Assembly (NCBI GenBank): GCA_963663275.1
Contig: OY760183.1
Coordinates: 2,688,001 to 2,752,000 of the forward strand
Direction: 5' to 3'
Length of the DNA: 64,000 nucleotides
From: Chloroflexota bacterium
GTDB lineage: Bacteria > Chloroflexota > UBA11872 > VXOZ01
The notes under the pieces are model-generated. The model had not been told where the DNA came from, ran no database searches, and saw only the letters and a program-made list of their open reading frames with translations. Within the stretch, counting starts at the first letter, position 1. The number at the start of each line of letters is the position of its first letter. Shown piece after piece: positions 1 through 64,000 of the stretch. The translations under genes and the position numbers were made by a program.

Positions 1-780
1 CACGCTCAGCGGCTCGGAGAGGTCTTGGTCGCGCATCCGGCTCTCCATGTAGCGCAAAACGGCGGTCTTCACACCGCTGAAGCTGAATTCGTACGTGCCT
101 TGCATCCACGCGCGCGGCAGTTCCACCATGTTGCGCCTCCCCCGCAGGCCGTAGCGCGACAACTGCTCCGCGGCGATCTGCACGGCCGGCCCGCCCGGGT
201 ACGGCAGGCCGAGAATGCGGCCTACTTTATCGAAAGCCTCACCGGCGGCGTCATCGCGCGTGGCGCCCACCAGGGCGTAATCCCCGTGCCCGCGCATGAG
301 CACGAGTTCCGTGTGTCCGCCGGAGACCACCAGGGCCAGCAGGGGAAAGCGCAACTCATCCGCGTTCTCGTCCCGGCGCGCCCGCCGCGAACGGGAAAGC
401 CACGCCGCGTAGACGTGACCCTCCAGATGGTTGACGCCGATCAGCGGGATGCTCAGCGCGAAGGCCAGGGCTTTGGCGAAGTTGAGGCCGACTAGCAGCG
501 CGCCGGCCAGGCCGGGGCCGTACGTAACCGCAATGCCGTCCAGGTCTTCCCACGCCACGTCCGCCTCGATCAGGGCCTCGTTGACAACCGGCATGATGGT
601 TGCCAGGTGCTGGCGGGAAGCAAGTTCCGGCACTACGCCGCCGTACTTCTGATGAATCTCGACCTGCGAGGCGACGATGTTGGCATGGACGTAGCGGCCG
701 TCCTCCACGACCGCCGCCGCCGTTTCGTCGCACGACGTTTCAATCGCGAGCAGTGTCTTCGACGAATTCGCAGTCGTCAA
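1..780 (-). CDS. tsaD: tRNA t6A37 threonylcarbamoyltransferase TsaD (5' part; runs off window start)
   Basis: Not in the ORF track. Manual translation from TTG at 780 (SD GGAGG just upstream) gives [15 protein letters not shown]...[13 protein letters not shown]...[11 protein letters not shown]...VNHLEGH. Lies downstream of tsaE-tsaB-rimI. Confidence 0.95.
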
Positions 781-1498
781 GAAACCCTCCTGTCTCCGGA
801 TAGGCCGTCGTCCACGTATGCTTCTGGCGGAGCCGGGCTACCCGCTCCTGGAACATGCCTTGGAATTGGGCCACGTTCACGTCGTCGCTCCACATGACCA
901 AGGCGTCTTCATAGTTGTCGCTGTAGTAGCGGGGCCGGATGCCGGTGGAGCGAAATGAGTACTTGCGATACAGCGACCGAGCCAGGCCATTTGAGACGCG
1001 CACCTCCAGCGTGACCCAGCGCGCCGCCAGGCCGATCGCCACGTCGATCAGAGCGGTGAGCATGAGTTCGCCAACGTTGCGGCCGCGCACGTCCGGCCGG
1101 GACGCGATCGTCGTAATGTGGGCTTCATCCACCATGAGCCACAGCCCGCCGTAGGCCACCAGCGTAGGCCGCCCATAGCGCCATGGCCGCTCGCCTTCCT
1201 TTTCGGCGGACGGGAAGAGCGAAAACGGGAAGGGCTTGACCCGCGCGCGCGGCGCCGGGTCCGCGCCTTCTTCCCGCGCGGCGTCCGCTACCGCGTCGAG
1301 ATCGCGAATTACCAGGTAGCGCGCCAGCTTGTTTTCTTTGATCTCGCGGCGATAGGCGTTGCGCGGCCAGGGCAAGGTAAACGAGGCTTCTTCGATCTCG
1401 CGAACCTCGGCCACGTCCTCCAATTGCATCGGCTCGATCCGCAGCCTCATGGCGTGAGGCCGGGGACGTTCTGCGGCCATGACTTCCGTTTGTGCCAT
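740..1498 (-). CDS. rimI: Ribosomal-protein S18 alanine N-acetyltransferase (GNAT) with internal insertion
   Basis: [34 protein letters not shown] and [15 protein letters not shown] motifs; located between tsaB and tsaD. Confidence 0.92.
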
Positions 1499-1520
1499 TA
1501 TTCCACCCGGCGGTTCGCCA

Positions 1521-2333
1521 TCAGCTTGGAATCTGCGGCGGCTGGTCGTCGCTCAACGGATTGATGCGGTGGTGCGGCACCTGGGCCGCCGGCCGCCGCA
1601 AGTAGTCGGGTTCGGCGGTGAGCGGGTCTACCGTCCAGCCCTTGGCGAGATGCTCCGCGCCCAGCGCCGCCACCGACCCGGCGCGCCGCACGCTGGCGAG
1701 GCCGGTGGGAAAGACCGCCAGTTTCTTCTCAACCCGCGCTTCGATTTCTTCCCTATGCTCCGGCGAAATTTCGCCGCAGATGGTCGTTCTCTTCACGATT
1801 TTGGCACAAATCTCCGGTATGCCCACAATCGCGTAGTCTTCCAGGCGGCGCGACTTCCCCGCAACGGACCGGTACCAACCCACGTAGAGTTCGCCGCGTC
1901 CGGCCTCCAGCACGGCGCACACGTGCGCGTTGCCCGACTGCAAGTGCGGGTGGGCGATGGCGTCCAAGGTTGGCACGGTAACCAGCGGCACGCCCATGGT
2001 CAGGCAAAATCCCTTGGCCGTCGCCATGCCTACGCGCAGCCCGGAGAACGACCCCGGCCCCGACACCACGGCCACGGCGCTGAACGGGATGCGGCTCTGG
2101 GCGGCCGCGGCGTACCCTTCGCGCGGCGTTGCCGCCGCCTCGCCGGACGCCGGGGCGGAGGGCTGGGGCGCGGCGCCGCCCGCGGCGACCATCGTCCACA
2201 GTTGCTGGATAGTCTCCATGAGTTGCTCGGTGGCGTGGAAACCCGCAACCCAATTAACCTCCCCGACGATGCGGTCGTTCGCGTAGAATGCCACACCGAG
2301 TTGCCGTGTAGACGTATCAATCGCCAGGAGCAT
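1521..2333 (-). CDS. tsaB: tRNA threonylcarbamoyladenosine biosynthesis protein TsaB
   Basis: MLLAIDTST start, GPGSFSGLRVGMATAKG motif, C-terminal EPDYLR. Confidence 0.94.
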   Translation of the reverse strand: MLLAIDTSTRQLGVAFYANDRIVGEVNWVAGFHATEQLMETIQQLWTMVAAGGAAPQPSAPASGEAAATPREGYAAAAQSRIPFSAVAVVSGPGSFSGLRVGMATAKGFCLTMGVPLVTVPTLDAIAHPHLQSGNAHVCAVLEAGRGELYVGWYRSVAGKSRRLEDYAIVGIPEICAKIVKRTTICGEISPEHREEIEARVEKKLAVFPTGLASVRRAGSVAALGAEHLAKGWTVDPLTAEPDYLRRPAAQVPHHRINPLSDDQPPQIPS

Positions 2334-2357
2334 TGTTAAGTTACGTACCTCGTCGTG

Positions 2358-2858
2358 CTAGAAGCCGAACGCGTGCCGGCGGTACTCTTGGAGAATCTGC
2401 CGAAAGCGCTCGCCTTCCGACTCGAAGTGTAGCGTCCGCTTCGTGTCCGTCATGATTTCAATGCTGATCAGCATCCACGCTTCGGGCAGAAAGTCCCGCA
2501 CCTTGCGCGCCCACTCGATGACGCAGACGCCGTCTCCCTCCAGATACTCCTCCAAACCGAGGTTCCAGAGCGAGTCGCTGGAGGTAATGCGGTAGAGGTC
2601 CACGTGATAGAACGGTATTTTGCCGGAACGGTATTCCTTGATAAGGGTATAGGAAGGGCTGGTAACCTGCTCCTCTATCTCCAGGCCCAGGGCCATGCCC
2701 TGGGCGAACACCGTCTTGCCGGCGCCCATCGTGCCTTCGAGCAGGACCACGCTGCCTGGCATGACCAGCGTGCCCAGACGCAAACCTAAGCGCTGCGTCT
2801 GAGCCTCGCTGTGGCTGATGCAGTCGAGCTTCTGTTCCACGTCTCTGCTGGACGACAC
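2358..2858 (-). CDS. tsaE: tRNA threonylcarbamoyladenosine biosynthesis ATPase TsaE
   Basis: Walker A GTMGAGKT, VTSPSYTL, YHVDLYR and VIEW motifs. Confidence 0.95.
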   Translation of the reverse strand: MSSSRDVEQKLDCISHSEAQTQRLGLRLGTLVMPGSVVLLEGTMGAGKTVFAQGMALGLEIEEQVTSPSYTLIKEYRSGKIPFYHVDLYRITSSDSLWNLGLEEYLEGDGVCVIEWARKVRDFLPEAWMLISIEIMTDTKRTLHFESEGERFRQILQEYRRHAFGF

Positions 2859-2870
2859 TAACGCATCCTC

Positions 2871-3905
2871 TCATTCGCCGGACACCGGGCGGGCGGCCGC
2901 GGCGTCGAAATGGTCGAACCCCTCGCGCGGCAGCGGCGCCGCGTTGCCGCGCTCATCCCGCGCGGTCAGAGTTCCGGCCCGGCCCGCTACAATTCTACCG
3001 ATAACCGTACTTTTCGCCAGACCTCCGCTCTCCAGGGCGTCCCGCGCCCGCTGCATGACCCCCGGCGGCGCCGTGAACAGCAATTCGAAGTCTTCGCCCC
3101 CGGCGGTAGCGCGCCTTTGGCACGCCTCGCCCAGAACCGCCGGCAGCGCCGGGTCGGTGGGAACGGCCGCAAGCGCGATTTCCGCGGCCACGCCGCTGGC
3201 CGCGCAGAGTTTCCGCAGATCCGCGGCCAAGCCGTCGCTGACGTCCATGCCGCACCGCACTCCGGCGTCAACCAGCGCCCGGCCTTCGCGCAGGCGCGGC
3301 GCCGGCCGCCGTTGCGCCGCCATGAAGCGCGCCGCGTACGGTTCCGGCGCGGTCCCACCCCGCTCCAGCAGCGCAAGACCCGCCGCCGCGCTGCCCAATA
3401 CGCCCGTAACCGCTATTTCATCCCCGACGCGCGCCGACGCGCGGCGGAGCGTCCGCTCGTTGCTTTCCACCTCTCCGATTACCGTCACGTTTACCATCAC
3501 CTGTGCGCTCGCCGAAAGGTCGCCGCCGATGATGGGCGTCCGCGCCTCCCGCGCCAAAGCGGACATGCCTCGGTAGAACGCCGCCACGTCTTCCGCCGCG
3601 CAACCGGCCGGCAGACACAGCGTAACCAGCGCCGCCCGCGGCACGCCGCCCATCGCGGCGACGTCGCTCAGACTCACGGCCAGGGCCTTCCAGCCGATGT
3701 CCTCCCAGCCGAACGTGCGCAGCCGAAAGTCTACGTCTTCCACCAGAGCGTCGGTGGTGGCAACCAGCCGGCCGCCCGGCGTCGCTGGCGCGGCGGGCCA
3801 CAGCGCCGCATCGTCTTGAAAGTCCAACGCCGCGTCCGGCGCGGTGTAGACGCTCCGCGCGATGCGGTCGATGAGGCCGAACTCACCAACGTCTGCGAGC
3901 TTTAC
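2871..3905 (-). CDS. thiL: Thiamine-monophosphate kinase (start uncertain: GTA at 3905 behind an SD, or TTG at 3971)
   Basis: KLADVGEFGLI, DDAA, SLSDVAAMGG, IIGGD, DVSDGLAADL, GGEDFELLFT and GFDHF motifs. Confidence 0.93.
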   Translation of the reverse strand, partial: VKLADVGEFGLIDRIARSVYTAPDAALDFQDDAALWPAAPATPGGRLVATTDALVEDVDFRLRTFGWEDIGWKALAVSLSDVAAMGGVPRAALVTLCLPAGCAAEDVAAFYRGMSALAREARTPIIGGDLSASAQVMVNVTVIGEVESNERTLRRASARVGDEIAVTGVLGSAAAGLALLERGGTAPEPYAARFMAAQRRPAPRLREGRALVDAGVRCGMDVSDGLAADLRKLCAASGVAAEIALAAVPTDPALPAVLGEACQRRATAGGEDFELLFTAPPGVMQRARDALESGGLAKSTVIGRIVAGRAGTLTARDERGNAAPLPREGFDHFDAAAARPVSGE

Positions 3906-3952
3906 GGCCCTGCTCCCTCCACGTGCACAAGTGACCGCGTTCAGAATAACAG

Positions 3953-4126
3953 GGGAATCGTACGCGGGCAAATGGCTCGCGCGCGACTCACCTACAACAG
4001 GAGAGGCAGCGGAACCGGACTAAACCGCTTGGCCGGACGCGCATCCCTTAACAGCGTGTCTCCTGTATTGCTACGTCTAACTCCATTTAGTTCGTGTAAC
4101 TCAACGCAGTACGTGACGTTCATTCC
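3953..4126 (+). ncRNA. Candidate structured ncRNA with 6S-RNA-like rod shape
   Basis: Outer stem 3961-3975 pairs with 4083-4098 (three G-U pairs, valid on + strand). Central unpaired bubble, then a perfect inner stem ACAGGAGA 3997-4004 / TCTCCTGT 4059-4066. Intergenic, no credible ORF. Confidence 0.4.
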
Positions 4127-4138
4127 TAGAGAGTAACC

Positions 4139-4207
4139 GTCACTCCGAGCGGAGCGAGGAATCTGGAGTGCGGGACTTCCTAGATTCCTCGCTCCGCTCG
4201 GAATGAC
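4139..4207. repeat. REP-like palindromic doublet, family A (GTCA(C/T)TCCGAGCGGAGCGAGGAATCT...AGATTCCTCGCTCCGCTCGGAATGAC)
   Basis: Near-perfect 26-bp inverted repeat; related copies near 22962-23071 and 39986-40093. Confidence 0.9.
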
Positions 4208-4331
4208 AGACCCTCACGCTCTATGACAGACCCTCACCCTCTATGACAGACCCTCACCCTCTATGACAGACCCGCACGCTCAATGGCAAACCCCCACGCT
4301 CTATGACAGACCCTCACGCTCTATGGCAGAC
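4203..4331. repeat. Tandem direct repeat, 20-bp unit ATGACAGACCCTCACGCTCT, 6 copies plus a partial
   Basis: Units start at 4203, 4223, 4243, 4263, 4283 and 4303, with a partial unit at 4323; no spacers. Confidence 0.95.
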
Positions 4332-4351
4332 TCAAGCGCTCGCCGCCCGGA

Positions 4352-4380
4352 TTCACCGCCTTGCCACCCTATGCTACCAT
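4352..4380 (+). promoter_or_regulatory. Putative sigma70 promoter for the M42 peptidase
   Basis: TTCACC-N17-TACCAT with extended -10 TG. Confidence 0.45.
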
Positions 4381-4469
4381 GCTCACAGCTTTGCTTTGAA
4401 CGTCGAAATCCGAATAGTCATCCCAAATCCGACCATCCTGAATAGCACAACAAAGAAGGGAAACCGCCG

Positions 4470-5579
4470 ATGCCGCCTTCTTCGCAGCAGACGGAGTCAT
4501 TGAAGAACCGCTTGCGGGCAGACCTGACCGAACTGGCCGCGTTGCACGGCCCCTCGGGACGGGAACGGGCGGTGATTGCCGCCTTAGCCGAGCGCGTCCG
4601 CCCGCTTGCCCAATCGCTGCGGGTGGACCGCATGGGCAATCTGCTGGTAGACTACGGCGGCCCGCCGGACGCGCCGCTCGTGCTCTTGGACGCGCACGCC
4701 GATGAAATCGGCTGCCTGGTGCGCAGCATCGAGCCGGACGGCTTTCTGCGCCTCTACAAGGTGGGCGGCATCCTGGACAGCCTGCTCGTCGGGCGCAAAG
4801 TTTCCGTGAACGGGCTGCGCGGTGTGATCGGCGTCAAAGCCGGACACTTGCAGTCACCGGAGGAGCAGCGCGCGGTGGTTTCGGTGCGCGACCTCTACGT
4901 GGACCTGGGGCTATCCTCCGCGGCGGCAGTGCGGGAGGCCGGCATCGCCGTGGGCGATCCGGTTACGTACGTGAGCGAGGTGGAGCCGCTGGCGCAGCCG
5001 GACCGCCTCTGCGGCAAGGCGATCGACAACCGCGTGGGCTGCGCCGTGCTCCTGGAGGCCCTGCGGCGCTTGACAGAGTCTCCGCCGCCGGTGCGGCTGG
5101 CGGCGCAGTTTACCGTGCAAGAAGAGACCGGACTGCACGGCGCGGGCCCGGCGGCGTTCAATTTCGCGCCTCACCTGGCCATCGCCGTCGACACCGTGCC
5201 CTGCGGCGATACGCCGGAGATGAAGTTCCATAGCGAACTACCCGTCGCTCTCGGTCGCGGGCCGGTGCTGCAAACGGCGAGCGGCAGTTCCTACGGCGGC
5301 ATGATTACGCCCGCGTCCGTGCTGGGGTTCGCCGTCCGCGTCGCCGACGAGCGCGGCATTCCCCACCAGGAGGCAATCCTGGAAGGCGGCAGCACCAACG
5401 CCACGGCCATCCACTACTCGCGCAGCGGCATTCCGGCGATTGCCGTCACCATCCCGCGCCGCTACTCGCATTCTCCCATCGAAGTGGTTGATCTCAACGA
5501 CGCGGCGGCTACGCTGCAACTGGTGGTGGCCATGACTCAACAGGCGGGCGAGGAGAGTTTCGCGTTCCTGGAGGAGTGA
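4470..5579 (+). CDS. M42 family metallopeptidase (aminopeptidase/endoglucanase-like)
   Basis: GPSGRE, DRMGN, AHADEIG, KAIDNRVG, VQEETGLHGA and RYSHSPIEV motifs. Confidence 0.92.
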   Translation: MPPSSQQTESLKNRLRADLTELAALHGPSGRERAVIAALAERVRPLAQSLRVDRMGNLLVDYGGPPDAPLVLLDAHADEIGCLVRSIEPDGFLRLYKVGGILDSLLVGRKVSVNGLRGVIGVKAGHLQSPEEQRAVVSVRDLYVDLGLSSAAAVREAGIAVGDPVTYVSEVEPLAQPDRLCGKAIDNRVGCAVLLEALRRLTESPPPVRLAAQFTVQEETGLHGAGPAAFNFAPHLAIAVDTVPCGDTPEMKFHSELPVALGRGPVLQTASGSSYGGMITPASVLGFAVRVADERGIPHQEAILEGGSTNATAIHYSRSGIPAIAVTIPRRYSHSPIEVVDLNDAAATLQLVVAMTQQAGEESFAFLEE

Positions 5580-5598
5580 CCCTAGCGGGAAACTGCGT

Positions 5599-6399
5599 TC
5601 AGACGCCGCGCCAGTAATGATTGACCGGGCTGTGGCCCGCTCCAATCGCATAGGAATGCCGCAGCGCGCCGGTGAGGTATTCTTTCGCTTCGCGCACCGC
5701 GTCGGGCAGCGCCAGGCCCCGCGCCAGCAAGGCGGCAATGGCCGAGGACAGCGTGCAGCCGGTGCCGTGGTCGTTCCGGGTGGCAATCCGTTCTTGCTCG
5801 AACGTGTGGAAATCGGCGCCGTCGTAGAGCACGTCGCGGGCGGTGCCGGCGGCGTGGCCGCCCTTGATGAGCGCCGCGCCGCAGCCGAAGCCGACAATGT
5901 CGCGCGCCGCCTGGCGCATCCCGCTCTGCCCTTGCACCCGCCGGCCGAGCAGGCGCTCGACTTCCGGCAGATTCGGCGTGACGACCGCAGCCAGCGGGAA
6001 GAGAATCTCCCGGTACGCCGCTACCGCCGTATCGTCAACCAACGGGTCGCCGCTCTTCGCCGCCAACACCGGGTCCACCACCAGCGCCCGCGCCGCGCCC
6101 TCACGCACGGAATCTGCGTACGTGACGCTGTTGGCGACCGCCTCGATGATCTCGGCGTTAGCCAGCATACCGGTCTTGATCGCGTCCGCCCCGATGTCCG
6201 TCAGCACTGAGTCAACCTGGGCCGCCACCAGGCGGGGCGGCAAGGCCATCCAGTCCTGGACGCCGCGCGTGTTCTGCGCCGTAATCGCCGTGACGACAGT
6301 GCTGCCGTAGACGCCAAGCGCGCTGAACGTCTTGAGGTCCGCTTGCAGTCCCGCCCCGGCCCCGGAATCCGATCCGGCAATCGTCAAGACTCGTGTCAC
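5599..6399 (-). CDS. thiD: Hydroxymethylpyrimidine/phosphomethylpyrimidine kinase
   Basis: VLTIAGSDSGAGAGLQADLKT, KTGML, VVDPV, TPNLPE, KGGH, HGTGCTLSSA and GHSPVNH motifs. GTG start at 6399 follows GGGGAG. Confidence 0.95.
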   Translation of the reverse strand: MTRVLTIAGSDSGAGAGLQADLKTFSALGVYGSTVVTAITAQNTRGVQDWMALPPRLVAAQVDSVLTDIGADAIKTGMLANAEIIEAVANSVTYADSVREGAARALVVDPVLAAKSGDPLVDDTAVAAYREILFPLAAVVTPNLPEVERLLGRRVQGQSGMRQAARDIVGFGCGAALIKGGHAAGTARDVLYDGADFHTFEQERIATRNDHGTGCTLSSAIAALLARGLALPDAVREAKEYLTGALRHSYAIGAGHSPVNHYWRGV

Positions 6400-6472
6400 T
6401 GCTGGTCTCCCCGCGTCATAGCGCAATCCTGCGCACCATACCGGACAACCCGCGCCCCCACCGCCAACGCGC

Positions 6473-6799
6473 TTACTCCGCTTCCTCGCGGAACTTCTCG
6501 ATGCGCGACAATTGGCACGTCAGCCACACGTCCTTGGGCATACTCGGCTGGCCGTAAGCCGTAATCACGGTCTCGCCGGAATCCTCCAGCCGATCGAGGA
6601 GACCGGCGTACTGCGACTCCAGATACGGCAGCGTGAGTTTCGCCCTGGGCAGAGTGGAAAGCCGCGCCTGCAAGAGCACGATATTCGACTCTACCACGTC
6701 AAACGGCTCATAGACCCGGCCAAACGCCAGCGAAGGATCGTTGATCAACCGCTGCGTTGTCCGCCGGGCGTGTGTGTCAGGCACGTCGTTCTCTCTCAT
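6473..6799 (-). CDS. Hypothetical protein (108 aa)
   Basis: Fills the gap between thiD and the dnaN promoter; normal globular composition; no recognised family. Confidence 0.65.
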   Translation of the reverse strand: MRENDVPDTHARRTTQRLINDPSLAFGRVYEPFDVVESNIVLLQARLSTLPRAKLTLPYLESQYAGLLDRLEDSGETVITAYGQPSMPKDVWLTCQLSRIEKFREEAE

Positions 6800-6871
6800 T
6801 CACCGTCTCTTCACGCGGCCCCCTGCGCGCGCAACGAGCGCGGTCGCGCAGGCGCCATACCCTCCCATTCG

Positions 6872-6900
6872 TTGACAGAGGGTTGCGCTCAGTATACTAT
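6872..6900 (+). promoter_or_regulatory. Near-consensus sigma70 promoter upstream of dnaN
   Basis: TTGACA (6872-6877)-N17-TACTAT (6895-6900). Confidence 0.7.
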
Positions 6901-6991
6901 GGGTTTCACCTGCCGCCAATGTTCGCTTGGCGGTAGCTTACGGATTAATTGAACACACTTACTCTCTCAACTCTGTGTCGGAGCGCGCATC

Positions 6992-8167
6992 GTGGAAGTT
7001 TCGTGCTTGCAGGAGAATCTCGCCAGAGGTCTTGCCATCGTCGGCCGGGCCGTCGCTACCCGCAGCCCGTTGCCGGTGCTCAGCAACGTACTGCTTTCCA
7101 CCGACCAGGGGCGCTTGAAACTCTCCGCCATGAATCAGGAGATTGGCATCGTCCACTGGATCGGCTGCAAGGTTGAAGCCGAAGGTGAAGTCACGGTGCT
7201 GGCGCGGCTGCTGAGTGAGTTCGTCGGCTCTCTGCCCAACGAGCGCGTAGACCTGCGCCTGGACGCCGAGGAACTGACGCTTCACCTCAACTGCGGACGC
7301 TACCAGGCCAACGTCAAGGGCATCGCGGCGGAAGAGTTTCCGCCAATCCCGCTGGGCGAAGGCGAGCCGACCCTGGTGATCGACGCCGCCATCCTCAGCG
7401 AGAGCATCGAGCAGGTGGCGCTGGCGGCCGCCAGCGACGATCCGCGCCAGTACCTCCAGGGCGTGGCCGTAATCATGGAGCCGGATAAGGTGGTGCTGGT
7501 GGCCTCCGACGGCTTTCGCATGGCGGTGCGCACCCTCGCGGTAGAGACCGGCGTGGACGAAAAGACGGAATTCATCGTGCCGGCGCGCAGCCTGACCGAA
7601 CTCTCGCGCATCCTGGCCGATACCGAGCATCCGGTTGAAATCCGCCTGACGCAAAACCGCAACCAGGTCATCTTCAGCGCGGGCGACGTCCACCTGGTTT
7701 CGCGCCTCATCGAAGGCACGTTCCCCAACTACACGCAGATGATCCCGCCAGAGTCCCAAACGCAGATCAGAGTCCCCACGGCGGAATTGTTGCAATCCAC
7801 GCGCATGGCCTCGTTCTTTGCCCGCGACGGCGCAAACGTGATAAAGTTCGACGTTTCGCCCGCCGGCGAGCAGCCGGCTGAGGCGGACGGCGAGGCGGAC
7901 GGCAAAGCTGACGGCGCCGGCGGCAACCTCAACATCTCGGCCACGGCCACGGAACTGGGCGATTACCGTTCCGACCTGGAAGCCCAGATCGAGGGCGACG
8001 AGACCCTCATCGCCTTCAACGCCACTTACTTGATGGGCTGCATCGCCGCCATCAACTCCGAGGAAATCAAGATCGAACTCTCCGGTTCAACCAGCCCCGG
8101 CGTGATTCGCCCCACCGACGATACCGACTACGTCCACGTGATCATGCCGATGCATACGGTACGCTAG
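6992..8167 (+). CDS. dnaN: DNA polymerase III beta sliding clamp
   Basis: VGRAVATRSPLPVLSNVLL, VASDGFRMA, SRLIEGTFPNY, IAFNATYL and HVIMPM motifs. Confidence 0.97.
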   Translation: MEVSCLQENLARGLAIVGRAVATRSPLPVLSNVLLSTDQGRLKLSAMNQEIGIVHWIGCKVEAEGEVTVLARLLSEFVGSLPNERVDLRLDAEELTLHLNCGRYQANVKGIAAEEFPPIPLGEGEPTLVIDAAILSESIEQVALAAASDDPRQYLQGVAVIMEPDKVVLVASDGFRMAVRTLAVETGVDEKTEFIVPARSLTELSRILADTEHPVEIRLTQNRNQVIFSAGDVHLVSRLIEGTFPNYTQMIPPESQTQIRVPTAELLQSTRMASFFARDGANVIKFDVSPAGEQPAEADGEADGKADGAGGNLNISATATELGDYRSDLEAQIEGDETLIAFNATYLMGCIAAINSEEIKIELSGSTSPGVIRPTDDTDYVHVIMPMHTVR

Positions 8168-8169
8168 GT

Positions 8170-9105
8170 ATGCCCATGGAAGTCGATCCCCAAACGCTCC
8201 TGCAAGAGGAGGCGCTGCCCGCGCCGGAGCGGGGCAACGTCATTCGCGCCGCGGTCTGCCAGTACGCGCCGGTGCTGGGCGACTTTGCCACCAACGTGGA
8301 GAAGAGCGTGGCGGCGATAGAAGAGGCGGCCGCGCGCGGCGCAGACCTGATCGTGCTGCCCGAGATGGCAAACAGCGGCTACGTGGTCCACTCCGGCGCG
8401 GAGGCGCGCGCGCTGGCGGAGAAACCTGACGAAAGCCCCGCCGCGGCAGCCTGGCAGCGGCTGGCGCGGGAGCACGAGACCTACATCGTGGCCGGCTTTG
8501 GCGAAAAAGTGAGCGACACGGCGCTCTACAATGCCGCGCTCGTCATCGGGCCCCAGGGCATCATCGGCACGTACCGCAAGACTCATCTTTTCTTCGAAGA
8601 GAAACTCTACTACCGGCCGGGCGACGCGGGCTTGCCGGTGTTCGATCTGCCATTTGGCCGCGTCGGCGTGTTGATTTGTTACGACCTGCGCTTTCCCGAG
8701 GCCAGCCGCATCTTGGCGCTGAAGGGCGCGGACGTAATCTGCGTGCCCACGAACTGGGTAAGCCTGATGACGCCGGACCGGCTCTATGACGCGCAAGGCT
8801 TCTGCCAGGCAAATTACGTGGCGCTGGCGAACGCCGCTATGAACCAGGTCTTCATGGCGTGCGCCGACCGGGTGGGCGCGGAGCGGGGCATCCAGTTCCT
8901 GGGATGCAGCGTCGTGTTCGATCCCGGTGGCGCGGCGCTGGCCGGGCCGGCGAGCGGGGACGGCGACGAGGTGCTGGTGGCGGAGATGAACCTCTCCACG
9001 GCCCGCCGCGCCAAGAGCCGCAACGACCTCAACCACACCTGGCTCGACCGGCGCACCGACCTCTACGGCCCCATGCTCGGCCACCAGGACGACCCAACCG
9101 CCTAG
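8170..9105 (+). CDS. Carbon-nitrogen hydrolase (nitrilase/amidase superfamily)
   Basis: E-K-C triad in VLPE, YRKTHL and ICYDLRFPE; C-terminal DRRTDLY. Confidence 0.92.
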   Translation: MPMEVDPQTLLQEEALPAPERGNVIRAAVCQYAPVLGDFATNVEKSVAAIEEAAARGADLIVLPEMANSGYVVHSGAEARALAEKPDESPAAAAWQRLAREHETYIVAGFGEKVSDTALYNAALVIGPQGIIGTYRKTHLFFEEKLYYRPGDAGLPVFDLPFGRVGVLICYDLRFPEASRILALKGADVICVPTNWVSLMTPDRLYDAQGFCQANYVALANAAMNQVFMACADRVGAERGIQFLGCSVVFDPGGAALAGPASGDGDEVLVAEMNLSTARRAKSRNDLNHTWLDRRTDLYGPMLGHQDDPTA

Positions 9106-9120
9106 CCATCCCCTTCCACC

Positions 9121-9320
9121 CGTAGCGCGGGGGCTTGTCCCCCGCCTCCTATCATCTTGCCGTAGCGCGGGGGCTCGTCCCCCGCCTCTTGTCGCACCGA
9201 CGTAGCGCGGGGGCTCGTCCCCCGCCTCCTGTCACCTTGCCTTAGCGCGGGGGCTCGTCCCCCGCCCCTTGTCACCTTGCCGTAGCGCGGGGGCTCGTCC
9301 CCCGCCTCCTGTCGCAGTGA
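9121..9320. repeat. Tandem array of 5 GTAG-type REP hairpins (family B), 40-bp period
   Basis: CGTAGCGCGGGGGCT(T/C)GTCCCCCGCC at 9121, 9161, 9201, 9241 and 9281, with similar 14-bp linkers. Confidence 0.93.
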
Positions 9321-9479
9321 ACAAACACGCTCGCTGTCTATGCGCTTCGGCTTGATCCTGGCCGCAGGGCTGTACATCGGGTTGTGCCGCTTGACGAGGT
9401 GGCCGCTCCACTCCTTGGCTGTGAGCAGTGTATACTCATTGAGAATCGACCTCACACTCTTGAATCGAGGGAAATCATA

Positions 9480-10379
9480 ATGCTGCTCACCGCCGATACC
9501 CTGCGCGGCGTCAACGTCGCCATCGTGACGCCGTTCCAGGAGAACCACGACGTAGACCTGGCCGGAGCGAAACGGCTGACGCGCTTTCTCATCGACGCCG
9601 GCGTCCACGGCATCATGACCACCGGCGGCAACGGCGAGTTCCCGCACATGCTGCCCGACGAAAAGAAAGCGGTTACCGCCGCCATCGTGGAGGAAGCCAA
9701 CGGGGAGATTCCGATCATCGCGGGCACCGCGGCCTCAGGCACGCGGGAAGCGGTGCTGCTCGGCCAGGACGCCCAGGCGGTCGGCGCGGACGGCCTGATC
9801 GTGACCGCGCCGTACTATTTTCAGGTCTCGGAGGACGCGCTCTTTGCCCACTACGAGGCGATCGCGACGACCGTAGACCTGCCGCTGGTGCTCTACAACA
9901 ACCCGCTCTACACCGGCAACGAGATCACGCCCGCCCTCATCGATCGCCTGGCGGACGTGACGAACGTGATTGGCCTCAAGCAGAGCAACGCCGACTTTGG
10001 CGTGCTGATGGAGAACATCCGCGTGAACGGCGGCAAGATTGCCGTGCTCACCGGCATCGACAGCCAGTTCTACGCCGCGCTCGCCTCGGGCGCGACCGGC
10101 ATCTTTTCCACCGCCGCCTGCGTGATTCCCCGCGAAATGGTGGCAATCTTCGACCTGGCGCAGTCCGGGTCGTTCGAGGAGGCGCGCCAACTGCAACTGA
10201 ATCTGCAACCGCTCAATCGCTACCTGGAGTACGATCCCGGCTACGTGGGACCGTGCAAGGCCGCCCTGCGCATGTTGGGACTGCCCGCCGGGCCGGTGCG
10301 CGGCCCGATGCCGGAAGTTACCGCTGAAGAAGAGGCCGGCGTGCGCGCCGCGCTTATAGAGATGGGCCTGCTCGCCTAA
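9480..10379 (+). CDS. Dihydrodipicolinate synthase / N-acetylneuraminate lyase family aldolase (probably not true DapA)
   Basis: IVTPF, GGNGEF, APYYF, LYNNP and Schiff-base GLKQS motifs; ATG at 9480 follows GAGGG. Confidence 0.88.
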   Translation: MLLTADTLRGVNVAIVTPFQENHDVDLAGAKRLTRFLIDAGVHGIMTTGGNGEFPHMLPDEKKAVTAAIVEEANGEIPIIAGTAASGTREAVLLGQDAQAVGADGLIVTAPYYFQVSEDALFAHYEAIATTVDLPLVLYNNPLYTGNEITPALIDRLADVTNVIGLKQSNADFGVLMENIRVNGGKIAVLTGIDSQFYAALASGATGIFSTAACVIPREMVAIFDLAQSGSFEEARQLQLNLQPLNRYLEYDPGYVGPCKAALRMLGLPAGPVRGPMPEVTAEEEAGVRAALIEMGLLA

Positions 10380-10437
10380 GCGCCCGCATCGCCTAGCACA
10401 CTCTTGCCCCACGCACGCTCGACACATGCCCATCCAC

Positions 10438-10527
10438 CGTAGCGCGGGGGCTTGTCCCCCGCCAACACGCCGCATCGCGCGCTCGCCCCCCGCCGACCCA
10501 CCGTAGCGCGGGGGCTTGTCCCCCACC
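10438..10527. repeat. Two family B REP hairpins between convergent genes
   Basis: CGTAGCGCGGGGGCTTGTCCCCC at 10438 and 10502. Confidence 0.9.
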
Positions 10528-10566
10528 TCTTGGCGTAATGCGCGCGAACCCCCCAGGCAAGGGCGC

Positions 10567-12471
10567 TTAGGCCTCAATCGCTTCCATAATCACGCGCCCC
10601 TCGACGTCGCGGGGTTGCGGCACGCCCAGTAGATACGCCAGCGTCGGCGCAATGTCCACGCTGCGCGCCTGCCCTTGCAGGGCCAACCCGCCGCGCACGT
10701 GGGGACCGTTGATGATGAAGGTCGTGTGCTGGCCGCCAATCCCCAGGCTGACCGCGGGCAGGTGGCGGCCGTGGCAGGCGTCGAACTCAGGATGCACCGC
10801 CCACACCACGTCGCCCACCAGGTCGCCCCAGAGGTTGAGCATCTCGGCGTTCTCGCGCGTGACCGCCAGGGCGAACGGCTGCCGGCCGCTCGCCGGATCC
10901 ACGTAGTTCGTCAGCGCGTGGATGATCTGCCGCTGCACTTTCTCAAAATCCTCCGGTTCCACGATGCCGCCGGGATCGCGCCCCTTGAGATTGACGAACA
11001 CGTGGATCGTCCCCACCGGAATGGCCGCGCTCTTGCTCAGGTCGATTTCGCCGGTGGCCGGATCCACGACCAGCAGGCCGACCTCTTTCAGCACGTCCGC
11101 CGCTTCGAGCGGCGGCGCCAGGTCCGGCGTGCCGCCGTGGTCTGAAGTCACCACCACGACCGTCTCGTCGTCCTGCAACTCCAGCAGCCGCCCGACCCAG
11201 CAGTCCACCGAGGCGATGATGCGGGTCATGCCTTCCACCGAACGCGCCACCACGTCTGCCGGCGCGCCGCAGCGCGGGTCCGTCTGCGCCATGAAGAAGT
11301 GGTTGCCGTAGTCGAGCGAGTGCACCTCGGTGAAGAGCACGTCCCAGTCGCGGGTGGCGCAGAGATGGTGCGCCACGTCCGCCAGGCAGTCGTGGTGCAC
11401 GTCTACTAACTCGAAGTACGTCTCATCGTCAATCAGCCCCAGGGCATCGCGCGCCGGGTTTTGCAGGAACGGCCCCACGTGGGTATCGATTTCCGCCGCC
11501 ACCTCCGCGGGATAGGTGTACTCTTCCGTGGCCCAGACCTGCGGCATGAAGACTTCGAACGTATCGGCGTCGGGAGTGAGCGAAATCAGCTTGAAGCGCG
11601 CATGGCCCGTGAGCGCGCGGCCGCCAATCGTGAACTGCTGCCGCGACCAGTCGCTCCAATCCCCCACGGCCAGGTCGGCGAGCGCCTGGCTGCCGTCGCG
11701 GCCGGCGCACACCCGCACCCGGTCGTAGCCCGAACCGGCCTGCGCGTAGATGAGGCAGTAGAACGTGCGCGGCTCGGCGCCATCCGTGCCCCAGGCAGTG
11801 AGGTCTGAACGGCCCCGGGCCAGGGGCTGCACGACAAGCTCCACCTCCAGGGGCGGCTTGGCAGAATCCGGCAGATTAGACCACTGTTCCCGGTCCGCCG
11901 GCCGCGGTTCCACCCGGTCTACGTCGTCGCCGTCCTGCACCGTGCTGGGATCCACCGCCTCCGCGTCCACCGCGCCGCCGATTGGGCGCGGCCGCCAGTT
12001 ACCGGAAACCCAGAGATGGTACCCCGCGATTTGATGGTGATTCGCCACGCCGGGGCCGGTGCCTTCCACCTGCACCCCGGTGGTAATCGTGGGCGGCCAC
12101 GACATCTCCCACTTCACCAGAATCGGCGTCTTGCCCGCGCGTTCCAGCGCATTCCAAAAGTACTCCGATTTGGAAAGCTCCGTATTGACGCCCCACACCG
12201 TTTCCGTCAACGGCCGGCCGCGCACGCGGATGTTGAAGTCCATCACTTCGTGGGTGCCCGGCCACGCGCCGGTGGCAATCGACGTCCAGCCGGGCGGCGT
12301 GAGCGTGGGGAAGACGCCCAGCATTGGCCGCCATGCGCCGGTGTCCATCAGGCGCTTGAGATGCGGCGTGGCGTCCTGCGCCGCCATGTGCCGCACGATC
12401 TCCATGCTCGCGCCGTCGATGCCGATCACTATCGCTCGTTTTGCCAACGCTGTCTTAGACGTAGTCGCCAT
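10567..12471 (-). CDS. Alkaline-phosphatase superfamily / type I phosphodiesterase-nucleotide pyrophosphatase
   Basis: VIGIDG, PTLTPPGWTSIATG (Thr nucleophile), TSDHG, VNLKGRDPGGIV and VDIAPT motifs; ATG at 12471 follows GAGGAG. Confidence 0.88.
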   Translation of the reverse strand: MATTSKTALAKRAIVIGIDGASMEIVRHMAAQDATPHLKRLMDTGAWRPMLGVFPTLTPPGWTSIATGAWPGTHEVMDFNIRVRGRPLTETVWGVNTELSKSEYFWNALERAGKTPILVKWEMSWPPTITTGVQVEGTGPGVANHHQIAGYHLWVSGNWRPRPIGGAVDAEAVDPSTVQDGDDVDRVEPRPADREQWSNLPDSAKPPLEVELVVQPLARGRSDLTAWGTDGAEPRTFYCLIYAQAGSGYDRVRVCAGRDGSQALADLAVGDWSDWSRQQFTIGGRALTGHARFKLISLTPDADTFEVFMPQVWATEEYTYPAEVAAEIDTHVGPFLQNPARDALGLIDDETYFELVDVHHDCLADVAHHLCATRDWDVLFTEVHSLDYGNHFFMAQTDPRCGAPADVVARSVEGMTRIIASVDCWVGRLLELQDDETVVVVTSDHGGTPDLAPPLEAADVLKEVGLLVVDPATGEIDLSKSAAIPVGTIHVFVNLKGRDPGGIVEPEDFEKVQRQIIHALTNYVDPASGRQPFALAVTRENAEMLNLWGDLVGDVVWAVHPEFDACHGRHLPAVSLGIGGQHTTFIINGPHVRGGLALQGQARSVDIAPTLAYLLGVPQPRDVEGRVIMEAIEA

Positions 12472-12654
12472 TGTCTTGATGCTCTCCTCTGGGAACTGTT
12501 CGCTGGAATCCACGCCCTGCACCGTCATGCCAAGGCGTTACGTGCCAACACCGTAGAAAAACTTGGCTTTGACTGCCTGCCTCCGGTAGCGCAGGCTCGC
12601 ACGAAGCGCGCGCATAGCCTGCGTCCGCCGCCGTCGTGCAAGCATTAGCCTCTA

Positions 12655-12740
12655 GCAGCGCAGGTTTGTAACCTGCGGCCGGGCAAGAATCATGCCGGCC
12701 CATGCCAAACCGGATGCGGGGGACAAGCCCCCGCGCTACG
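12655..12740. repeat. Inverted REP doublet (family C GCGCAGGTTTGTAACCTGCG plus reverse family B), no terminal inverted repeats
   Basis: Same hairpin pair as inside the 162-bp MITE, but with a different spacer and no TIR or TSD. Confidence 0.8.
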
Positions 12741-12822
12741 TGCGTGCGCAATGAGGGACTTTCGTTGCCATCCGGTCGTTCCGGCACGCGCAGGAGTGAC
12801 GGTTGCCAGGCCGCCCCGCCCC

Positions 12823-13920
12823 CTAGGTTACGATTTCTTCTCGCGCCACCACGCGCCCGCTCTTGCTGGAGCGAATCGCCGCGGCGGTCATGGCGATCGT
12901 ATTGAGGTTGTCGCGGGGCGTCACGGCGGGTTCGCGTCCGTGCGCGGTCGCGCCGATCAGGTCGCCCAGCGGGCCCTGAAACGCATCCGGGAACCACGAG
13001 CCTTCCAGCGGAAAACGGTGCACCCGGTCAGGCTCTTCCACCCGCGCCGCGCAGACCTCGCCGCTGGAACCCCACACGCTGCCCTCCGTGCCGTCAATCC
13101 ACCACGTGTACCCGTGAGCGCCGGTGGCGCGGACGATGTTGTTGAACTGCATGCTTGCCATCAGTTCCACCCGGCCGCCCACCTCGCCAAATTCGATGTT
13201 GGCCGCGTACGTCAGCGGGTCCGGGCCGTTCTGGTCCGGCAGCATGGCGGTGGTGCAATGGAGCCGCGTCCACTCGCGGCTGCCCGCCGCCGGCGACGCG
13301 GCGAAGTAGCGGCAGAGGTCCAGGTAATGCACGCCGTGATCGCCGATGTTGAAGTCCGCCAGGTTCGTCCACCACATGTTCGGCTGGTCTTGAAAGGAGC
13401 GCCTGAGGTGCTGGATGCCGTACACCTGCCCCACGACGCCCCGGTCCATGAGCACGCGCAAGGCCTTGTGCTCCGGCGCCCAGCGCGCCTGCTGGTTCAC
13501 CGCCAGCGCAATGCCCGCCTCTTCCGCGATCGCGATCAGTTCCGCCGCCAAGCCATAGTCCATGTGCAGCGGCTTCTGCGTCAGCACCGGCCGGGGCGCG
13601 TGGGCGACGGCCAGCAGCGTCTCCTTGCGGGCCGCCGGATGCAGCGCCATGTCGATAACGCGCACCTCTTCCCGCGCCAGCAGGGCGTGGATGTCCGTCG
13701 TCCAGAATGGGATATTCCACCGTTCCGCCGTCGTCCGCGCCGCCTCTTCATCCAGGTCGCAGCAGGCGACGACGTGGTATCCGGCCTCGCGATAGGCGGG
13801 CAGATGCGCGCCGTTGGCAATGCCGCCGCAGCCGATCAGCCCCACGCCAAACTGCGCCAGGTCTACCCCGGGCGGCGGACCGGGACGGTAGTCTTCCGGT
13901 TGCAAAGAGAGGGCTTCCAT
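12823..13920 (-). CDS. Gfo/Idh/MocA family oxidoreductase
   Basis: GLIGCGGIA, QKP, VNQQARW and GVHYLD motifs. Confidence 0.9.
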   Translation of the reverse strand: MEALSLQPEDYRPGPPPGVDLAQFGVGLIGCGGIANGAHLPAYREAGYHVVACCDLDEEAARTTAERWNIPFWTTDIHALLAREEVRVIDMALHPAARKETLLAVAHAPRPVLTQKPLHMDYGLAAELIAIAEEAGIALAVNQQARWAPEHKALRVLMDRGVVGQVYGIQHLRRSFQDQPNMWWTNLADFNIGDHGVHYLDLCRYFAASPAAGSREWTRLHCTTAMLPDQNGPDPLTYAANIEFGEVGGRVELMASMQFNNIVRATGAHGYTWWIDGTEGSVWGSSGEVCAARVEEPDRVHRFPLEGSWFPDAFQGPLGDLIGATAHGREPAVTPRDNLNTIAMTAAAIRSSKSGRVVAREEIVT

Positions 13921-14003
13921 GGGGGCGCCTCCGTCACTTACACGAACTCTACGTGGCTTTCGACGAGCGGAACCGGGCCGGTCGGGTGTGTGTCATTCCC
14001 TTA

Positions 14004-14174
14004 GAGCCTGTTTACGATCTGCTTAGAGGGTGTCTGTGAAGCCGTTGCAAACCGTTCGTGCTGAGCCTGTCGAAGCATGAACGGCAATTCGCAGCCTCGC
14101 GGCAGTTCCGTTTACCCTTCGACAGGCTCAGGGCGAACATCCCTCGTGCAGACAAAACGATCGTAAACAGGTTC
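14004..14174. mobile_element. MITE type D (171 bp), IS5-like ends, carrying a family D REP doublet
   Basis: TIR GAGCCTGTTTACGATC / GATCGTAAACAGGTTC (15/16). TTA duplicated at 14001-14003 and 14175-14177. Internal CTGAGCCTGTCGAAG...CTTCGACAGGCTCAG. Confidence 0.8.
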
Positions 14175-14732
14175 TTACCGCACCGGCTCGGTCTGAGAGC
14201 GGCGCGCGGCTTCCGCGTCCGCGGCGAAATCGGCCCCGTCGTGCCGCTCCGGCTCATACGCCTCGTAGGCGCGGTCTCGATAGAGCAGCGGCACACGCGC
14301 CCTGCCCGCGCCGGCCGCTTCAACCTGGCCGATGAAGAGCACGCCGGATCCGGCCCGGTGCAAGGCGTAGACGGCGCAATCGAGCCAGCAGACGCTCTCC
14401 GGGAAGATGGGCGCGCCCGTCACCGCGCTGTCATGGGCAATATGCTCGAACACCGCGTCCTTGGCGGTGCCGGGACGGGCGAAGGCCGCGCCGATCGGCT
14501 GTTGCGCCACGCCCAGCACGTTCACGGCGAACGCGCCGGCCGCCTGGATGCGGCGGCACGTGGCGTTGCTCTCGGACACGCTGATCATGACCAGCGGCGG
14601 TTCCAGGGCAATCGACGTAAACGAACTCGCCGTCATGCCGTGCAGCCCTTCCGCGTCCCGCACCGTTACCACCGTAACGGGCTGCGCCACCTGGCGCATG
14701 ACGGCGCGGAATGTCTCAGCGTCTAGCGGCAT
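14175..14732 (-). CDS. Flavin reductase-like protein
   Basis: FRAVMRQVAQPVTVVT, HGMTASSFTSIALEPPLV, FAVNVL and PLLY motifs. Confidence 0.9.
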   Translation of the reverse strand: MPLDAETFRAVMRQVAQPVTVVTVRDAEGLHGMTASSFTSIALEPPLVMISVSESNATCRRIQAAGAFAVNVLGVAQQPIGAAFARPGTAKDAVFEHIAHDSAVTGAPIFPESVCWLDCAVYALHRAGSGVLFIGQVEAAGAGRARVPLLYRDRAYEAYEPERHDGADFAADAEAARRSQTEPVR

Positions 14733-14828
14733 GTGGCCCTCGTGCTCCCTGCGGCGGGACTTATATTCACTAACGCAGTCTTACGTATAGTATACCGCAC
14801 CACTAGGAATTCCGGGTTGCGGGCGCGC

Positions 14829-16205
14829 TCAGTGATGCCCAAGGTGCCAGTCCATCAGTTGTTGCTTCAGCCCCGCCGCCACGCCGGCCCGCGCGGGGTC
14901 GTGGTAGCAATTGCGCAGTTCCCACGGGTCGGCGCGCAGGTCGTAGAGTTCGTTGTGCTCGCGTCCCGGCGTGTAGACCAGTTTCCACTCAGGCGTGCGC
15001 ACCATCGTGGAAATCTCGGTCTGGCGTCCGCTGGCCGGCGGGCCGAACGGCAGGTTGTTTCCCCGCGCGGGATCGTCCACCATACCGGCGGGAAACGCGC
15101 CCACCTCGGCGAACGCCACGTCCCGCAGGCGCTCCTTGCCTTCCCACACCGGCGCGAACGAGCGGCCGTGCATATTCTCCGGCGGCTCCATGCCAATCCA
15201 GTCCAATACGGTCGGCGCGACGTTGGTGGAATCCGTGATTTCGGCCATGCGCTCGCCCTGGGGTACCAGGTGATCGGGACCCGCAATGAGGGCCGGCACG
15301 CGGACCAGGCAGTCGTACAGGGTGCAACTCTTGCCGAACATGCGGTGTTCGGCGGCATAGTCGCCGTGATCTGACGAATAGATGATTACCGTGTTGTCCA
15401 GCAGGCCGCGCGCTTCCAGGAACGCCAGCAGGCGCGCCACCTGGTCGTCCAGGTGATTGACCATGCCGTAGTAGACGGCCAGCGCCTTGCGCACTTCCCG
15501 CTCGTCCGCGTCCCACGTGCCGCCGTCCCGCGCCGTCTGTTCCTGTGCCGGCGGCTTGGCGGCGTCCGGGCCTTCCACCGGCGGCAGGGCGATGCGCGCG
15601 GGGTCGTAGCGAGAGAAGTAGGGCTCCGGCACGAAGAACGGCGGATGGGGGTCCATGTAGGCGATGTGCAGCAGGAACGGTCTTTGGCGGCTGCACGCCT
15701 CGACGAAGTTCATGCCGATCGTGGTCATGGCGCCGTTCAGGTCTTCATCCGGCGCCAGCGGCACTTCCGCCACCATGTGCTGCACGCGCTCCGGCGCTTG
15801 CTGGACCAATTCTCGCCGCAAGCGACTGCGCTCGCCCAAGACGCCTTTGCTGATGTCGTGCTGAAACTCGAAACCGCGTCCACCGCCGCCGCGTCCGCCG
15901 TGAAAGTGGCCGACCGCTCCGGTCTGGTAGCCCGCCTCGCGCAGCAGTTCCGCCAGCGTGATCTCGTAGTGCGGCAGGTTGTAGCCATTGCCGTGCACGC
16001 CGATGGCGTGGGCGTAGCGGCCCGTCATCAAGACGCAGCGCGCGGGCAGGCAGAATGGGTGCGGCGTATAGTAGTGCTCGAAGAGCGCGCCCCGTTGCGC
16101 CAGGTCTTCGAGCGCCGGGGTCTTGACGTCGGGATTTCCATACAGCCCCAGGCTCGTCGCCTTCTGCTGATCCGCCAGCAGCAGCACGACGTTTGGCAAT
16201 GCCAT
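14829..16205 (-). CDS. Formylglycine-dependent sulfatase (choline-sulfatase-like)
   Basis: PNVVLLLADQ, CLPAR (CxPxR), DPHPPF, SSDHGD and ELYDLRADPWE motifs. Confidence 0.92.
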   Translation of the reverse strand: MALPNVVLLLADQQKATSLGLYGNPDVKTPALEDLAQRGALFEHYYTPHPFCLPARCVLMTGRYAHAIGVHGNGYNLPHYEITLAELLREAGYQTGAVGHFHGGRGGGGRGFEFQHDISKGVLGERSRLRRELVQQAPERVQHMVAEVPLAPDEDLNGAMTTIGMNFVEACSRQRPFLLHIAYMDPHPPFFVPEPYFSRYDPARIALPPVEGPDAAKPPAQEQTARDGGTWDADEREVRKALAVYYGMVNHLDDQVARLLAFLEARGLLDNTVIIYSSDHGDYAAEHRMFGKSCTLYDCLVRVPALIAGPDHLVPQGERMAEITDSTNVAPTVLDWIGMEPPENMHGRSFAPVWEGKERLRDVAFAEVGAFPAGMVDDPARGNNLPFGPPASGRQTEISTMVRTPEWKLVYTPGREHNELYDLRADPWELRNCYHDPARAGVAAGLKQQLMDWHLGHH

Positions 16206-16265
16206 GCCTCACCTCTTCCTGATGTGTGCAAGCGCCGGAAATTCGCTCAGATCTGTTCCACTTCG

Positions 16266-16340
16266 TGTTGTCAGCTTGAGGAACGTGTTCATGTTGTCAG
16301 CACGAGGAACGTTCGCCTTGAGCCTGTCGAAAGGTGAACG
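16266..16340. repeat. Degenerate family D REP preceded by a direct duplication with 26-bp period
   Basis: TGTTGTCAGCnnGAGGAACGT at 16266 and 16292; CGTTCGCCTTGAGCCTGTCGAAAGGTGAACG at 16310-16340. Confidence 0.7.
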
Positions 16341-16449
16341 GAGTCGCCGCAAGGCGGCGAATTGCCACTCTAACTGCGACACGCTCTTTAACGATTCCGT
16401 GTTCGCGCTACCCCGTCAAGCTGAGCGCCCCTTTGCTTCTCATCGACTG

Positions 16450-16482
16450 AAAACAAAAGAACCGGGGGACTTCCCCAGTTCT
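16450..16482 (-). terminator. Rho-independent terminator of the infC-hypothetical operon
   Basis: Minus strand reads AGAACTGGGG-AAGTC-CCCCGGTTCT followed by TTTGTTTT. Confidence 0.75.
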
Positions 16483-16515
16483 CGTATCAGGCCGGGCCGC
16501 CCGCAATGCCCGCAC

Positions 16516-17175
16516 TCAGTCGGTTTCTTCCGCGCCCGCGTCCATGTGCGTTAGCAGGGCGGTTGCCCAGTGGGCGCGGCGCAGGCGCGCGGACTCGGCG
16601 CTGAAGCCGGAAGGCTCGCCCGCGAACAGCCGCTCCAGGCGCGCGTGGTCTCCCTGCAAGTAGAGCCGCACCTTCATCACGCCGTAGGCGTATTCGGGAT
16701 GATTCTCCGCCAGGTAGGCGAAAATCGAACCGGACGCCCGCTCGAACCGCTCCTTGTTGCCGGCGGTGAGCACGAGCGTCTCCGTCTCTTGCAGGATGTT
16801 GCGGGGTTCGATGCGCACGCGGCTGGCAACGTCCTGCACCGACAACCCCTGCTCCTGCGCCAACTCCCGAAAGCGCAGCACGACCTCATCGTCGCTCAGC
16901 CGCCGCAGTTCGGTCCGCGGCTCGCGGGACTCGAGATTTTCGCGGATGCTATCCCAGTCGATCTCCAAGTGCGGGTAGAGTTCGGACATCTCGAACTGGA
17001 GGTCGGTGGTGACGCGCGGCCGTTCTCCCAAATACGCCAGGAACTGGGTGCGGGTACCCAGGTCGTCCACGATGTCGCGCACCAGCCACGCCACCCAGAG
17101 ACCGGCCTCTTGCCGTCCCGCGACAGCTTCCGGCACCCACTTTATGTAAACATTCTCCCGCGCCGACTCTGGCAC
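16516..17175 (-). CDS. Hypothetical protein with possible XRE-like HTH segment
   Basis: 14 bp downstream of infC; LRFRELAQEQGLSVQDVASRVRI resembles an HTH. Confidence 0.7.
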   Translation of the reverse strand: MPESARENVYIKWVPEAVAGRQEAGLWVAWLVRDIVDDLGTRTQFLAYLGERPRVTTDLQFEMSELYPHLEIDWDSIRENLESREPRTELRRLSDDEVVLRFRELAQEQGLSVQDVASRVRIEPRNILQETETLVLTAGNKERFERASGSIFAYLAENHPEYAYGVMKVRLYLQGDHARLERLFAGEPSGFSAESARLRRAHWATALLTHMDAGAEETD

Positions 17176-17189
17176 AGTGCCGTCGCTTC

Positions 17190-17759
17190 CTACTGCTGCG
17201 TTGCCTCTTTCGCCTTGGGCGCCGCGCCGTCGCCGCGCGCTCGCCGCGCGTTGGGTTTAGGACTGAGGTACGTCGAAAGCTGGTTGCCCTCCATGATGGG
17301 CCTTCTTTCCACCACGGCCACGTCCTCCAGCCGCTCCAGCACGCGGCGCAGCACGTCGTGGCCATGCTCCGGATGGGCCATCTGCCGCCGGAGAAAGCGA
17401 ACGAACGCCTTGACCTTGTGGCCTTCCTCCAAGAACTTGCAAATGCGGTCCACACGATAGTCGATATCGTGCTTATCCATCACCGGGCTGAAACGCACCT
17501 CTTTCAATGAGGAAGCGGCGCGATTCTTGCGCGAGTTTCGCTCCTCCTTGGTCTGGCGGTACTTGTACTTGCCGTAGTCCATGAGCCGGCAGACCGGGGG
17601 TGAAGCGTTTGGGGAAACCTCCACCAGGTCCACGCCGCGCTCCTGGGCCAACGCAAGCGCCTGCTCCAGACCGAGTATGCCGATCTGCTCGCCGTCTTCG
17701 TCGATTACGCGAACTTCGCGTGCTCGAATTTCACGGTTATTGCGCGCGTCTTTGACTAT
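17190..17759 (-). CDS. infC: Translation initiation factor IF-3 (ATA start)
   Basis: Extending the track ORF upstream gives IVKDARNNREIRAREVRVIDEDGEQIG...DLVEVSPNASPPVCRLMDYGKYKY. ATA at 17759-17757 follows AGGAGG. Confidence 0.95.
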   Translation of the reverse strand: MVKDARNNREIRAREVRVIDEDGEQIGILGLEQALALAQERGVDLVEVSPNASPPVCRLMDYGKYKYRQTKEERNSRKNRAASSLKEVRFSPVMDKHDIDYRVDRICKFLEEGHKVKAFVRFLRRQMAHPEHGHDVLRRVLERLEDVAVVERRPIMEGNQLSTYLSPKPNARRARGDGAAPKAKEATQQ

Positions 17760-17800
17760 AGCTCATTCCTCCTGGGGTGCTGCGCCTCAAGTCTCGCTGG

Positions 17801-17830
17801 ACTATACCATATTGATATTCCAGGAATCAA
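17801..17830 (-). promoter_or_regulatory. Putative infC promoter
   Basis: Minus strand TTGATT-N18-TATAGT with extended -10 TG. Confidence 0.5.
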
Positions 17831-17843
17831 GACCCGTCCAGCA

Positions 17844-18908
17844 TTAACTCACGCGAATTCGATGGCCGGTTTCTCCGCCCACAGCCGGGCGCGCCGCCTC
17901 GTGCCGGGCCGCAGGCGGTCGGTACTGGACTGCCGTCAGACCGTCGCTCGCCGCGCCGCGCTTCGCTCGCGCCAGCGCCGGTTCCCGCGCCCGGACAGCC
18001 AGCGAGCGCTTCAGCGCCAGTTCGCCCTCGGTCTCGCTAAAGCCGCAATCCAGGAACGCCTGGCATACGTCCGCCGCGTGCGCCGGCGTCCTTGACCAGA
18101 CCGCCGCGCCGCCTCGCTCTCTCGCATGGCGCAGCGCGGTGGCGACCAGGTCTCGCGCCAATTCCCGGCGGCCCAGCGCAACGCCAATCTGAGCGCGCAT
18201 CGTGCCGCCGCCGCCCCGCGATTCCGTGAGCCAGCCCGCCAAGCCGCCTTCATCCTCGACCACCCAGCGGGTTGCCTGAAACGAGAGCCGGGGAACGCCG
18301 CGCCGCAATTGCCAGTCACGAGCCGTAAGCCCTTCCGCCAGGCGCACGTTCTGGGGTGTCGTGCGCAGATAGAGTTGGTGCAGCGGCCAGGCGTCCCGCT
18401 GCTCCTGCAAGCGCAGGCCGGGCACGTCCGGCGCGTTTGCGCTGAACGGAGCGTGCAGCGCAAAGGCGCGCTCCCGCGTCACGACGGCAAACCCCGCCTG
18501 ACGCAAGGGCGCTACGAGACAACTCTCTTCCGGCACGCGCGCGACAACACCCATGATGCGCTGCGCGCCGGCAACGCGGCACACTTCATCGAGTAGCGAC
18601 AAGAGGCGGGCGCTCACCGCGTCGTCCGCGTCGGATGAGTCCCGCCGCAGCCCGGCGACGGCGAGGTACATTACTTCCCACTGGTCTCGGCCGGACTGCC
18701 GCGCCATCTGCGCCACGGCAACGGTCCGCCGTCCTTCCCATACCGCCACCGCGCACGACGCCGGCATGACCGTGCTTAAGAACAACCCCATCGCCGGCGA
18801 CCACGGCGTGTTGGCGGTAACGAGCGACGCTCCCGCCGCGCGCTGCAAGCGCCACGCCCGCAGGATTCGCAGCGGATCGTGCCGTGTAACTTCAGCCGCT
18901 TGAAACAT
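17844..18908 (-). CDS. Hypothetical protein, probable tandem GNAT-like folds
   Basis: Follows pdxT on the same strand; two similar halves with GNAT-like endings LRQAGF and FLDCGF. Confidence 0.65.
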   Translation of the reverse strand: MFQAAEVTRHDPLRILRAWRLQRAAGASLVTANTPWSPAMGLFLSTVMPASCAVAVWEGRRTVAVAQMARQSGRDQWEVMYLAVAGLRRDSSDADDAVSARLLSLLDEVCRVAGAQRIMGVVARVPEESCLVAPLRQAGFAVVTRERAFALHAPFSANAPDVPGLRLQEQRDAWPLHQLYLRTTPQNVRLAEGLTARDWQLRRGVPRLSFQATRWVVEDEGGLAGWLTESRGGGGTMRAQIGVALGRRELARDLVATALRHARERGGAAVWSRTPAHAADVCQAFLDCGFSETEGELALKRSLAVRAREPALARAKRGAASDGLTAVQYRPPAARHEAARPAVGGETGHRIRVS

Positions 18909-18974
18909 GACGTGCCATGATACGCGGTTGCGCCGGCCGCTTTGACGCGCATTCCGCCCGGGTCGTCTGCGGCG

Positions 18975-19562
18975 CTACGCGCTCACCCGCGCGCAGAGCG
19001 TGAGAAAGTACTGGTGCAACCGCCGGTCGGCCACTATCTCCGGATGGAATGCGGTGGCGAGCACGGCGTCCTGTTGTATCGCTACCATGCAGCCATTGGA
19101 GGGCAGGCGGCCCAGCACTTCCACGTCGGGGCCAACGGACTCTACTACCGGCGCGCGAATGAAGACGGCGGGAAACGGATCCCCCTCTATGCACCGCAGG
19201 GGCACGTCGGCCTCGAAACTCTCCACCTGGCTGCCAAAGGCGTTGCGCCGGATGCGCGTATCCATGACTCTCAGCAGGGGCTGTTCATGAACGCCGATGT
19301 CGTTGGCCAAGAGAATCATGCCGGCGCAGGTGCCCCAGGCCGCCATCGCGCCCGCCAGGATGCGCTCGCGAATGGGCTCCACCATGTCGTAGATCACCAT
19401 CAGCTTGCCGATGGTCGTGCTCTCGCCCCCCGGGATGATGAGGCCCCGCACGCCCTCCAGGTCTCGCGGCAACCTGACCTGAGCGGCTTCCACCCCCAGG
19501 TCGCGGAGGGCGTTGACGTGCTCGCGCACGTCGCCCTGCAGCGCCAGCACGCCGACTTTCAT
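18975..19562 (-). CDS. pdxT: Pyridoxal 5'-phosphate synthase glutaminase subunit
   Basis: MKVGVLALQGDVREH, IPGGESTT, GTCAGMILL, RNAFGSQVESFE and FHPE motifs. Confidence 0.97.
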   Translation of the reverse strand: MKVGVLALQGDVREHVNALRDLGVEAAQVRLPRDLEGVRGLIIPGGESTTIGKLMVIYDMVEPIRERILAGAMAAWGTCAGMILLANDIGVHEQPLLRVMDTRIRRNAFGSQVESFEADVPLRCIEGDPFPAVFIRAPVVESVGPDVEVLGRLPSNGCMVAIQQDAVLATAFHPEIVADRRLHQYFLTLCARVSA

Positions 19563-19569
19563 GCCGCCT

Positions 19570-20451
19570 CTACCACCCTCGCACCGCGAGCAACTCTTCA
19601 CTGGGCATAGAGCGCACGTCCATGCCCGACATCGGCTCGCCCAAGCCGCGCGAGACTTCGGCGACGATCTGCGCATCCTGATAGTGGGTAGTCGCCTTGA
19701 CGATGGCGGCGGCCCGGATTGCCGGGTCTTCCGACTTGAAGATGCCGGAACCCACGAAGTTGCCGTCGCAGCCGAGTTGCATCATGAGTGCCGCGTCGGC
19801 CGGCGTGGCGATGCCTCCCGCCGAAAAATTGACAACGGGCAAAGCGCCGCGTTCCGCCACTTCCACCACCAGCGCGTGCGGCGCGCCCAGCTCTTTCGCC
19901 TCCGCCATGAGTTCTTCCGGGCGCATGTTCTGCAGGCGGCGAATTGCGCCGCCTACGGCGCGGATGTGCCGCACGGCTTCCACCACGTTGCCCGTGCCGG
20001 CCTCGCCCTTGGTGCGGATCATGGCCGCGCCCTCGCCGATGCGGCGCAGGGCCTCGCCCAGGTCGCGCGCGCCGCACACGAAGGGAATCGTAAAGGCATT
20101 CTTCTCGATGTGATGCTCTTCGTCGGCCGGCGTAAGCACTTCCGATTCGTCGATGTAGTCAATGCCCAACGCCTCGAGCACCTGCGCCTCCACGAAGTGG
20201 CCGATGCGGCACTTGGCCATGACGGGAATGGTGACCGCGTGCTTGATCTGCGTAACCAGTTCGGGGTCCGACATGCGCGCAACGCCGCCTTGGGCACGAA
20301 TGTCCGCCGGCACCCGCTCCAGCGCCATCACGGCGACGGCGCCGGCGTCCTCGGCGATGCGCGCCTGCTCAGGCGTGACAACGTCCATGATGACGCCGCC
20401 CTTGAGCATCTGCGCCATGCCGCTTTTCACAAGCCACGTACCCTTTTCCAT
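19570..20451 (-). CDS. pdxS: Pyridoxal 5'-phosphate synthase lyase subunit
   Basis: [32 protein letters not shown] and [16 protein letters not shown] motifs; ends in RGW. Confidence 0.98.
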
Positions 20452-20724
20452 AGTCTCCGCCTTTAGGTGTGCTATGCCTTACCCACGTGCCTGACCGTTC
20501 ATTCACCAATGGTACCTGCCAATGACCGACTCGGCAAGAGGGGAGCGTTTTTCCGCCGCATACGCGGATTGCCGAACTGCCGCGGCCGCGACTCCGCTTC
20601 CCGCCGCCGGTTGTCATGCGGGTTTACAGGTTTGATAGTGAGTATTGCATCTGGTATAGTGATGCGCCAGTAGCAGCGGCGTAGCGCAGGTGGCGCGGCC
20701 GGTAGATGAGTTGCGGGGATACCA

Positions 20725-22803
20725 GTGCTGACCGTACAGATGGGCCAAGCTGCGTTGGTTGGCAACCGGCGCCAATCGACCAGCCCATGGGCGCACACCT
20801 TCCAGGATGCCTCTTCGGATGAAGACCGAGGCGCTCTCTATCTGAACCTGGAGGGTGTGGACGAAGAAATGGCGCGCGCCATTGCGCAGGAAATCGCGCG
20901 CGTCTACTTCGAGAACGTCACCGTAAGCACGGAAACCGCCCTGCTGCGCAGCGTACGCCACGCCTACCGCCAACTCTACGACGCCCGCGCCGCGGAATCC
21001 CTTGGCGACGTGGGCATCACCGCCGTCGTCATACTCGACGATCGCGCTTCGATCGCGCAGGTGCTGCCCACGCAGTTCTATCTGATACAAGACGACGAGA
21101 TTACCGCCCTGCCCGATGCGCAAGATCGCCTGAGCGGGCCCGCGTCCCCGCCGCAGTCGCCGTCGTCGGCCACCGAGGGCCGCTATCCCCAGTGGGAGCC
21201 TCCGGTAGGGCTGTTTCGCGCGTCTCCCAGCGCCCAGGACATTGCCGCGCTCTGCACCGACAACATCGGCGCCGTGCTGAGCGCAAGCGAAATTCAAGAC
21301 GTCGTTGGCCGCGGCAGTATCCAATCGGCGGCGGAAAACCTGGTCGATACCGCGCGGCAGCGCGGCGAAGAGACTGCCTCGGTTCTCCTGCTGCGCTTCG
21401 TCGCGGTCAGGGAGAGGGTGGAAACGACGGAAGAAGCGCCTGAGACCGCTGCGGAATCGGCGTTCGCGGCGCAGCCGGAGCCTGCAGCGCAGCCGGAGTC
21501 CGCAGCGGATGCGGCGCAAGCGCCAACCCAGTCCAAACCCCGGCGGAGCGGCAATCCACTCGTCACGTTCTTGGGATTGCTGCTTGCCCTCGTGCTGCTC
21601 GCGTGGTCTACCATCGCCTCGCTCTTTCGTCCACGCGGCCGGCGCTCCGAATCTCTGCCCGGCGGCGCGTCCGGCCCGGCGACGGAGTCGACGATACCGA
21701 CGCGCGGCGGACCCGGCCAGGACCGCCGCCAGCGGATTAGCCGGCTTGTCGCCGGCGGCGCCGTCATTCTTCTCCTGATCGCCCTTGTCATCGCGGCAAA
21801 CGCGCTCTTTGGAGAGCAGGACCCGGCCGTCAGCGTGACTGAAGACCCCACCGCCACGCCTCAAGCGCAGGCCACGGCCACGCCGACCCAGGCGGCCGCC
21901 GCCGCTTCGCCCGCGCCGGCGGAGTCAACCCCGGAGGCAACGCCGGAACCGCCCGCCGCGGCCGCTCCGGGCAGCGTGCAACTCACCGCGTCGCAGGACC
22001 TGGTGCGGTTCGATCCAACCGTGCAGCAACCGGGCGAAATCTACGGGCTGGATAACACCGTCTACGTTATCGACCGCGCCAGCGGCGCGGTGTATCGCGT
22101 CGGCTCGGACGGCAGCAACGAAATCGCCTATCAGCCGGACGCCGCCACCGGCAGCGCCGCCAGGCACGTCACGGGCAGAGAGGGCGTTATCCAAATTCTC
22201 GATACCGACAACCGGCTCTTCCACGTCACCAACGAAGCGGCGCCGCAACTCGTGGAGTTGCCCGTTGGCTCGGTGGAGCAGCCGCGCTCGACCGCCACGT
22301 ACGACGAGAATTTCTACGTCCTCGACACGGCCGCCAACGACGTGCTGCGCTTCCGGCCGGTTGGCAGCGGCGTCTATAGCGAGCCCGAAGGGTACTTTGG
22401 CGTCAACAGCGGGGTGGATCTGGCGCAAGCGACGGACCTTGCCATCGACGGTTCCGTGTACATCCTCTTCAGCGACGGCACCGTCAATCGCTATATAGGG
22501 GGCGCGCGCGCCGACTTTTCCCTGGCGACGCTGCCGTCACCCGTGGGCGTCCCCGGCGTGATATTCATCAGCCAGGGCATGGGTTCGCTCTACATCCTGG
22601 ACGGGGATAACGGCCGGATTGTCCAAGTGACCACCGAAGGCGTCTACCAGCGGCAATTCCTGGCGCCGGACGGCGTCATCTCCAACACGTTGGATCTGTA
22701 CGTCAATGAAGATGAGACGTCACTCTGGCTCGTCAGCCCCACCGGCGTGACCCGCTACCCGCTGCCGACCCTGCCGGAGGACGCGCCCCGCTCGCCTGAG
22801 TAA
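20725..22803 (+). CDS. Membrane protein: degenerate PP2C-like N-terminal domain, TM segments, P/T/A linker, C-terminal NHL-like beta-propeller
   Basis: ALCTDNIG...AAENLVDTARQRG resembles the PP2C C-terminus. Two hydrophobic stretches; repeats such as FYVLD, DLAIDGSVYIL and LYILDGDNGRIV. Confidence 0.75.
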   Translation: MLTVQMGQAALVGNRRQSTSPWAHTFQDASSDEDRGALYLNLEGVDEEMARAIAQEIARVYFENVTVSTETALLRSVRHAYRQLYDARAAESLGDVGITAVVILDDRASIAQVLPTQFYLIQDDEITALPDAQDRLSGPASPPQSPSSATEGRYPQWEPPVGLFRASPSAQDIAALCTDNIGAVLSASEIQDVVGRGSIQSAAENLVDTARQRGEETASVLLLRFVAVRERVETTEEAPETAAESAFAAQPEPAAQPESAADAAQAPTQSKPRRSGNPLVTFLGLLLALVLLAWSTIASLFRPRGRRSESLPGGASGPATESTIPTRGGPGQDRRQRISRLVAGGAVILLLIALVIAANALFGEQDPAVSVTEDPTATPQAQATATPTQAAAAASPAPAESTPEATPEPPAAAAPGSVQLTASQDLVRFDPTVQQPGEIYGLDNTVYVIDRASGAVYRVGSDGSNEIAYQPDAATGSAARHVTGREGVIQILDTDNRLFHVTNEAAPQLVELPVGSVEQPRSTATYDENFYVLDTAANDVLRFRPVGSGVYSEPEGYFGVNSGVDLAQATDLAIDGSVYILFSDGTVNRYIGGARADFSLATLPSPVGVPGVIFISQGMGSLYILDGDNGRIVQVTTEGVYQRQFLAPDGVISNTLDLYVNEDETSLWLVSPTGVTRYPLPTLPEDAPRSPE

Positions 22804-22944
22804 GCGCGCGAGACACTCACGGCTTGTTCCCCTGCGGTCTACGCCGCCGTGGTTTCATGTTGTTCGCACCAGCCGTTCCCCGCTTGCCGCGCCTCTCCGC
22901 CGCTGCGCCCGGAGGCCATGGCGTGACTCCATGCTCATGAAGGG

Positions 22945-23105
22945 CTGACAGCGGTATGTAAGTGTCATTCCGAGCGGAGCGTCGCACAGGGTTCGTGGAA
23001 TTTAGAGATGTAGATTTTGCAGTGTGGCGCCTTAGATTCCTCTCTCCGCTGCGCTCCGCTCGGAATGACACGGGAAATCGCAAATAGAGTACATACCCCT
23101 ATCAG
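22945..23105. mobile_element. MITE type B (161 bp) carrying a family A REP doublet
   Basis: TIR CTGACAGCGGTATGTA / TACATACCCCTATCAG (14/16). Exact 11-bp TSD CTCATGAAGGG at 22934-22944 and 23106-23116. Confidence 0.85.
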
Positions 23106-23178
23106 CTCATGAAGGGAGGAAAGTTGGGATGGGAGTGATACGAATTGACAGTATGCTATCTTCAGTTTCAAACGAAGT

Positions 23179-23207
23179 CTGGATTCCGGGTTTCGCCGGA
23201 ATGACAG
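23179..23207. repeat. Family E REP-like hairpin (GGATTCCGGnnTTCnCCGGAATGAC)
   Basis: Related copy at 39899-39927. Confidence 0.75.
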
Positions 23208-23381
23208 CGCTGGGCCAGGGCCTCGCCCGGATGTGCGAGAATGAGGAGAGACGCCGGCGTCCGCGTCTGAGCCGGCTGAAGACGGCGGACTGCCTGCCGG
23301 AGACTGCGGCTTGCGGGGCGGGCCGCGGACGGCGGTCGCAATGGCGAAGAAGCGGCAAGGCTGCGCGAAGGCGGATGAAGC

Positions 23382-24659
23382 ATGTTCTACGATGAAGCGC
23401 AGATTTTCGTGAAAGGCGGCAAGGGCGGCGACGGCATGGCCCACTTCCACCGCGAGAAGTTCCGGCCCCGGGGCGGGCCAGACGGCGGTGACGGCGGGCG
23501 CGGCGGCAGCGTCTACCTGGCGGTCGATCCCAGCCTGAACAGCCTCCTCTTCCTGCACCGCGCGCATCGCTTCGTGGCGGAGCCGGGCAAGCCGGGCGCC
23601 GCCAACCGCAAGCAGGGCGCCGCCGGCAAGGACGTCGAGGCCATGGTGCCGCCCGGCACCGTCGTCACCGACGCGGCCTCCGGCCAGGTCATCGCGGACC
23701 TGCGCGGCCCCGGCGACCGCGTGTTGGCGGCGCGGGGCGGCCGGGGCGGGCTTGGCAACGTGCACTTTGCCACCTCAACCCGCCAAGCGCCTAACTTTGC
23801 CCAAAAAGGCGAACCCCCCGAGGAACGCCGGCTCGACCTGGAACTGCAACTCATTGCCGACGTGGGCATCGTCGGCCTGCCCAACGCCGGCAAGTCGTCG
23901 CTCCTGGCGCGCATCAGCGCGGCGCGGCCCAGAGTCGCGCCGTATCCCTTCACCACGCTGCAACCGGAACTTGGCGTGGTGCAACGCGGCGCGGCTACCC
24001 TCGTCTTCGCCGACATTCCCGGCCTCATCGAGGGCGCGCACAGCGGCGCCGGGCTGGGTCACACCTTCCTGCGCCACATTCGCCGCACGCGCCTGCTGGC
24101 GCACCTCGTCGATTGCGCATCGCTGGAGGGCAACGACCCCGTGGCGGCCTTTCACCAGGTGAACGCGGAACTGCGGCAATTCGACCCGACGCTCCTGGAC
24201 CGGCCGCAGATCGTGGCGCTCAACAAGCTGGACGTTACCGAGGCGCGGGAGCGATTCGCCGCCGCCAAAGCCGCAATCGAGTCGGCAGGCTACCCCGTGG
24301 TCGGCATTTCGGCGGTTTCCGGACAGGGCATCGATGAACTTATCGGCGCGGTCTTCCACACGCACGCCGAAACGCCGCTCCCGCAGGCCGAACCCGCGGC
24401 GGTTGCCGTTCCCCGCGTGGCGGTTCCCATCTCCGACGACTTTGCGGTTACGCGCCGGGGAGACGCCTACGTGGTCACCGGCAAGGCGGCGGAACGCCTG
24501 GCCGCCATGGCCGATCTCTCCAGCCTGGACGGCGTCTTCTACTTCCAACAGCGGCTCGACCGCATGGGCGTCACCGCCGCGCTGGAGAACGCCGGCGCGC
24601 AAGCCGGCAGCACCGTAATAATTGGCTCGCTGGAGCTTGAGTGGCAGGCCGAAGCCTAG
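23382..24659 (+). CDS. obgE: GTPase ObgE/CgtA with C-terminal extension
   Basis: REKFRPRGGPDGGDGGRGG, GLPNAGKSS, YPFTTL, DIPGLIEGA and NKLD motifs. Confidence 0.97.
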   Translation: MFYDEAQIFVKGGKGGDGMAHFHREKFRPRGGPDGGDGGRGGSVYLAVDPSLNSLLFLHRAHRFVAEPGKPGAANRKQGAAGKDVEAMVPPGTVVTDAASGQVIADLRGPGDRVLAARGGRGGLGNVHFATSTRQAPNFAQKGEPPEERRLDLELQLIADVGIVGLPNAGKSSLLARISAARPRVAPYPFTTLQPELGVVQRGAATLVFADIPGLIEGAHSGAGLGHTFLRHIRRTRLLAHLVDCASLEGNDPVAAFHQVNAELRQFDPTLLDRPQIVALNKLDVTEARERFAAAKAAIESAGYPVVGISAVSGQGIDELIGAVFHTHAETPLPQAEPAAVAVPRVAVPISDDFAVTRRGDAYVVTGKAAERLAAMADLSSLDGVFYFQQRLDRMGVTAALENAGAQAGSTVIIGSLELEWQAEA

Positions 24660-24695
24660 CCCATTTGCCGTGCCGGACCCGATCGGGGCGAAATC

Positions 24696-24724
24696 TTGAA
24701 GAACTGCCCCGCTCCTCGTACAAT
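24696..24724 (+). promoter_or_regulatory. Putative sigma70 promoter of the response regulator
   Basis: TTGAAG-N17-TACAAT. Confidence 0.6.
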
Positions 24725-24796
24725 AGAAAGCTGAAATCACATTAATTCGCTAATCCGACCGGCAAGGATGAGTGTTGCAGCAAGGAAGGAACACCG

Positions 24797-25183
24797 ATGG
24801 CAAATGACCTCGACAGCAAGAAAGTCGTAATCCTGGAAGACGATCCCGATCTCATCGACGCGATCGAGCGCCGCCTGCGCGACCACGGCTACCACTCGAT
24901 CCTCATGCGCCAGACTCGGGACATCATCAAGTTCCTGAAGGCCGAGAAGCCCAAGACCATGATCATGGACGTGGCCCTGCCCGACGCCGACGGCATCGCC
25001 CTGCTGCAGGAAATCAAGGGCGACTGGGAAGCGAAGAAGACCCACGTCATCGTGATGTCCAACTACTCGACGCGGGTCAACTACAAGGTCCGGGACGAGG
25101 TGGAAGAGATCTTCCAGAAGCCCTTCGACGTGGAGACGCTGCTGGAGTCCGTGGACCGGGTAGCGGCCATGGATGACAAGTAG
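24797..25183 (+). CDS. Single-domain response regulator (receiver only)
   Basis: ILEDD, IMDVALPDADG (phospho-Asp), VIVMS and QKPF motifs; SD AAGGA. Confidence 0.9.
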   Translation: MANDLDSKKVVILEDDPDLIDAIERRLRDHGYHSILMRQTRDIIKFLKAEKPKTMIMDVALPDADGIALLQEIKGDWEAKKTHVIVMSNYSTRVNYKVRDEVEEIFQKPFDVETLLESVDRVAAMDDK

Positions 25184-25297
25184 GCTGAGAGTGTCTGGGT
25201 TCTTGGGGCGAATGCGGGGTGTTGCGGTTCGCGATGATTACGGTGAAGGCGCAACGCCCTTTGCTGCGTGAGCAGGCGCCGTCGCTCACGCTGTGAT

Positions 25298-26281
25298 TCA
25301 GTCCTTCAAGAGGCGTTCTAACTCCGCGCCGCCTTGCCCCTGAGCGCGCAGGAACCCGGCTACCGTCTGGCAATCCGGCGCGCCGTCAATCGGCCCGGTC
25401 ACCGTCACGGACAATGCCCCGGCCGCGTTTGCCCAGCGCGCCGCCGTTTCCAGTGTGGCGCCGCGCTCCAGCGCCCACAGGAAGGCGGCGTCGAACGTGT
25501 CGCCGGCCCCGGTGGCGTCAACCTCATCTACCGAATATGAGGCCACTTTCGTCGCGACGGCGCCGCTGTACACCGTGCACCCGGCCGCGCCTTGCTTCAG
25601 CACGACGGCTTCATTCTGCGGCGCTTTGCGCAGGATGGCGCACGCCGTATCGGGGGTGGGAGCGCCCGCAATCAACTGGGCCTCTTCACCGCTGGGAAAG
25701 ACCACGCTCGCCAGATCGAGTATCGGGCCAACCAGGGCCCGGATTTGCTCCGGCGGGGCCAACTCCGCGCGGATGTTCGGGTCCAGGCTGACGCGCCCGC
25801 CGGACTCGCGCACCAGCCGCGCCACCAGAATGCAGTATTTCCACCAGGCGTCGTTCATGGCCAGGCACGAGCCGTTGACGTGCGCCCAGGCCACCTGCCG
25901 TAGGAACGCCGGCGGCGGCAGCGGCGGCGGCAATCCGGCGGCCCCGTTGCGCATGTGGAAGAAGAATGAGCGCGTCCCGTCCGGGTGATTGACGACGAAC
26001 GACGCGGACGTGGGCAGCGCTTCCGTACGCGCGAGGCCGCTCCGCTCCACGCCCTCACTGGCGAGAAAGCCGCTAATAGAGTCCCCAAACGCGTCGTCGC
26101 CGACCGTGCCCAGAAAGGCGCTGCGCCCGCCCAAGCGCGCCGCCGCCGTGGCAAAGATCAGGGGCGCGCCGCTGGCAAACGGGCCGCGATACGTTCCCGC
26201 CGCCGTCAAGGGCGCGTGCGCGCCCACCTGCGCGAACTCGGCCAGCGCCTCGCCCATGCCCAAAATCACGTTCCGCGCCAC
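25298..26281 (-). CDS. PfkB family sugar kinase (tagatose-kinase-like)
   Basis: GPFASGAPLIF, GTVGDDAFG, LDPNIR and VDATGAGDTF motifs. Confidence 0.92.
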   Translation of the reverse strand: MARNVILGMGEALAEFAQVGAHAPLTAAGTYRGPFASGAPLIFATAAARLGGRSAFLGTVGDDAFGDSISGFLASEGVERSGLARTEALPTSASFVVNHPDGTRSFFFHMRNGAAGLPPPLPPPAFLRQVAWAHVNGSCLAMNDAWWKYCILVARLVRESGGRVSLDPNIRAELAPPEQIRALVGPILDLASVVFPSGEEAQLIAGAPTPDTACAILRKAPQNEAVVLKQGAAGCTVYSGAVATKVASYSVDEVDATGAGDTFDAAFLWALERGATLETAARWANAAGALSVTVTGPIDGAPDCQTVAGFLRAQGQGGAELERLLKD

Positions 26282-26441
26282 AACGCGCCTCCCGTTGGCT
26301 TCTGCCGGACTACTCTATCCCACAGTATACTGGCAGGCAGGAGGAAATAGCACCGGCGCCGACAAACCCCCGGCCATCGCGACGCGCCGGCCTCGGCTCA
26401 TGCTCTCGCATGAAAACCCCCGTAGTGCGGGGGCTTGTCCC

Positions 26442-26603
26442 CAATACTGTCGCATTAACGTAGCGCGGGGGCTTGTCCCCCGCCGGAACAAGAAAAATGA
26501 GAACGGAATGGATTGACCTTACGGAAGACGCAGGTTACAAACCTGCGCTACCGGAGAAACGAGCGTTGTTTTCACTCTCATTGTGTTTAATGCGACAGCA
26601 TTG
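26442..26603 (+). mobile_element. MITE type A (162 bp), IS4-like ends, carrying an inverted B+C REP doublet, inserted in a family B REP
   Basis: TIR CAATACTGTCGCATTAA / TTAATGCGACAGCATTG (16/17). 11-bp TSD GGGCTTGTCCC at 26431-26441 and 26604-26614. Confidence 0.88.
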
Positions 26604-26652
26604 GGGCTTGTCCCCCGCTCCTCCGCATGGCCGTAGCACGGACCCTTGTCCC

Positions 26653-26814
26653 CAATGTTGTCGCATTGCACGCAATGCGAATGAAGACCACGCTCCTCTC
26701 TCCGGTAGCGCAGGTTTGTAACCTGCGTCTTCCGTAGGGCCTATCCATACCGTTCTCACTTGTCTTCCTCCGGCGGGGGACAAGCCCCCGCGCTACGTTT
26801 ACGCGAAAGCATAT
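26653..26814 (-). mobile_element. MITE type A, inverted and more decayed copy (162 bp)
   Basis: Reverse-complement homolog of 26442-26603 with the same length; ends and TSD degraded. Confidence 0.75.
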
Positions 26815-26949
26815 GGGCACTGCCGCCGCGACCGCGCCCTGCGACCCAACAGGCCCGTTTCCCTCGCTTGCGCCGCGCGTTCAGCGTGCCTAGAATAAAT
26901 CAAGAACACGAAAGCGCCAGGAAATCCTTTCAGCATTCAACGGGAGCGC

Positions 26950-28002
26950 ATGATGCCGGAATATCGAGTTGGTATCGTCGGCTGCGGCGCGCGGTCCACC
27001 GCCCACGCCGCCGGCTGGGCGGCAAACGAGAACGCGGCTATCGCGGCGGTGGCCGACCCCATTCAAGAGCGGCGCGACGCCCTGGCGGAGCAATACGGCG
27101 TTCCCCAGGCGCGGCGCTACCCGGACTTCGCGGACATGCTGGCCCACGCCGACCTTGACTTCATCTCGATCGCCACCAAGCCAGAGGTGCGGGAACCGGC
27201 GGTGGCGGCGGCGGTAGAAGCGGGCATCAAGGGCATCCTGTGCGAGAAGCCCATGGCGCTCAGCCTGGGCGAAGCGGGCCGCATCCACCGCGCCTGCGCC
27301 GGCAACCGCATACCCCTGGTGATCAATCACCAGAAGCGCCACCTCACCGAGTGGCAGCGCCTGGCCGCCATCTGCGCCCGGGGCGAACTCGGCGCAATCG
27401 AGCGCATCGAGGCCTCGTCATACGGCAATCTGGCCAGCCAGGGCACCCACGTGCTGGACATGGTCTTGCAGTTCGGCGGCGACGTGCAACCGCTGTGGGC
27501 AATCGGACAGAGCGTCGGCTGGCGCGACTACGTCGGCGCGCACGCCGGACCGCGCTACACCCTCGGCCAGTTCCGCTTCCCCAACGACATCACGGCCTAC
27601 GTGCAGATGGGCGACGAAGCGCCCCAGTTGCTGGGCCGCGAGGATTCCTGGATGCGCCTGCAACTGCGGGTGTGGGGCACGGAGGGACGCGGGCAGGTGG
27701 ATCTCCCCATCGGCACGCGCGTCTGGCGCAAAGGTGAATCCGAGCCGACGAGTTGGCCGGAATGCTGGACGGATGCGGCAAACCTCGCCGCTTCCCAGAT
27801 GAAACTCTCGCAGTCGGTCATCCGCTCCCATGAAGACGCCGCCTACGATCCGCCCGCAGGCGGCATCCGGCCGCTCTACAGCTTTGAAATGATCGAGGCG
27901 CTCTGCGCTTCCACCCAGACGCGGGAGATCGTCACGTGGCCCCTGCCCGCCTGGGAGCACTCGCCCATGCAGGCGCTCAAACCGGCGGACGCCCATGTTT
28001 GA
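26950..28002 (+). CDS. Gfo/Idh/MocA family oxidoreductase
   Basis: VGIVGCGARS, CEKPMA, NHQKR and QGTHVLD motifs. Confidence 0.9.
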   Translation: MMPEYRVGIVGCGARSTAHAAGWAANENAAIAAVADPIQERRDALAEQYGVPQARRYPDFADMLAHADLDFISIATKPEVREPAVAAAVEAGIKGILCEKPMALSLGEAGRIHRACAGNRIPLVINHQKRHLTEWQRLAAICARGELGAIERIEASSYGNLASQGTHVLDMVLQFGGDVQPLWAIGQSVGWRDYVGAHAGPRYTLGQFRFPNDITAYVQMGDEAPQLLGREDSWMRLQLRVWGTEGRGQVDLPIGTRVWRKGESEPTSWPECWTDAANLAASQMKLSQSVIRSHEDAAYDPPAGGIRPLYSFEMIEALCASTQTREIVTWPLPAWEHSPMQALKPADAHV

Positions 28003-28792
28003 CTACTTCGCGTCCAGCGTCGCCTTTGCGGAGCGGCCTTTTGCCGAAGCCTGCGCCGCGCTGCGTGAAATTGGCTGCAACGAGGTTGACATCTGGTCCG
28101 TGGCGAACTGGTGCGAGCACCTGCCGCCGGCAGACGTCAACCCGGATCTGGAGAGCGCGAAAGGCACGCTCGCCGCGCATCAGCTATCCTGCCGGGCAAT
28201 CTCGGCCTACGGCAAGGACTCCGACGCGATGCTGCTGGCGCGGCTCGAACACCTGGCCGCTCTCGGCGGGCAGACGCTCGTGCGCGGCAGCGGGCCGGAG
28301 GACATGACCGTGGCGGACTTTGCCCGCGCTTTCATGCCCTTCGTGCGGCGCGCCGAGGAACTGGGCGTGCAAATCGGCATCGAGAACCATCGCGGCTCCG
28401 TCATCAATAGCGTCGCCTCCATGCGGGAACTCCTGGCGCGCGTCGAGAGTCCCGCGCTGGGCATCGCCTTCGCGCCCATTCACGTCCACATCGCGGGAGA
28501 GGACATCGCGGAGGCTATTCACGCGGTCGCCGACCGCATCGCGCTCTGCTATGCGTGGGACTGGGGGCCGACCGCCGACAAGAACTGGAAAGACCCCCAG
28601 GAGCAAGTGCCCGGCACCGGCGTGATCGACTTTCACGCAATGTTCCGCGCGCTGCACGAGATCGGCTACCGGGACCCGCTCTGCCTCTTCGCCCACGGCC
28701 TGGAATACGAACGGTCGGAAGACGCCGTCGTCGCGCTGCGATCAGGACGAGCCTACTGCCAGCAAGTGGAGCGCGACCTTGGCCTCCGCTAA
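27995..28792 (+). CDS. Sugar phosphate isomerase/epimerase (xylose-isomerase-like TIM barrel)
   Basis: IGIENH and PGTGVIDF motifs; overlaps the upstream oxidoreductase. Confidence 0.82.
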   Translation: MFDYFASSVAFAERPFAEACAALREIGCNEVDIWSVANWCEHLPPADVNPDLESAKGTLAAHQLSCRAISAYGKDSDAMLLARLEHLAALGGQTLVRGSGPEDMTVADFARAFMPFVRRAEELGVQIGIENHRGSVINSVASMRELLARVESPALGIAFAPIHVHIAGEDIAEAIHAVADRIALCYAWDWGPTADKNWKDPQEQVPGTGVIDFHAMFRALHEIGYRDPLCLFAHGLEYERSEDAVVALRSGRAYCQQVERDLGLR

Positions 28793-29993
28793 CGGGGGCA
28801 CGGCTCCGGAGGCCGGCGTAGGCGCAAGCGCGGCCGCTTCGCCGGCAGCGCCGTCGTCCGCCGCCGATGCGCTCCAGACCGAATCCCCGGCCACCGCCAG
28901 CCCGCGCTTCCATGACCTGGACGCCCTGCGCGCCTCTGCGATGCTTCTGGGCATCGTCCTGCACGCCGGTCTCTTCTTCATACCCGGCATCTGGGCGGAT
29001 CCCTACTCTGCGGAGCAGTACCCCGACGAGGCCACGACGTTCTACTCGCTGGTATTCTTTGCGATTCACGGCTTCCGCATGCCCGTCTTCTTCCTGCTCA
29101 GCGGCTTCTTTACCGCGATGCTGTGGCGGAAGCGCGGGCTGCGCGGCCTGATCGTTCAGCGGCTGAATCGCATTGCGCTGCCCCTGGCCATCGGGGCGCT
29201 CACGGTCATACCGGTGACGACGTGGGCGTTCGTGTGGGCGTTCGACCTGGACGAGTTTTCGCTGCTCTGGTGGCCTTTCATTTGGCTCAGCACCTTCAGC
29301 CACCTCTGGTTCCTGTGGTCTCTCTTGTGGCTGGCGGCCGGCTTTTGCGCCGCCGCGAAGCTGGGCGTAAGGTTCACCCGCCCCTACGTGTGGTGGCTGG
29401 CGATTCCGCTCACCTGCGCGCTGCAATGGCTGATGGTGGAGCCGGTCTTCGGCCCCGATACCTCCGACACTCTGATACCCAATCCGGTCGTGCTTGGCTA
29501 CTACGCGCTCTTCTTCGCGTTCGGCGCTTTTGTCTACCAGCGGAAAGTGGTGGTAAGCCCGCGGTGGACGGTTCTGCTGCTACCCGCGCTGACGCTGGTG
29601 TTCTTCGGCGGCATGTCGCTGATGTACGACGTCGATGCCGCGTGGGCCAAACCGGCCGCGGCGGTCTTTCAAACCGGCTTTGCCTGGCTGATGTGCTTCG
29701 GACTGATGGGGCTATTCCGCTGGATTGCCTCCCGGGAACGGCACTGGGTGCGCTACGTGTCGGATTCGTCCTACTGGCTCTACCTGTGGCACCTGCCGCT
29801 GTTGGTGGTTTTATACCGCCTGTCGCTGGAGTGGCGGCTCAATATCCACCTGCACTTCGCGCTGCTCTTCTTCGCCGCAACCGCTATTCTCTTGGTCACG
29901 TACCAATTTGGCGTGCGCTACACCCCCATCGGCACGATGCTCAACGGCAAGCGTGTGCGCGGCACGACCACGGCCGGCGCCAAGCACGTCTAG
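28779..29993 (+). CDS. Acyltransferase family 3 membrane protein (OpgC/MdoC-like)
   Basis: RFHDLDALRA, HGFRMPVFFLLSGFF, HLWFL and SYWLYLWHLP motifs; multiple TM helices. Confidence 0.9.
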   Translation: MASANGGTAPEAGVGASAAASPAAPSSAADALQTESPATASPRFHDLDALRASAMLLGIVLHAGLFFIPGIWADPYSAEQYPDEATTFYSLVFFAIHGFRMPVFFLLSGFFTAMLWRKRGLRGLIVQRLNRIALPLAIGALTVIPVTTWAFVWAFDLDEFSLLWWPFIWLSTFSHLWFLWSLLWLAAGFCAAAKLGVRFTRPYVWWLAIPLTCALQWLMVEPVFGPDTSDTLIPNPVVLGYYALFFAFGAFVYQRKVVVSPRWTVLLLPALTLVFFGGMSLMYDVDAAWAKPAAAVFQTGFAWLMCFGLMGLFRWIASRERHWVRYVSDSSYWLYLWHLPLLVVLYRLSLEWRLNIHLHFALLFFAATAILLVTYQFGVRYTPIGTMLNGKRVRGTTTAGAKHV

Positions 29994-31042
29994 TCCAACG
30001 GCAAGTCAAGACCGAGTTCCACTGCCGCCTGCCGCATGGGTTCCCACACGATGCGCGGCAGCGTGTGCGTGCCGCGGGCGCGCGCTTCCCGCTCCAGGCG
30101 GCCGGCGCGCTCGCCGGGATAGAAGATTTCGTCCACGCCGGGCTGGCGGGGAGCGGCCTTGATCCTGGCAACGTATTCCGCCGCGCGCCGCATAAAGTCG
30201 GGGGGCGACATGAATAAGCTGGGGTCCATCACCAGGAGGAAGTGGCCAACTTTGCCGCTCTGCCCGCTCTCCGGGCCAAAGTCGGCGCCGGAAAGCACCC
30301 CGGCCAGCAACTCGGAGACCATTGCCAAGCCGTAGCCTTTGTGGTCGCCAAGCGGCACCAGCGTGCCGGTCAGCGCGGCCTGAGGGTCAACCGTGGGGTT
30401 TCCCTCCTCGTCCAATGCCCAGCCGGCGGGCAGGGGCGTGTCCGCCGCCGCGTGCATGCGCACTTTTGCGAACGAGGCCGAGGGCGCGATGTCGAGCACC
30501 AGCGGATCCTCCTCGCCGACGGGAACGCCAAAAGCCCAGGGATTGTTGCCCAGCATCCGGCCCAACCCGCCGGTAGGCGCCATGACCGCCTCGGCCACCG
30601 ACGTGCAGATGGCAATGTATCCCTCGCGGGCGGCGCGCAGCACGTAGTGCGCCGGGATGAAGAGGTGGCTGGAATTAAAGACACCGGCCACGCCGATGCC
30701 GCTCGTACCCGCCTTGATCAGGCATCGCTCCAGAGCGCGGGTACAGGCAATGCCGCCGAAGCCGTGATCGGCGTCCACCACCACGCTCAGCGGCGATTCC
30801 CGCAGCATGCGCACCTTGGGTTTCGGGTTGATCGTGCCCTTTCTCACCACCGGCGCGTAGTACGCCACCAGCCGCACCCCGTGACTGGCGTGGCCGCGCA
30901 ATTCCGCTTCCACCAGAATCCCCGCGAGCAACTCCGAGTTCCTGCGCGTCACGCCCATGGCCGCAAAGGCCGCGGCGCAAAACGCCTCCAAGTCCGCGAT
31001 CGCGATGGTACGCTCGTCACCCACGTTAACCTCCCCGCTCAT
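29990..31042 (-). CDS. Ldh_2 family oxidoreductase (malate/L-lactate/sulfolactate dehydrogenase-like)
   Basis: ELRGHASHG, LGNNP, HKGYGL and YPGE motifs; ATG overlaps the permease stop (ATGA). Confidence 0.9.
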   Translation of the reverse strand: MSGEVNVGDERTIAIADLEAFCAAAFAAMGVTRRNSELLAGILVEAELRGHASHGVRLVAYYAPVVRKGTINPKPKVRMLRESPLSVVVDADHGFGGIACTRALERCLIKAGTSGIGVAGVFNSSHLFIPAHYVLRAAREGYIAICTSVAEAVMAPTGGLGRMLGNNPWAFGVPVGEEDPLVLDIAPSASFAKVRMHAAADTPLPAGWALDEEGNPTVDPQAALTGTLVPLGDHKGYGLAMVSELLAGVLSGADFGPESGQSGKVGHFLLVMDPSLFMSPPDFMRRAAEYVARIKAAPRQPGVDEIFYPGERAGRLEREARARGTHTLPRIVWEPMRQAAVELGLDLPLD

Positions 31043-31950
31043 TCCTTTACAGACCCGGCGAGAATACCGCGCACGAAGTAGCGTTGCAAGCTGAAGAAGA
31101 TGACGAGCGGCAGCGCCATCGAGACGAATGCGCCCGCGGTAAGGAGTTGCCACTGCGACCCGAACGAGCTAACGAGATTGGTCAACGTCAGTGTCAGCGG
31201 CGCTTTATTGGGATCTTGCAGGTACACCAGCGCTACCAGCAGATCGTTCCAGACCCACAAGAATTGAAAGATCGCCAAAGACGCAATCGCCGGCGTGGAC
31301 AACGGCAGGACGATCCTGAAGAAGACGGCAAGCTCCGAAGCGCCGTCGAGATAGGCCGACTCGAGCATCGGTCGCGGCAACTGGCTGAAGAAACTATGGA
31401 GCAAGAAGATCGCGAAGGGGAGTCCGTACCCGGTGTGCGCCAGCCAAATGGCGGGGAACGTGCCTGCCAGATTGACAAGAGTGAAGAGCCGCAGCACGGG
31501 AATGATGGTCACCTGAACCGGCACGACCAACAGGGCAATCACCAGCAGCAAGATCAGCCGGCGGCCCGGAAATTGCATCCAGGCAAAGGCGTATGCCGCT
31601 AACGCCGCCACGAAGATCGGCAGCGCCGTCCCCGGCACGGCAATGATGATGCTGTTCACAAAGCTGCGCGCCATGTTGTTCTGGGTGAGCACGTCCGCGT
31701 AGTTCTGCAGCGTCACTTCCGTCGGATTCCTGAGGATGGTCCACCATCCCGAGGCGGTGACGGCGGTGCGCTCGCGGAACGAACTCACCAGGAGCGCAAA
31801 CGTCGGCGCAAACCAGAGCACGGCAAAGGCCGCCACAGCCGCATGTACCGGCAGACGGCGCATCCGGCGCGCGGCCCGCCGCGGCGGCGTAGTTTCCCCA
31901 GGAGTTTCCAAAGATGCGGTTTCGCCCGCGTGTTCTTCAGGATTACGCAT
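31039..31950 (-). CDS. Carbohydrate ABC transporter permease (MalG/AglG-like)
   Basis: EAA loop ESAYLDGAS, FLWVWNDLL and LQRYFVRG motifs. Confidence 0.93.
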   Translation of the reverse strand: MRNPEEHAGETASLETPGETTPPRRAARRMRRLPVHAAVAAFAVLWFAPTFALLVSSFRERTAVTASGWWTILRNPTEVTLQNYADVLTQNNMARSFVNSIIIAVPGTALPIFVAALAAYAFAWMQFPGRRLILLLVIALLVVPVQVTIIPVLRLFTLVNLAGTFPAIWLAHTGYGLPFAIFLLHSFFSQLPRPMLESAYLDGASELAVFFRIVLPLSTPAIASLAIFQFLWVWNDLLVALVYLQDPNKAPLTLTLTNLVSSFGSQWQLLTAGAFVSMALPLVIFFSLQRYFVRGILAGSVKE

Positions 31951-31955
31951 CACGC

Positions 31956-32846
31956 TCACTTCTCCTCTGACTGGAAGCGACGGATATTCACCAGCATGAT
32001 CGGGACGATTGCGAGCAGAAGAACGATGGCGAGCGCGCTCGCCCGGCCGAAGTGCCGGAACTCGAACATCTGCTTGAACATCAAGGTCGCCACCACGTCG
32101 GTGTTGAAGTTCCCGCCGGTCATGACCCAGACCAGGTCGAACTGCTTGAGCGCATTGATCGCGAGGGTAATGGCAACAACCGCAAGCGCCGGGTAGAGCA
32201 GCGGCAAGATGATGTAGCGAAACGTCTGCCACTCGTTGGCCCCGTCCGTGCGCGCCGCTTCGAGAACCTCCTCCGATACCCCTTTCAGCGCAGCCGAGAG
32301 AATGACCAAGGCAAACCCGGTCCACATCCATACGCCGGAGCCGATGATCGCGAAGTTGTTGATCTGAAACGGCTGCGGCAGGAAGTCCGGCCCGTTATCG
32401 ACCAGCCACGCGTTCGGACTGCCGCCCAGCGAAACCAGCAGCGCGTTGACCGTGCCAATCTGCTCGAAACCCGCAGGCTTGAAGGCGTACATGAATCGCC
32501 AGATTACGCCGGCGGCGACGAACGAAATCGCCATTGGAATGAAGATCGCCGCCTGCACGTACCGCTCGTAGCGCACGGTGTTGAGCAAGACCGCGATGAC
32601 GAGGCCCAATCCCACCGTGAGTCCGGTAAACAGCGCGAGCCAGAGCAGGTTATTGAGTATCGCCGCTTGCGTAGCCGGTTGGGTCAGCACGTACCCATAG
32701 TTGTCTAAACCCTCGAACCGGGTCGAATTGCCGTTCATGAAGCTGAGACGCAATGTGTCGAGCGTCGGATAGACGAGAAAGACGCCGAGGATGATCAGAG
32801 CCGGTGAAAGCCACAACCACGGCGCGTACCATTTTCGGCCTACCAT
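31956..32846 (-). CDS. Carbohydrate ABC transporter permease (MalF/AglF-like)
   Basis: GLDNY, EAARTDGANEWQ and FDLVWVMTGG motifs. Confidence 0.93.
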   Translation of the reverse strand: MVGRKWYAPWLWLSPALIILGVFLVYPTLDTLRLSFMNGNSTRFEGLDNYGYVLTQPATQAAILNNLLWLALFTGLTVGLGLVIAVLLNTVRYERYVQAAIFIPMAISFVAAGVIWRFMYAFKPAGFEQIGTVNALLVSLGGSPNAWLVDNGPDFLPQPFQINNFAIIGSGVWMWTGFALVILSAALKGVSEEVLEAARTDGANEWQTFRYIILPLLYPALAVVAITLAINALKQFDLVWVMTGGNFNTDVVATLMFKQMFEFRHFGRASALAIVLLLAIVPIMLVNIRRFQSEEK

Positions 32847-32867
32847 GAGCAAATCTCCTTCGTAGCA

Positions 32868-32908
32868 GAAAAGGGCAGTGGCCGCGCCGGGGCCGCCACT
32901 GCCCTTTC
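32868..32908 (-). terminator. Strong stem-loop between the SBP and permease genes (attenuating terminator or mRNA stabiliser)
   Basis: 13-bp stem AAAGGGCAGTGGC / GCCACTGCCCTTT, ending in a T run on the minus strand. Confidence 0.7.
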
Positions 32909-32930
32909 GATTGCCGGGACGGATACGCGG

Positions 32931-34229
32931 TTAGCCGGCCGCGTAGGCCTCCTGCGCGACGGCCTCGATCTCCGCCAGAATCGCGTCGAGATTGTCAGGA
33001 TTCTGGAGATAGTCGAGCACGCCTTTCCAGAAAGCCGCTTGCACCTCAGAGGGCATCGAGTCGTCGGCGTCGAAGCGATAGATGCTCGCCGTCGTCAACT
33101 GCTCGGCCGCTTGCGCCGCGAGCACGTCCGGATACGCCTCGAGGCTTACCTGATTGTTGACCGCGGTAAAACCGCCGCGCTCTACCCAGATCTGCTGTGC
33201 TTGCGCGCCGGCGAGGTGCTGCATCAGTGAGCGCGCGGCCGGCGTATCGCGCAGCATGACGATGACGTCGGCCCCGCCCGTAACGGCGCCGGCGTATGCC
33301 GGATCAATCGTCGGGAACGGGAAGAACGAGTAGTCCTCTCCCGCCACTTTGTCCGGGAATTGCTCGCTGATGAAACCTTGAGTAAAGCTGCCGAGATAGT
33401 ACATGCCGGCTTGCGGCGGGTCTTGGAACGGCAGGTGCGAGCCGTCGATGAAGTTCGTGGCGAGAACGGCTTGCGCGCCGCCGGGCACGTAGCCCTCCGT
33501 CAGCGCAATCTGCCCGAACTTCTCGAACGCCGACTTGACCACCGGGTCGGTCCAGGGAATCTCGTGCGCTACCCACTGGTCGTAGGCCTCCGGCCCGGAT
33601 TCATGCAACAGAATCTCGCCGATCCAGTCTGTGCCGGGCCAACCGCTGGCGCCGCCGCTCTCGACCGCAACCGACCAGGGCGCCAGCCCCGACGCCTTCA
33701 TCTGCTCGGAAAGGGCGATCATCTCGTCCCACGTCGCCGGCACGCTCCAGCCGTTTGCGGCAAAGACCTTAGGGCTATACCATATCGTGCCCTTGTTGGC
33801 CGCCTTGAAGAATATGGCGTAAAGATTGCCGTCCACCGTGCCCAGGTCCACCCACGCTTGCGAGTATTCCGCCGCCATCATGTCCATGTCCAGCACGCCG
33901 TCAAGCGGTATCAGCCTTCCTTCACTTGCCAGCGCGTGCATAAGGCCGGGATTAGGCAGGATCACGATGTCCGGCGGGTTCCCGGCTTCCAGCCGGCTCG
34001 TGAGCACCGCGTTCAGGTCGCGGGTGCCGGAAAATCCCATCGCATATCCGGTTTCCGCTTCCCACGGGGCGACGGCGGCCTGGAAGCTGGCGAGTTCGTC
34101 GCCGCCCCAGACACCGAGCACGTTCACCTGTTTCGACTCTTCAGCCGGCGCTACCCCGCAGCTCGCGAGGACCAATGAAAAGAACACAAAGACAGAGAGG
34201 GCACGCAGACACAACTTCGTGCGTCCCAT
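32931..34229 (-). CDS. Sugar ABC transporter substrate-binding lipoprotein (AglE alpha-glucoside-like)
   Basis: Lipobox LASC; GNPPDIVILPNPG, KGTIWY, ESGGASGWPGTDW and FDADDSMP motifs. Confidence 0.92.
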   Translation of the reverse strand: MGRTKLCLRALSVFVFFSLVLASCGVAPAEESKQVNVLGVWGGDELASFQAAVAPWEAETGYAMGFSGTRDLNAVLTSRLEAGNPPDIVILPNPGLMHALASEGRLIPLDGVLDMDMMAAEYSQAWVDLGTVDGNLYAIFFKAANKGTIWYSPKVFAANGWSVPATWDEMIALSEQMKASGLAPWSVAVESGGASGWPGTDWIGEILLHESGPEAYDQWVAHEIPWTDPVVKSAFEKFGQIALTEGYVPGGAQAVLATNFIDGSHLPFQDPPQAGMYYLGSFTQGFISEQFPDKVAGEDYSFFPFPTIDPAYAGAVTGGADVIVMLRDTPAARSLMQHLAGAQAQQIWVERGGFTAVNNQVSLEAYPDVLAAQAAEQLTTASIYRFDADDSMPSEVQAAFWKGVLDYLQNPDNLDAILAEIEAVAQEAYAAG

Positions 34230-34515
34230 GGCGAACTCCTTCCTCCTTACTACACCTACCTTGACGTATATTGCCTACCGCAGACCGAACGCCGGAATCA
34301 TAAGAGACTCCATGCCGTCAATCGCGGAGCATACCCAGACGTACTCTAGCACACGAAAAAGTTACTGACAACCCTCAAGTACGTGCGTTTTGCCGTTTAT
34401 TCCAAAGAGTGCTAACGGCGCATATCCACTGAAACGCGCTTCACAGCGCCGGGATGCCCCGCCGCGTTGCGCGCCCAGGCCACGCGCAAAGCGCGGACGC
34501 CAGCGGGGCGCCTCG

Positions 34516-35271
34516 TCAGGGCATCAGGATACCGCCGTCCACGTTGATGATCTGTCCCGTCATGTACGCGGATTGGTCCGAGCAGAGAAAGACCGCGAAC
34601 TGCGCAATATCCTCCACCGCGCCGATGCGGTCCAAGGGAATGTGTGGCATGATCTTCCGCTGCCAGCTTTCGGGAAGCGGCGCCGGCTTGGAGTCGATAA
34701 CCCCCGGCGCGATGCAGTTCACGCGAATCTCCGGCGCCCACTCCCGGGCCAATCGCTTGGTCAACATCACTAGGCCGGCCTTGGCGGTCGCGTAGTGTGC
34801 TCCCGTCTCATAGGCGGGATGCGGGCTGATGCCGCCCCCCGAGGCGATGTTGAGAATGACACCACCCTGCCGCGCCTGCATCACGCGCGCGGCGGCCTGG
34901 CAGAGCAGGAAGGGGCTTTGGAGATTGATCGCGTGCACCCGCTGCCACTCCTCAGGCGTAATCTCCAACGCGGGCTTGCCGCTGAAAACGCCCGCGTTGT
35001 TGACGAGGATGTCCACCGTGCCGAACGCCTCCAGGGCGGCGTCAACGATTTCCCGCGCCGCGGACACGTCTCGCAAGTCCGCCTGAACCACCGCCACACC
35101 GGCGTCCTGCGCTTCGATTGCGCGGCGTACCTCGTCCACGTACCGCCCCGAATTGTGGTAGTGCAGCACGACGCGCGCTCCATTGCGCGCCAGAGCCAGG
35201 GCAATCCCCCGGCCGATGCCGCGCGCGGCCCCGGTGACAAGCGCAACTTTGCCCTGTAAAGGCTGCGTCAT
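34516..35271 (-). CDS. Short-chain dehydrogenase/reductase
   Basis: TGAARGIG, NNAG, YATAK and NVDGG motifs. Confidence 0.93.
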   Translation of the reverse strand: MTQPLQGKVALVTGAARGIGRGIALALARNGARVVLHYHNSGRYVDEVRRAIEAQDAGVAVVQADLRDVSAAREIVDAALEAFGTVDILVNNAGVFSGKPALEITPEEWQRVHAINLQSPFLLCQAAARVMQARQGGVILNIASGGGISPHPAYETGAHYATAKAGLVMLTKRLAREWAPEIRVNCIAPGVIDSKPAPLPESWQRKIMPHIPLDRIGAVEDIAQFAVFLCSDQSAYMTGQIINVDGGILMP

Positions 35272-35371
35272 GCGCTCACTCGTTCCACTGTTTCTTGCCT
35301 GTTCGCCTGCGTGCGCGTACCATCTCCACTACGACTGCTTCCATAGATGCCATTCAGGAGGAGGAACTCCG

Positions 35372-36163
35372 TTGCTGCTTGCCGTTTCTGAAAACATGAT
35401 ACCTGGCGCGGGCTATGGCGAGAAACTCCGCTGCCTGCGTGAGGCCGGCTACGACGGCATCGAACTCTTCCCCGACATTGCCGGCCGGCATACCGCAGAG
35501 CTTAAGCAAGCCATGGCCGATACGGGCATCGTCGCGCCGAGCATGCGCGGCCGCACGCGCGACCTGCTGTCTGCCGATCCGTCCGCGCGCCGCGACCAGA
35601 TCGAGCGCCTGCGGGGTGTCTGCGCGCTGGCCGAGGAGTGCGGTGTGGGCGTGGTGGTCATCGTGCCCGTCTTTGGCGGCCCCAACCTGCCGGATTTGTC
35701 GCCGTGGCGTTCCGCTATCGAACTTGAAGAAGCCCTCCTGGATACGATCCTGCCTACAATCGGCGTGGTCGCGGCGGATCACGGCGTTACGCTGGTAATG
35801 GAGCCGCTCAACCGCTACGAGACCCACTATCTCAAAACCCTGGCGCACGGCGCGGCGCTTTGCCAACGCGCGCACCATCCCAGCGTGCGCGTCATGGCGG
35901 ATTTCTTCCACATGCACATCGAGGAGGCGGACGTAGCCGCGAGCCTTGCCGACAATCTGGCATACGTCAGCCACGTGCACCTGGCCGACAGCAACCGCGA
36001 CCTGCCAGGCAGAGGCCATACGGACTTCGCGCCCGCGTTCCGCGTGTTGAAGCAACGCAGCTTCAGCGGCGCGTTCGCGCTTGAGTGCTCGCGCCGGGGG
36101 TCGCCGGACTTCGGCCTGAAGGAAAGCGCCGCCTACATACGCGGCATTTGGCAGGCGGCCTGA
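35372..36163 (+). CDS. Sugar phosphate isomerase/epimerase (D-tagatose/psicose 3-epimerase-like)
   Basis: EPLNRYET, DFFHMHIEE and HVHLADSNRDLPG motifs; TTG at 35372 follows GGAGG. Confidence 0.9.
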   Translation: MLLAVSENMIPGAGYGEKLRCLREAGYDGIELFPDIAGRHTAELKQAMADTGIVAPSMRGRTRDLLSADPSARRDQIERLRGVCALAEECGVGVVVIVPVFGGPNLPDLSPWRSAIELEEALLDTILPTIGVVAADHGVTLVMEPLNRYETHYLKTLAHGAALCQRAHHPSVRVMADFFHMHIEEADVAASLADNLAYVSHVHLADSNRDLPGRGHTDFAPAFRVLKQRSFSGAFALECSRRGSPDFGLKESAAYIRGIWQAA

Positions 36164-36251
36164 GCGGCGACCGGATAGAGCCTCCGCGTGCAATTGCCTG
36201 GTCGGCAGTCTTGCCCCGGCCTAAGCCGCGGCGCGGCCTGCGGCGGCGGAT

Positions 36252-38066
36252 CTATTCCGCGCCGTCGGCCGTAAGCGTGAACGCCACGGCGCGCACGGCC
36301 AGCGGCACCACGTTGCGCACGTGCAGCGTGCGCGCGTCCAGCACGAGAATAGCGCCCGCGTGCGGCGCTAGGGCGTAGAGAATGTTGCGGCCCGGATCGA
36401 GCGCCAACTGCGTAATGCCTCCCCCCTGCCACAACTCGCGCTCCACGCTGCCGTCGGACGTATTGATCATCGTCAACGCCGCCGGCTCTCTGATTTGGCC
36501 AGCCTCATCTGCCGCCGCCTCTTCACCCGCGGCATCCCCACCCGAACTGCCTCCGCTCGAGGAGGTATTGCTCGAGGAGCCGTCGCTGGTCAACCGCGAT
36601 CGAAAGCCGGAAACAAAACCGGTGGCGCCAACGTTGCCGCCGGACGATTGCGTCCGGTCGGCGACCGGCTCATCCGGCAGCGGACCGGTCTCGACGCTCA
36701 GGTAGAGGGCGGCGCCGTCGGCGTCCAGGATGCCATGCGCGGCCCGCGCCGCCGGCAGCGCCGCCACCCGCACGGCCTGGCCGGTGTCCAGGTCTACGCG
36801 CCACAGCGCTTCCGTCTCCGGCGTGGTCACGTAGGCCGAAGCGCCGTCAGCGGCAGGCACGACTGCGCCCAGCGCCAGGCCGGCGCCAATCGTGATGGTT
36901 TCCCCCACGCTGCGGGATTCCAGCTCCACCCGCGCCATCTGCGAGCGGTCGATCGACACGGCCAGTATCGCGGTTTCGCCCAGCGGCAGCAGCCTATCCA
37001 CCGCCCACGGCAACGGAACGTCGGCTGCCGATTCGTCACTCTGATCCGTTACCATCAGCGAGGTGGCGGTGGCGGAACCCACCACCGTGTACGGGCCTGC
37101 GATTGCCAGGCTGCTCCAGTCCTGTTCCGGCAGGCCCATGAGCCGGCCCACCTGCTGGGATTGGGCGTCTACGGTCAGCAATCCGTCTTCTTGCAGAATG
37201 TAGAGGGTTTTGCCGTCGGCGGAAAGTCCCAACGCGCGGGGTTCGCCGCCGACGCCGGTGACCGTAGCCGGCCGCAAATCGACGGCGTCGTACGCCAGCA
37301 ACGCGCCGGTATCGGCAACGCCCAGCACCAGAATCGTCTTCGGCTCCGCGGCGGCCTGTTCCGGCGCGGCCTCGTCCTCCTCCTGAACGCGCAGCAGCGA
37401 GAAGAGCACGGAGCCCGTCAGCGCCAGCGCCAGAAGCGCTATGCCGACCTGCATGACGCGGGTGCGCGTCGTGGTGTCGCCGGTACCGAGCGCGGCGGCC
37501 ACGTCGGCGCGGAGGCCCGCGCCGGGGCGGGGCGCGTGGAGTTGGCGCAAAGCGCGCTCGATCGCGGCGCGGTCGGCATCGCCGTCCGGCGGACGGAACT
37601 CCGCGCGCGCCCGCTCCAGCAGTGACTCCACGCGCTCCAGCGATGCACCCATCGCCTCCGCCGTCTGGCTCTGGGGCATGCCCTCCGCCAGGGTCAGCAG
37701 CCAGACCACGCGCAGGCGCGGCGGCAGCGCGACCGCGGCCTGGCGCCAGGGGAGTGTGCGCTCATCGACCTCCACCGGACCGTCCGGGCGGCGCGAGAGC
37801 CATTGCCACCGCCTGGAAGCGAGAAACGTCCGCACCGCCATGCGATAGAACCAGGTATCCAGCACCATGGTGCGGGGCCGTTTGGGGAAGGCCCGATACG
37901 CGCGGCGGAAGGCGGCCACGACCAACGCGCGCGCTTCGTCCTCGTTCCCGGTGAGCCAGAAGCAGAAGCGGTACAGCATCGGGCCGAACTGATCGTAGAG
38001 CCCGAGGAATGCGTCCCGGTCGCCGCTTTCGGCCGCCGCGAGAATTCGTCCCCGGTTGACAAGCAT
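36252..38066 (-). CDS. ECF-type sigma factor fused to a TM helix and a C-terminal beta-propeller (YncE/YVTN-like)
   Basis: Sigma region 2 GDRDAFLGLYDQF...TWFYRMA and region 4 LPPRLRVVWLL...TAEAMG...LERAR. TM VGIALLALALTGSVLFSLL. Propeller repeats GGEPRALGLSADGKTLYI and ADGASAYVT. Confidence 0.8.
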   Translation of the reverse strand: MLVNRGRILAAAESGDRDAFLGLYDQFGPMLYRFCFWLTGNEDEARALVVAAFRRAYRAFPKRPRTMVLDTWFYRMAVRTFLASRRWQWLSRRPDGPVEVDERTLPWRQAAVALPPRLRVVWLLTLAEGMPQSQTAEAMGASLERVESLLERARAEFRPPDGDADRAAIERALRQLHAPRPGAGLRADVAAALGTGDTTTRTRVMQVGIALLALALTGSVLFSLLRVQEEDEAAPEQAAAEPKTILVLGVADTGALLAYDAVDLRPATVTGVGGEPRALGLSADGKTLYILQEDGLLTVDAQSQQVGRLMGLPEQDWSSLAIAGPYTVVGSATATSLMVTDQSDESAADVPLPWAVDRLLPLGETAILAVSIDRSQMARVELESRSVGETITIGAGLALGAVVPAADGASAYVTTPETEALWRVDLDTGQAVRVAALPAARAAHGILDADGAALYLSVETGPLPDEPVADRTQSSGGNVGATGFVSGFRSRLTSDGSSSNTSSSGGSSGGDAAGEEAAADEAGQIREPAALTMINTSDGSVERELWQGGGITQLALDPGRNILYALAPHAGAILVLDARTLHVRNVVPLAVRAVAFTLTADGAE

Positions 38067-38423
38067 CGCCGCCCTCGGTCCGTTTCACGCTGCGCAATTG
38101 CCTGACTGCATGGTAGCACACAGGGCGCGCCGCCTTGCCGCTCTGCGCGCAAAGTCCGCGCATGGGCAGCGTCCGAGCGGCGCGGCGCCGCAATTGCGCG
38201 AACCACGCGAAAGATGTACCGTACACGTAATCGGAGACACGTTCGCCAACGTCTTCAAGAGCCCTCTATCCGTTCATTTGAGAGGCAATCGGGACGCGCG
38301 ATTCCCGCTTACGCGCCGCTGCCCGGGGGTTTGTCCTCCGTAACATGGCGCGCCAGGCAAGCATTATCATAAGCGCGCGGCACGACTAACCGCGCGCCGT
38401 TCCCGCACAATCGAGGATTCCCT

Positions 38424-39743
38424 GTGGCATCGACAAGAAGGTCGTTGGTTTCCCATCCCAGCTTGCGCGTCGCCTTCAGGATGTTCGAGTCGGTGCGGAT
38501 TCCCGCCTTCCGCGACCTGTGGATCGGCATGCTCGCCTCGTACGTGGGCATGTACATGGGAATGGTCTCGCGCGGGTACCTGGCCTATGAGCTAACCGGA
38601 TCGGCGACGGTGCTCGGAGTCGTCACCGTCGCGTCGGGAGTGCCCATGCTGCTCCTCTCTCCGCTGGGGGGCGTTCTGGCGGACGTGATGAACCGCCGCT
38701 TCATCCTGATTCACAGCCAGACCTTCATGGTGGTTTCGTCCCTGCTCCTTGCCGCCCTCATTCATCTAGACCTAATCGCCATTTGGCACCTTGTCTTCTT
38801 CGGCTTTCTGCAAGGCGTCCTCTTCACCGTCAACATGCCCGCGCGCTCTTCCGCCCTGCCGCACCTGGTGGGCAGGCCCATGCTGCCCAGCGCAATCGGA
38901 CTGACCAACTCGGGACGCAACCTGATGTCGGTGATTGCCCCGGCCATTGCCGGCACCGTGATCGCGATTCCCTGGCTGGGCACGGCCGGCGCTTTCGACA
39001 TTGCCGCGTTTTGCTACGTGCTCGCAACGTTGCTGATGCTGCGCCTGCCTAAGAGCCTGGCGGACGGGCGCAAGCCGACCGAGGTTGCGCTTGCCCGGCA
39101 GATGATCGATGGCTTCAGTTACATGTTCACGCGCCGCGACCTGCTCGTGCTGCTCGTGCTGGGACTCGTCCCCATTCTCTTCGGTATGCACGTGCACTCC
39201 TTCATGCCGGTGTTCCAAGCGGACGTGCTTGGCGTTGGGGCGGTAGAGTTGGGCCTGCTGCTCTCGGCGCTGGGGGTCGGCGGCACCTTCGGCTCGCTCG
39301 TCATCGCGCCGCTGGCCGAGAGCAAGCACAGCCACGTCATGCAGCTTGCCGCGGGCATCTTCTTCGGCCTGACCCTCATCGCGTTTGCCAGTAGCACGTC
39401 GTTCACCTTCAGCTTGATTACGGCCGGGTGGGTCGGCTTCGCGGGGAATGCCTCCACGGGCCTCAACAGCGCCTTGCTGATGCTGCGGGCGGAGGAGGCG
39501 TACTATGGGCGCGTGATGAGCATCTACATGATGAACTGGTCGCTCATGACGCTCTTCACGCTGCCCCTGGGCATGCTGGTGGACCGCTGGGGCGCGCCGC
39601 TGGTGGTAAGCGTCACCGGAATGGGCATTGTGCTCTTCATGGCCGCCGCGTTCTTCCTCTTCCGCGACGTCCGCGAAGACCGGCCCCACAGCGAGGAGTT
39701 AAGCGTCGAAACCGGCCCCGCAGCCGTTGAGAAGAGCGTCTAG
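38424..39743 (+). CDS. MFS transporter (MFS_3/DUF894-like; start may be 38481)
   Basis: About 12 TM segments; GGVLADVMNRR, PARSS and GRVMSIY motifs. Confidence 0.9.
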   Translation: MASTRRSLVSHPSLRVAFRMFESVRIPAFRDLWIGMLASYVGMYMGMVSRGYLAYELTGSATVLGVVTVASGVPMLLLSPLGGVLADVMNRRFILIHSQTFMVVSSLLLAALIHLDLIAIWHLVFFGFLQGVLFTVNMPARSSALPHLVGRPMLPSAIGLTNSGRNLMSVIAPAIAGTVIAIPWLGTAGAFDIAAFCYVLATLLMLRLPKSLADGRKPTEVALARQMIDGFSYMFTRRDLLVLLVLGLVPILFGMHVHSFMPVFQADVLGVGAVELGLLLSALGVGGTFGSLVIAPLAESKHSHVMQLAAGIFFGLTLIAFASSTSFTFSLITAGWVGFAGNASTGLNSALLMLRAEEAYYGRVMSIYMMNWSLMTLFTLPLGMLVDRWGAPLVVSVTGMGIVLFMAAAFFLFRDVREDRPHSEELSVETGPAAVEKSV

Positions 39744-39803
39744 TGGCATCCCCCAATGGCCTCGGCAGGCAGAAACGTCCCGCCTTGATCCCCTCTCCCG
39801 AAG

Positions 39804-39944
39804 GAGACCTTTGCGTTACCCCTTCCCCATTGAGGGGGAAGGCCGGGATGGGGGTGAAAAGGCTTGACGGCAAGCAATCCAATAGGGTAAAGGCGCCTCT
39901 GGATTCCGGTCTTCACCGGAATGACAGAGTTATGCAAAGGTCTC
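39804..39944. mobile_element. MITE type C (141 bp) carrying family F and family E hairpins, inserted in a family F REP
   Basis: TIR GAGACCTTTGCGTTAC / GTTATGCAAAGGTCTC (14/16). CGAAG duplicated at 39799-39803 and 39945-39949. Confidence 0.8.
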
Positions 39945-39951
39945 CGAAGGG

Positions 39952-40127
39952 CTGACAGGGGTATGTACTCCACAATCGACGCCAAGTGTCATTCCGAGCG
40001 GAGCGAGGAATCTAGTAGAGGTGTTCTTGCAGGGCAATGCCTTAGATTCCGCGCTCTTAGCGACTCTCCGCTGCGCTCCGTTCGGAATGACACGTCGAGC
40101 CAATTCAAGATTGCCTACCCCTGACAG
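39952..40127. mobile_element. MITE type B, second copy (176 bp), carrying a family A REP doublet
   Basis: Left end CTGACAGGGGTATGTA, right end TACCCCTGACAG; TSD degraded; homologous to 22945-23105. Confidence 0.75.
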
Positions 40128-40244
40128 ATCCCAGAGGGAGAAGGAGAGGGATTGGGTGAGGGTGAATCAGAGAATCAGAGCAACTCGGTAAGTAACGAGG
40201 GCGTTCCCTTGCGGGCGCGTGGAAAGCGGGGCAAGGATTAGTCT

Positions 40245-41006
40245 ATGAGCGCATCACGAGACAAGATCGTCGCCTTCCTGGATGAATACCTCGACGTGCG
40301 CGGCATTCGCGACTACGGCCCCATGGGGATGCAAGTAATCGGCAAAGCGGAGGTGAGCCGCGTCGCCGTGGCGGTGAGCGCCTCGCGGGCCTGCTTTGAA
40401 CAAGCGGCGGCGCAAGCGGCGGACATGCTAATCGTTCATCACGGTCTCTTCTGGGACAACGAGAGCCGCGTGATCGGCACGGTGATGCGGGGACGCCTCG
40501 AAACGTTGTTTCAGCATGACGTGAGTCTGCTGGGCTACCATCTCTGCCTCGACAAGCACCCGGAGATCGGCAACAACGCGCTCGGCTTGCGCGCCTTGGG
40601 CGCTACGCCGGTGGAGCGCGACGCGCCCCTCGGCGCGGTAGGGTACGTCGGCGCGTTTTCCAAACCGCTGCCTTGGGACGACCTCGCGACCCGCGTGCGC
40701 AATGTCTTTGGCGGCGAACCGTTCTTCTTTCCAACCGGACCGGCGGAGACGACGCGCCTGGGCCTGATTACCGGCGGCGCGGGCTCTCCCGCCTACGTCA
40801 CGGAGGCGGTGGAACGCGGCTGCGACACCTATCTCACCGGCGACCTCAGCGAGCCCGCGCCCGCCGTGGCCGCCGAATTGGGCATCAACCTCATCGGCGC
40901 CGGTCACTACAACACCGAGAAACTCGGCGTGCAGGCCGTTGGCGGCCTGCTGGAGAGGCGATTTGGGGTGAGCGCCGTTTTCATCGACGTGCCTAATCCG
41001 CTGTAG
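40245..41006 (+). CDS. Nif3-like dinuclear metal-centre protein (YbgI family)
   Basis: DYGPMGMQV, IVHHGLFW, YHLCLDKHPEIGNN, AGHYNTEKLG and DVPNP motifs. Confidence 0.93.
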   Translation: MSASRDKIVAFLDEYLDVRGIRDYGPMGMQVIGKAEVSRVAVAVSASRACFEQAAAQAADMLIVHHGLFWDNESRVIGTVMRGRLETLFQHDVSLLGYHLCLDKHPEIGNNALGLRALGATPVERDAPLGAVGYVGAFSKPLPWDDLATRVRNVFGGEPFFFPTGPAETTRLGLITGGAGSPAYVTEAVERGCDTYLTGDLSEPAPAVAAELGINLIGAGHYNTEKLGVQAVGGLLERRFGVSAVFIDVPNPL

Positions 41007-41028
41007 CGCCGCGGGCGCCCACAAGGGG

Positions 41029-41190
41029 CAATGCTGTCGCATTAACGTAGCGTGGGGGCTTGTCCCCCGCCGGTATGGGAAGAATGAGAAAGAAATGGAT
41101 TGACCATACGGAAGACGCAGGTTACAAACCTGCGCTACCGGAGAAATGAGCGTAGTTTTCACTCTCATTGCGTTTAGTGCGACAACATTA
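41029..41190 (+). mobile_element. MITE type A, third copy (162 bp), inserted in a different GTAG-type REP
   Basis: TIR CAATGCTGTCGCATTAA / TTAGTGCGACAACATTA. 11-bp TSD CCCACAAGGGG at 41018-41028 and 41191-41201. The reconstructed empty site is the hairpin GGGCGCCCACAAGGGGCGCCCCTAC. Confidence 0.88.
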
Positions 41191-41330
41191 CCCACAAGGG
41201 GCGCCCCTACCGGATTCCGGCGCCGGTCCGTAGCGGGATAGTACGCCGCACCTTTTAGGCGCCTTGTCAATATATGTGAAGAGACCGAGTTGCCGGTTTG
41301 CGGATCATGCGAATCGGCCGCGGCCCGATG

Positions 41331-42446
41331 CTACGAGGGATTTGCCCGCTCGGAGTGTGAGCGCGCGTGGAGAAGCTGCCGCGCCGCGCGCCAAACCGCT
41401 TCTATCTCACTCTCGCTTGGCGCGCCGCGCCGGTCGGGGTCGAAACGCGCGACGGCGCTTGCCACGCCATATGGTCCATACCGCTCCGGGGAGGTAGGCC
41501 CGAACAGGGCAACGACCGGCGTGCCCACGGCCGCGGCCAAGTGCATAGGCGCCGAATCGTTGCCAATGAAGAGGCTACAGCGCCGCAAGAGCGCGCCAAG
41601 CTGGGCGAACGTCAGCCTGCCGGCCAGGTCCGCCAAGGGCGCGCTCGTTCCACTTTGCACCGCTTCACTGGCAGGCGCGTCGTCAGGCCCGCCAACAAGC
41701 ACTATTCCCGCGCCGGCGTCACCCACCAGACGCTCCGCAAGCGCGGCAAAGCCTTCGCTCGACCATCGTTTGCTAGTGCGCTCCGCGCCGGGGTTGCGGC
41801 CGCCGCCGGCGTGCACCGCCACCAGCGGCTGTTTGTTCGCCAGACCTTTGTCCGCGAGCAAGTTGCCCACTGCCAATTCAGCGGAGGCCTCAGGTTGAAA
41901 GTGCAGGCGCGGCGCTGAAGCCTCGTAGCCAACGGCCCGCAGCACGTCCAGATAAAGCTCCACCTCATGGCGCTCCACGGGGCAGGGCACGCCCACTTGC
42001 AGCGCGACGCCGCGCCCGGCGCTGTTCAGGCCCGCGCGCCAGGGAATGCCGGCCAGGCGCGGCAGCAGCGCCATCAGCGGCGAGCGATCGAGCACGAAGC
42101 AGTGGGTAAACTCCTCTTGCCGCACGCGGGAAACGCACGACCGGTACGCGCCCACGCCGTAACGTCCGGGAAAGCCCACGCTATCGGAGTCAAGCAGGCG
42201 ATCGCAATGAGGATTGCCCGCCAGCGCCTCCTTGGCCCAGGTCGTCACCAGCACGGTGATTTCGGCATCCGGCAGATTGGCGCGCAATGCGGCAAGAAAG
42301 GCCGTGCTCATCAGCACGTCGCCCAAGCTGGCGGGCTTGATCACCAGCACGCGCGGCCGCTCAGTCTCATGAGGCGGCGGCGCGGGTGGTGTGCGCAGCA
42401 GGGGATGCAAGCAGCGAGAGACCAGTTCGATCGGTAACGACTTCAT
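41331..42446 (-). CDS. Glycosyltransferase family 9 (heptosyltransferase-like)
   Basis: SLGDVL, HEVE, KRW and GNDSAPMHLAAAVGTPVVALFGPT motifs. Confidence 0.92.
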   Translation of the reverse strand: MKSLPIELVSRCLHPLLRTPPAPPPHETERPRVLVIKPASLGDVLMSTAFLAALRANLPDAEITVLVTTWAKEALAGNPHCDRLLDSDSVGFPGRYGVGAYRSCVSRVRQEEFTHCFVLDRSPLMALLPRLAGIPWRAGLNSAGRGVALQVGVPCPVERHEVELYLDVLRAVGYEASAPRLHFQPEASAELAVGNLLADKGLANKQPLVAVHAGGGRNPGAERTSKRWSSEGFAALAERLVGDAGAGIVLVGGPDDAPASEAVQSGTSAPLADLAGRLTFAQLGALLRRCSLFIGNDSAPMHLAAAVGTPVVALFGPTSPERYGPYGVASAVARFDPDRRGAPSESEIEAVWRAARQLLHARSHSERANPS

Positions 42447-42587
42447 GCGGAAGCGCCTCTCGTCGAATGCTTTGCGCAAGCGGCGGCACGGCAACATCCT
42501 CATCCTAGTCAAGCCGACGCGCAGCGTCCATCGAGCGCCGCCCGCCGTGGTTGCGCCGCGCCGCCGCAAGCCAGTAGCATATCGCAT

Positions 42588-43856
42588 ATGCAGTCCACGC
42601 AACACCCCCACCGCTGGCGGACGACCGTTCGGATTCTCTGGGTCACGCAATTTGCCATCATGGCGGCGTTTAGCTCCAGCCTGACGTTCATCCCGCTCTA
42701 CATCCTCGAACTCGGCATCCCCGATCCGCGTCAGGCGGCGCTGTGGGCGGGAATCGTGGCCGGCGGCGCGGGCCTGAGCATGGCCGTCTTTTCACCGATT
42801 TGGGGCGCTCTTGCCGACCGTTTCGGCAAGAAGCTCATGCTGGAGCGCGCCCTCGTGGGGGCAACGGTCACGCTGTTGCTCATGGGCTTTGCCCAGTCCG
42901 CGCCGCAACTGCTCCTGCTGCGCGTCGTCCAAGGCGCGCTCAGCGGCACCACCACCGCCGTCAGCGCGCTCGTCGCTTCCATTACGCCCCGGGAGCATCT
43001 GGGGCGCGTGTTGGGCACGATGCAAATGTCCATCTTTGCGGGCTCGACCATCGGCCCCTTCGTTGGCGGCGTGCTTGCCGACACCTTGGGCTTCCGCGCG
43101 GCGTTCCTCACCACGAGCGCGATCTGCTTCTGTGCCGGTATTGCGGTCTTCGCGCTGGTTCACGAACCTCGCGGCGAGAAGCAACCGCTCCCGGCCCTGC
43201 GGCTGCCGCAATGGCGCAACCCGCTCGCGAACAGCGCGCTTAGCACCGTTCTGATGCTCGCGCCGGCGATCTTCGTGGTGCAATTCGCCGCGATGGCGGC
43301 GCGGCCGGTCTTTCCGCTCTTCGTTGCCGAAATCGCCGCCAGCGAGTTCCAGGCGACGTTCGGCGGCGTAACCCTGGAAGACTTCGTGGCGACGATTGCC
43401 GGGCTGCTCATCGCCACCACCGGCGTCGTGGCAACGCTCTGCTCGCTGGTAACGGGCCGCTTCATCGACTCCCAGCGCGCCCGCCTGCTCTTGATCGCGG
43501 CGGTGCTGGGCAGCGTGCTGGCAAACGCCGGGCACGCCATCGTCACGTCTCTTGTGCAGCTCTGGCTCATGCGCGTCGTGATGGGCGCGTTCAACGGCGT
43601 GTGGGCGCCGACGTACAGCGCGACCGTGGGCCTCAGCGTGCCGGCCGAGCGCCGGGGCCTGGCCTTCGGCATTGCCTCCAGCGCCTCCTCCCTGGGCAAC
43701 GCCGTGGGGCCGGTGGTCGGCGGCTACATTGGCGCGGTTCTCGGAATCCGCGCCGTCTTCGTCGCCGCGGCCGGCGCGCTCCTGCTGGCCGCGCTCTGGC
43801 TCGTGCTGCGGGTCAAGCCGCCCGCGCCGGAGGAACCGGAAGAACCGGAAGACTGA
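42588..43856 (+). CDS. MFS transporter (MdtG/DHA1-like)
   Basis: SPIWGALADRFGKKLML, LLLLRVVQG and GPFVGG motifs. Confidence 0.9.
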   Translation: MQSTQHPHRWRTTVRILWVTQFAIMAAFSSSLTFIPLYILELGIPDPRQAALWAGIVAGGAGLSMAVFSPIWGALADRFGKKLMLERALVGATVTLLLMGFAQSAPQLLLLRVVQGALSGTTTAVSALVASITPREHLGRVLGTMQMSIFAGSTIGPFVGGVLADTLGFRAAFLTTSAICFCAGIAVFALVHEPRGEKQPLPALRLPQWRNPLANSALSTVLMLAPAIFVVQFAAMAARPVFPLFVAEIAASEFQATFGGVTLEDFVATIAGLLIATTGVVATLCSLVTGRFIDSQRARLLLIAAVLGSVLANAGHAIVTSLVQLWLMRVVMGAFNGVWAPTYSATVGLSVPAERRGLAFGIASSASSLGNAVGPVVGGYIGAVLGIRAVFVAAAGALLLAALWLVLRVKPPAPEEPEEPED

Positions 43857-43939
43857 CCAACCAACACTGGCCCCCGCCGGCTTCTTTTCAAACCAGATTT
43901 GCGGCGGACTTGACGTCTCCAATACCTTCGACCAGGCGT

Positions 43940-44575
43940 CTACCGCTCAACGCCTCGCGAGCGCGCCCTTTCTCGCGCCGCCGCCAGTTCTGCCGGCGTG
44001 TTGATGTTGCTGAACGACGCCAAATCGGGATCGAACCGGCGCACTTCAACCGGAGAGACCTCCCGCACGCGCAGCCGCTGCATGAGCCGTCCCAGCCTGA
44101 GTTCGCCGGCCTCCAGCATTTCGCTCGCCGCAGGCAGGCAGCGCCGGTGGTAGACCGTGTGCAGGGTCTCCGGTTCATGCCGCACCAACGGCGCAACGGC
44201 GTCCCACTCATCGGTCGCGCGGTCGATGAGCGCGCGCAGCAGTCGTTCATTCAGAAACGGCATGTCGCACGCCACCGCCAGCGCCAGCGGCGTTGCCGCC
44301 GCCCGCAGGCCGCTCACCAGACCGGTCAGGCTGGATTGCGCCGCCGCCACGTCCGGCACGACGGTGAAACCGGCAAGGTCGGTGCGATTGCCTACAACCA
44401 AGACCGCGTCGCAGAGCGGCGCCAAGACCGCGCAGACGTGATGCAGCAAAGTGGTGTGGCTGTTCTCGTCCGGCCAAGGCAGACGCGCCTTGTCTCGACC
44501 GAGCCGCTTGCCCTTGCCTCCGGCCAGAATCAGACCGGTGACCGCGCGCCCCTTGCCGGCGCGAGACGAATCCAC
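43940..44575 (-). CDS. mobA: Molybdenum cofactor guanylyltransferase
   Basis: LILAGGKGKRLGRDKA, VACDMPF and FSNINTP motifs; divergent from the fdh cluster. Confidence 0.92.
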   Translation of the reverse strand: MDSSRAGKGRAVTGLILAGGKGKRLGRDKARLPWPDENSHTTLLHHVCAVLAPLCDAVLVVGNRTDLAGFTVVPDVAAAQSSLTGLVSGLRAAATPLALAVACDMPFLNERLLRALIDRATDEWDAVAPLVRHEPETLHTVYHRRCLPAASEMLEAGELRLGRLMQRLRVREVSPVEVRRFDPDLASFSNINTPAELAAARERARSRGVER

Positions 44576-44717
44576 GTTGCTCTCCTCCTTTCCACCCGGT
44601 TCATGCTCCGGTTCCTGGAAAAGCGGGCCCGCCGCGAGACGAGCGCACCACCGTTACCAAAGAGAATCCCAGCCCCTTCTTAAAGCCATGCTCAAACAAT
44701 GCACGCGCATTCGTTCC

Positions 44718-44726
44718 TGCTATACT
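44718..44726 (+). promoter_or_regulatory. Extended -10 promoter element upstream of the fdh operon
   Basis: TGcTATACT about 50 bp before the ATG. Confidence 0.5.
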
Positions 44727-44774
44727 AGTGGCACTGTGCCGGTAAGGAAAGCCGCAGCAAGAGGGTGACAGGAC

Positions 44775-46688
44775 ATGGGCAAACGGAACGCGGTGCGGTT
44801 AACGGAACCGCTGGTGCGAAAAGACGGAGCGCTCCGTCCCGCCACCTGGGATGAGGCGCTCGCGCGTGTGGCCGCGGGCGTGGGCGGCGCGGTAGAGCAG
44901 CGCGGGCCGCGCACGTTCGGCCTCTTCAGTTGCTCGAAAGCCACCAACGAGGTCAACTATCTCGCGCAGAAGTTCACGCGCTCCGTGATCGGCAGCAACA
45001 ACATCGATAGCTGCAACCGCACCTGACACGCTCCCAGCGTCGCCGGTCTGGCGACCGTGTTCGGGCTGGGCGGCGGCACGAGTTCGTACCGCGAAATCGA
45101 AGAGACCAACGTTATCCTGCTCTGGGGATCCAACGCCCGGGATACGCACCCGATCTTCTTCCACCACCTGCTCAAAGGCGTGCACAACGGCGCGCGGCTC
45201 TACGTGATCGACCCCCGCCGCACGAGTTCCGCCCAGTGGGCGGACGTGTGGCTGGGCGTGGACGTGGGCGCCGACATCGCCCTGGCAAACGCTATGGCCC
45301 GCGAAATCATCGCCGCCGGCCTTGCCCACGATGAGTTCATCACCCACGCCACCAGCGGCTTCGACGAGTTCCGGGAGTCCGTGGAGCACTACACGCTCGC
45401 CTATGCCGAGGAAATCACGGGCGTCCCGGCGGAGACGATCCGCGAGACTGCCCACGCCTACGCCACGGCGGAGCGCGCCCAGATTTGCTGGACGCTGGGC
45501 ATCACCGAACACCACAACGCGGTTGACAACGTTCTGGCCATCATCAATCTTGCCTTGCTCACCGGGCACGTGGGTCGCTACGGCTCGGGCCTCAACCCGC
45601 TGCGTGGACAGAACAACGTGCAGGGCAGCGGCGACATGGGATCGCTGCCGGACCGGCTGCCCGGCTTTCAACACGTGGAGAACGACCCCCTGCGGGAGAA
45701 GTTCGAGCGCGTGTGGGGCACGCCCCTGCCGGCCAGGAAGGGCTGGAACCTGAGTGAGATGTTCGACGCCATGGAACGGGGCGAGCTGACCGCGCTCTAC
45801 GTGCTGGGCGAGAATCCGGCCCAGTCGGAGGCGGACCAGCACCGCGCAGTGAGACTGCTGCAAGGCCTCGACGTGCTGGTGGTGCAAGACGTGCTCATGA
45901 ACGCCACCGCCGAACTCGCCGACGTGGTGCTGCCTGCCGCCGCAAGCTGGTGCGAGTCCGAGGGCACCGCCACCAACAGCGAGCGGCGCGTGCAGCGCGT
46001 GCGCCAGGCCATGACTCCCCCGCCGGGCGTGAAAGACGACCTCACGATCCTGTGCGACGTGGCGCGCAGCCTGGGCGGCGACGTGGGCAGTCCGGTAGCG
46101 GAAGAGATTTGGAATGAACTGCGCGGCCTCAGCCCCTTCCACGCCGGCATGAGCTATGCCCGCCTGGAGCGCGAAGGGGGCCTGCAATGGCCCTGTTACG
46201 ACGAGACCCATCCGGGAGAGATATTCCTACACTGCCGCTTGTGGGAACGGCCGGTGCTGGGGCCGCGCGCGCCGTTCTCGCCGGTGGTATTCGATCCGCC
46301 GGTGGAGCGGCTCGACGACGAGTACCCTCTCCGCCTGACCACGGGCCGCCGCCTGGATTCATTCAACACCGGCGTGCAGACGGCCGGCTACACCTCGCCG
46401 CTGCGCCGGGGCGAGACAATCGACCTCTCGCCGGAAGACGGCCAGGTACTCGGCGTTGCCGAAGGCGAGACCGTGCGCGTCTGTTCCCGGCGCGGTTCCG
46501 TGCGGGCGCCGGTGCGCTTCGATTCATCCCTGCGCCCCGGCCTGGCCTTCATGACGCCGCACTTTCCCAACGAGGTGGCGACCAACGAGCTAACTATCGA
46601 CGCCACCGATCCAAAGTCCGGCACCGCCGAGTTCAAGGCGGCGGCAATTCGCGTAGAAAGAATCAAGACGGCCGTCGAACAAGCGTAG
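44775..46688 (+). CDS. Selenocysteine-containing formate dehydrogenase catalytic (Mo/W-bisPGD) subunit lacking the N-terminal Fe4S4 domain
   Basis: Track ORFs 44775-45026 and 45057-46688 are in frame. Read-through gives NNIDSCNRT-U-HAPSVAGL (Sec at codon 84) and the conserved PLRGQNNVQG. Confidence 0.92.
45024..45055 (+). promoter_or_regulatory. UGA-Sec codon with bacterial SECIS hairpin
   Basis: TGA at 45024-45026, then hairpin GTCGCC-GGTCT-GGCGAC at 45039-45055, matching the fdhF-type SECIS layout. Confidence 0.88.
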
Positions 46689-46724
46689 CCCGCGCCTTCA
46701 CCCGCGCCGCGGTAGAGAGCCGCC

Positions 46725-48602
46725 ATGGATCTACACCTCACCCAGGATACGCCCACGGCTGCGGAGACCGTGGCGGTCGATAGCGTCCTCGGCGCGGCGG
46801 AATCCGGCTGGACGGGCGGCGCGCGGCGAATCGCGCGGGAGGGCCGCGTGGCCGTGGGCGGCCGCGCCGCCAGAGCGCAGCGCCACCTCTTGCTGCCGGT
46901 GCTGCACGCCATTCAGGAGCGTATCGGCTGGATCAGCCCCGGCGCGCTCAACTACGCCTGCCAGCGCCTGACGATACCGCCCACGGAAGCCTACGGCGTG
47001 GCGACCTTCTACGCGCTCTTTTCCGTCCGGCCAAAGCCGCCGCTGGTGGCGCACGTGTGCGACGACGTCGCCTGCATGGCAAACGGCGCGGACGACCTCT
47101 GCGCGGAAATGGCGCGGCGGTTCGGCGCGGCAGGCGGCGCGGACGCAAACGGCGGTATCGCCTGGCAACGCAGCCCGTGCCTGGGCATGTGCGAACGCGC
47201 GCCCGCGGCCATGCTGACAGTGGCGGGCGAGCAACCTGCCACCACCGTGCTCGCGCCCACGGACGCGGCCGCCATCGAGCGTACACTGGCGGCGGAAAGT
47301 CAAAAGTCCGGGAATGGAGCGGTCCCTTCCTCTCCGCGCTCGGTACCGCAGGCGGGCGGCGCCGATCTCAGGCTCTTGCGCCGCGTCGGCCGTATCGACC
47401 CCGACGACCTGGCTAGCTACCGCCACGCCGGCGGCTACGAGGCGTTGGCGCGGGCGCTGGCGCTGGGGCCGGAGCAGGTGGTGCGGGAAGTCAGCGCCTC
47501 CAAGCTCCTGGGGCGCGGCGGCGCCGCCTTTCCCGCAGGTGTAAAGTGGCAGGCCGTCGCGTCCGCCGCGGCCCGGCCGCACTACATGGTCTGCAACGCC
47601 GATGAATCCGAACCGGGCACGTTCAAAGACCGGGTGGTGATGGAAGAAGACCCCTTCGCCGTGGTCGAAGCCATGACGATCGCGGGTATTGCCACCGGCT
47701 GCGAGCAGGGCTATCTCTACCTGCGCGGCGAGTATCCGCTGGCCTTGGCGCGCCTGTCGAACGCCATCGCCCAAGCGCGGGCGGCGGGACTGCTCGGCGC
47801 TTCCGTTCACGGCAGCGAACACGCATTCGACATCGAGATTCGCCGGGGCGCGGGCGCGTACATCTGCGGCGAGGAAACCGCGCTCTTCAACTCGATCGAG
47901 GGCTTTCGCGGCGAGCCCCGCAACAAGCCGCCCTTCCCCACGGAGGTCGGCCTCTTCGGCAAGCCGACTCTGGTCAACAACGTGGAGACGCTGCTCAACG
48001 TGCTCGACGTGGTGCTGGAGGGCGGCGAGGCCTTTGCCGCGCTGGGCACGGAACAGTCAACCGGGACAAAGCTCTTCTGCCTCTCCGGCCACGTGGCGCG
48101 CCCCGGCGTTTACGAGGTTCCGTTCGGCACGGCGCTGGACGCCCTTATCGAACTTGCCGGGGGCGTAGCCGGCAGCGGCAATCTGCAAGCGGTGCTGCTG
48201 GGCGGCGCGGCGGGGACATTCCTGACACCGCACGAACTGGACACGCCGCTGACCTTCGAGGCCACCCGCGCCATTGGCGCGACCCTCGGCTCCGGCGTCG
48301 TCATGCTCTTCGACGACACTGTCGACGTGCGGCGCGTCCTGCTGCGCATCGCCGGGTTCTTCCGCGATGAGTCGTGCGGCCAGTGCGTGCCCTGCCGCGT
48401 GGGCACGGTGCGGCAGGAGGAACTCCTGCACCGGCTGGCGGCGGAACAGACCATTGGCTCCGTGGACGACGAACTGCGCCTCCTCGGTGAAGTCGGGCAA
48501 GCCATGCGCGACGCTTCGATTTGCGGGTTGGGGCAGACCGCGTCGAGCGCGATCGAGTCCGCCGTGGCGCGCATAGAGCAATTCAACGGGAGCAAGCACT
48601 GA
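46725..48602 (+). CDS. NuoE-NuoF fusion (NAD(P)H-diaphorase subunit, FdsG/FdsB-like)
   Basis: 2Fe-2S CDDVAC...CLGMC; GRGGAAF, NADESEP, GAGAYICGEET; 4Fe-4S ESCGQCVPC...SICGLG. Confidence 0.93.
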   Translation: MDLHLTQDTPTAAETVAVDSVLGAAESGWTGGARRIAREGRVAVGGRAARAQRHLLLPVLHAIQERIGWISPGALNYACQRLTIPPTEAYGVATFYALFSVRPKPPLVAHVCDDVACMANGADDLCAEMARRFGAAGGADANGGIAWQRSPCLGMCERAPAAMLTVAGEQPATTVLAPTDAAAIERTLAAESQKSGNGAVPSSPRSVPQAGGADLRLLRRVGRIDPDDLASYRHAGGYEALARALALGPEQVVREVSASKLLGRGGAAFPAGVKWQAVASAAARPHYMVCNADESEPGTFKDRVVMEEDPFAVVEAMTIAGIATGCEQGYLYLRGEYPLALARLSNAIAQARAAGLLGASVHGSEHAFDIEIRRGAGAYICGEETALFNSIEGFRGEPRNKPPFPTEVGLFGKPTLVNNVETLLNVLDVVLEGGEAFAALGTEQSTGTKLFCLSGHVARPGVYEVPFGTALDALIELAGGVAGSGNLQAVLLGGAAGTFLTPHELDTPLTFEATRAIGATLGSGVVMLFDDTVDVRRVLLRIAGFFRDESCGQCVPCRVGTVRQEELLHRLAAEQTIGSVDDELRLLGEVGQAMRDASICGLGQTASSAIESAVARIEQFNGSKH

Positions 48603-49609
48603 TGCGCCCTGATTCCGATGAGGCGGCCCTGACGCCCACCTGGCAGTTTCTCAATCCGGTGCCGCGCGGCCCGCTGCCCACGGCGCCCGCGGAAGAGCCG
48701 CCGCCTGAGGTCGAGGTCACGATCGACGGCCAGGAAGCCTCCGTGCCCGCCGGCGCGACGCTCCTGGATGCGGCAAAGAGCCTCGGCATCGAAACGCCGA
48801 CGCTCTGCTACCTGGAGAATCTCACGCCGGTCAACGTCTGCCGCGTCTGCGTGGTGGAGCTTGAAGGCTCGCGCACGCTCGTGCCCGCCTGCTCGCGCAC
48901 AGTGGAGCCGGGAATGCGGGTGCAGACCGACTCGCCCCGGGTGCGCTTGAGCCGCCGCATGGTGCTCGAGTTCCTCGCCTCGTCGGTGGACGTATCGACC
49001 GCGCCGGAACTACTGCAGTACATGGAGCAATATGAGGCGCAACCGGAGCGCTACGGCCCGCCGGGGCCGCCCGCCGCCGCCAACGAACGCGACACCGCCG
49101 TGCCCGGCCATCACGCCGCGCCGGCCGTGGAAACGGCCCAGACGGTCGCGCAGCCGGTGAAGATCGATAACGAACTCTACATCCGCGACTACGCCAAGTG
49201 CATCCTCTGCTACAAATGCGTCGAAGCCTGCGGCGAGGACGCCCAGAATACGTTTGCCATCGCCGTTGCCGGCCGGGGCTTCGACGCGCAGATTTCCACG
49301 GAGTACGCGGTACCCCTGCCGGACTCGGCCTGCGTCTACTGCGGCAACTGCATCGGCGTCTGCCCCACCGGCGCGCTCATGTTCCGCAGCGAGTACGATA
49401 TGCGCGCTACCGGAACCTGGGACGAATCGGCGCAGACCGAGACCGACACGATCTGCTCCTACTGCGGCGTGGGCTGCACCCTGAGCCTGCACATCCAGGA
49501 CAACGAAATCGTGAAGGTTACTTCACCCTTGGATAGCAACGTCACCGAGGGGCATCTCTGCATCAAGGGGCGATTCGGCTGGCAGTTCATGCAGAAACCC
49601 AAGAAGTAG
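48602..49609 (+). CDS. Iron-sulfur subunit: NuoG/FdsA N-terminal 2Fe-2S, 2x4Fe-4S and molybdopterin Fe4S4 domain
   Basis: PTLCY...CRVC...PAC; CILCYKCVEAC; CVYCGNCIGVCP; C-terminal TICSYCGVGC...LCIKGRFG. ATG overlaps the upstream TGA. Confidence 0.92.
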   Translation: MRPDSDEAALTPTWQFLNPVPRGPLPTAPAEEPPPEVEVTIDGQEASVPAGATLLDAAKSLGIETPTLCYLENLTPVNVCRVCVVELEGSRTLVPACSRTVEPGMRVQTDSPRVRLSRRMVLEFLASSVDVSTAPELLQYMEQYEAQPERYGPPGPPAAANERDTAVPGHHAAPAVETAQTVAQPVKIDNELYIRDYAKCILCYKCVEACGEDAQNTFAIAVAGRGFDAQISTEYAVPLPDSACVYCGNCIGVCPTGALMFRSEYDMRATGTWDESAQTETDTICSYCGVGCTLSLHIQDNEIVKVTSPLDSNVTEGHLCIKGRFGWQFMQKPKK

Positions 49610-49622
49610 ACGAGGGAAAACT

Positions 49623-49655
49623 CCCTCTCCCCCTGGGAGAGGGCCGGGGTGAGGG
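49623..49655. repeat. Family F REP-like hairpin (CCCTCTCCCnnnGGGAGAGGGCCGGGGTGAGGG) between convergent genes
   Basis: Related degenerate copies near 39790-39857, 40130-40165 and 23106-23138. Confidence 0.75.
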
Positions 49656-49698
49656 TAATTCCCAGCAGTTCGGCCCGCAGCCACCGGCTATCGCGCCG

Positions 49699-50547
49699 TT
49701 ACCCAAGGCTCTTCCCTGAGACGATGCGCTCGGCTCCGGTGTAGACGTTCATAGTAGCGGCGCGGAGGAAGCCGATCAGCGTCATGCCCCCCGCCGCCGC
49801 CAACTCCACCGCCAGGCTGGACGGCGCGCCTACCGCCGCCACCACGGGCACGCCCGCCATCAGGCACTTCTGCACGATCTCGAAGCCCGCGCGCCCGCTG
49901 ACGAGCACAACGTAGTCGTCCAGCGGCAGCATCCGGCGGAAGAGCGCCGCCCCAATCATCTTATCCACCGCGTTGTGGCGGCCCACGTCTTCCCGCAGCA
50001 GCGCGAGTTCGCCAGCGGCGTCGAAGAGCCCGGCGGCGTGCAAGGCCCCGGTGCGGTCGAAGGTATCCTGCGCCGCGCGCAGGGTATCCGGCAAGCGATG
50101 AATCGTCTCCGCGCCGACCCGCAGTGCGCTCCGCACCGGCGGCGCCGCCTGCCGCACGGCGTCGATGCTGGCCTTGCCGCAGATGCCGCAACTGGAAGAG
50201 GCCGGAAAGTTGCGCTGCCAGCCGCTCTCCGGCAAGCCGTTCGCGCCCTTGACGTAGGCGAGCACGATGTTGTCCCGCTCTTCCGCGGACTTGCCCGGGC
50301 AATGGCCGACCGAGACCAGGTCCGACGGCGCCGCTATCAGCCGCTCCGTCCACAGGAAACCGGCCGCCAGTTCCTCATCGTGGCCGGGCGTGCGCATGGT
50401 GACCGCGACGCTCTGCCCGTTTACCCGCATCTCCAGCGGTTCCTCACGCGCCAGCACGTCAGGGCATTGCGCCGCGCCCTCGGCAGAGATTTTCGTTACC
50501 TGCCACCCAGCCGTCGGCGCTTGCCGCTCGATGTTCGTCTGTGCCAC
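49699..50547 (-). CDS. fdhD: Formate dehydrogenase accessory sulfurtransferase (start approximate)
   Basis: EEPLE, TMRTPGHDEELAAGFL, SSSCGICG, TGALHAA, EDVGRHNAVDK and APSSLAV motifs. Confidence 0.95.
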   Translation of the reverse strand: MAQTNIERQAPTAGWQVTKISAEGAAQCPDVLAREEPLEMRVNGQSVAVTMRTPGHDEELAAGFLWTERLIAAPSDLVSVGHCPGKSAEERDNIVLAYVKGANGLPESGWQRNFPASSSCGICGKASIDAVRQAAPPVRSALRVGAETIHRLPDTLRAAQDTFDRTGALHAAGLFDAAGELALLREDVGRHNAVDKMIGAALFRRMLPLDDYVVLVSGRAGFEIVQKCLMAGVPVVAAVGAPSSLAVELAAAGGMTLIGFLRAATMNVYTGAERIVSGKSLG

Positions 50548-50720
50548 CGGCCATCCGCTCCCCGCGCGCGACATATACCTCTCGCATAGAGTCCGGCGCG
50601 CGCTTGCCAATACACTACCGCATACTCCGCAGGCGTGCTACCCCGATGTGGTATGCTGCCACCGGCGCGGCAAGGCGACTATCGGCTCAATGCGTACGGC
50701 TCGTGGCAAAGGACGAAAAC

Positions 50721-52856
50721 ATGGCGCTTTCCACTGTTGGCGGACGGGTATATGATGCGGATGGCGGAGCGGGAATCGGCGGCGTGCTCGTCTCCAACGG
50801 CGACGCCGTTGTCCAGACCGCTGCCGACGGCCGCTACACGCTGGACGTCGATCCCCAGCAAGACCGCTGCGTTTTCATCACCGTGCCCGCGGGCTATCGT
50901 CCGCAAGAGCGCTTCTACGCGCTCCTCAGCGAGCACTCGACGCCAGCGGCGCTTGACTTTCCCCTACGCGCCGAGCCGGAGCGGGCGCGCGATGCTTTCC
51001 GCCTCGTCCACCTCTCCGATACCCACGTGGTGCTCGAAGACAGCGGCCCGGTCTCCCCGGCGATGCTGGCGCAGGATCTCCAAGAGCTTGTAAGCGAAGA
51101 GTTGCCCGACCTGGCCGTGGTCACCGGCGATCTGACCAACATGGGCACCATCGAGGAGCTTGAAGGCTACCGCGCGGCGATCGAATCCGTTTCCGTGCCG
51201 GTCATCTCCGTCTTTGGCGGACACGACGGCAACATCGAACGCCGCTCCAACGAGGGCGACGTGCCCTGCACCCGCAACTTCGAGGCCACCCTCGGCCCCA
51301 CCTACTACAGCTTCGATTGGGGCGGGTATCACTTTGTGGTATACGCCACGGAGGACGCCTACTTCACCGCCGCCGAGCGCGCCCGCAAGGAACGCTGGCT
51401 CTGGGCCGACCTCGCCCTGCAACCCAGCGACCGCCGGTCGGTAATCCTGCACCACACGGCGCCGGACGCGGCCCTGCTGGCGCGATTCAGCCAACACAAC
51501 GGCGCGCTCGTCTTGCACGGCCACTGGCACTCCAGCCGGGTCTTCACGGACGGTGAGACCCTGGTGGCCTCCGCGCCCTCGTTTTGCTTTGGCGGCATCG
51601 ACACCCGACCGCGCGGATGCCGGGTCGTCTCCTTCTCTCCGCAGGGGATTGAGACGGATTTGCGCCCAAGCGCGCGCGCAGCCCAAGGCAGCGCCGCGGC
51701 CGCGCGGCCCGCCGGCGAAGCGCAAACGAGCATTGCGCTGGGAGAGGAGGAGTACGTTTTGGCTTGGAAGCGCGATCTTGGCAGACCGCTACATCGCGCC
51801 GCGCCGGTTGCCCACCAAGACCGCGTGCTGGTCGCCTTGCAGAGTGAGAGCAATCCCGGCGGCAGCGGCGTGGCGTGTATCGATAGCGTCAGCGGCGCGG
51901 AGCGGTGGCGCTACGAAACGCCCGCCGCGTTGAAGAATAGCTGCGCGGTTGTAGAGACGCCAAACGGCGATGCGTGGTGCGCGGCCCTGACCGTCACGGG
52001 AGAGCTTCATCTCATCGCCGCGGACACCGGCGAACGCGCGTGGCGGGTCACGCTGCCGGCGCATCCCCACCGCTGGGTGTATTCGTCTCCCGCCCAGAGT
52101 GGTGAAGCGGTCATCGCCGGCTCCAAGGCCGGCTACGGCGCGTACGAACTGGCAACCGGAAACCAACGCTGGTATTTCCAGCCGTCGGACGGGGATGAAT
52201 GGCCGTCGTACATCTGTCCGCAGGTATTCGCCGACGAGCTTTGCATCGTGCCCGTGCAGCGCCGGGGTTTTCTGGCGTTGCGCATGGCGGACGGCGAGGC
52301 CGCGTGGGAACGGAACCTGCCGGTGGAGTACTTCTGCGGCTCCCCAACGCTGGCGGGCAACCTGCTGGTGGTGAGTTCCGCCTCTCCGCACACGGGCGCG
52401 AGCCTGACGGGAGGACGGGAGGGAGACCTCGCCGTGCTCGAAGCGGCAACCGGGAAGGTCGTCTCCCTATTTGAACGGTCGTTGGCGGGCTACGCCACGG
52501 GCGTCGCAGTGGCGGACGACCGCGTCTACGCGGCGACGGCGGCGGGAACCGTCCACTGCCTTCACCTAAATTCGGGCGCTCCGCTCTGGGAGTTTCAATC
52601 CGGTGAAGACCTGCTGGACATGACACCGTACCGGCGCGGCATCCGCTCGCTGCTGGCCGCGCCCGCGCCGATGGGTGAACACGTCCTCGTGGGCGGCTGC
52701 GACGGCTGGCTCTCGGTGTTGGACGCCGCGACCGGCGCGTGCGCCGACCGCGTCTTCCTGGGCGCGCCGCTCACGGCCACGCCCTGCGCCACCCCGGACG
52801 GGTTCGTCATCGGCGCGTACAACGGAACGCTATACTCCTATCGCGCCAATCGCTAA
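50721..52856 (+). CDS. Calcineurin-like metallophosphoesterase fused to a PQQ-type beta-propeller
   Basis: VSNG N-domain; HLSDTH, TGDL, GGHD and HGHWH motifs; C-terminal W-ending propeller repeats (GAERWR, GERAWR, GAPLWE). Confidence 0.88.
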   Translation: MALSTVGGRVYDADGGAGIGGVLVSNGDAVVQTAADGRYTLDVDPQQDRCVFITVPAGYRPQERFYALLSEHSTPAALDFPLRAEPERARDAFRLVHLSDTHVVLEDSGPVSPAMLAQDLQELVSEELPDLAVVTGDLTNMGTIEELEGYRAAIESVSVPVISVFGGHDGNIERRSNEGDVPCTRNFEATLGPTYYSFDWGGYHFVVYATEDAYFTAAERARKERWLWADLALQPSDRRSVILHHTAPDAALLARFSQHNGALVLHGHWHSSRVFTDGETLVASAPSFCFGGIDTRPRGCRVVSFSPQGIETDLRPSARAAQGSAAAARPAGEAQTSIALGEEEYVLAWKRDLGRPLHRAAPVAHQDRVLVALQSESNPGGSGVACIDSVSGAERWRYETPAALKNSCAVVETPNGDAWCAALTVTGELHLIAADTGERAWRVTLPAHPHRWVYSSPAQSGEAVIAGSKAGYGAYELATGNQRWYFQPSDGDEWPSYICPQVFADELCIVPVQRRGFLALRMADGEAAWERNLPVEYFCGSPTLAGNLLVVSSASPHTGASLTGGREGDLAVLEAATGKVVSLFERSLAGYATGVAVADDRVYAATAAGTVHCLHLNSGAPLWEFQSGEDLLDMTPYRRGIRSLLAAPAPMGEHVLVGGCDGWLSVLDAATGACADRVFLGAPLTATPCATPDGFVIGAYNGTLYSYRANR

Positions 52857-52927
52857 GCCTCACTCGTAGGCCGAGAGAGGCAAGAATCCGTCAAGGGAGC
52901 CGGTGCACGTTTCAACGAATGAGCCGG

Positions 52928-52966
52928 CATCCGTTCGTCCTGAGCCTGTCGAAGGATGAACGGATG
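52928..52966. repeat. Family D REP-like hairpin between convergent genes
   Basis: CATCCGTTCGTCCT-GAGCCTGTCGA-AGGATGAACGGATG. Confidence 0.8.
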
Positions 52967-52985
52967 GCGGCCTATGCGCGCGCTC

Positions 52986-53711
52986 TCAGAGTTGGCTCGG
53001 CAGCAGCCGCATATCAGGCACGTAAGCGCGTTCCGGCAGCGAAGCCACCAGCAGCGCGGCCTGGGCCACGTCCTCCGGTTCCAGCGCCTTTGCCAACACT
53101 TCCGGCGGAGTGGGCGTGGGGCGTTTCTCCACCAGCGGCGTATTGCAAAGTCCGGGGAAGATCACCGTCACCCGCACGCCGTTCTCCTTCTCCTCCTCCA
53201 TGGTGCCGTAGGCCAGCCCGGCCACGCCGTGCTTGCTGGCCTGGTAGGCCACACCGGACACGTCCGGACGCTGCACCGCGCCGGACGAATAGTGAATGAT
53301 GAGGCCCCGTCCCTGGGCGCGCAATTGGGGCAGCACGGCGCGGGTCAGGTTGAAGGCGGCCGAGAGATTCACCGCCAGCATCATCTCCCAGTCAACCGGG
53401 TCGAGCACCGTGAGCGCGCGCTGCTTGAGATTGGTGCCCACGCTGTTCACCAGCACGTCAATCGTGCCGTGCCGCTCCACCGCCGCCTCCACCAGCGCCT
53501 GCGCGGACGCGCCGTCGGTGGCGTCCGTGGGCACGGCCAGCGCCGCGCCGCCCGCCGCGTTGATTTCGCGGGCCAGCGCCTGCAACGCGCCGGCGCTGCG
53601 CGCTCCCAGCACAACCGCCGCCCCCTGCGCCGCGAAGAGCCGCGCCGTGGCCGCCCCCATGCCGCTGCTGGCGCCGGCCACCAGCGCCACCTTGCCGTCG
53701 AGCAATCCCAT
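52986..53711 (-). CDS. Short-chain dehydrogenase/reductase
   Basis: AGASSGMG, YQASKHG and PEDVA motifs. Confidence 0.92.
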   Translation of the reverse strand: MGLLDGKVALVAGASSGMGAATARLFAAQGAAVVLGARSAGALQALAREINAAGGAALAVPTDATDGASAQALVEAAVERHGTIDVLVNSVGTNLKQRALTVLDPVDWEMMLAVNLSAAFNLTRAVLPQLRAQGRGLIIHYSSGAVQRPDVSGVAYQASKHGVAGLAYGTMEEEKENGVRVTVIFPGLCNTPLVEKRPTPTPPEVLAKALEPEDVAQAALLVASLPERAYVPDMRLLPSQL

Positions 53712-53989
53712 TCTCGTTCTCCCTTTTCACGCAGATCATTAGTTCGGTTGAGACTCTGGCGCCAGTGCGACGCGGGCTAGCCCGGCCCTCTAAGCACGGA
53801 GTCGCATAGACGCGCCGCGAGGGGCACACGGTATCGCCCGCCCCACGCTCTACCGTTGACTATACCGCATTTGCGCCGCCGACCATGCGCACGGCTGCGC
53901 AAGACTCAGCCGGAGTGTGGTACTTTGAACAGTGAAGCGCCGCTGAGCACTGGCGCACGTCTCGTCGAAGACACGCGAGGGAGGCCGGG

Positions 53990-54535
53990 ATGGAACGCGG
54001 GCCGTTGCGAACGCTGCTGATGATCCTGGCGATTCTCGTTGCCGCCATTGCCGTCTCCTTCCTCTTGCAGTGGCGGGACTCGCTCCTCGATCGTTTGCCC
54101 GGCCTGCCGGAGGCCGCGCCGAGCCAGGGCGCCGAAGCGCCGGACATTACCCTGCAAAACATGGACGGCGAGACCGTCTCCCTCAGCGACTATCGCGGCC
54201 AGCCGGTGGTGCTGAACTTCTGGGCCACCTGGTGCGCGCCGTGCCGCGAGGAAATGCCGCACTTGCAGGAAGCCTACGAGACGCACCGGGACGCGGGCCT
54301 GGTGGTGGTGGGCGTCAACGTGCGCGAGACGCGGGAGGAGGCCCAGCGCTTCCTGCGGGAACTTGGCGTTGACTTTCCCGTCTTACTCGACCCCGATCTG
54401 GCCGCCTCCGAACGTTACAGCGTGACCAGCCTGCCGCTGACGTTCTTCATCGACCGCGACGGCAAGATCAGGACCCTGGTCGTGGGCGGGATGACCAAGA
54501 CGGTGCTGGAAGAGCGCTTAACGACAATTCTCTGA
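53990..54535 (+). CDS. TlpA/ResA family thiol-disulfide oxidoreductase
   Basis: N-terminal TM anchor; NFWATWCAPCREEMP and LPLTFFIDRDG motifs. Confidence 0.94.
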   Translation: MERGPLRTLLMILAILVAAIAVSFLLQWRDSLLDRLPGLPEAAPSQGAEAPDITLQNMDGETVSLSDYRGQPVVLNFWATWCAPCREEMPHLQEAYETHRDAGLVVVGVNVRETREEAQRFLRELGVDFPVLLDPDLAASERYSVTSLPLTFFIDRDGKIRTLVVGGMTKTVLEERLTTIL

Positions 54536-54600
54536 TGGCGGCGCGTCTGCCCAAAACCCGGCTGAACCCCAATTAGCGGGCAAGAGATGGAGAACAGCAC

Positions 54601-55668
54601 ATGCCTGAACGAACATTGCGTGTTGGCGTCATAGGCGCGGGCGGCATCGCCCGGGGCGCGCACGTTCCCGGCTATCGTCAAACCGGACGGGCCGAAGTCA
54701 CGGCCGTCTGCGACGTGAACGCGGCGGCCGCGCGGGCGTTCGCCGAGAGCCAGGACGTCCCCCGCCACTACCCGAGTGTTGACGCCATGCTGGAGCGGGA
54801 GGAATTGGACGTCGTCAGCATCTGCACGTCCAACGACGCGCACCATCCCGCCGCCATGGCCGCCATCGCGCTGGGACTGCACGTCTTTTGCGAAAAGCCG
54901 TTGGCGCTGAACTTCGGGCAAGCGCGGGAGATGTACCAGGCCGCCCAGGCGCGGGGCGTCGTCACCGGCATCAACTTCACCTACCGCACATTTCCCGCCG
55001 CTCGCTACGTGAAGGAACTTACCGAGCAGCGGCCGTTCGGCGACGTCAAGCACTTCAGCATCGAGTACTACCAAAGCTACTCGGTAGATCCGAAGCGGAC
55101 GCTGGAGTGGCGCTTTCAAAAGAAACTCACCGGCACCGGCGCGTTGGCGGACCTGGGCTCCCACGCCACCGACCTGGCGCTCTGGATGGCGGGCGGCATT
55201 GCCGGCGTGCGCGGCCACATGGCGACGTTCATCCACGAACGTCCGCTGCAGGACGGCTCCGGCATGGGCACGGTGGACGTGGACGACTCCACCACCTTTC
55301 TCGCCGAATACGAAAACGGCGCTACCGGCGTGGTGGACGCCACGCGCTTTGCCACCGGCCGCGCCAATCACCAGCGCATCTCGATCTATGGGGACAAGGG
55401 CTCGCTGGTCTACCAGAACGGCCCGGAGCCGCGCATCGAGGTTTCCGCGAAACCGTTTAGCAAGGACGGTTCTACCGTGCTCGCGCCGGTGCCGCCGCGC
55501 CTGGCCGAAAGCCCGCGTTCGCACGTGCCGGCCTTCGTGAATACGATCCTCGACGGCGCGCCGGTCGATTTTCCCACGTTCGAGGACGGCCTGCGCACCC
55601 AGGAGGTGCTCGAAGCCGCCGAAGTCTCCCACCTGGAAGACCGCTGGGTGTCCCTGCCGCTGCCGTAA
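54601..55668 (+). CDS. Gfo/Idh/MocA family oxidoreductase
   Basis: GVIGAGGIA, CEKPLA and GALADLGSH motifs. Confidence 0.93.
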   Translation: MPERTLRVGVIGAGGIARGAHVPGYRQTGRAEVTAVCDVNAAAARAFAESQDVPRHYPSVDAMLEREELDVVSICTSNDAHHPAAMAAIALGLHVFCEKPLALNFGQAREMYQAAQARGVVTGINFTYRTFPAARYVKELTEQRPFGDVKHFSIEYYQSYSVDPKRTLEWRFQKKLTGTGALADLGSHATDLALWMAGGIAGVRGHMATFIHERPLQDGSGMGTVDVDDSTTFLAEYENGATGVVDATRFATGRANHQRISIYGDKGSLVYQNGPEPRIEVSAKPFSKDGSTVLAPVPPRLAESPRSHVPAFVNTILDGAPVDFPTFEDGLRTQEVLEAAEVSHLEDRWVSLPLP

Positions 55669-55694
55669 CGAGCGGCGATGGCGCGAGACCCGGC

Positions 55695-56591
55695 TTAATC
55701 ACCGTCGCCCTGTTGCCTGTCCGGTGGCGGCCGCCGGGCAGTCTCGGCGGTGTGCAGGCGCACGTCCCGCCGCGGGAACGGAATCTCGATGCCCTTCTCC
55801 CGGAAGGTCGCGCAAACCGTGTGGTGTAGGTCGCTCACCGTCTGGAAGCGGTCGCTCAGGTCGGCAACCCAGGCGATCACCCAGAAGTCGAGCGCGGAGT
55901 CGTCGAACGCGCGAAAGTAGACGCGCGGTTCCGGCTCTTCCAGAACAGCCGGATGGCAGCGCACGATGTCGAAGAGCGTCTCCTCCACCAGTTTCGTATC
56001 GGCGCTATAGGAGACGTGTACGCTGAAGTCCAGCCGGATGCGCCGGTCGTCCAGCGACCAGTTGATCACCACGGAAGAGAGCAGGTCGGCGTTCGGCACC
56101 ACCGCCTGGGTGTGGTCGAACTTGCGCAAGGTCGTGGACCGCGCCCCCAGGTGCTCGACGGTGCCGAGTTGGCCGTTCACTTCGATTACGTCTCCGATCC
56201 CCACCTTGATGGGACGCTCCGCCAGCAAGATGAGACCGGAGACGAAGTTGTTGACGATGCTCTGCAATCCGAAGCCAATGCCAATGCCCAACGCGCCCAA
56301 CACGACCAAGATGGCATTGAGATCGAACCCAAGCGTCCGGAAGCCAATGTACCAGCCGACGATGAGAATGAGGTAGTGCAGCATCGCGCCCACCGCGTAC
56401 TGCACCGGCGCTTCCGGTTGCTCGTCCGGCACGGCGCGTTCCTGGAATATCCGCCGCACCCGGCGCGCGATTGCCCACGTTGCGCCCAGGATGACGACCA
56501 GGACGATGAGGCTCTTTATGTCTACCGTCGTCTCGTTGATCGTCAGCAGCGTCGCGTCGAGCACGCGCCACAGCATTTCCAATATCTCCAC
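55695..56591 (-). CDS. Small-conductance mechanosensitive channel (MscS family)
   Basis: GIGIGFGLQSIVNNFVSGLILL, VVPN, INWS and GIEIPFP motifs. Confidence 0.93.
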   Translation of the reverse strand: MEILEMLWRVLDATLLTINETTVDIKSLIVLVVILGATWAIARRVRRIFQERAVPDEQPEAPVQYAVGAMLHYLILIVGWYIGFRTLGFDLNAILVVLGALGIGIGFGLQSIVNNFVSGLILLAERPIKVGIGDVIEVNGQLGTVEHLGARSTTLRKFDHTQAVVPNADLLSSVVINWSLDDRRIRLDFSVHVSYSADTKLVEETLFDIVRCHPAVLEEPEPRVYFRAFDDSALDFWVIAWVADLSDRFQTVSDLHHTVCATFREKGIEIPFPRRDVRLHTAETARRPPPDRQQGDGD

Positions 56592-56688
56592 ACGCGCCTC
56601 CGTGCGCCAGCGCGCTCACGCGGCGAACGCCATGGGCGGCACACCGCTTGCCGAGCCGCCGTAAAATCACCCCAAACCGGCTCTACCG

Positions 56689-58809
56689 CTACGCCCGCCG
56701 CGCCCAGGCGGAGAGCGCGGCGAGCGCCTCGGCGCGGGTCGTTCGCGTCTGGATCCGCAGGCGCTTGCGCGCGTCGAGTCGCTTGAAGACCTTCTCCGTT
56801 GGCGCAAAGGTCTCGTCCGTGTCCTGCGGGGTGACTGTTTCGCCAATTGCATCCGTTGGATTGACGATGAGCGTAGCCCGCGGCGCGAGCGCGCCCACCA
56901 GACTTGGCAAGTCGTAATGCAGGAGCACGCCGGGCAGGAAACTGCTGGCGGGCACGGTATAGTCACCCGCGCGCGTGATATGGCGATACGAGGCGAGCGT
57001 CTCATACGCCGCTACCGAACCGATACGCTCATCGAGCGCGGCGGCGTGGAGCGCCACCAGTCCGCCGCCGCCCTGGCCGAGCATGGACACGCGCTCCGCT
57101 TGCACGTCGGGACGCTCCACAACCAGATCGACGCAGCGAACGGCATCGGTAACGCGCTGGGTCAGCGGCCACTCGCCTAGGAAGTAGCCCAGGTACGCCA
57201 GGCGCGAGTCATTGCCGAGCAAGGCCGTATCCTCGGGCCGGTAGACCACCTCCGGCTTCCAGCGGGTCTCGCCCCAGCCGCGCAGGTCCATGGCAAAGAC
57301 CAAGCTGCCGGCGCGGGCCAACTCGGCGGCAATGCCGTACTCGTGGGCTTCAGCGTCTTTGCCACCGTCGTGCGCGTAGATGAGCGCGGGATGCGGCCCC
57401 GCGCCCGGTGGATGGAAGACCAGGCCGGGCACGGGCAGGTCAACCTCGCTCTCGAAGTAGACCTCTTCCACCCGCAAGCCGCCGATGGTGCGCGCGCCTA
57501 CCGCTTGCAGCGCGCCCGCGGCCGGCGATGCCCGGTAGTCGAGCGCCGCGCGCGCCGCCGCGCGCACGTCCTCCTGATACTGCGCCGCTTCCTTCTTCTT
57601 GGCCAGTTTCGGGACGGCCGGCGCGAGTTCCTGCGCGCGCTTCTCATTCAGCGAAACCACCGTCTCGTTCCGGTCTGTCAGAAGCACTTGTCCGGACGCT
57701 GTGCACCACAGGGTTTCCGGCGCTTCCGCCGTGAACGGGGCCTCCGTCACCGGTCCCGGCTCGTCCTTCAGCCAGCGGTTGAACCAGGCGTACATGGCCT
57801 CCCGCATGGGTTGGTTGTAGTCGTGGTGCGCCGGCGTTTCCACCATGTTTGCCCGCTCCGGCACGCCGAGGGCGGTGTAGCAGTCCAACACGTCGGCGTA
57901 GACGTCCCGCGCGCCAATCAATGGGAAAAAGTCATAGATCGTGGACATGATCTGCATGGGCAGCGGCGCGCGGCACATCAGCAGGTCGGCCATCTCCAGG
58001 TCGTCGGGATAGCTGCGCACCGGGTCCTGGCACGGATCGCCGATCTGGCCTTTGGAGTGCATCCGCTCATAGGTGGCGGTCGAGCACACCGGCGCCGCCG
58101 CCGTGATGCGCTCGTCGAAGGCGGTCAGGAACATGGTGTACGTGCCGCCGCCGGACGCGCCGGTGCAGCCGATGCGGCTGGAGTCCACGTCGGTGCGCAT
58201 CTCCAGGTAATCGAGCATTCGCACGCCGTCCCAGACCATGTGGGTGATCACCGTCTGGCCGACCAGCCAGCACGGCAGGCACGCGCCGGCGTGCTGTTCC
58301 GTGCTGCTCTCCACCGGGTTCGTGTGGGTGGCGGCATCCCAATGCTGGCTGCGCTCGCCCTGCCCGATGGGATCGTAGACCAGGGCGACGTAGCCGTTTC
58401 GCGCCAGGCCGATGCCCCGCGCCTGCACGACGGTTTCCGCCTTGCCGTCGGCCCAGTGCCCCAGGGGATTGAGCACGGCCGGCAGCGGTTCCGCAATCTC
58501 CGGTGGGCGGTAGAGATTGACCGTAACCGCAAAACCCGGCTGGCTCTCGATGAGCAGTTTCTCCACCACGTAGCCGTCGCGATCCAAAATACCCACCAGT
58601 TGCGGTTCCAGCGGCGTCCTTTCGGGGAATTGCCCCAGCGAGAGGCGGAAGTTTTCGCGCACGGCGTCTACGTGCCCCTGCCAGTCTTGCGCCGTATCGA
58701 AAGAGCGCAGTTTGCGCTTGCGCCGCCAGTTGTGCTCGCGCGCCTGCCGCAAGAGATAGCCGAAATAGGCTTCGTTCGCTCCGTTTACGCGCCCGCTCAA
58801 GACTGCCAT
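56689..58809 (-). CDS. Tandem alpha/beta-hydrolase (acetylxylan-esterase-like)
   Basis: YDPIGQGER and RIGCTGASGGGTYT in domain 1; DLRGWGET in domain 2; ATG at 58809 follows GGGAG. Confidence 0.85.
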   Translation of the reverse strand: MAVLSGRVNGANEAYFGYLLRQAREHNWRRKRKLRSFDTAQDWQGHVDAVRENFRLSLGQFPERTPLEPQLVGILDRDGYVVEKLLIESQPGFAVTVNLYRPPEIAEPLPAVLNPLGHWADGKAETVVQARGIGLARNGYVALVYDPIGQGERSQHWDAATHTNPVESSTEQHAGACLPCWLVGQTVITHMVWDGVRMLDYLEMRTDVDSSRIGCTGASGGGTYTMFLTAFDERITAAAPVCSTATYERMHSKGQIGDPCQDPVRSYPDDLEMADLLMCRAPLPMQIMSTIYDFFPLIGARDVYADVLDCYTALGVPERANMVETPAHHDYNQPMREAMYAWFNRWLKDEPGPVTEAPFTAEAPETLWCTASGQVLLTDRNETVVSLNEKRAQELAPAVPKLAKKKEAAQYQEDVRAAARAALDYRASPAAGALQAVGARTIGGLRVEEVYFESEVDLPVPGLVFHPPGAGPHPALIYAHDGGKDAEAHEYGIAAELARAGSLVFAMDLRGWGETRWKPEVVYRPEDTALLGNDSRLAYLGYFLGEWPLTQRVTDAVRCVDLVVERPDVQAERVSMLGQGGGGLVALHAAALDERIGSVAAYETLASYRHITRAGDYTVPASSFLPGVLLHYDLPSLVGALAPRATLIVNPTDAIGETVTPQDTDETFAPTEKVFKRLDARKRLRIQTRTTRAEALAALSAWARRA

Positions 58810-58982
58810 TTGAAGTTGCTCCCTTTTCTTACCGCGACCCAGACTACCAGCGAAATCACCACTCCTATTGTGGTCGCGGACGCGCGCCAAGCAGCGCTGT
58901 CACGCCATGATCGAAATCGCTTGTGCATTGAGAATACAACGGCTTGGATGCAGCGAGCAAAGTGTGTTACCATTTTGCCGCC

Positions 58983-60245
58983 ATGACCAGACCTCCACCA
59001 AGCGACATCCGCGCCTTCATCGAAGGCGAAGCCGCCGCAGTCGCGGACTGGCTCTTCGACCTCTGCGCCCTGGAGAGCAAACTCGGCAACGAGGCGAGAA
59101 CCCTTGCTGAGGTGATGAACGCCTTTCAGGGCCTCGGCCTGGACGTGCGGGAAGCGCCCTATCCGCCGGACATCGCCGCCAATCCCCACCACATTCCGGT
59201 GCCGGAACTCGAAGACTACCCGGATCACGTGCGCGCCAACCTGCTGGCCACGCGGCCCGGCAGCGGCGGCGGACGCAGCCTCATCTTGCAGACCCATCTC
59301 GACGTGGTGCCGGAGAGCGAGGGGCAGCGCTACGAGCGCATCCAGGACCCTGAGCGCGGCGAAATCCTCTACGCCCGCGGCAGCAACGACGCCAAAGGGC
59401 AAGCGGCGGCGCTACTGCTGGTGGCGCGGGCGCTGGCGCACTTCGGCATTGCGCTGGCCGGCGACCTGGAGTTGCAGCTTGTCACCGAGGAGGAAGTCGG
59501 CGGCAACGGCGCGCTGGCTTTCATCCACGCCGGGCATCGCGCCGACGGCGTGGTGGTCATGGAACCCTCCCTGGGCCAGATTCACCCCGCCAATCGCGGC
59601 GCGCTCTGGTTCCAAATCGGCATCGAGGGCGTCAGCATGCACATGGGGCGCATGCACGAAGGCGTCAGCGCCATCGACAAGGGCATCGCCCTCATCGCCA
59701 GTTTCAAGGAGTACGAGAAGGAACTGGTCGCCATGAGCCAGGGGTATCGCGGTTTCGAGCGTTACGAGCGCCCGGTGCAGTTGAACGTCGGCATCTTCCA
59801 GGGCGGCCACTGGCCCAGCGCCGTGGCCGGCGAGGCTCTGATCGAAGGCGGCGTCGGATTCCTGCCCAACAAGGCCATGGCCGACGTGCGCGCCGACCTG
59901 GAGCGCATCATCGCCACCCATCCCGACGAGTGGATTCGCAACCACACCACAATCGCGTTCGACAAACTGCGCAACGATTCGTTCGAAATTCCCTACGACC
60001 ATCCCCTGCCCGCCGCGCTGCACGCCGCCGCGCGGGCCAGCGGCCTGGCAAGCGAGGTCTTTGGCTGGAACGTCTCCTGCGACGCCCGGCTCTACGCCCG
60101 CGTCGCTAATCTGCCCGTCGTCGTCTTTGGCCCGGGCGACCTCGCCACCGCCCACGGCCCCCACGAGCACTTTGCGGTCGCGGACATGGTGGACGCCGCC
60201 TGCGCGCTGACACAGTTCGTGCAAGATTGGTGCGGAGTGGGTTAG
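58983..60245 (+). CDS. M20 family metallohydrolase (ArgE/DapE-like deacylase)
   Basis: THLDVV, RGSNDAKG, EEEVGGNG, EP and AHGPHE motifs. Confidence 0.92.
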   Translation: MTRPPPSDIRAFIEGEAAAVADWLFDLCALESKLGNEARTLAEVMNAFQGLGLDVREAPYPPDIAANPHHIPVPELEDYPDHVRANLLATRPGSGGGRSLILQTHLDVVPESEGQRYERIQDPERGEILYARGSNDAKGQAAALLLVARALAHFGIALAGDLELQLVTEEEVGGNGALAFIHAGHRADGVVVMEPSLGQIHPANRGALWFQIGIEGVSMHMGRMHEGVSAIDKGIALIASFKEYEKELVAMSQGYRGFERYERPVQLNVGIFQGGHWPSAVAGEALIEGGVGFLPNKAMADVRADLERIIATHPDEWIRNHTTIAFDKLRNDSFEIPYDHPLPAALHAAARASGLASEVFGWNVSCDARLYARVANLPVVVFGPGDLATAHGPHEHFAVADMVDAACALTQFVQDWCGVG

Positions 60246-60270
60246 TGCCCTTTCACAGTGTCGTTGATTG

Positions 60271-60452
60271 AGCAACGTTCGCCCTGAGCCAGGTCGAAGG
60301 GTGAACGTTGCTGTAGGGAATTGTCGCTCTTGCGCTAGATCCGCCGTTCATGCTTCGACAAGCTCAGCACGAACGGCTCAGAGAGAGATTGCGAACGCCC
60401 AATAAGAAGTGAGTTCGCGAACACCCAGTGAGAAGCGAGTTCGCGAACGCCC
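60271..60452. repeat. Family D REP doublet followed by a 26-bp tandem repeat
   Basis: Hairpins at 60271-60312 and 60343-60377; GCGAAC(G/A)CCCA..AGAAG.GAGTTC units at 60391, 60417 and partial at 60443. Confidence 0.78.
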
Positions 60453-60528
60453 TGCGAAGAGGAAGTAAGCAGAAACTCAAATACACTAACTCAGCTCACC
60501 GCTGCCTCGTGAACCAGGTGAGAGTCTC

Positions 60529-61173
60529 ATGGCAAGCATAGAGAACATTGGAGAAGACAGCCGCAGAATCTGGGAGGCGCTGGCCTTCATCCTGCACCGC
60601 GTCTACGAGCCGTTGGAAGAGGCCGGCGCCGAGTGGGCCGTCATCGGCGGCGCGGCCTCGGCCTTGCAGGACATAGCGGTCAGCCCTAACGAACTGCGCA
60701 TCCTCACCGCCCCGGACGCGTTCGACCTCTGGTCCGGCCACCTGTGGGACTGGCTGGACGATGAACCCGACGTCCGCGAACCGGAACGAGCCAGGCTCAC
60801 CCTCACGGTAGAACACGCGCCGGTCACCGTCTTCGTGCGCGAACCCCGCGCCAACGAACAAGGTATACTGCTAGAGGGCATCGGCGGGGCGCTGTGGGGC
60901 GTGGTGGGTAGAGTGCGTTTTCAAAATTGGCTCGTGCCCGTAGCGCCGTTGGAGGTGCAATTCGCCTCCGCGGTGGGGCGCATGGTGCGCGACCCCTCCC
61001 GGCCCTCGTGGCAGCGGCTGGCCGAAAAGCTGGCGCGGGCGCTCTACGCCAATGGATACTACCGCGAATTGATCGAAGAAGCGCTCAGTCCGTACGGCGC
61101 GCAGGCGGCCGGCGTCGCCCTTGATTTGATCCGCGCGCAAGCGGCGCCAAGGCCGTCACGCTCGCTCCGCTGA
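60529..61173 (+). CDS. Hypothetical protein with degenerate nucleotidyltransferase-like fold
   Basis: WAVIGGAASALQDIAVSPNELRILT resembles the hG[GS]...DxD signature, with the aspartates replaced. Confidence 0.65.
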   Translation: MASIENIGEDSRRIWEALAFILHRVYEPLEEAGAEWAVIGGAASALQDIAVSPNELRILTAPDAFDLWSGHLWDWLDDEPDVREPERARLTLTVEHAPVTVFVREPRANEQGILLEGIGGALWGVVGRVRFQNWLVPVAPLEVQFASAVGRMVRDPSRPSWQRLAEKLARALYANGYYRELIEEALSPYGAQAAGVALDLIRAQAAPRPSRSLR

Positions 61174-61306
61174 CGTTCCGACGACAGGAGCATTGCTTAG
61201 TTTCACAGTGAGTGCGCTCACACAGTCATAGGCGTGCGCCGGCCGTGAACGCGGCGCGGGCCCCACACTTCATGCGGCGCAAGTAAATCCAGGAGGTAGC
61301 AATCCC

Positions 61307-62389
61307 ATGGCAGACGCGATCCGCATCGGTGTCATCGGCACCGGTGTTTTTGGCATTAGTCACCTGCGTGTCTTCAAACAGGCGCAGAATGAAGGCCGTA
61401 CCGTGCTGGTGGCGGCGTGCTCGTCCGGGCGCGACCCGGCGCGGGACCAGGAGCGCAAGGATGAATTCGGCATCCCCATCTACACCGACTGGCGCGAGAT
61501 GCTCGATAAAGAGTCGCTCGACGCCGTCACCATCGTCACGCCGGACCACCTCCACCGCGAAATGACCGTCGAGGCCGCCAACCGGGGCCTGCACGTGCTC
61601 GTGGAAAAACCGTTGGATGTCACCAGCGACGGCTGCCGCGCGATTGTGGACGCCTGCCGCGCCAACCAGGTCTTCTTGCAAGTTGACTTCCACAAGCGCT
61701 ACGACCCCTATCACCTGGCCCTGGAACGGCAGTGCAACGACGGCACCTTGGGCGAGGTGCTCTACGGCTACGTGCACATGGAAGACAAGATCGTCGTGCC
61801 GCGCGATTGGTTCCCGCACTGGGCGGGATCGACCAGCCCGGCGTGGTTCCTCGGCGTCCACTTCTACGACCTGGTGCGCTGGTGCATCAAGAAAGAGGCA
61901 ACCCGGGTCTACGCCACCGGCCAGAAGAGAAAGCTGGCGGCGGCGAACATCGATACGTTCGACGCCATCCAGGCCAAGGTAGAGTTCGAGGGCGGCGCCA
62001 GCGTCTTCTTCGACACCGGCTGGGTGCTGCCCGACACCTTCGAGGCCATCGTGAACCAGTCTATCCGCCTGGTCGGCACTGAGGGATTTGCCGAGGTGGA
62101 CAGCCAGAACCGGGGCATGGAAGCGGCAAGCTACAAGGACGGCATGAGGACGTATAACGAGGCCTTCATGCGCGAGGAAGAGGACAAGCACGGCAACGTG
62201 GTCTATCGCGGCTACGGCTACGAGAGTATCCTGGACTTCGTGGACAACCTCGAATTCTTGCATGAAGGCGGCACCATCGAGCAACTGGAAGGCCGCTACC
62301 CCAGCGGTGAGGACGCGCTGGAAGTCACCAAGATTGCGGAGGCGGTCCACAAGAGTATCGAAACCGGCGCGATCGTGTCGCTGAGGTGA
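61307..62389 (+). CDS. Gfo/Idh/MocA family oxidoreductase
   Basis: GVIGTGVFG, TPDHLH, VEKPL and DFHKRYDP motifs; SD AGGAGG. Confidence 0.93.
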   Translation: MADAIRIGVIGTGVFGISHLRVFKQAQNEGRTVLVAACSSGRDPARDQERKDEFGIPIYTDWREMLDKESLDAVTIVTPDHLHREMTVEAANRGLHVLVEKPLDVTSDGCRAIVDACRANQVFLQVDFHKRYDPYHLALERQCNDGTLGEVLYGYVHMEDKIVVPRDWFPHWAGSTSPAWFLGVHFYDLVRWCIKKEATRVYATGQKRKLAAANIDTFDAIQAKVEFEGGASVFFDTGWVLPDTFEAIVNQSIRLVGTEGFAEVDSQNRGMEAASYKDGMRTYNEAFMREEEDKHGNVVYRGYGYESILDFVDNLEFLHEGGTIEQLEGRYPSGEDALEVTKIAEAVHKSIETGAIVSLR

Positions 62390-62401
62390 GAGTTACGCGC
62401 C

Positions 62402-62977
62402 ATGGAGCAACTCTTCCCCGGTTTCTATTGTTGGCGCGCGCCGTATCGTCCCGGACGCGAGGCCTACAGCGTCTGGGTGGAAGGCGAGAGCGAGAACGTC
62501 CTCATCGACCCGTTTACGCCGGAAGACGGCCTCAGCCAATTCAGCCATCCGAGCAAGTCCATCATCGTGCTGCTGACCAACGCCAACCACGAGCGTGACG
62601 CCTCCTCGTTCAAGCTGGCGTTGCGGGCGGAGATCTGGGCGCCGGAGGCGGCGCTGGGCGACCTGGACCAAACGCCCGACCGCGTCTATAGCAGCGAAGA
62701 AGACCTGCCGTGCGGCATCCGGGCCTTTCACCTGGAAGGCTCGCACTCGCCGGGCGAAACCGCCCTGCTCGTGCCGCGCGGCCCCGGCGTGCTGGTCATC
62801 GGCGATGGCCTGGTGGCGCGTCCCGATGAGGATTGGCGCGTCTTTCAGGAGCACGAACGCGCCGCCCTGGAGCCCTTGCGGGAACTGGCGTTCGATGCCC
62901 TCGTTACGTCCCACGGCGCGCCGGTGCCCTCCGGCGCAAAGGCAGGCCTAGTCGCATTTCTAGAGGTGCAGAGTTGA
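62402..62977 (+). CDS. Metallo-beta-lactamase-fold protein
   Basis: VLIDP, LTNANHERD, HSPGE, IGD and SHG motifs. Confidence 0.85.
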   Translation: MEQLFPGFYCWRAPYRPGREAYSVWVEGESENVLIDPFTPEDGLSQFSHPSKSIIVLLTNANHERDASSFKLALRAEIWAPEAALGDLDQTPDRVYSSEEDLPCGIRAFHLEGSHSPGETALLVPRGPGVLVIGDGLVARPDEDWRVFQEHERAALEPLRELAFDALVTSHGAPVPSGAKAGLVAFLEVQS

Positions 62978-63153
62978 AACCGCTATCAAGTTGCAGTGTT
63001 AGAAGGGTATTCAACCCCGTCTGTTGACCGAAAACTACGCTAAACTATGGTAACTTCCCTAATTTTGCTATAAATGAGTGGTGGTGAATAACGCTCCACA
63101 TCAAGCGTCACATTCAGTTTACCAAGCGACAACCGTCACAGGAGGAGAATACA

Positions 63154-64000
63154 GTGAAGACCAGCGCCCGATTGCGCGGCCCGATTATCAACACCGAGTT
63201 GCCCGGCCCGCGCTCGCGCGAGATCAAGGAAATCTCCGAGCAATACGAGCCCAACGCTTCCAGCGAGCAAGTGCCGATCGTGTGGAAGAGCGCGGAGGGC
63301 GTGTGGGCGACCGACATGGACGACAACACGTTCCTGGACTTCACCAGCGGCGTGCTCGTCGCCAACGCCGGACACAGCCACCCCCGCCTGGTGCGCGCCA
63401 TGCGGGAGCAGGCGGAGCGCGCGGTAAACACGTACGACTTTCTCAACGAATGGCGGCCGCAGCTTGCCAGGAAACTGGTCGAAATCACGCCGCCGAATCT
63501 CTCCCGCGCCATCGTGCTCTCCACCGGCGCGGAAACGATTGAAACGGCCATGAAGATCGCGCGCCTCTACACCGGCAAGCACGAAATCGTGGCCTTCCAC
63601 GGCGCGTTCCATGGCCGCACCTTTGGCGCTATGTCGGTAAACGGCAAGCGTTCCAGCCCGGGCATTAAAGGGTTTGGGCCGTTCCTGCCCGGCGTTGTAT
63701 TCGCGCCGTTCCCCTATCCTTACCGCAGCATCCTCTGCCGCGGCCATGAAGACGAGTGCAGCGAACGCAGCTTCGAGTACTTCAAGTGGATCATCGAGAC
63801 GGAATCCGAGAAAGACATCGCCGCCGTGCTGGTTGAAACCTATCAAGGCTCGGCCGGTTCGATCATCGCCCCCAAGGATTGGCTGCAGATGATCGCGCAA
63901 TGGTGCCAAGAAAACGGCGCGGTGCTCATCATCGACGAGGTGCAGGCATCGTTCGGACGCACCGGCAAGCTCTTCGGCTTCGAGCACTACGGCATCGAGC
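63154..64000 (+). CDS. Class III PLP aminotransferase, 4-aminobutyrate-transaminase-like (runs off window end)
   Basis: Not in the ORF track. GTG at 63154 follows GGAGGAG; TELPGPRS, LDFTSG, GHSHP, STGAE, FHGRT and IDEVQASFGRTG motifs. Confidence 0.92.
   Translation, partial: MKTSARLRGPIINTELPGPRSREIKEISEQYEPNASSEQVPIVWKSAEGVWATDMDDNTFLDFTSGVLVANAGHSHPRLVRAMREQAERAVNTYDFLNEWRPQLARKLVEITPPNLSRAIVLSTGAETIETAMKIARLYTGKHEIVAFHGAFHGRTFGAMSVNGKRSSPGIKGFGPFLPGVVFAPFPYPYRSILCRGHEDECSERSFEYFKWIIETESEKDIAAVLVETYQGSAGSIIAPKDWLQMIAQWCQENGAVLIIDEVQASFGRTGKLFGFEHYGIE

Follow-up and report, generated by a model that had tools for sequence, protein, structure and literature searches.

The window analysed here, a 64,000-nucleotide stretch of a Chloroflexota genome (contig OY760183.1, positions 2,688,001 to 2,752,000), raises the following question: how do short elements with several types of ends come both to carry REP-type hairpins and to lie within such hairpins? 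The window very probably shows one part of a layered system that extends through the genome, in which DDE-type cut-and-insert elements use REP-type hairpins as landing pads.

Elements and REP hairpins of the window

The elements and their hosts, with strand where assigned, are:

14004..14174, + strand: MITE D (171 bp), ends starting with GAGCCTGTTTACGATC, cargo an inverted pair of REP4 hairpins; exact 3-bp TSD TTA at 14001-14003 and 14175-14177
22945..23105, + strand: MITE B1 (161 bp), cargo an inverted pair of REP2 hairpins; exact 11-bp TSD CTCATGAAGGG at 22934-22944 and 23106-23116
23117..23210, + strand: decayed C-type remnant, host of B1, recognised by by-eye sequence comparison with C; contains a REP3 hairpin at 23178-23207
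26442..26603, + strand: MITE A1 (162 bp), ends CAATACTGTCGCATTAA and TTAATGCGACAGCATTG, at a REP1 hairpin apex; cargo REP1 (26460-26483) and inverted REP1b (26520-26553); exact 11-bp TSD GGGCTTGTCCC at 26431-26441 and 26604-26614
26653..26815, - strand: MITE A2, inverted relative to A1 (86% identity), with one of its ends degenerate and without a TSD; a REP1-like half-hairpin as left flank
39788..40165, no strand: host REP5 hairpin interrupted by C and B2, left arm to 39798, right arm and G-rich tail from 40128
39804..39944, + strand: MITE C (141 bp), ends GAGACCTTTGCGTTAC and GTTATGCAAAGGTCTC, in the REP5 hairpin loop; cargo a REP5-like hairpin (39821-39842) and REP3 (39899-39927); exact 5-bp TSD CGAAG at 39799-39803 and 39945-39949
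39952..40127, + strand: MITE B2 (176 bp), imperfect TSD, starting two bases past the TSD of C in the same REP5 hairpin
41029..41190, + strand: MITE A3 (162 bp), 91% identical to A1, at the apex of another GC-rich hairpin; exact 11-bp TSD CCCACAAGGGG at 41018-41028 and 41191-41201

REP hairpins without MITE ends are:

4139..4208, no strand: REP2 inverted doublet
9121..9306, + strand: array of five REP1 hairpins with 40-bp spacing, REP1 being the target type of family A
12655..12740, no strand: REP1b/REP1 inverted doublet, the pair type of A's cargo
49623..49660, + strand: intact REP5 hairpin with G-rich tail, REP5 being the target type of B and C
52931..52963, + strand: single REP4 hairpin
60271..60376, no strand: REP4 inverted doublet

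The seven elements described in the initial annotation (141-176 bp, with five exact TSDs of 11, 11, 11, 5 and 3 bp) are real and can be read directly from the sequence. The bare REPs listed there are real as well, except for the one at 23179, which forms part of the decayed C copy hosting B1; the empty site of B1 was rebuilt (entry 2710945). All window copies of the MITEs are intergenic. The window has no transposase gene, as had been stated; every transposase match falls elsewhere in the genome. At the orthologous intergenic region of 12 of 12 congeneric genomes the block 39788..40165 is missing, and this region measures 35-85 bp there against about 500 bp here. Flanking genes of the congeners are about 70-81% identical, too distant for exact empty sites, and no empty-site joint was found among contigs of four public runs.

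Which class of enzyme moves these elements? REP1, a GTAG-headed REP with 567 copies, belongs to the single RAYT of the genome (NF047646, 95.9 bits, cut-off 80), which has REP1 arrays on either side, oppositely oriented. Folding of the elements gives long hairpins (z -4.7 and -5.7), and with a RAYT present they could be taken for REPINs moved by this HUH tyrosine transposase, their terminal repeats being the outer parts of a long palindrome. HUH single-strand transposition (the IS200/IS605 mechanism) proceeds without TSD, whereas all families here have fixed-length TSDs and the MITE ends are DDE IS ends. The RAYT, moreover, accounts for REP1 only, and no second Y1 gene was found in the genome (1 match among 4 candidates). 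We consider this explanation extremely improbable.

MITE families, partner ISs and target choice

All four families recur in the 3.53-Mb genome, with 61, 120, 101 and 25 end pairs for A, B, C and D, respectively. TSD length is family-specific. Among copies aligned to both ends, an exact 11-bp TSD was present in 29/45 A copies (33/45 at no more than one mismatch), an exact 10-12-bp TSD in 39/89 B copies (59/89 at no more than one mismatch) and an exact 5-bp TSD in 34/58 C copies, while 18 of the 21 full-length D copies had an exact 3-bp TSD of TNA type. When the right flank was instead drawn at random as a control, such TSD lengths arose in at most about 0.5% of trials. In a fifth family, A' (175 bp), the ends of A surround another REP. 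Within A, identical copies form sets of 8, 6 and 3, which may be a sign of activity; copies of the A1 type with 100% identity number six, and identical copies at different loci were also found for B (7) and D (3).

Rebuilt empty sites confirmed that A, B and C aim at REP hairpins; copies without an acceptable TSD (11/45 of A, 30/89 of B, 10/58 of C) were left out of these counts. Family A had entered REP1, which makes up 0.39% of the genome, in 30/34 sites, always at the same nucleotide position, with the loop in the middle of the TSD, and in both orientations (18 and 12). REP1 folds with a 7-bp stem and a 5-base loop, so the 11 bp of the TSD are made up of this loop and three stem bases per side. 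Of the 59 sites of B, 24 fell within REP5, 19 belonged to the C-type hairpin and 5 adjoined REP1, the 10-12-bp duplication lying at the apex either of REP5 or of C's internal REP5-like hairpin. REP5 (364 hairpins of this type, 0.21% of the genome) received C in 23/48 sites. Outside any recognised REP were 4/34 sites of A, 11/59 of B and 25/48 of C. D duplicates TNA and ignores hairpins (0/21 sites). Mismatch-free stems of 5 bp or more, with the TSD at their centre, occurred in 30/34 sites of A, mostly one common sequence, and in 33/59 of B, 24/48 of C and 0/21 of D, compared with 2.1% of 20,000 random positions.

If insertion were random and only copies in harmless REP DNA had survived selection, the intergenic position of all window copies would be expected, and REP clusters are plausible neutral sites. 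Such selection does not account for one fixed hairpin nucleotide used by A in both orientations, nor for D, which shows no hairpin association in the same genome. The pattern is already seen in identical and therefore recent copies, which makes this explanation most improbable.

Do autonomous ISs share these ends and targets? IS-A is a 1194-bp IS4-family IS (gene 156.9 bits against the NCBIfam IS4 model, cut-off 115) with four copies, 4/4 in REP1 with 11-bp TSDs. It has 17-21 terminal bases in common with A, and its ends are carried by both A (162 bp) and A'; all three go into the REP1 apex with 11 bp duplicated. ISC5, a 1239-bp IS5-family IS, matches MITE C over 16-20 terminal bases and occupies the hairpin position used by C (1/1); sites of both read CC|CNNNG|GG, with a 5-bp duplication, most often in the REP5 loop. 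An IS5-like gene flanked by C-type ends occurs in this genome and at loci of 4 congeners. The proposal that MITE ends are IS ends was thus verified for A and C; no IS or transposase with the ends of B or D was found in this genome. Each of ten IS-A relatives examined in other MAGs has retained the ends, and about six of them occupy the apex of hairpins of other, unrelated kinds; L085, L087 and L089 among the ten have unclear or shorter duplications. Within the genus, A is abundant only in the two genomes where an IS-A-type gene occurs (48 and 43 matches versus 0-6 in the other 15). A census of DDE genes gave 21 (4 + 1 + 7 + 9) from four IS families, 21/21 within REP hairpins.

Targeting is a property of the transposases and not of the REP cargo. 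Cargo-free ISs use the same hairpin positions and cargo-bearing D does not, so the cargo retargets nothing, and the initial suggestion of elements retargeted into REPs by their doublets does not hold. We infer that the transposases would act in trans on MITE ends (B and D being without a partner in this genome), would recognise targets through the symmetry or hairpin shape of the site, and would cut in a staggered manner, symmetrically around the dyad axis.

Origin of the cargo and nesting between elements

The MITEs might be ordinary internal-deletion derivatives of ISs with hairpins in their own subterminal regions. A 1177-bp unit, consisting of C ends and an IS30-family gene, has 65 + 42 bases in common with MITE C and was considered as its parent. 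This candidate was rejected: its 1033-bp core is 100% identical in nine copies, while the surrounding C sequence is 77% and 91% alike, indicating that old C copies were entered on nine separate occasions. Nine different copies of C contain this IS30-family IS, each time in their REP3 hairpin, and it always splits the same hairpin, with a 3-4-bp duplication. In congeners it splits a REP3-like hairpin in 14 loci read from 9 genomes, and C ends at the expected places were found in 0/17 loci scanned in 10 congeners. IS-A and ISC5 match A and C over just 16-21 terminal bases, thus the MITEs did not arise from these ISs by simple internal deletion. Such an origin is already contradicted for A and C, and the explanation as a whole is very unlikely.

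In all five families (A, A', B, C, D) the interior is a pair of REP-type hairpins, and comparison across the genome found such pairs without ends too, as the sequence had first suggested. Doublets without ends that are homologous to A's interior number 18-24 and are more diverse than those of A. It is possible, if doubtful, that REP doublets (REPINs) have time and again taken over ends from unrelated DDE ISs and are hence sent into REPs, in a general self-propagating and self-nesting cycle. The hairpin interiors of every MITE family, the two cargoes (A, A') between the same ends and the few terminal bases common to MITEs and ISs agree with end capture, as do the longer branches of end-less doublets, which have the hairpins and spacer of A's interior. 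The cargo tree, midpoint-rooted (an arbitrary root) on 97 columns and with many unresolved forks, weakly favours doublets that may have acquired ends, yet leaves the direction of descent undecided. These data are also compatible with the reverse route, in which a REP or REPIN entered a mini-IS, and no capture intermediate was found; the equal targets of cargo-free ISs, not shared by D, also speak against capture as the cause of targeting. For the layered system proposed here, the REP cargo would have been taken up from pre-existing REPIN-like doublets.

Nesting is mainly heterologous, i.e. between families: B lay within C in 21/59 cases, A within A in 1/34 and C within C in 0/48, which counts against the self-nesting part of the proposed cycle. 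REP3 matches lie within full-length C in 48/76 cases in this genome. Each insertion thereby supplies new hairpins where other elements then land, as B does in C and the IS30-family IS in C's REP3.

Comparison with known systems

REPs as IS targets have been published for five IS families (Tobes & Pareja 2006, PMC1525189), including ISPsy8 and IS1397/ISKpn1 (IS3 family), ISPa11/ISPpu9/ISPpu10 (IS110 family), ISRm22 (IS4 family) and ISNm1106 (IS5 family); the basic phenomenon had thus been described before. In the cases cited from that paper every copy breaks the REP at one fixed point, and a fixed break point and the involvement of several unrelated IS families are shared with the elements here; ISRm22 likewise inserts at the dyad axis of a palindrome. 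In contrast to those cases, the behaviour is found here mainly in non-autonomous MITEs, with dozens to over 100 copies, besides ISs; the IS4-type duplication measures 11 bp instead of 6, each of the four IS families in a single genome participates (21/21 copies), and the elements themselves carry REPs. IS30-family elements choose palindromic hot spots and their own inverted repeats as targets. The IS30-family IS splitting REP3 resembles them in this respect, but its target is a dispersed REP, mostly inside another MITE (C).

REP1, with its GTAG head, hundreds of copies, arrays, inverted doublets and single flanked RAYT, resembles REPIN-RAYT systems as characterised in the cited parts of Bertels & Rainey 2011 (PMC3116915) and Nunvar 2010 (PMC2817692). 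The window elements differ from them in having TIRs and TSDs, and so are moved by another enzyme class than RAYT. REPINs and MITEs are held to be distinct kinds in the text cited from bioRxiv 10.1101/2021.07.10.451892, whereas here a REPIN-like doublet lies within a MITE. With bacterial MITEs such as Nezha, Chunjie, Correia/NEMIS, RUP and ERIC, as outlined in the portion cited of PMC3184786, our elements share a length of 70-300 bp, TIRs, a TSD, lack of coding capacity, intergenic position, strong self-folding and ends in common with an IS. They differ from those described there in interiors built from the host's REP families, in the REP hairpin apex as target and in systematic nesting between families.

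An inverted-repeat sequence regularly flanking REP doublets has a precedent, with one example from the same phylum: Di Nocera et al. 2013 (PMC3733652) noted in passing REP dimers in long palindromes for Anabaena variabilis GTAG-15, and GTAG-23 of Thermomicrobium roseum in small palindromes. In the passages cited, those authors read this as REPs inserted into palindromes, with no follow-up, and TSDs, IS partners and nesting, as described here, are not reported there. Each ingredient of the system is thus of a known kind, while their combination is unusual: the elements carry the same kind of palindromic hairpin in which they land, and hence they stack inside one another.

Four MITE families in the window and in the genome

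Reading of all seven places described in the initial annotation confirmed its coordinates, end sequences and duplications. The elements are given below by window position, together with their target-site duplications (TSDs).

14004-14174, D, 3-bp TSD TTA
22945-23105, B1, exact 11-bp TSD, inside a decayed C copy
26442-26603, A1, exact 11-bp TSD, splitting a hairpin of the REP1 family
26653-26815, A2, inverted, without a clean TSD
39804-39944, C, exact 5-bp TSD
39952-40127, B2, without a clean TSD
41029-41190, A3, exact 11-bp TSD

All seven positions are intergenic, and long ORFs flank every element. C and B2 share one REP5 hairpin, with 2 bases between them. Because B1 sits inside a decayed C copy, the hairpin at 23179, earlier taken for a bare one, is C debris and not a free REP. 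An Rfam scan of the window gave no family that reached the gathering score. Two further repeats were seen in the window: seven 20-bp tandem units (4183-4362) adjoin a REP2 doublet (4139-4208), and the stretch 16289-16386, 80% complementary to the D interior, contains one REP4 and the central spacer without D ends.

The genome carrying the window is a single contig of 3,531,182 bp with 64% G+C. When the pairs of terminal inverted repeats (TIRs) were searched genome-wide, all four families were found to recur outside the window.

Table. Copies and rebuilt insertion sites of the four MITE families. Loci: blastn loci covering at least 80% of the element. End pairs: pairs with up to 3 mismatches, totals including four copies of IS-A (the IS4-family insertion sequence with A ends), one of ISC5 (the IS5-family insertion sequence with C ends) and one chance B pair. 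TSD: exact duplications among copies aligned to both tips. Rebuilt: empty sites rebuilt for copies with an acceptable TSD, the remainder being dropped. Stem: rebuilt sites with a perfect TSD-centred stem of at least 5 bp.
Family; loci; end pairs; TSD; rebuilt; stem
A; 68; 61; 11 bp, 29/45; 34/45; 30/34
B; 91-115; 120; 10-12 bp, 39/89; 59/89; 33/59
C; 90; 101; 5 bp, 34/58; 48/58; 24/48
D; 24; 25; 3 bp, 18/21; 21/21; 0/21

The elements are small (141-176 bp) and non-coding, with copy numbers ranging from dozens to over 100, and their full-length copies occupy 0.93% of the genome. TSDs are fixed in length; with random flanks as the control such lengths are almost never reached. Recent bursts are seen as well, with identical copies at separate loci with good TSDs: seven for B (for example at contig positions 21496, 180069 and 426559) and three for D (257003, 375779 and 2754989).

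A de novo repeat survey yielded one more family, A' (175 bp, about 10 full copies), which has A ends and an 11-bp TSD in REP1, together with REP5 doublets, REP1 arrays and REP1b arrays. TIRs are present in the MITE families A, A', B, C and D. Three A'-like units at 101-bp spacing lie at contig positions 2896484-2896860, each within a hairpin of the type carried by A. Two pairs of repeats were rejected as insertion sequences (ISs), being the two tuf genes (862129-863331 and 2872804-2874006) and the two 16S rRNA genes (2362897-2364712 and 2905128-2906937).

Insertion sites

Where do these elements insert? The initial annotation had placed A, B and C inside REP-like hairpins, and the rebuilt sites bear this out: enrichment is far above the 0.2-0.4% of the genome that such hairpins occupy. 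REP1 (567 copies with up to 3 mismatches, 0.39% of the genome) was the target of A in 30 of 34 sites, always at the same position, with 18 copies in one orientation and 12 in the other. The DNA fold of REP1 consists of a 7-bp stem with a 5-base loop, and the 11-bp TSD therefore corresponds to the loop and the three adjoining stem bases of either side. REP5 (364 hairpins, 0.21% of the genome) received C in 23 of 48 sites, the remainder being mostly of the short symmetric form CC|CNNNG|GG. REP5 also holds 24 of the 59 B sites, and the REP5-like hairpin of C holds 19; five are beside REP1 and 11 elsewhere, so that 48 lie in or beside a REP-type hairpin. The insertion point is single and axial. 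Perfect stems of at least 5 bp, counted around the TSDs in the Table, are centred on 2.1% of 20,000 random positions.

None of the 21 rebuilt D sites lies in a hairpin. Family D serves as an internal control: presence in this genome alone does not place elements in hairpins.

Nesting was counted in the same rebuilt sites. Of the 59 B sites, 21 are in C-type sequence; A lies within A in one of 34 sites, D within B in one of 21, and C within another MITE in none of 48.

Related genomes were compared as well. All 12 congeners of the first sample have B and C. The intergenic region in which C and B2 lie here is 35-85 bp long in 12 congeners, where even REP5 is missing; the species are too divergent for exact empty sites. 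Seven public runs include part of the window; the contigs of four break at the repeats and none spans an empty site.

Insertion sequences with the same ends and the same targets

Our census of DDE genes gave four of IS-A, one of ISC5, seven of the IS481 family and nine of the IS30 family, and IS110, IS256, IS630 and TnpB models had zero matches in the genome. All IS copies lie in REP-type hairpins (21/21; IS-A 4/4, IS481-like 7/7, ISC5 1/1, IS30-like 9/9), those of the IS481 family in REP5 loops in every case (7/7). A fifth IS family behaves likewise: an IS1182-like element, about 1668 bp long and with many copies in some congeners, also lies in REP5-type hairpin loops (loci L053, L064 and L052; genomes G008 and G001).

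Two of these ISs have ends in common with MITEs. IS-A is 1194 bp long, encodes a 367-aa IS4-family transposase (NF033592, 156.9 bits against a cut-off of 115; PF01609, DDE_Tnp_1, 81.8 bits against 23) and has 17-21 terminal bases in common with A. The Y-2-R-3-E-6-K signature is a hallmark of the IS4 family, and YRKRWQIELFFRWLK in the 367-aa product fits this spacing by eye. All four copies are in REP1. One of them lies in the REP1 array directly upstream of the sole RAYT gene (L001, contig positions 381634-383439) and has an 11-bp TSD in REP1. ISC5 (1239 bp; transposase NF033581, 297.6 bits against a cut-off of 140, with DUF772 and DDE_Tnp_1) has 16-20 bases of the C ends and sits in a REP5 loop, and four congeners have loci in which relatives of ISC5 are bounded by the C-type ends. 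The idea that the MITE ends are those of DDE ISs is in this way borne out for A and A' (IS-A) and for C (ISC5); for B and D no autonomous IS with matching TIRs is present in the genome.

We infer that the transposase of IS-A moves A and A' in trans, and that of ISC5 would do the same for C. Two genomes have an IS-A-type gene, this one with 48 matches to A and the congener G011 with 43, and the other 15 have 0-6 matches. The cuts would be staggered symmetrically around the dyad, and the transposases may recognise the palindrome or hairpin form, or else the sequence. The end sequence is conserved in ten IS-A relatives (37-80% identity), which come from Chloroflexia, Thermomicrobiales and one Rubrobacteraceae MAG. 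In about six of the ten the insertion point is the apex of a different hairpin, GTAG-headed in several cases, with duplications of about 9-11 bp; three are unclear. The unrelated targets of these relatives suggest recognition of the palindrome or hairpin form.

Units of 1177 bp in which C ends enclose an IS30-family gene (NF033563, 237.5 bits against a cut-off of 80) were rejected as the parent IS of C and as a composite that transposes whole. Their 1033-bp core is 100% identical in nine copies, the C shells 77% (left) and 91% (right), and TTC(C) is duplicated at the junctions by eye. The same IS30-family IS splits a REP3-like hairpin in 14 loci read from nine congeners, and C ends stood at the expected places in none of 17 IS30-family loci scanned in 10 congeners. 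Each of the nine copies is an independent, recent insertion into the REP3 carried by an old C copy.

The search for partners of B and D covered this genome, congeners and metagenomes. IS-sized pairs of B ends in this genome (3646, 4607 and 2071 bp) proved to be separate MITEs or chance pairs without a transposase-like ORF, and a B end beside an IS5-like gene in G011 belongs to a B copy interrupted by that IS. D ends were found neither near DDE_Tnp_1_2 genes of congeners (six loci) nor at the abundant IS5-like ISs of congeners, which have different ends. A metagenome scan with the 16-base B end gave 104 stretches, about the number estimated for chance. Three of 80 fetched loci had an inverted partner B end, and one of these, on metagenome contig L190 (positions 535-1816), was IS-sized. 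This 1282-bp element has B-like ends (14/16 and 16/16) and a 440-aa IS4-like ORF that is above the cut-off in Pfam and under it in the NCBIfam IS4 model (107 bits against 152); its flanks show no TSD. It is the only candidate relative for B. Transposases of this type were not found in the genome of the window or in 15 of 16 congeners searched, the remaining one (G021) having one partial 40% match without B ends.

REP cargo and its possible vehicles

A search for RAYT genes, which the initial annotation had called for, found a single Y1 gene in the genome, and it is of the REP-associated type (NF047646, 95.9 bits against a cut-off of 80; PF01797, 43.5 bits), with the H-A-H motif in PDHAHLV. It lies between REP1 arrays of opposite orientation. 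No second Y1 gene able to serve REP2, REP3, REP4 or REP5 was found in the genome.

The MITE interiors are paired hairpins from REP families that are numerous in their own right: REP1 and REP1b in A, REP2 (182 genome matches) in B, a REP5-like hairpin and REP3 (76 matches) in C, and REP4 (134 matches) in D. Between the A ends of A' lies another GTAG-type hairpin. Doublets without MITE ends, consisting of two inverted REPs and a spacer, were found for REP1/REP1b, REP2 and REP4, and those of REP1/REP1b have their cognate RAYT in the genome. End-less doublets resembling the A interior have the spacer in common too, and different tests count 18-24 such loci. The 65 doublets placed in a tree, which is rooted at the midpoint and has many forks open, fall into end-less ones on long branches and MITE interiors on short ones, with sets of 8, 6 and 3 identical copies. 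Outside the ends, IS-A and ISC5 have nothing in common with the MITEs, and therefore the MITEs are not plain internal deletions of these ISs.

The 27-base core of REP2 (0-2 mismatches) occurs in 19 of 151 sampled Chloroflexota genomes and 11 of 97 genera, with none for the reversed control. Its occurrence is patchy and reaches into distant families, suggesting either horizontal spread or very ancient conservation of this REP, for which the genome of the window has no RAYT.

ISs of five families, IS4 and IS5 included, use REPs as targets (PMC1525189). REP dimers within long palindromes are mentioned, without being followed up there, in PMC3733652. REPINs, slow, RAYT-dependent and long-lived, and MITEs, fast, DDE-dependent and short-lived, are treated as separate kinds in bioRxiv 10.1101/2021.07.10.451892. 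Our full-text literature search, run outside subscription journals and ISfinder, returned no description of MITEs with REP or REPIN cargo that target REPs, nor of MITEs in Chloroflexota. The present genome is a multi-layer case, and a well documented one, of MITEs both carrying and targeting REPs.

The initial annotation proposed a self-nesting cycle, in which REP doublets would acquire IS ends and then be retargeted into REPs; we keep this capture cycle as a hypothesis. A broader possibility, which we put forward with considerable doubt, is a switch of vehicle. Fast DDE transposases would copy the REPIN-like doublets that lie between IS ends, either replacing the slow RAYT or working alongside it, and REP families without a RAYT (REP2, REP4 and the REP5-like hairpin) would thereby persist and spread. 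Each MITE would bring fresh hairpins of the type sought by the transposases of this genome and so regenerate the landing pads instead of using them up, giving a self-sustaining community with all mobile DNA in REPs, in which one IS4-family clade would read the hairpin apex by its shape, whatever the sequence.

For annotation the findings carry a warning: many "REPs" in such genomes are MITE cargo or debris. REPIN and MITE are physically combined in this genome, and REP hairpins are the common address of every transposable element present in it. If mobilisation in trans and hairpin recognition are true, the genome would offer a compact natural case of structure-directed target choice by IS4, IS5, IS30 and IS481 transposases. 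The same two processes would explain how REP families thrive without a RAYT and would account for the build-up of layered intergenic repeat blocks.
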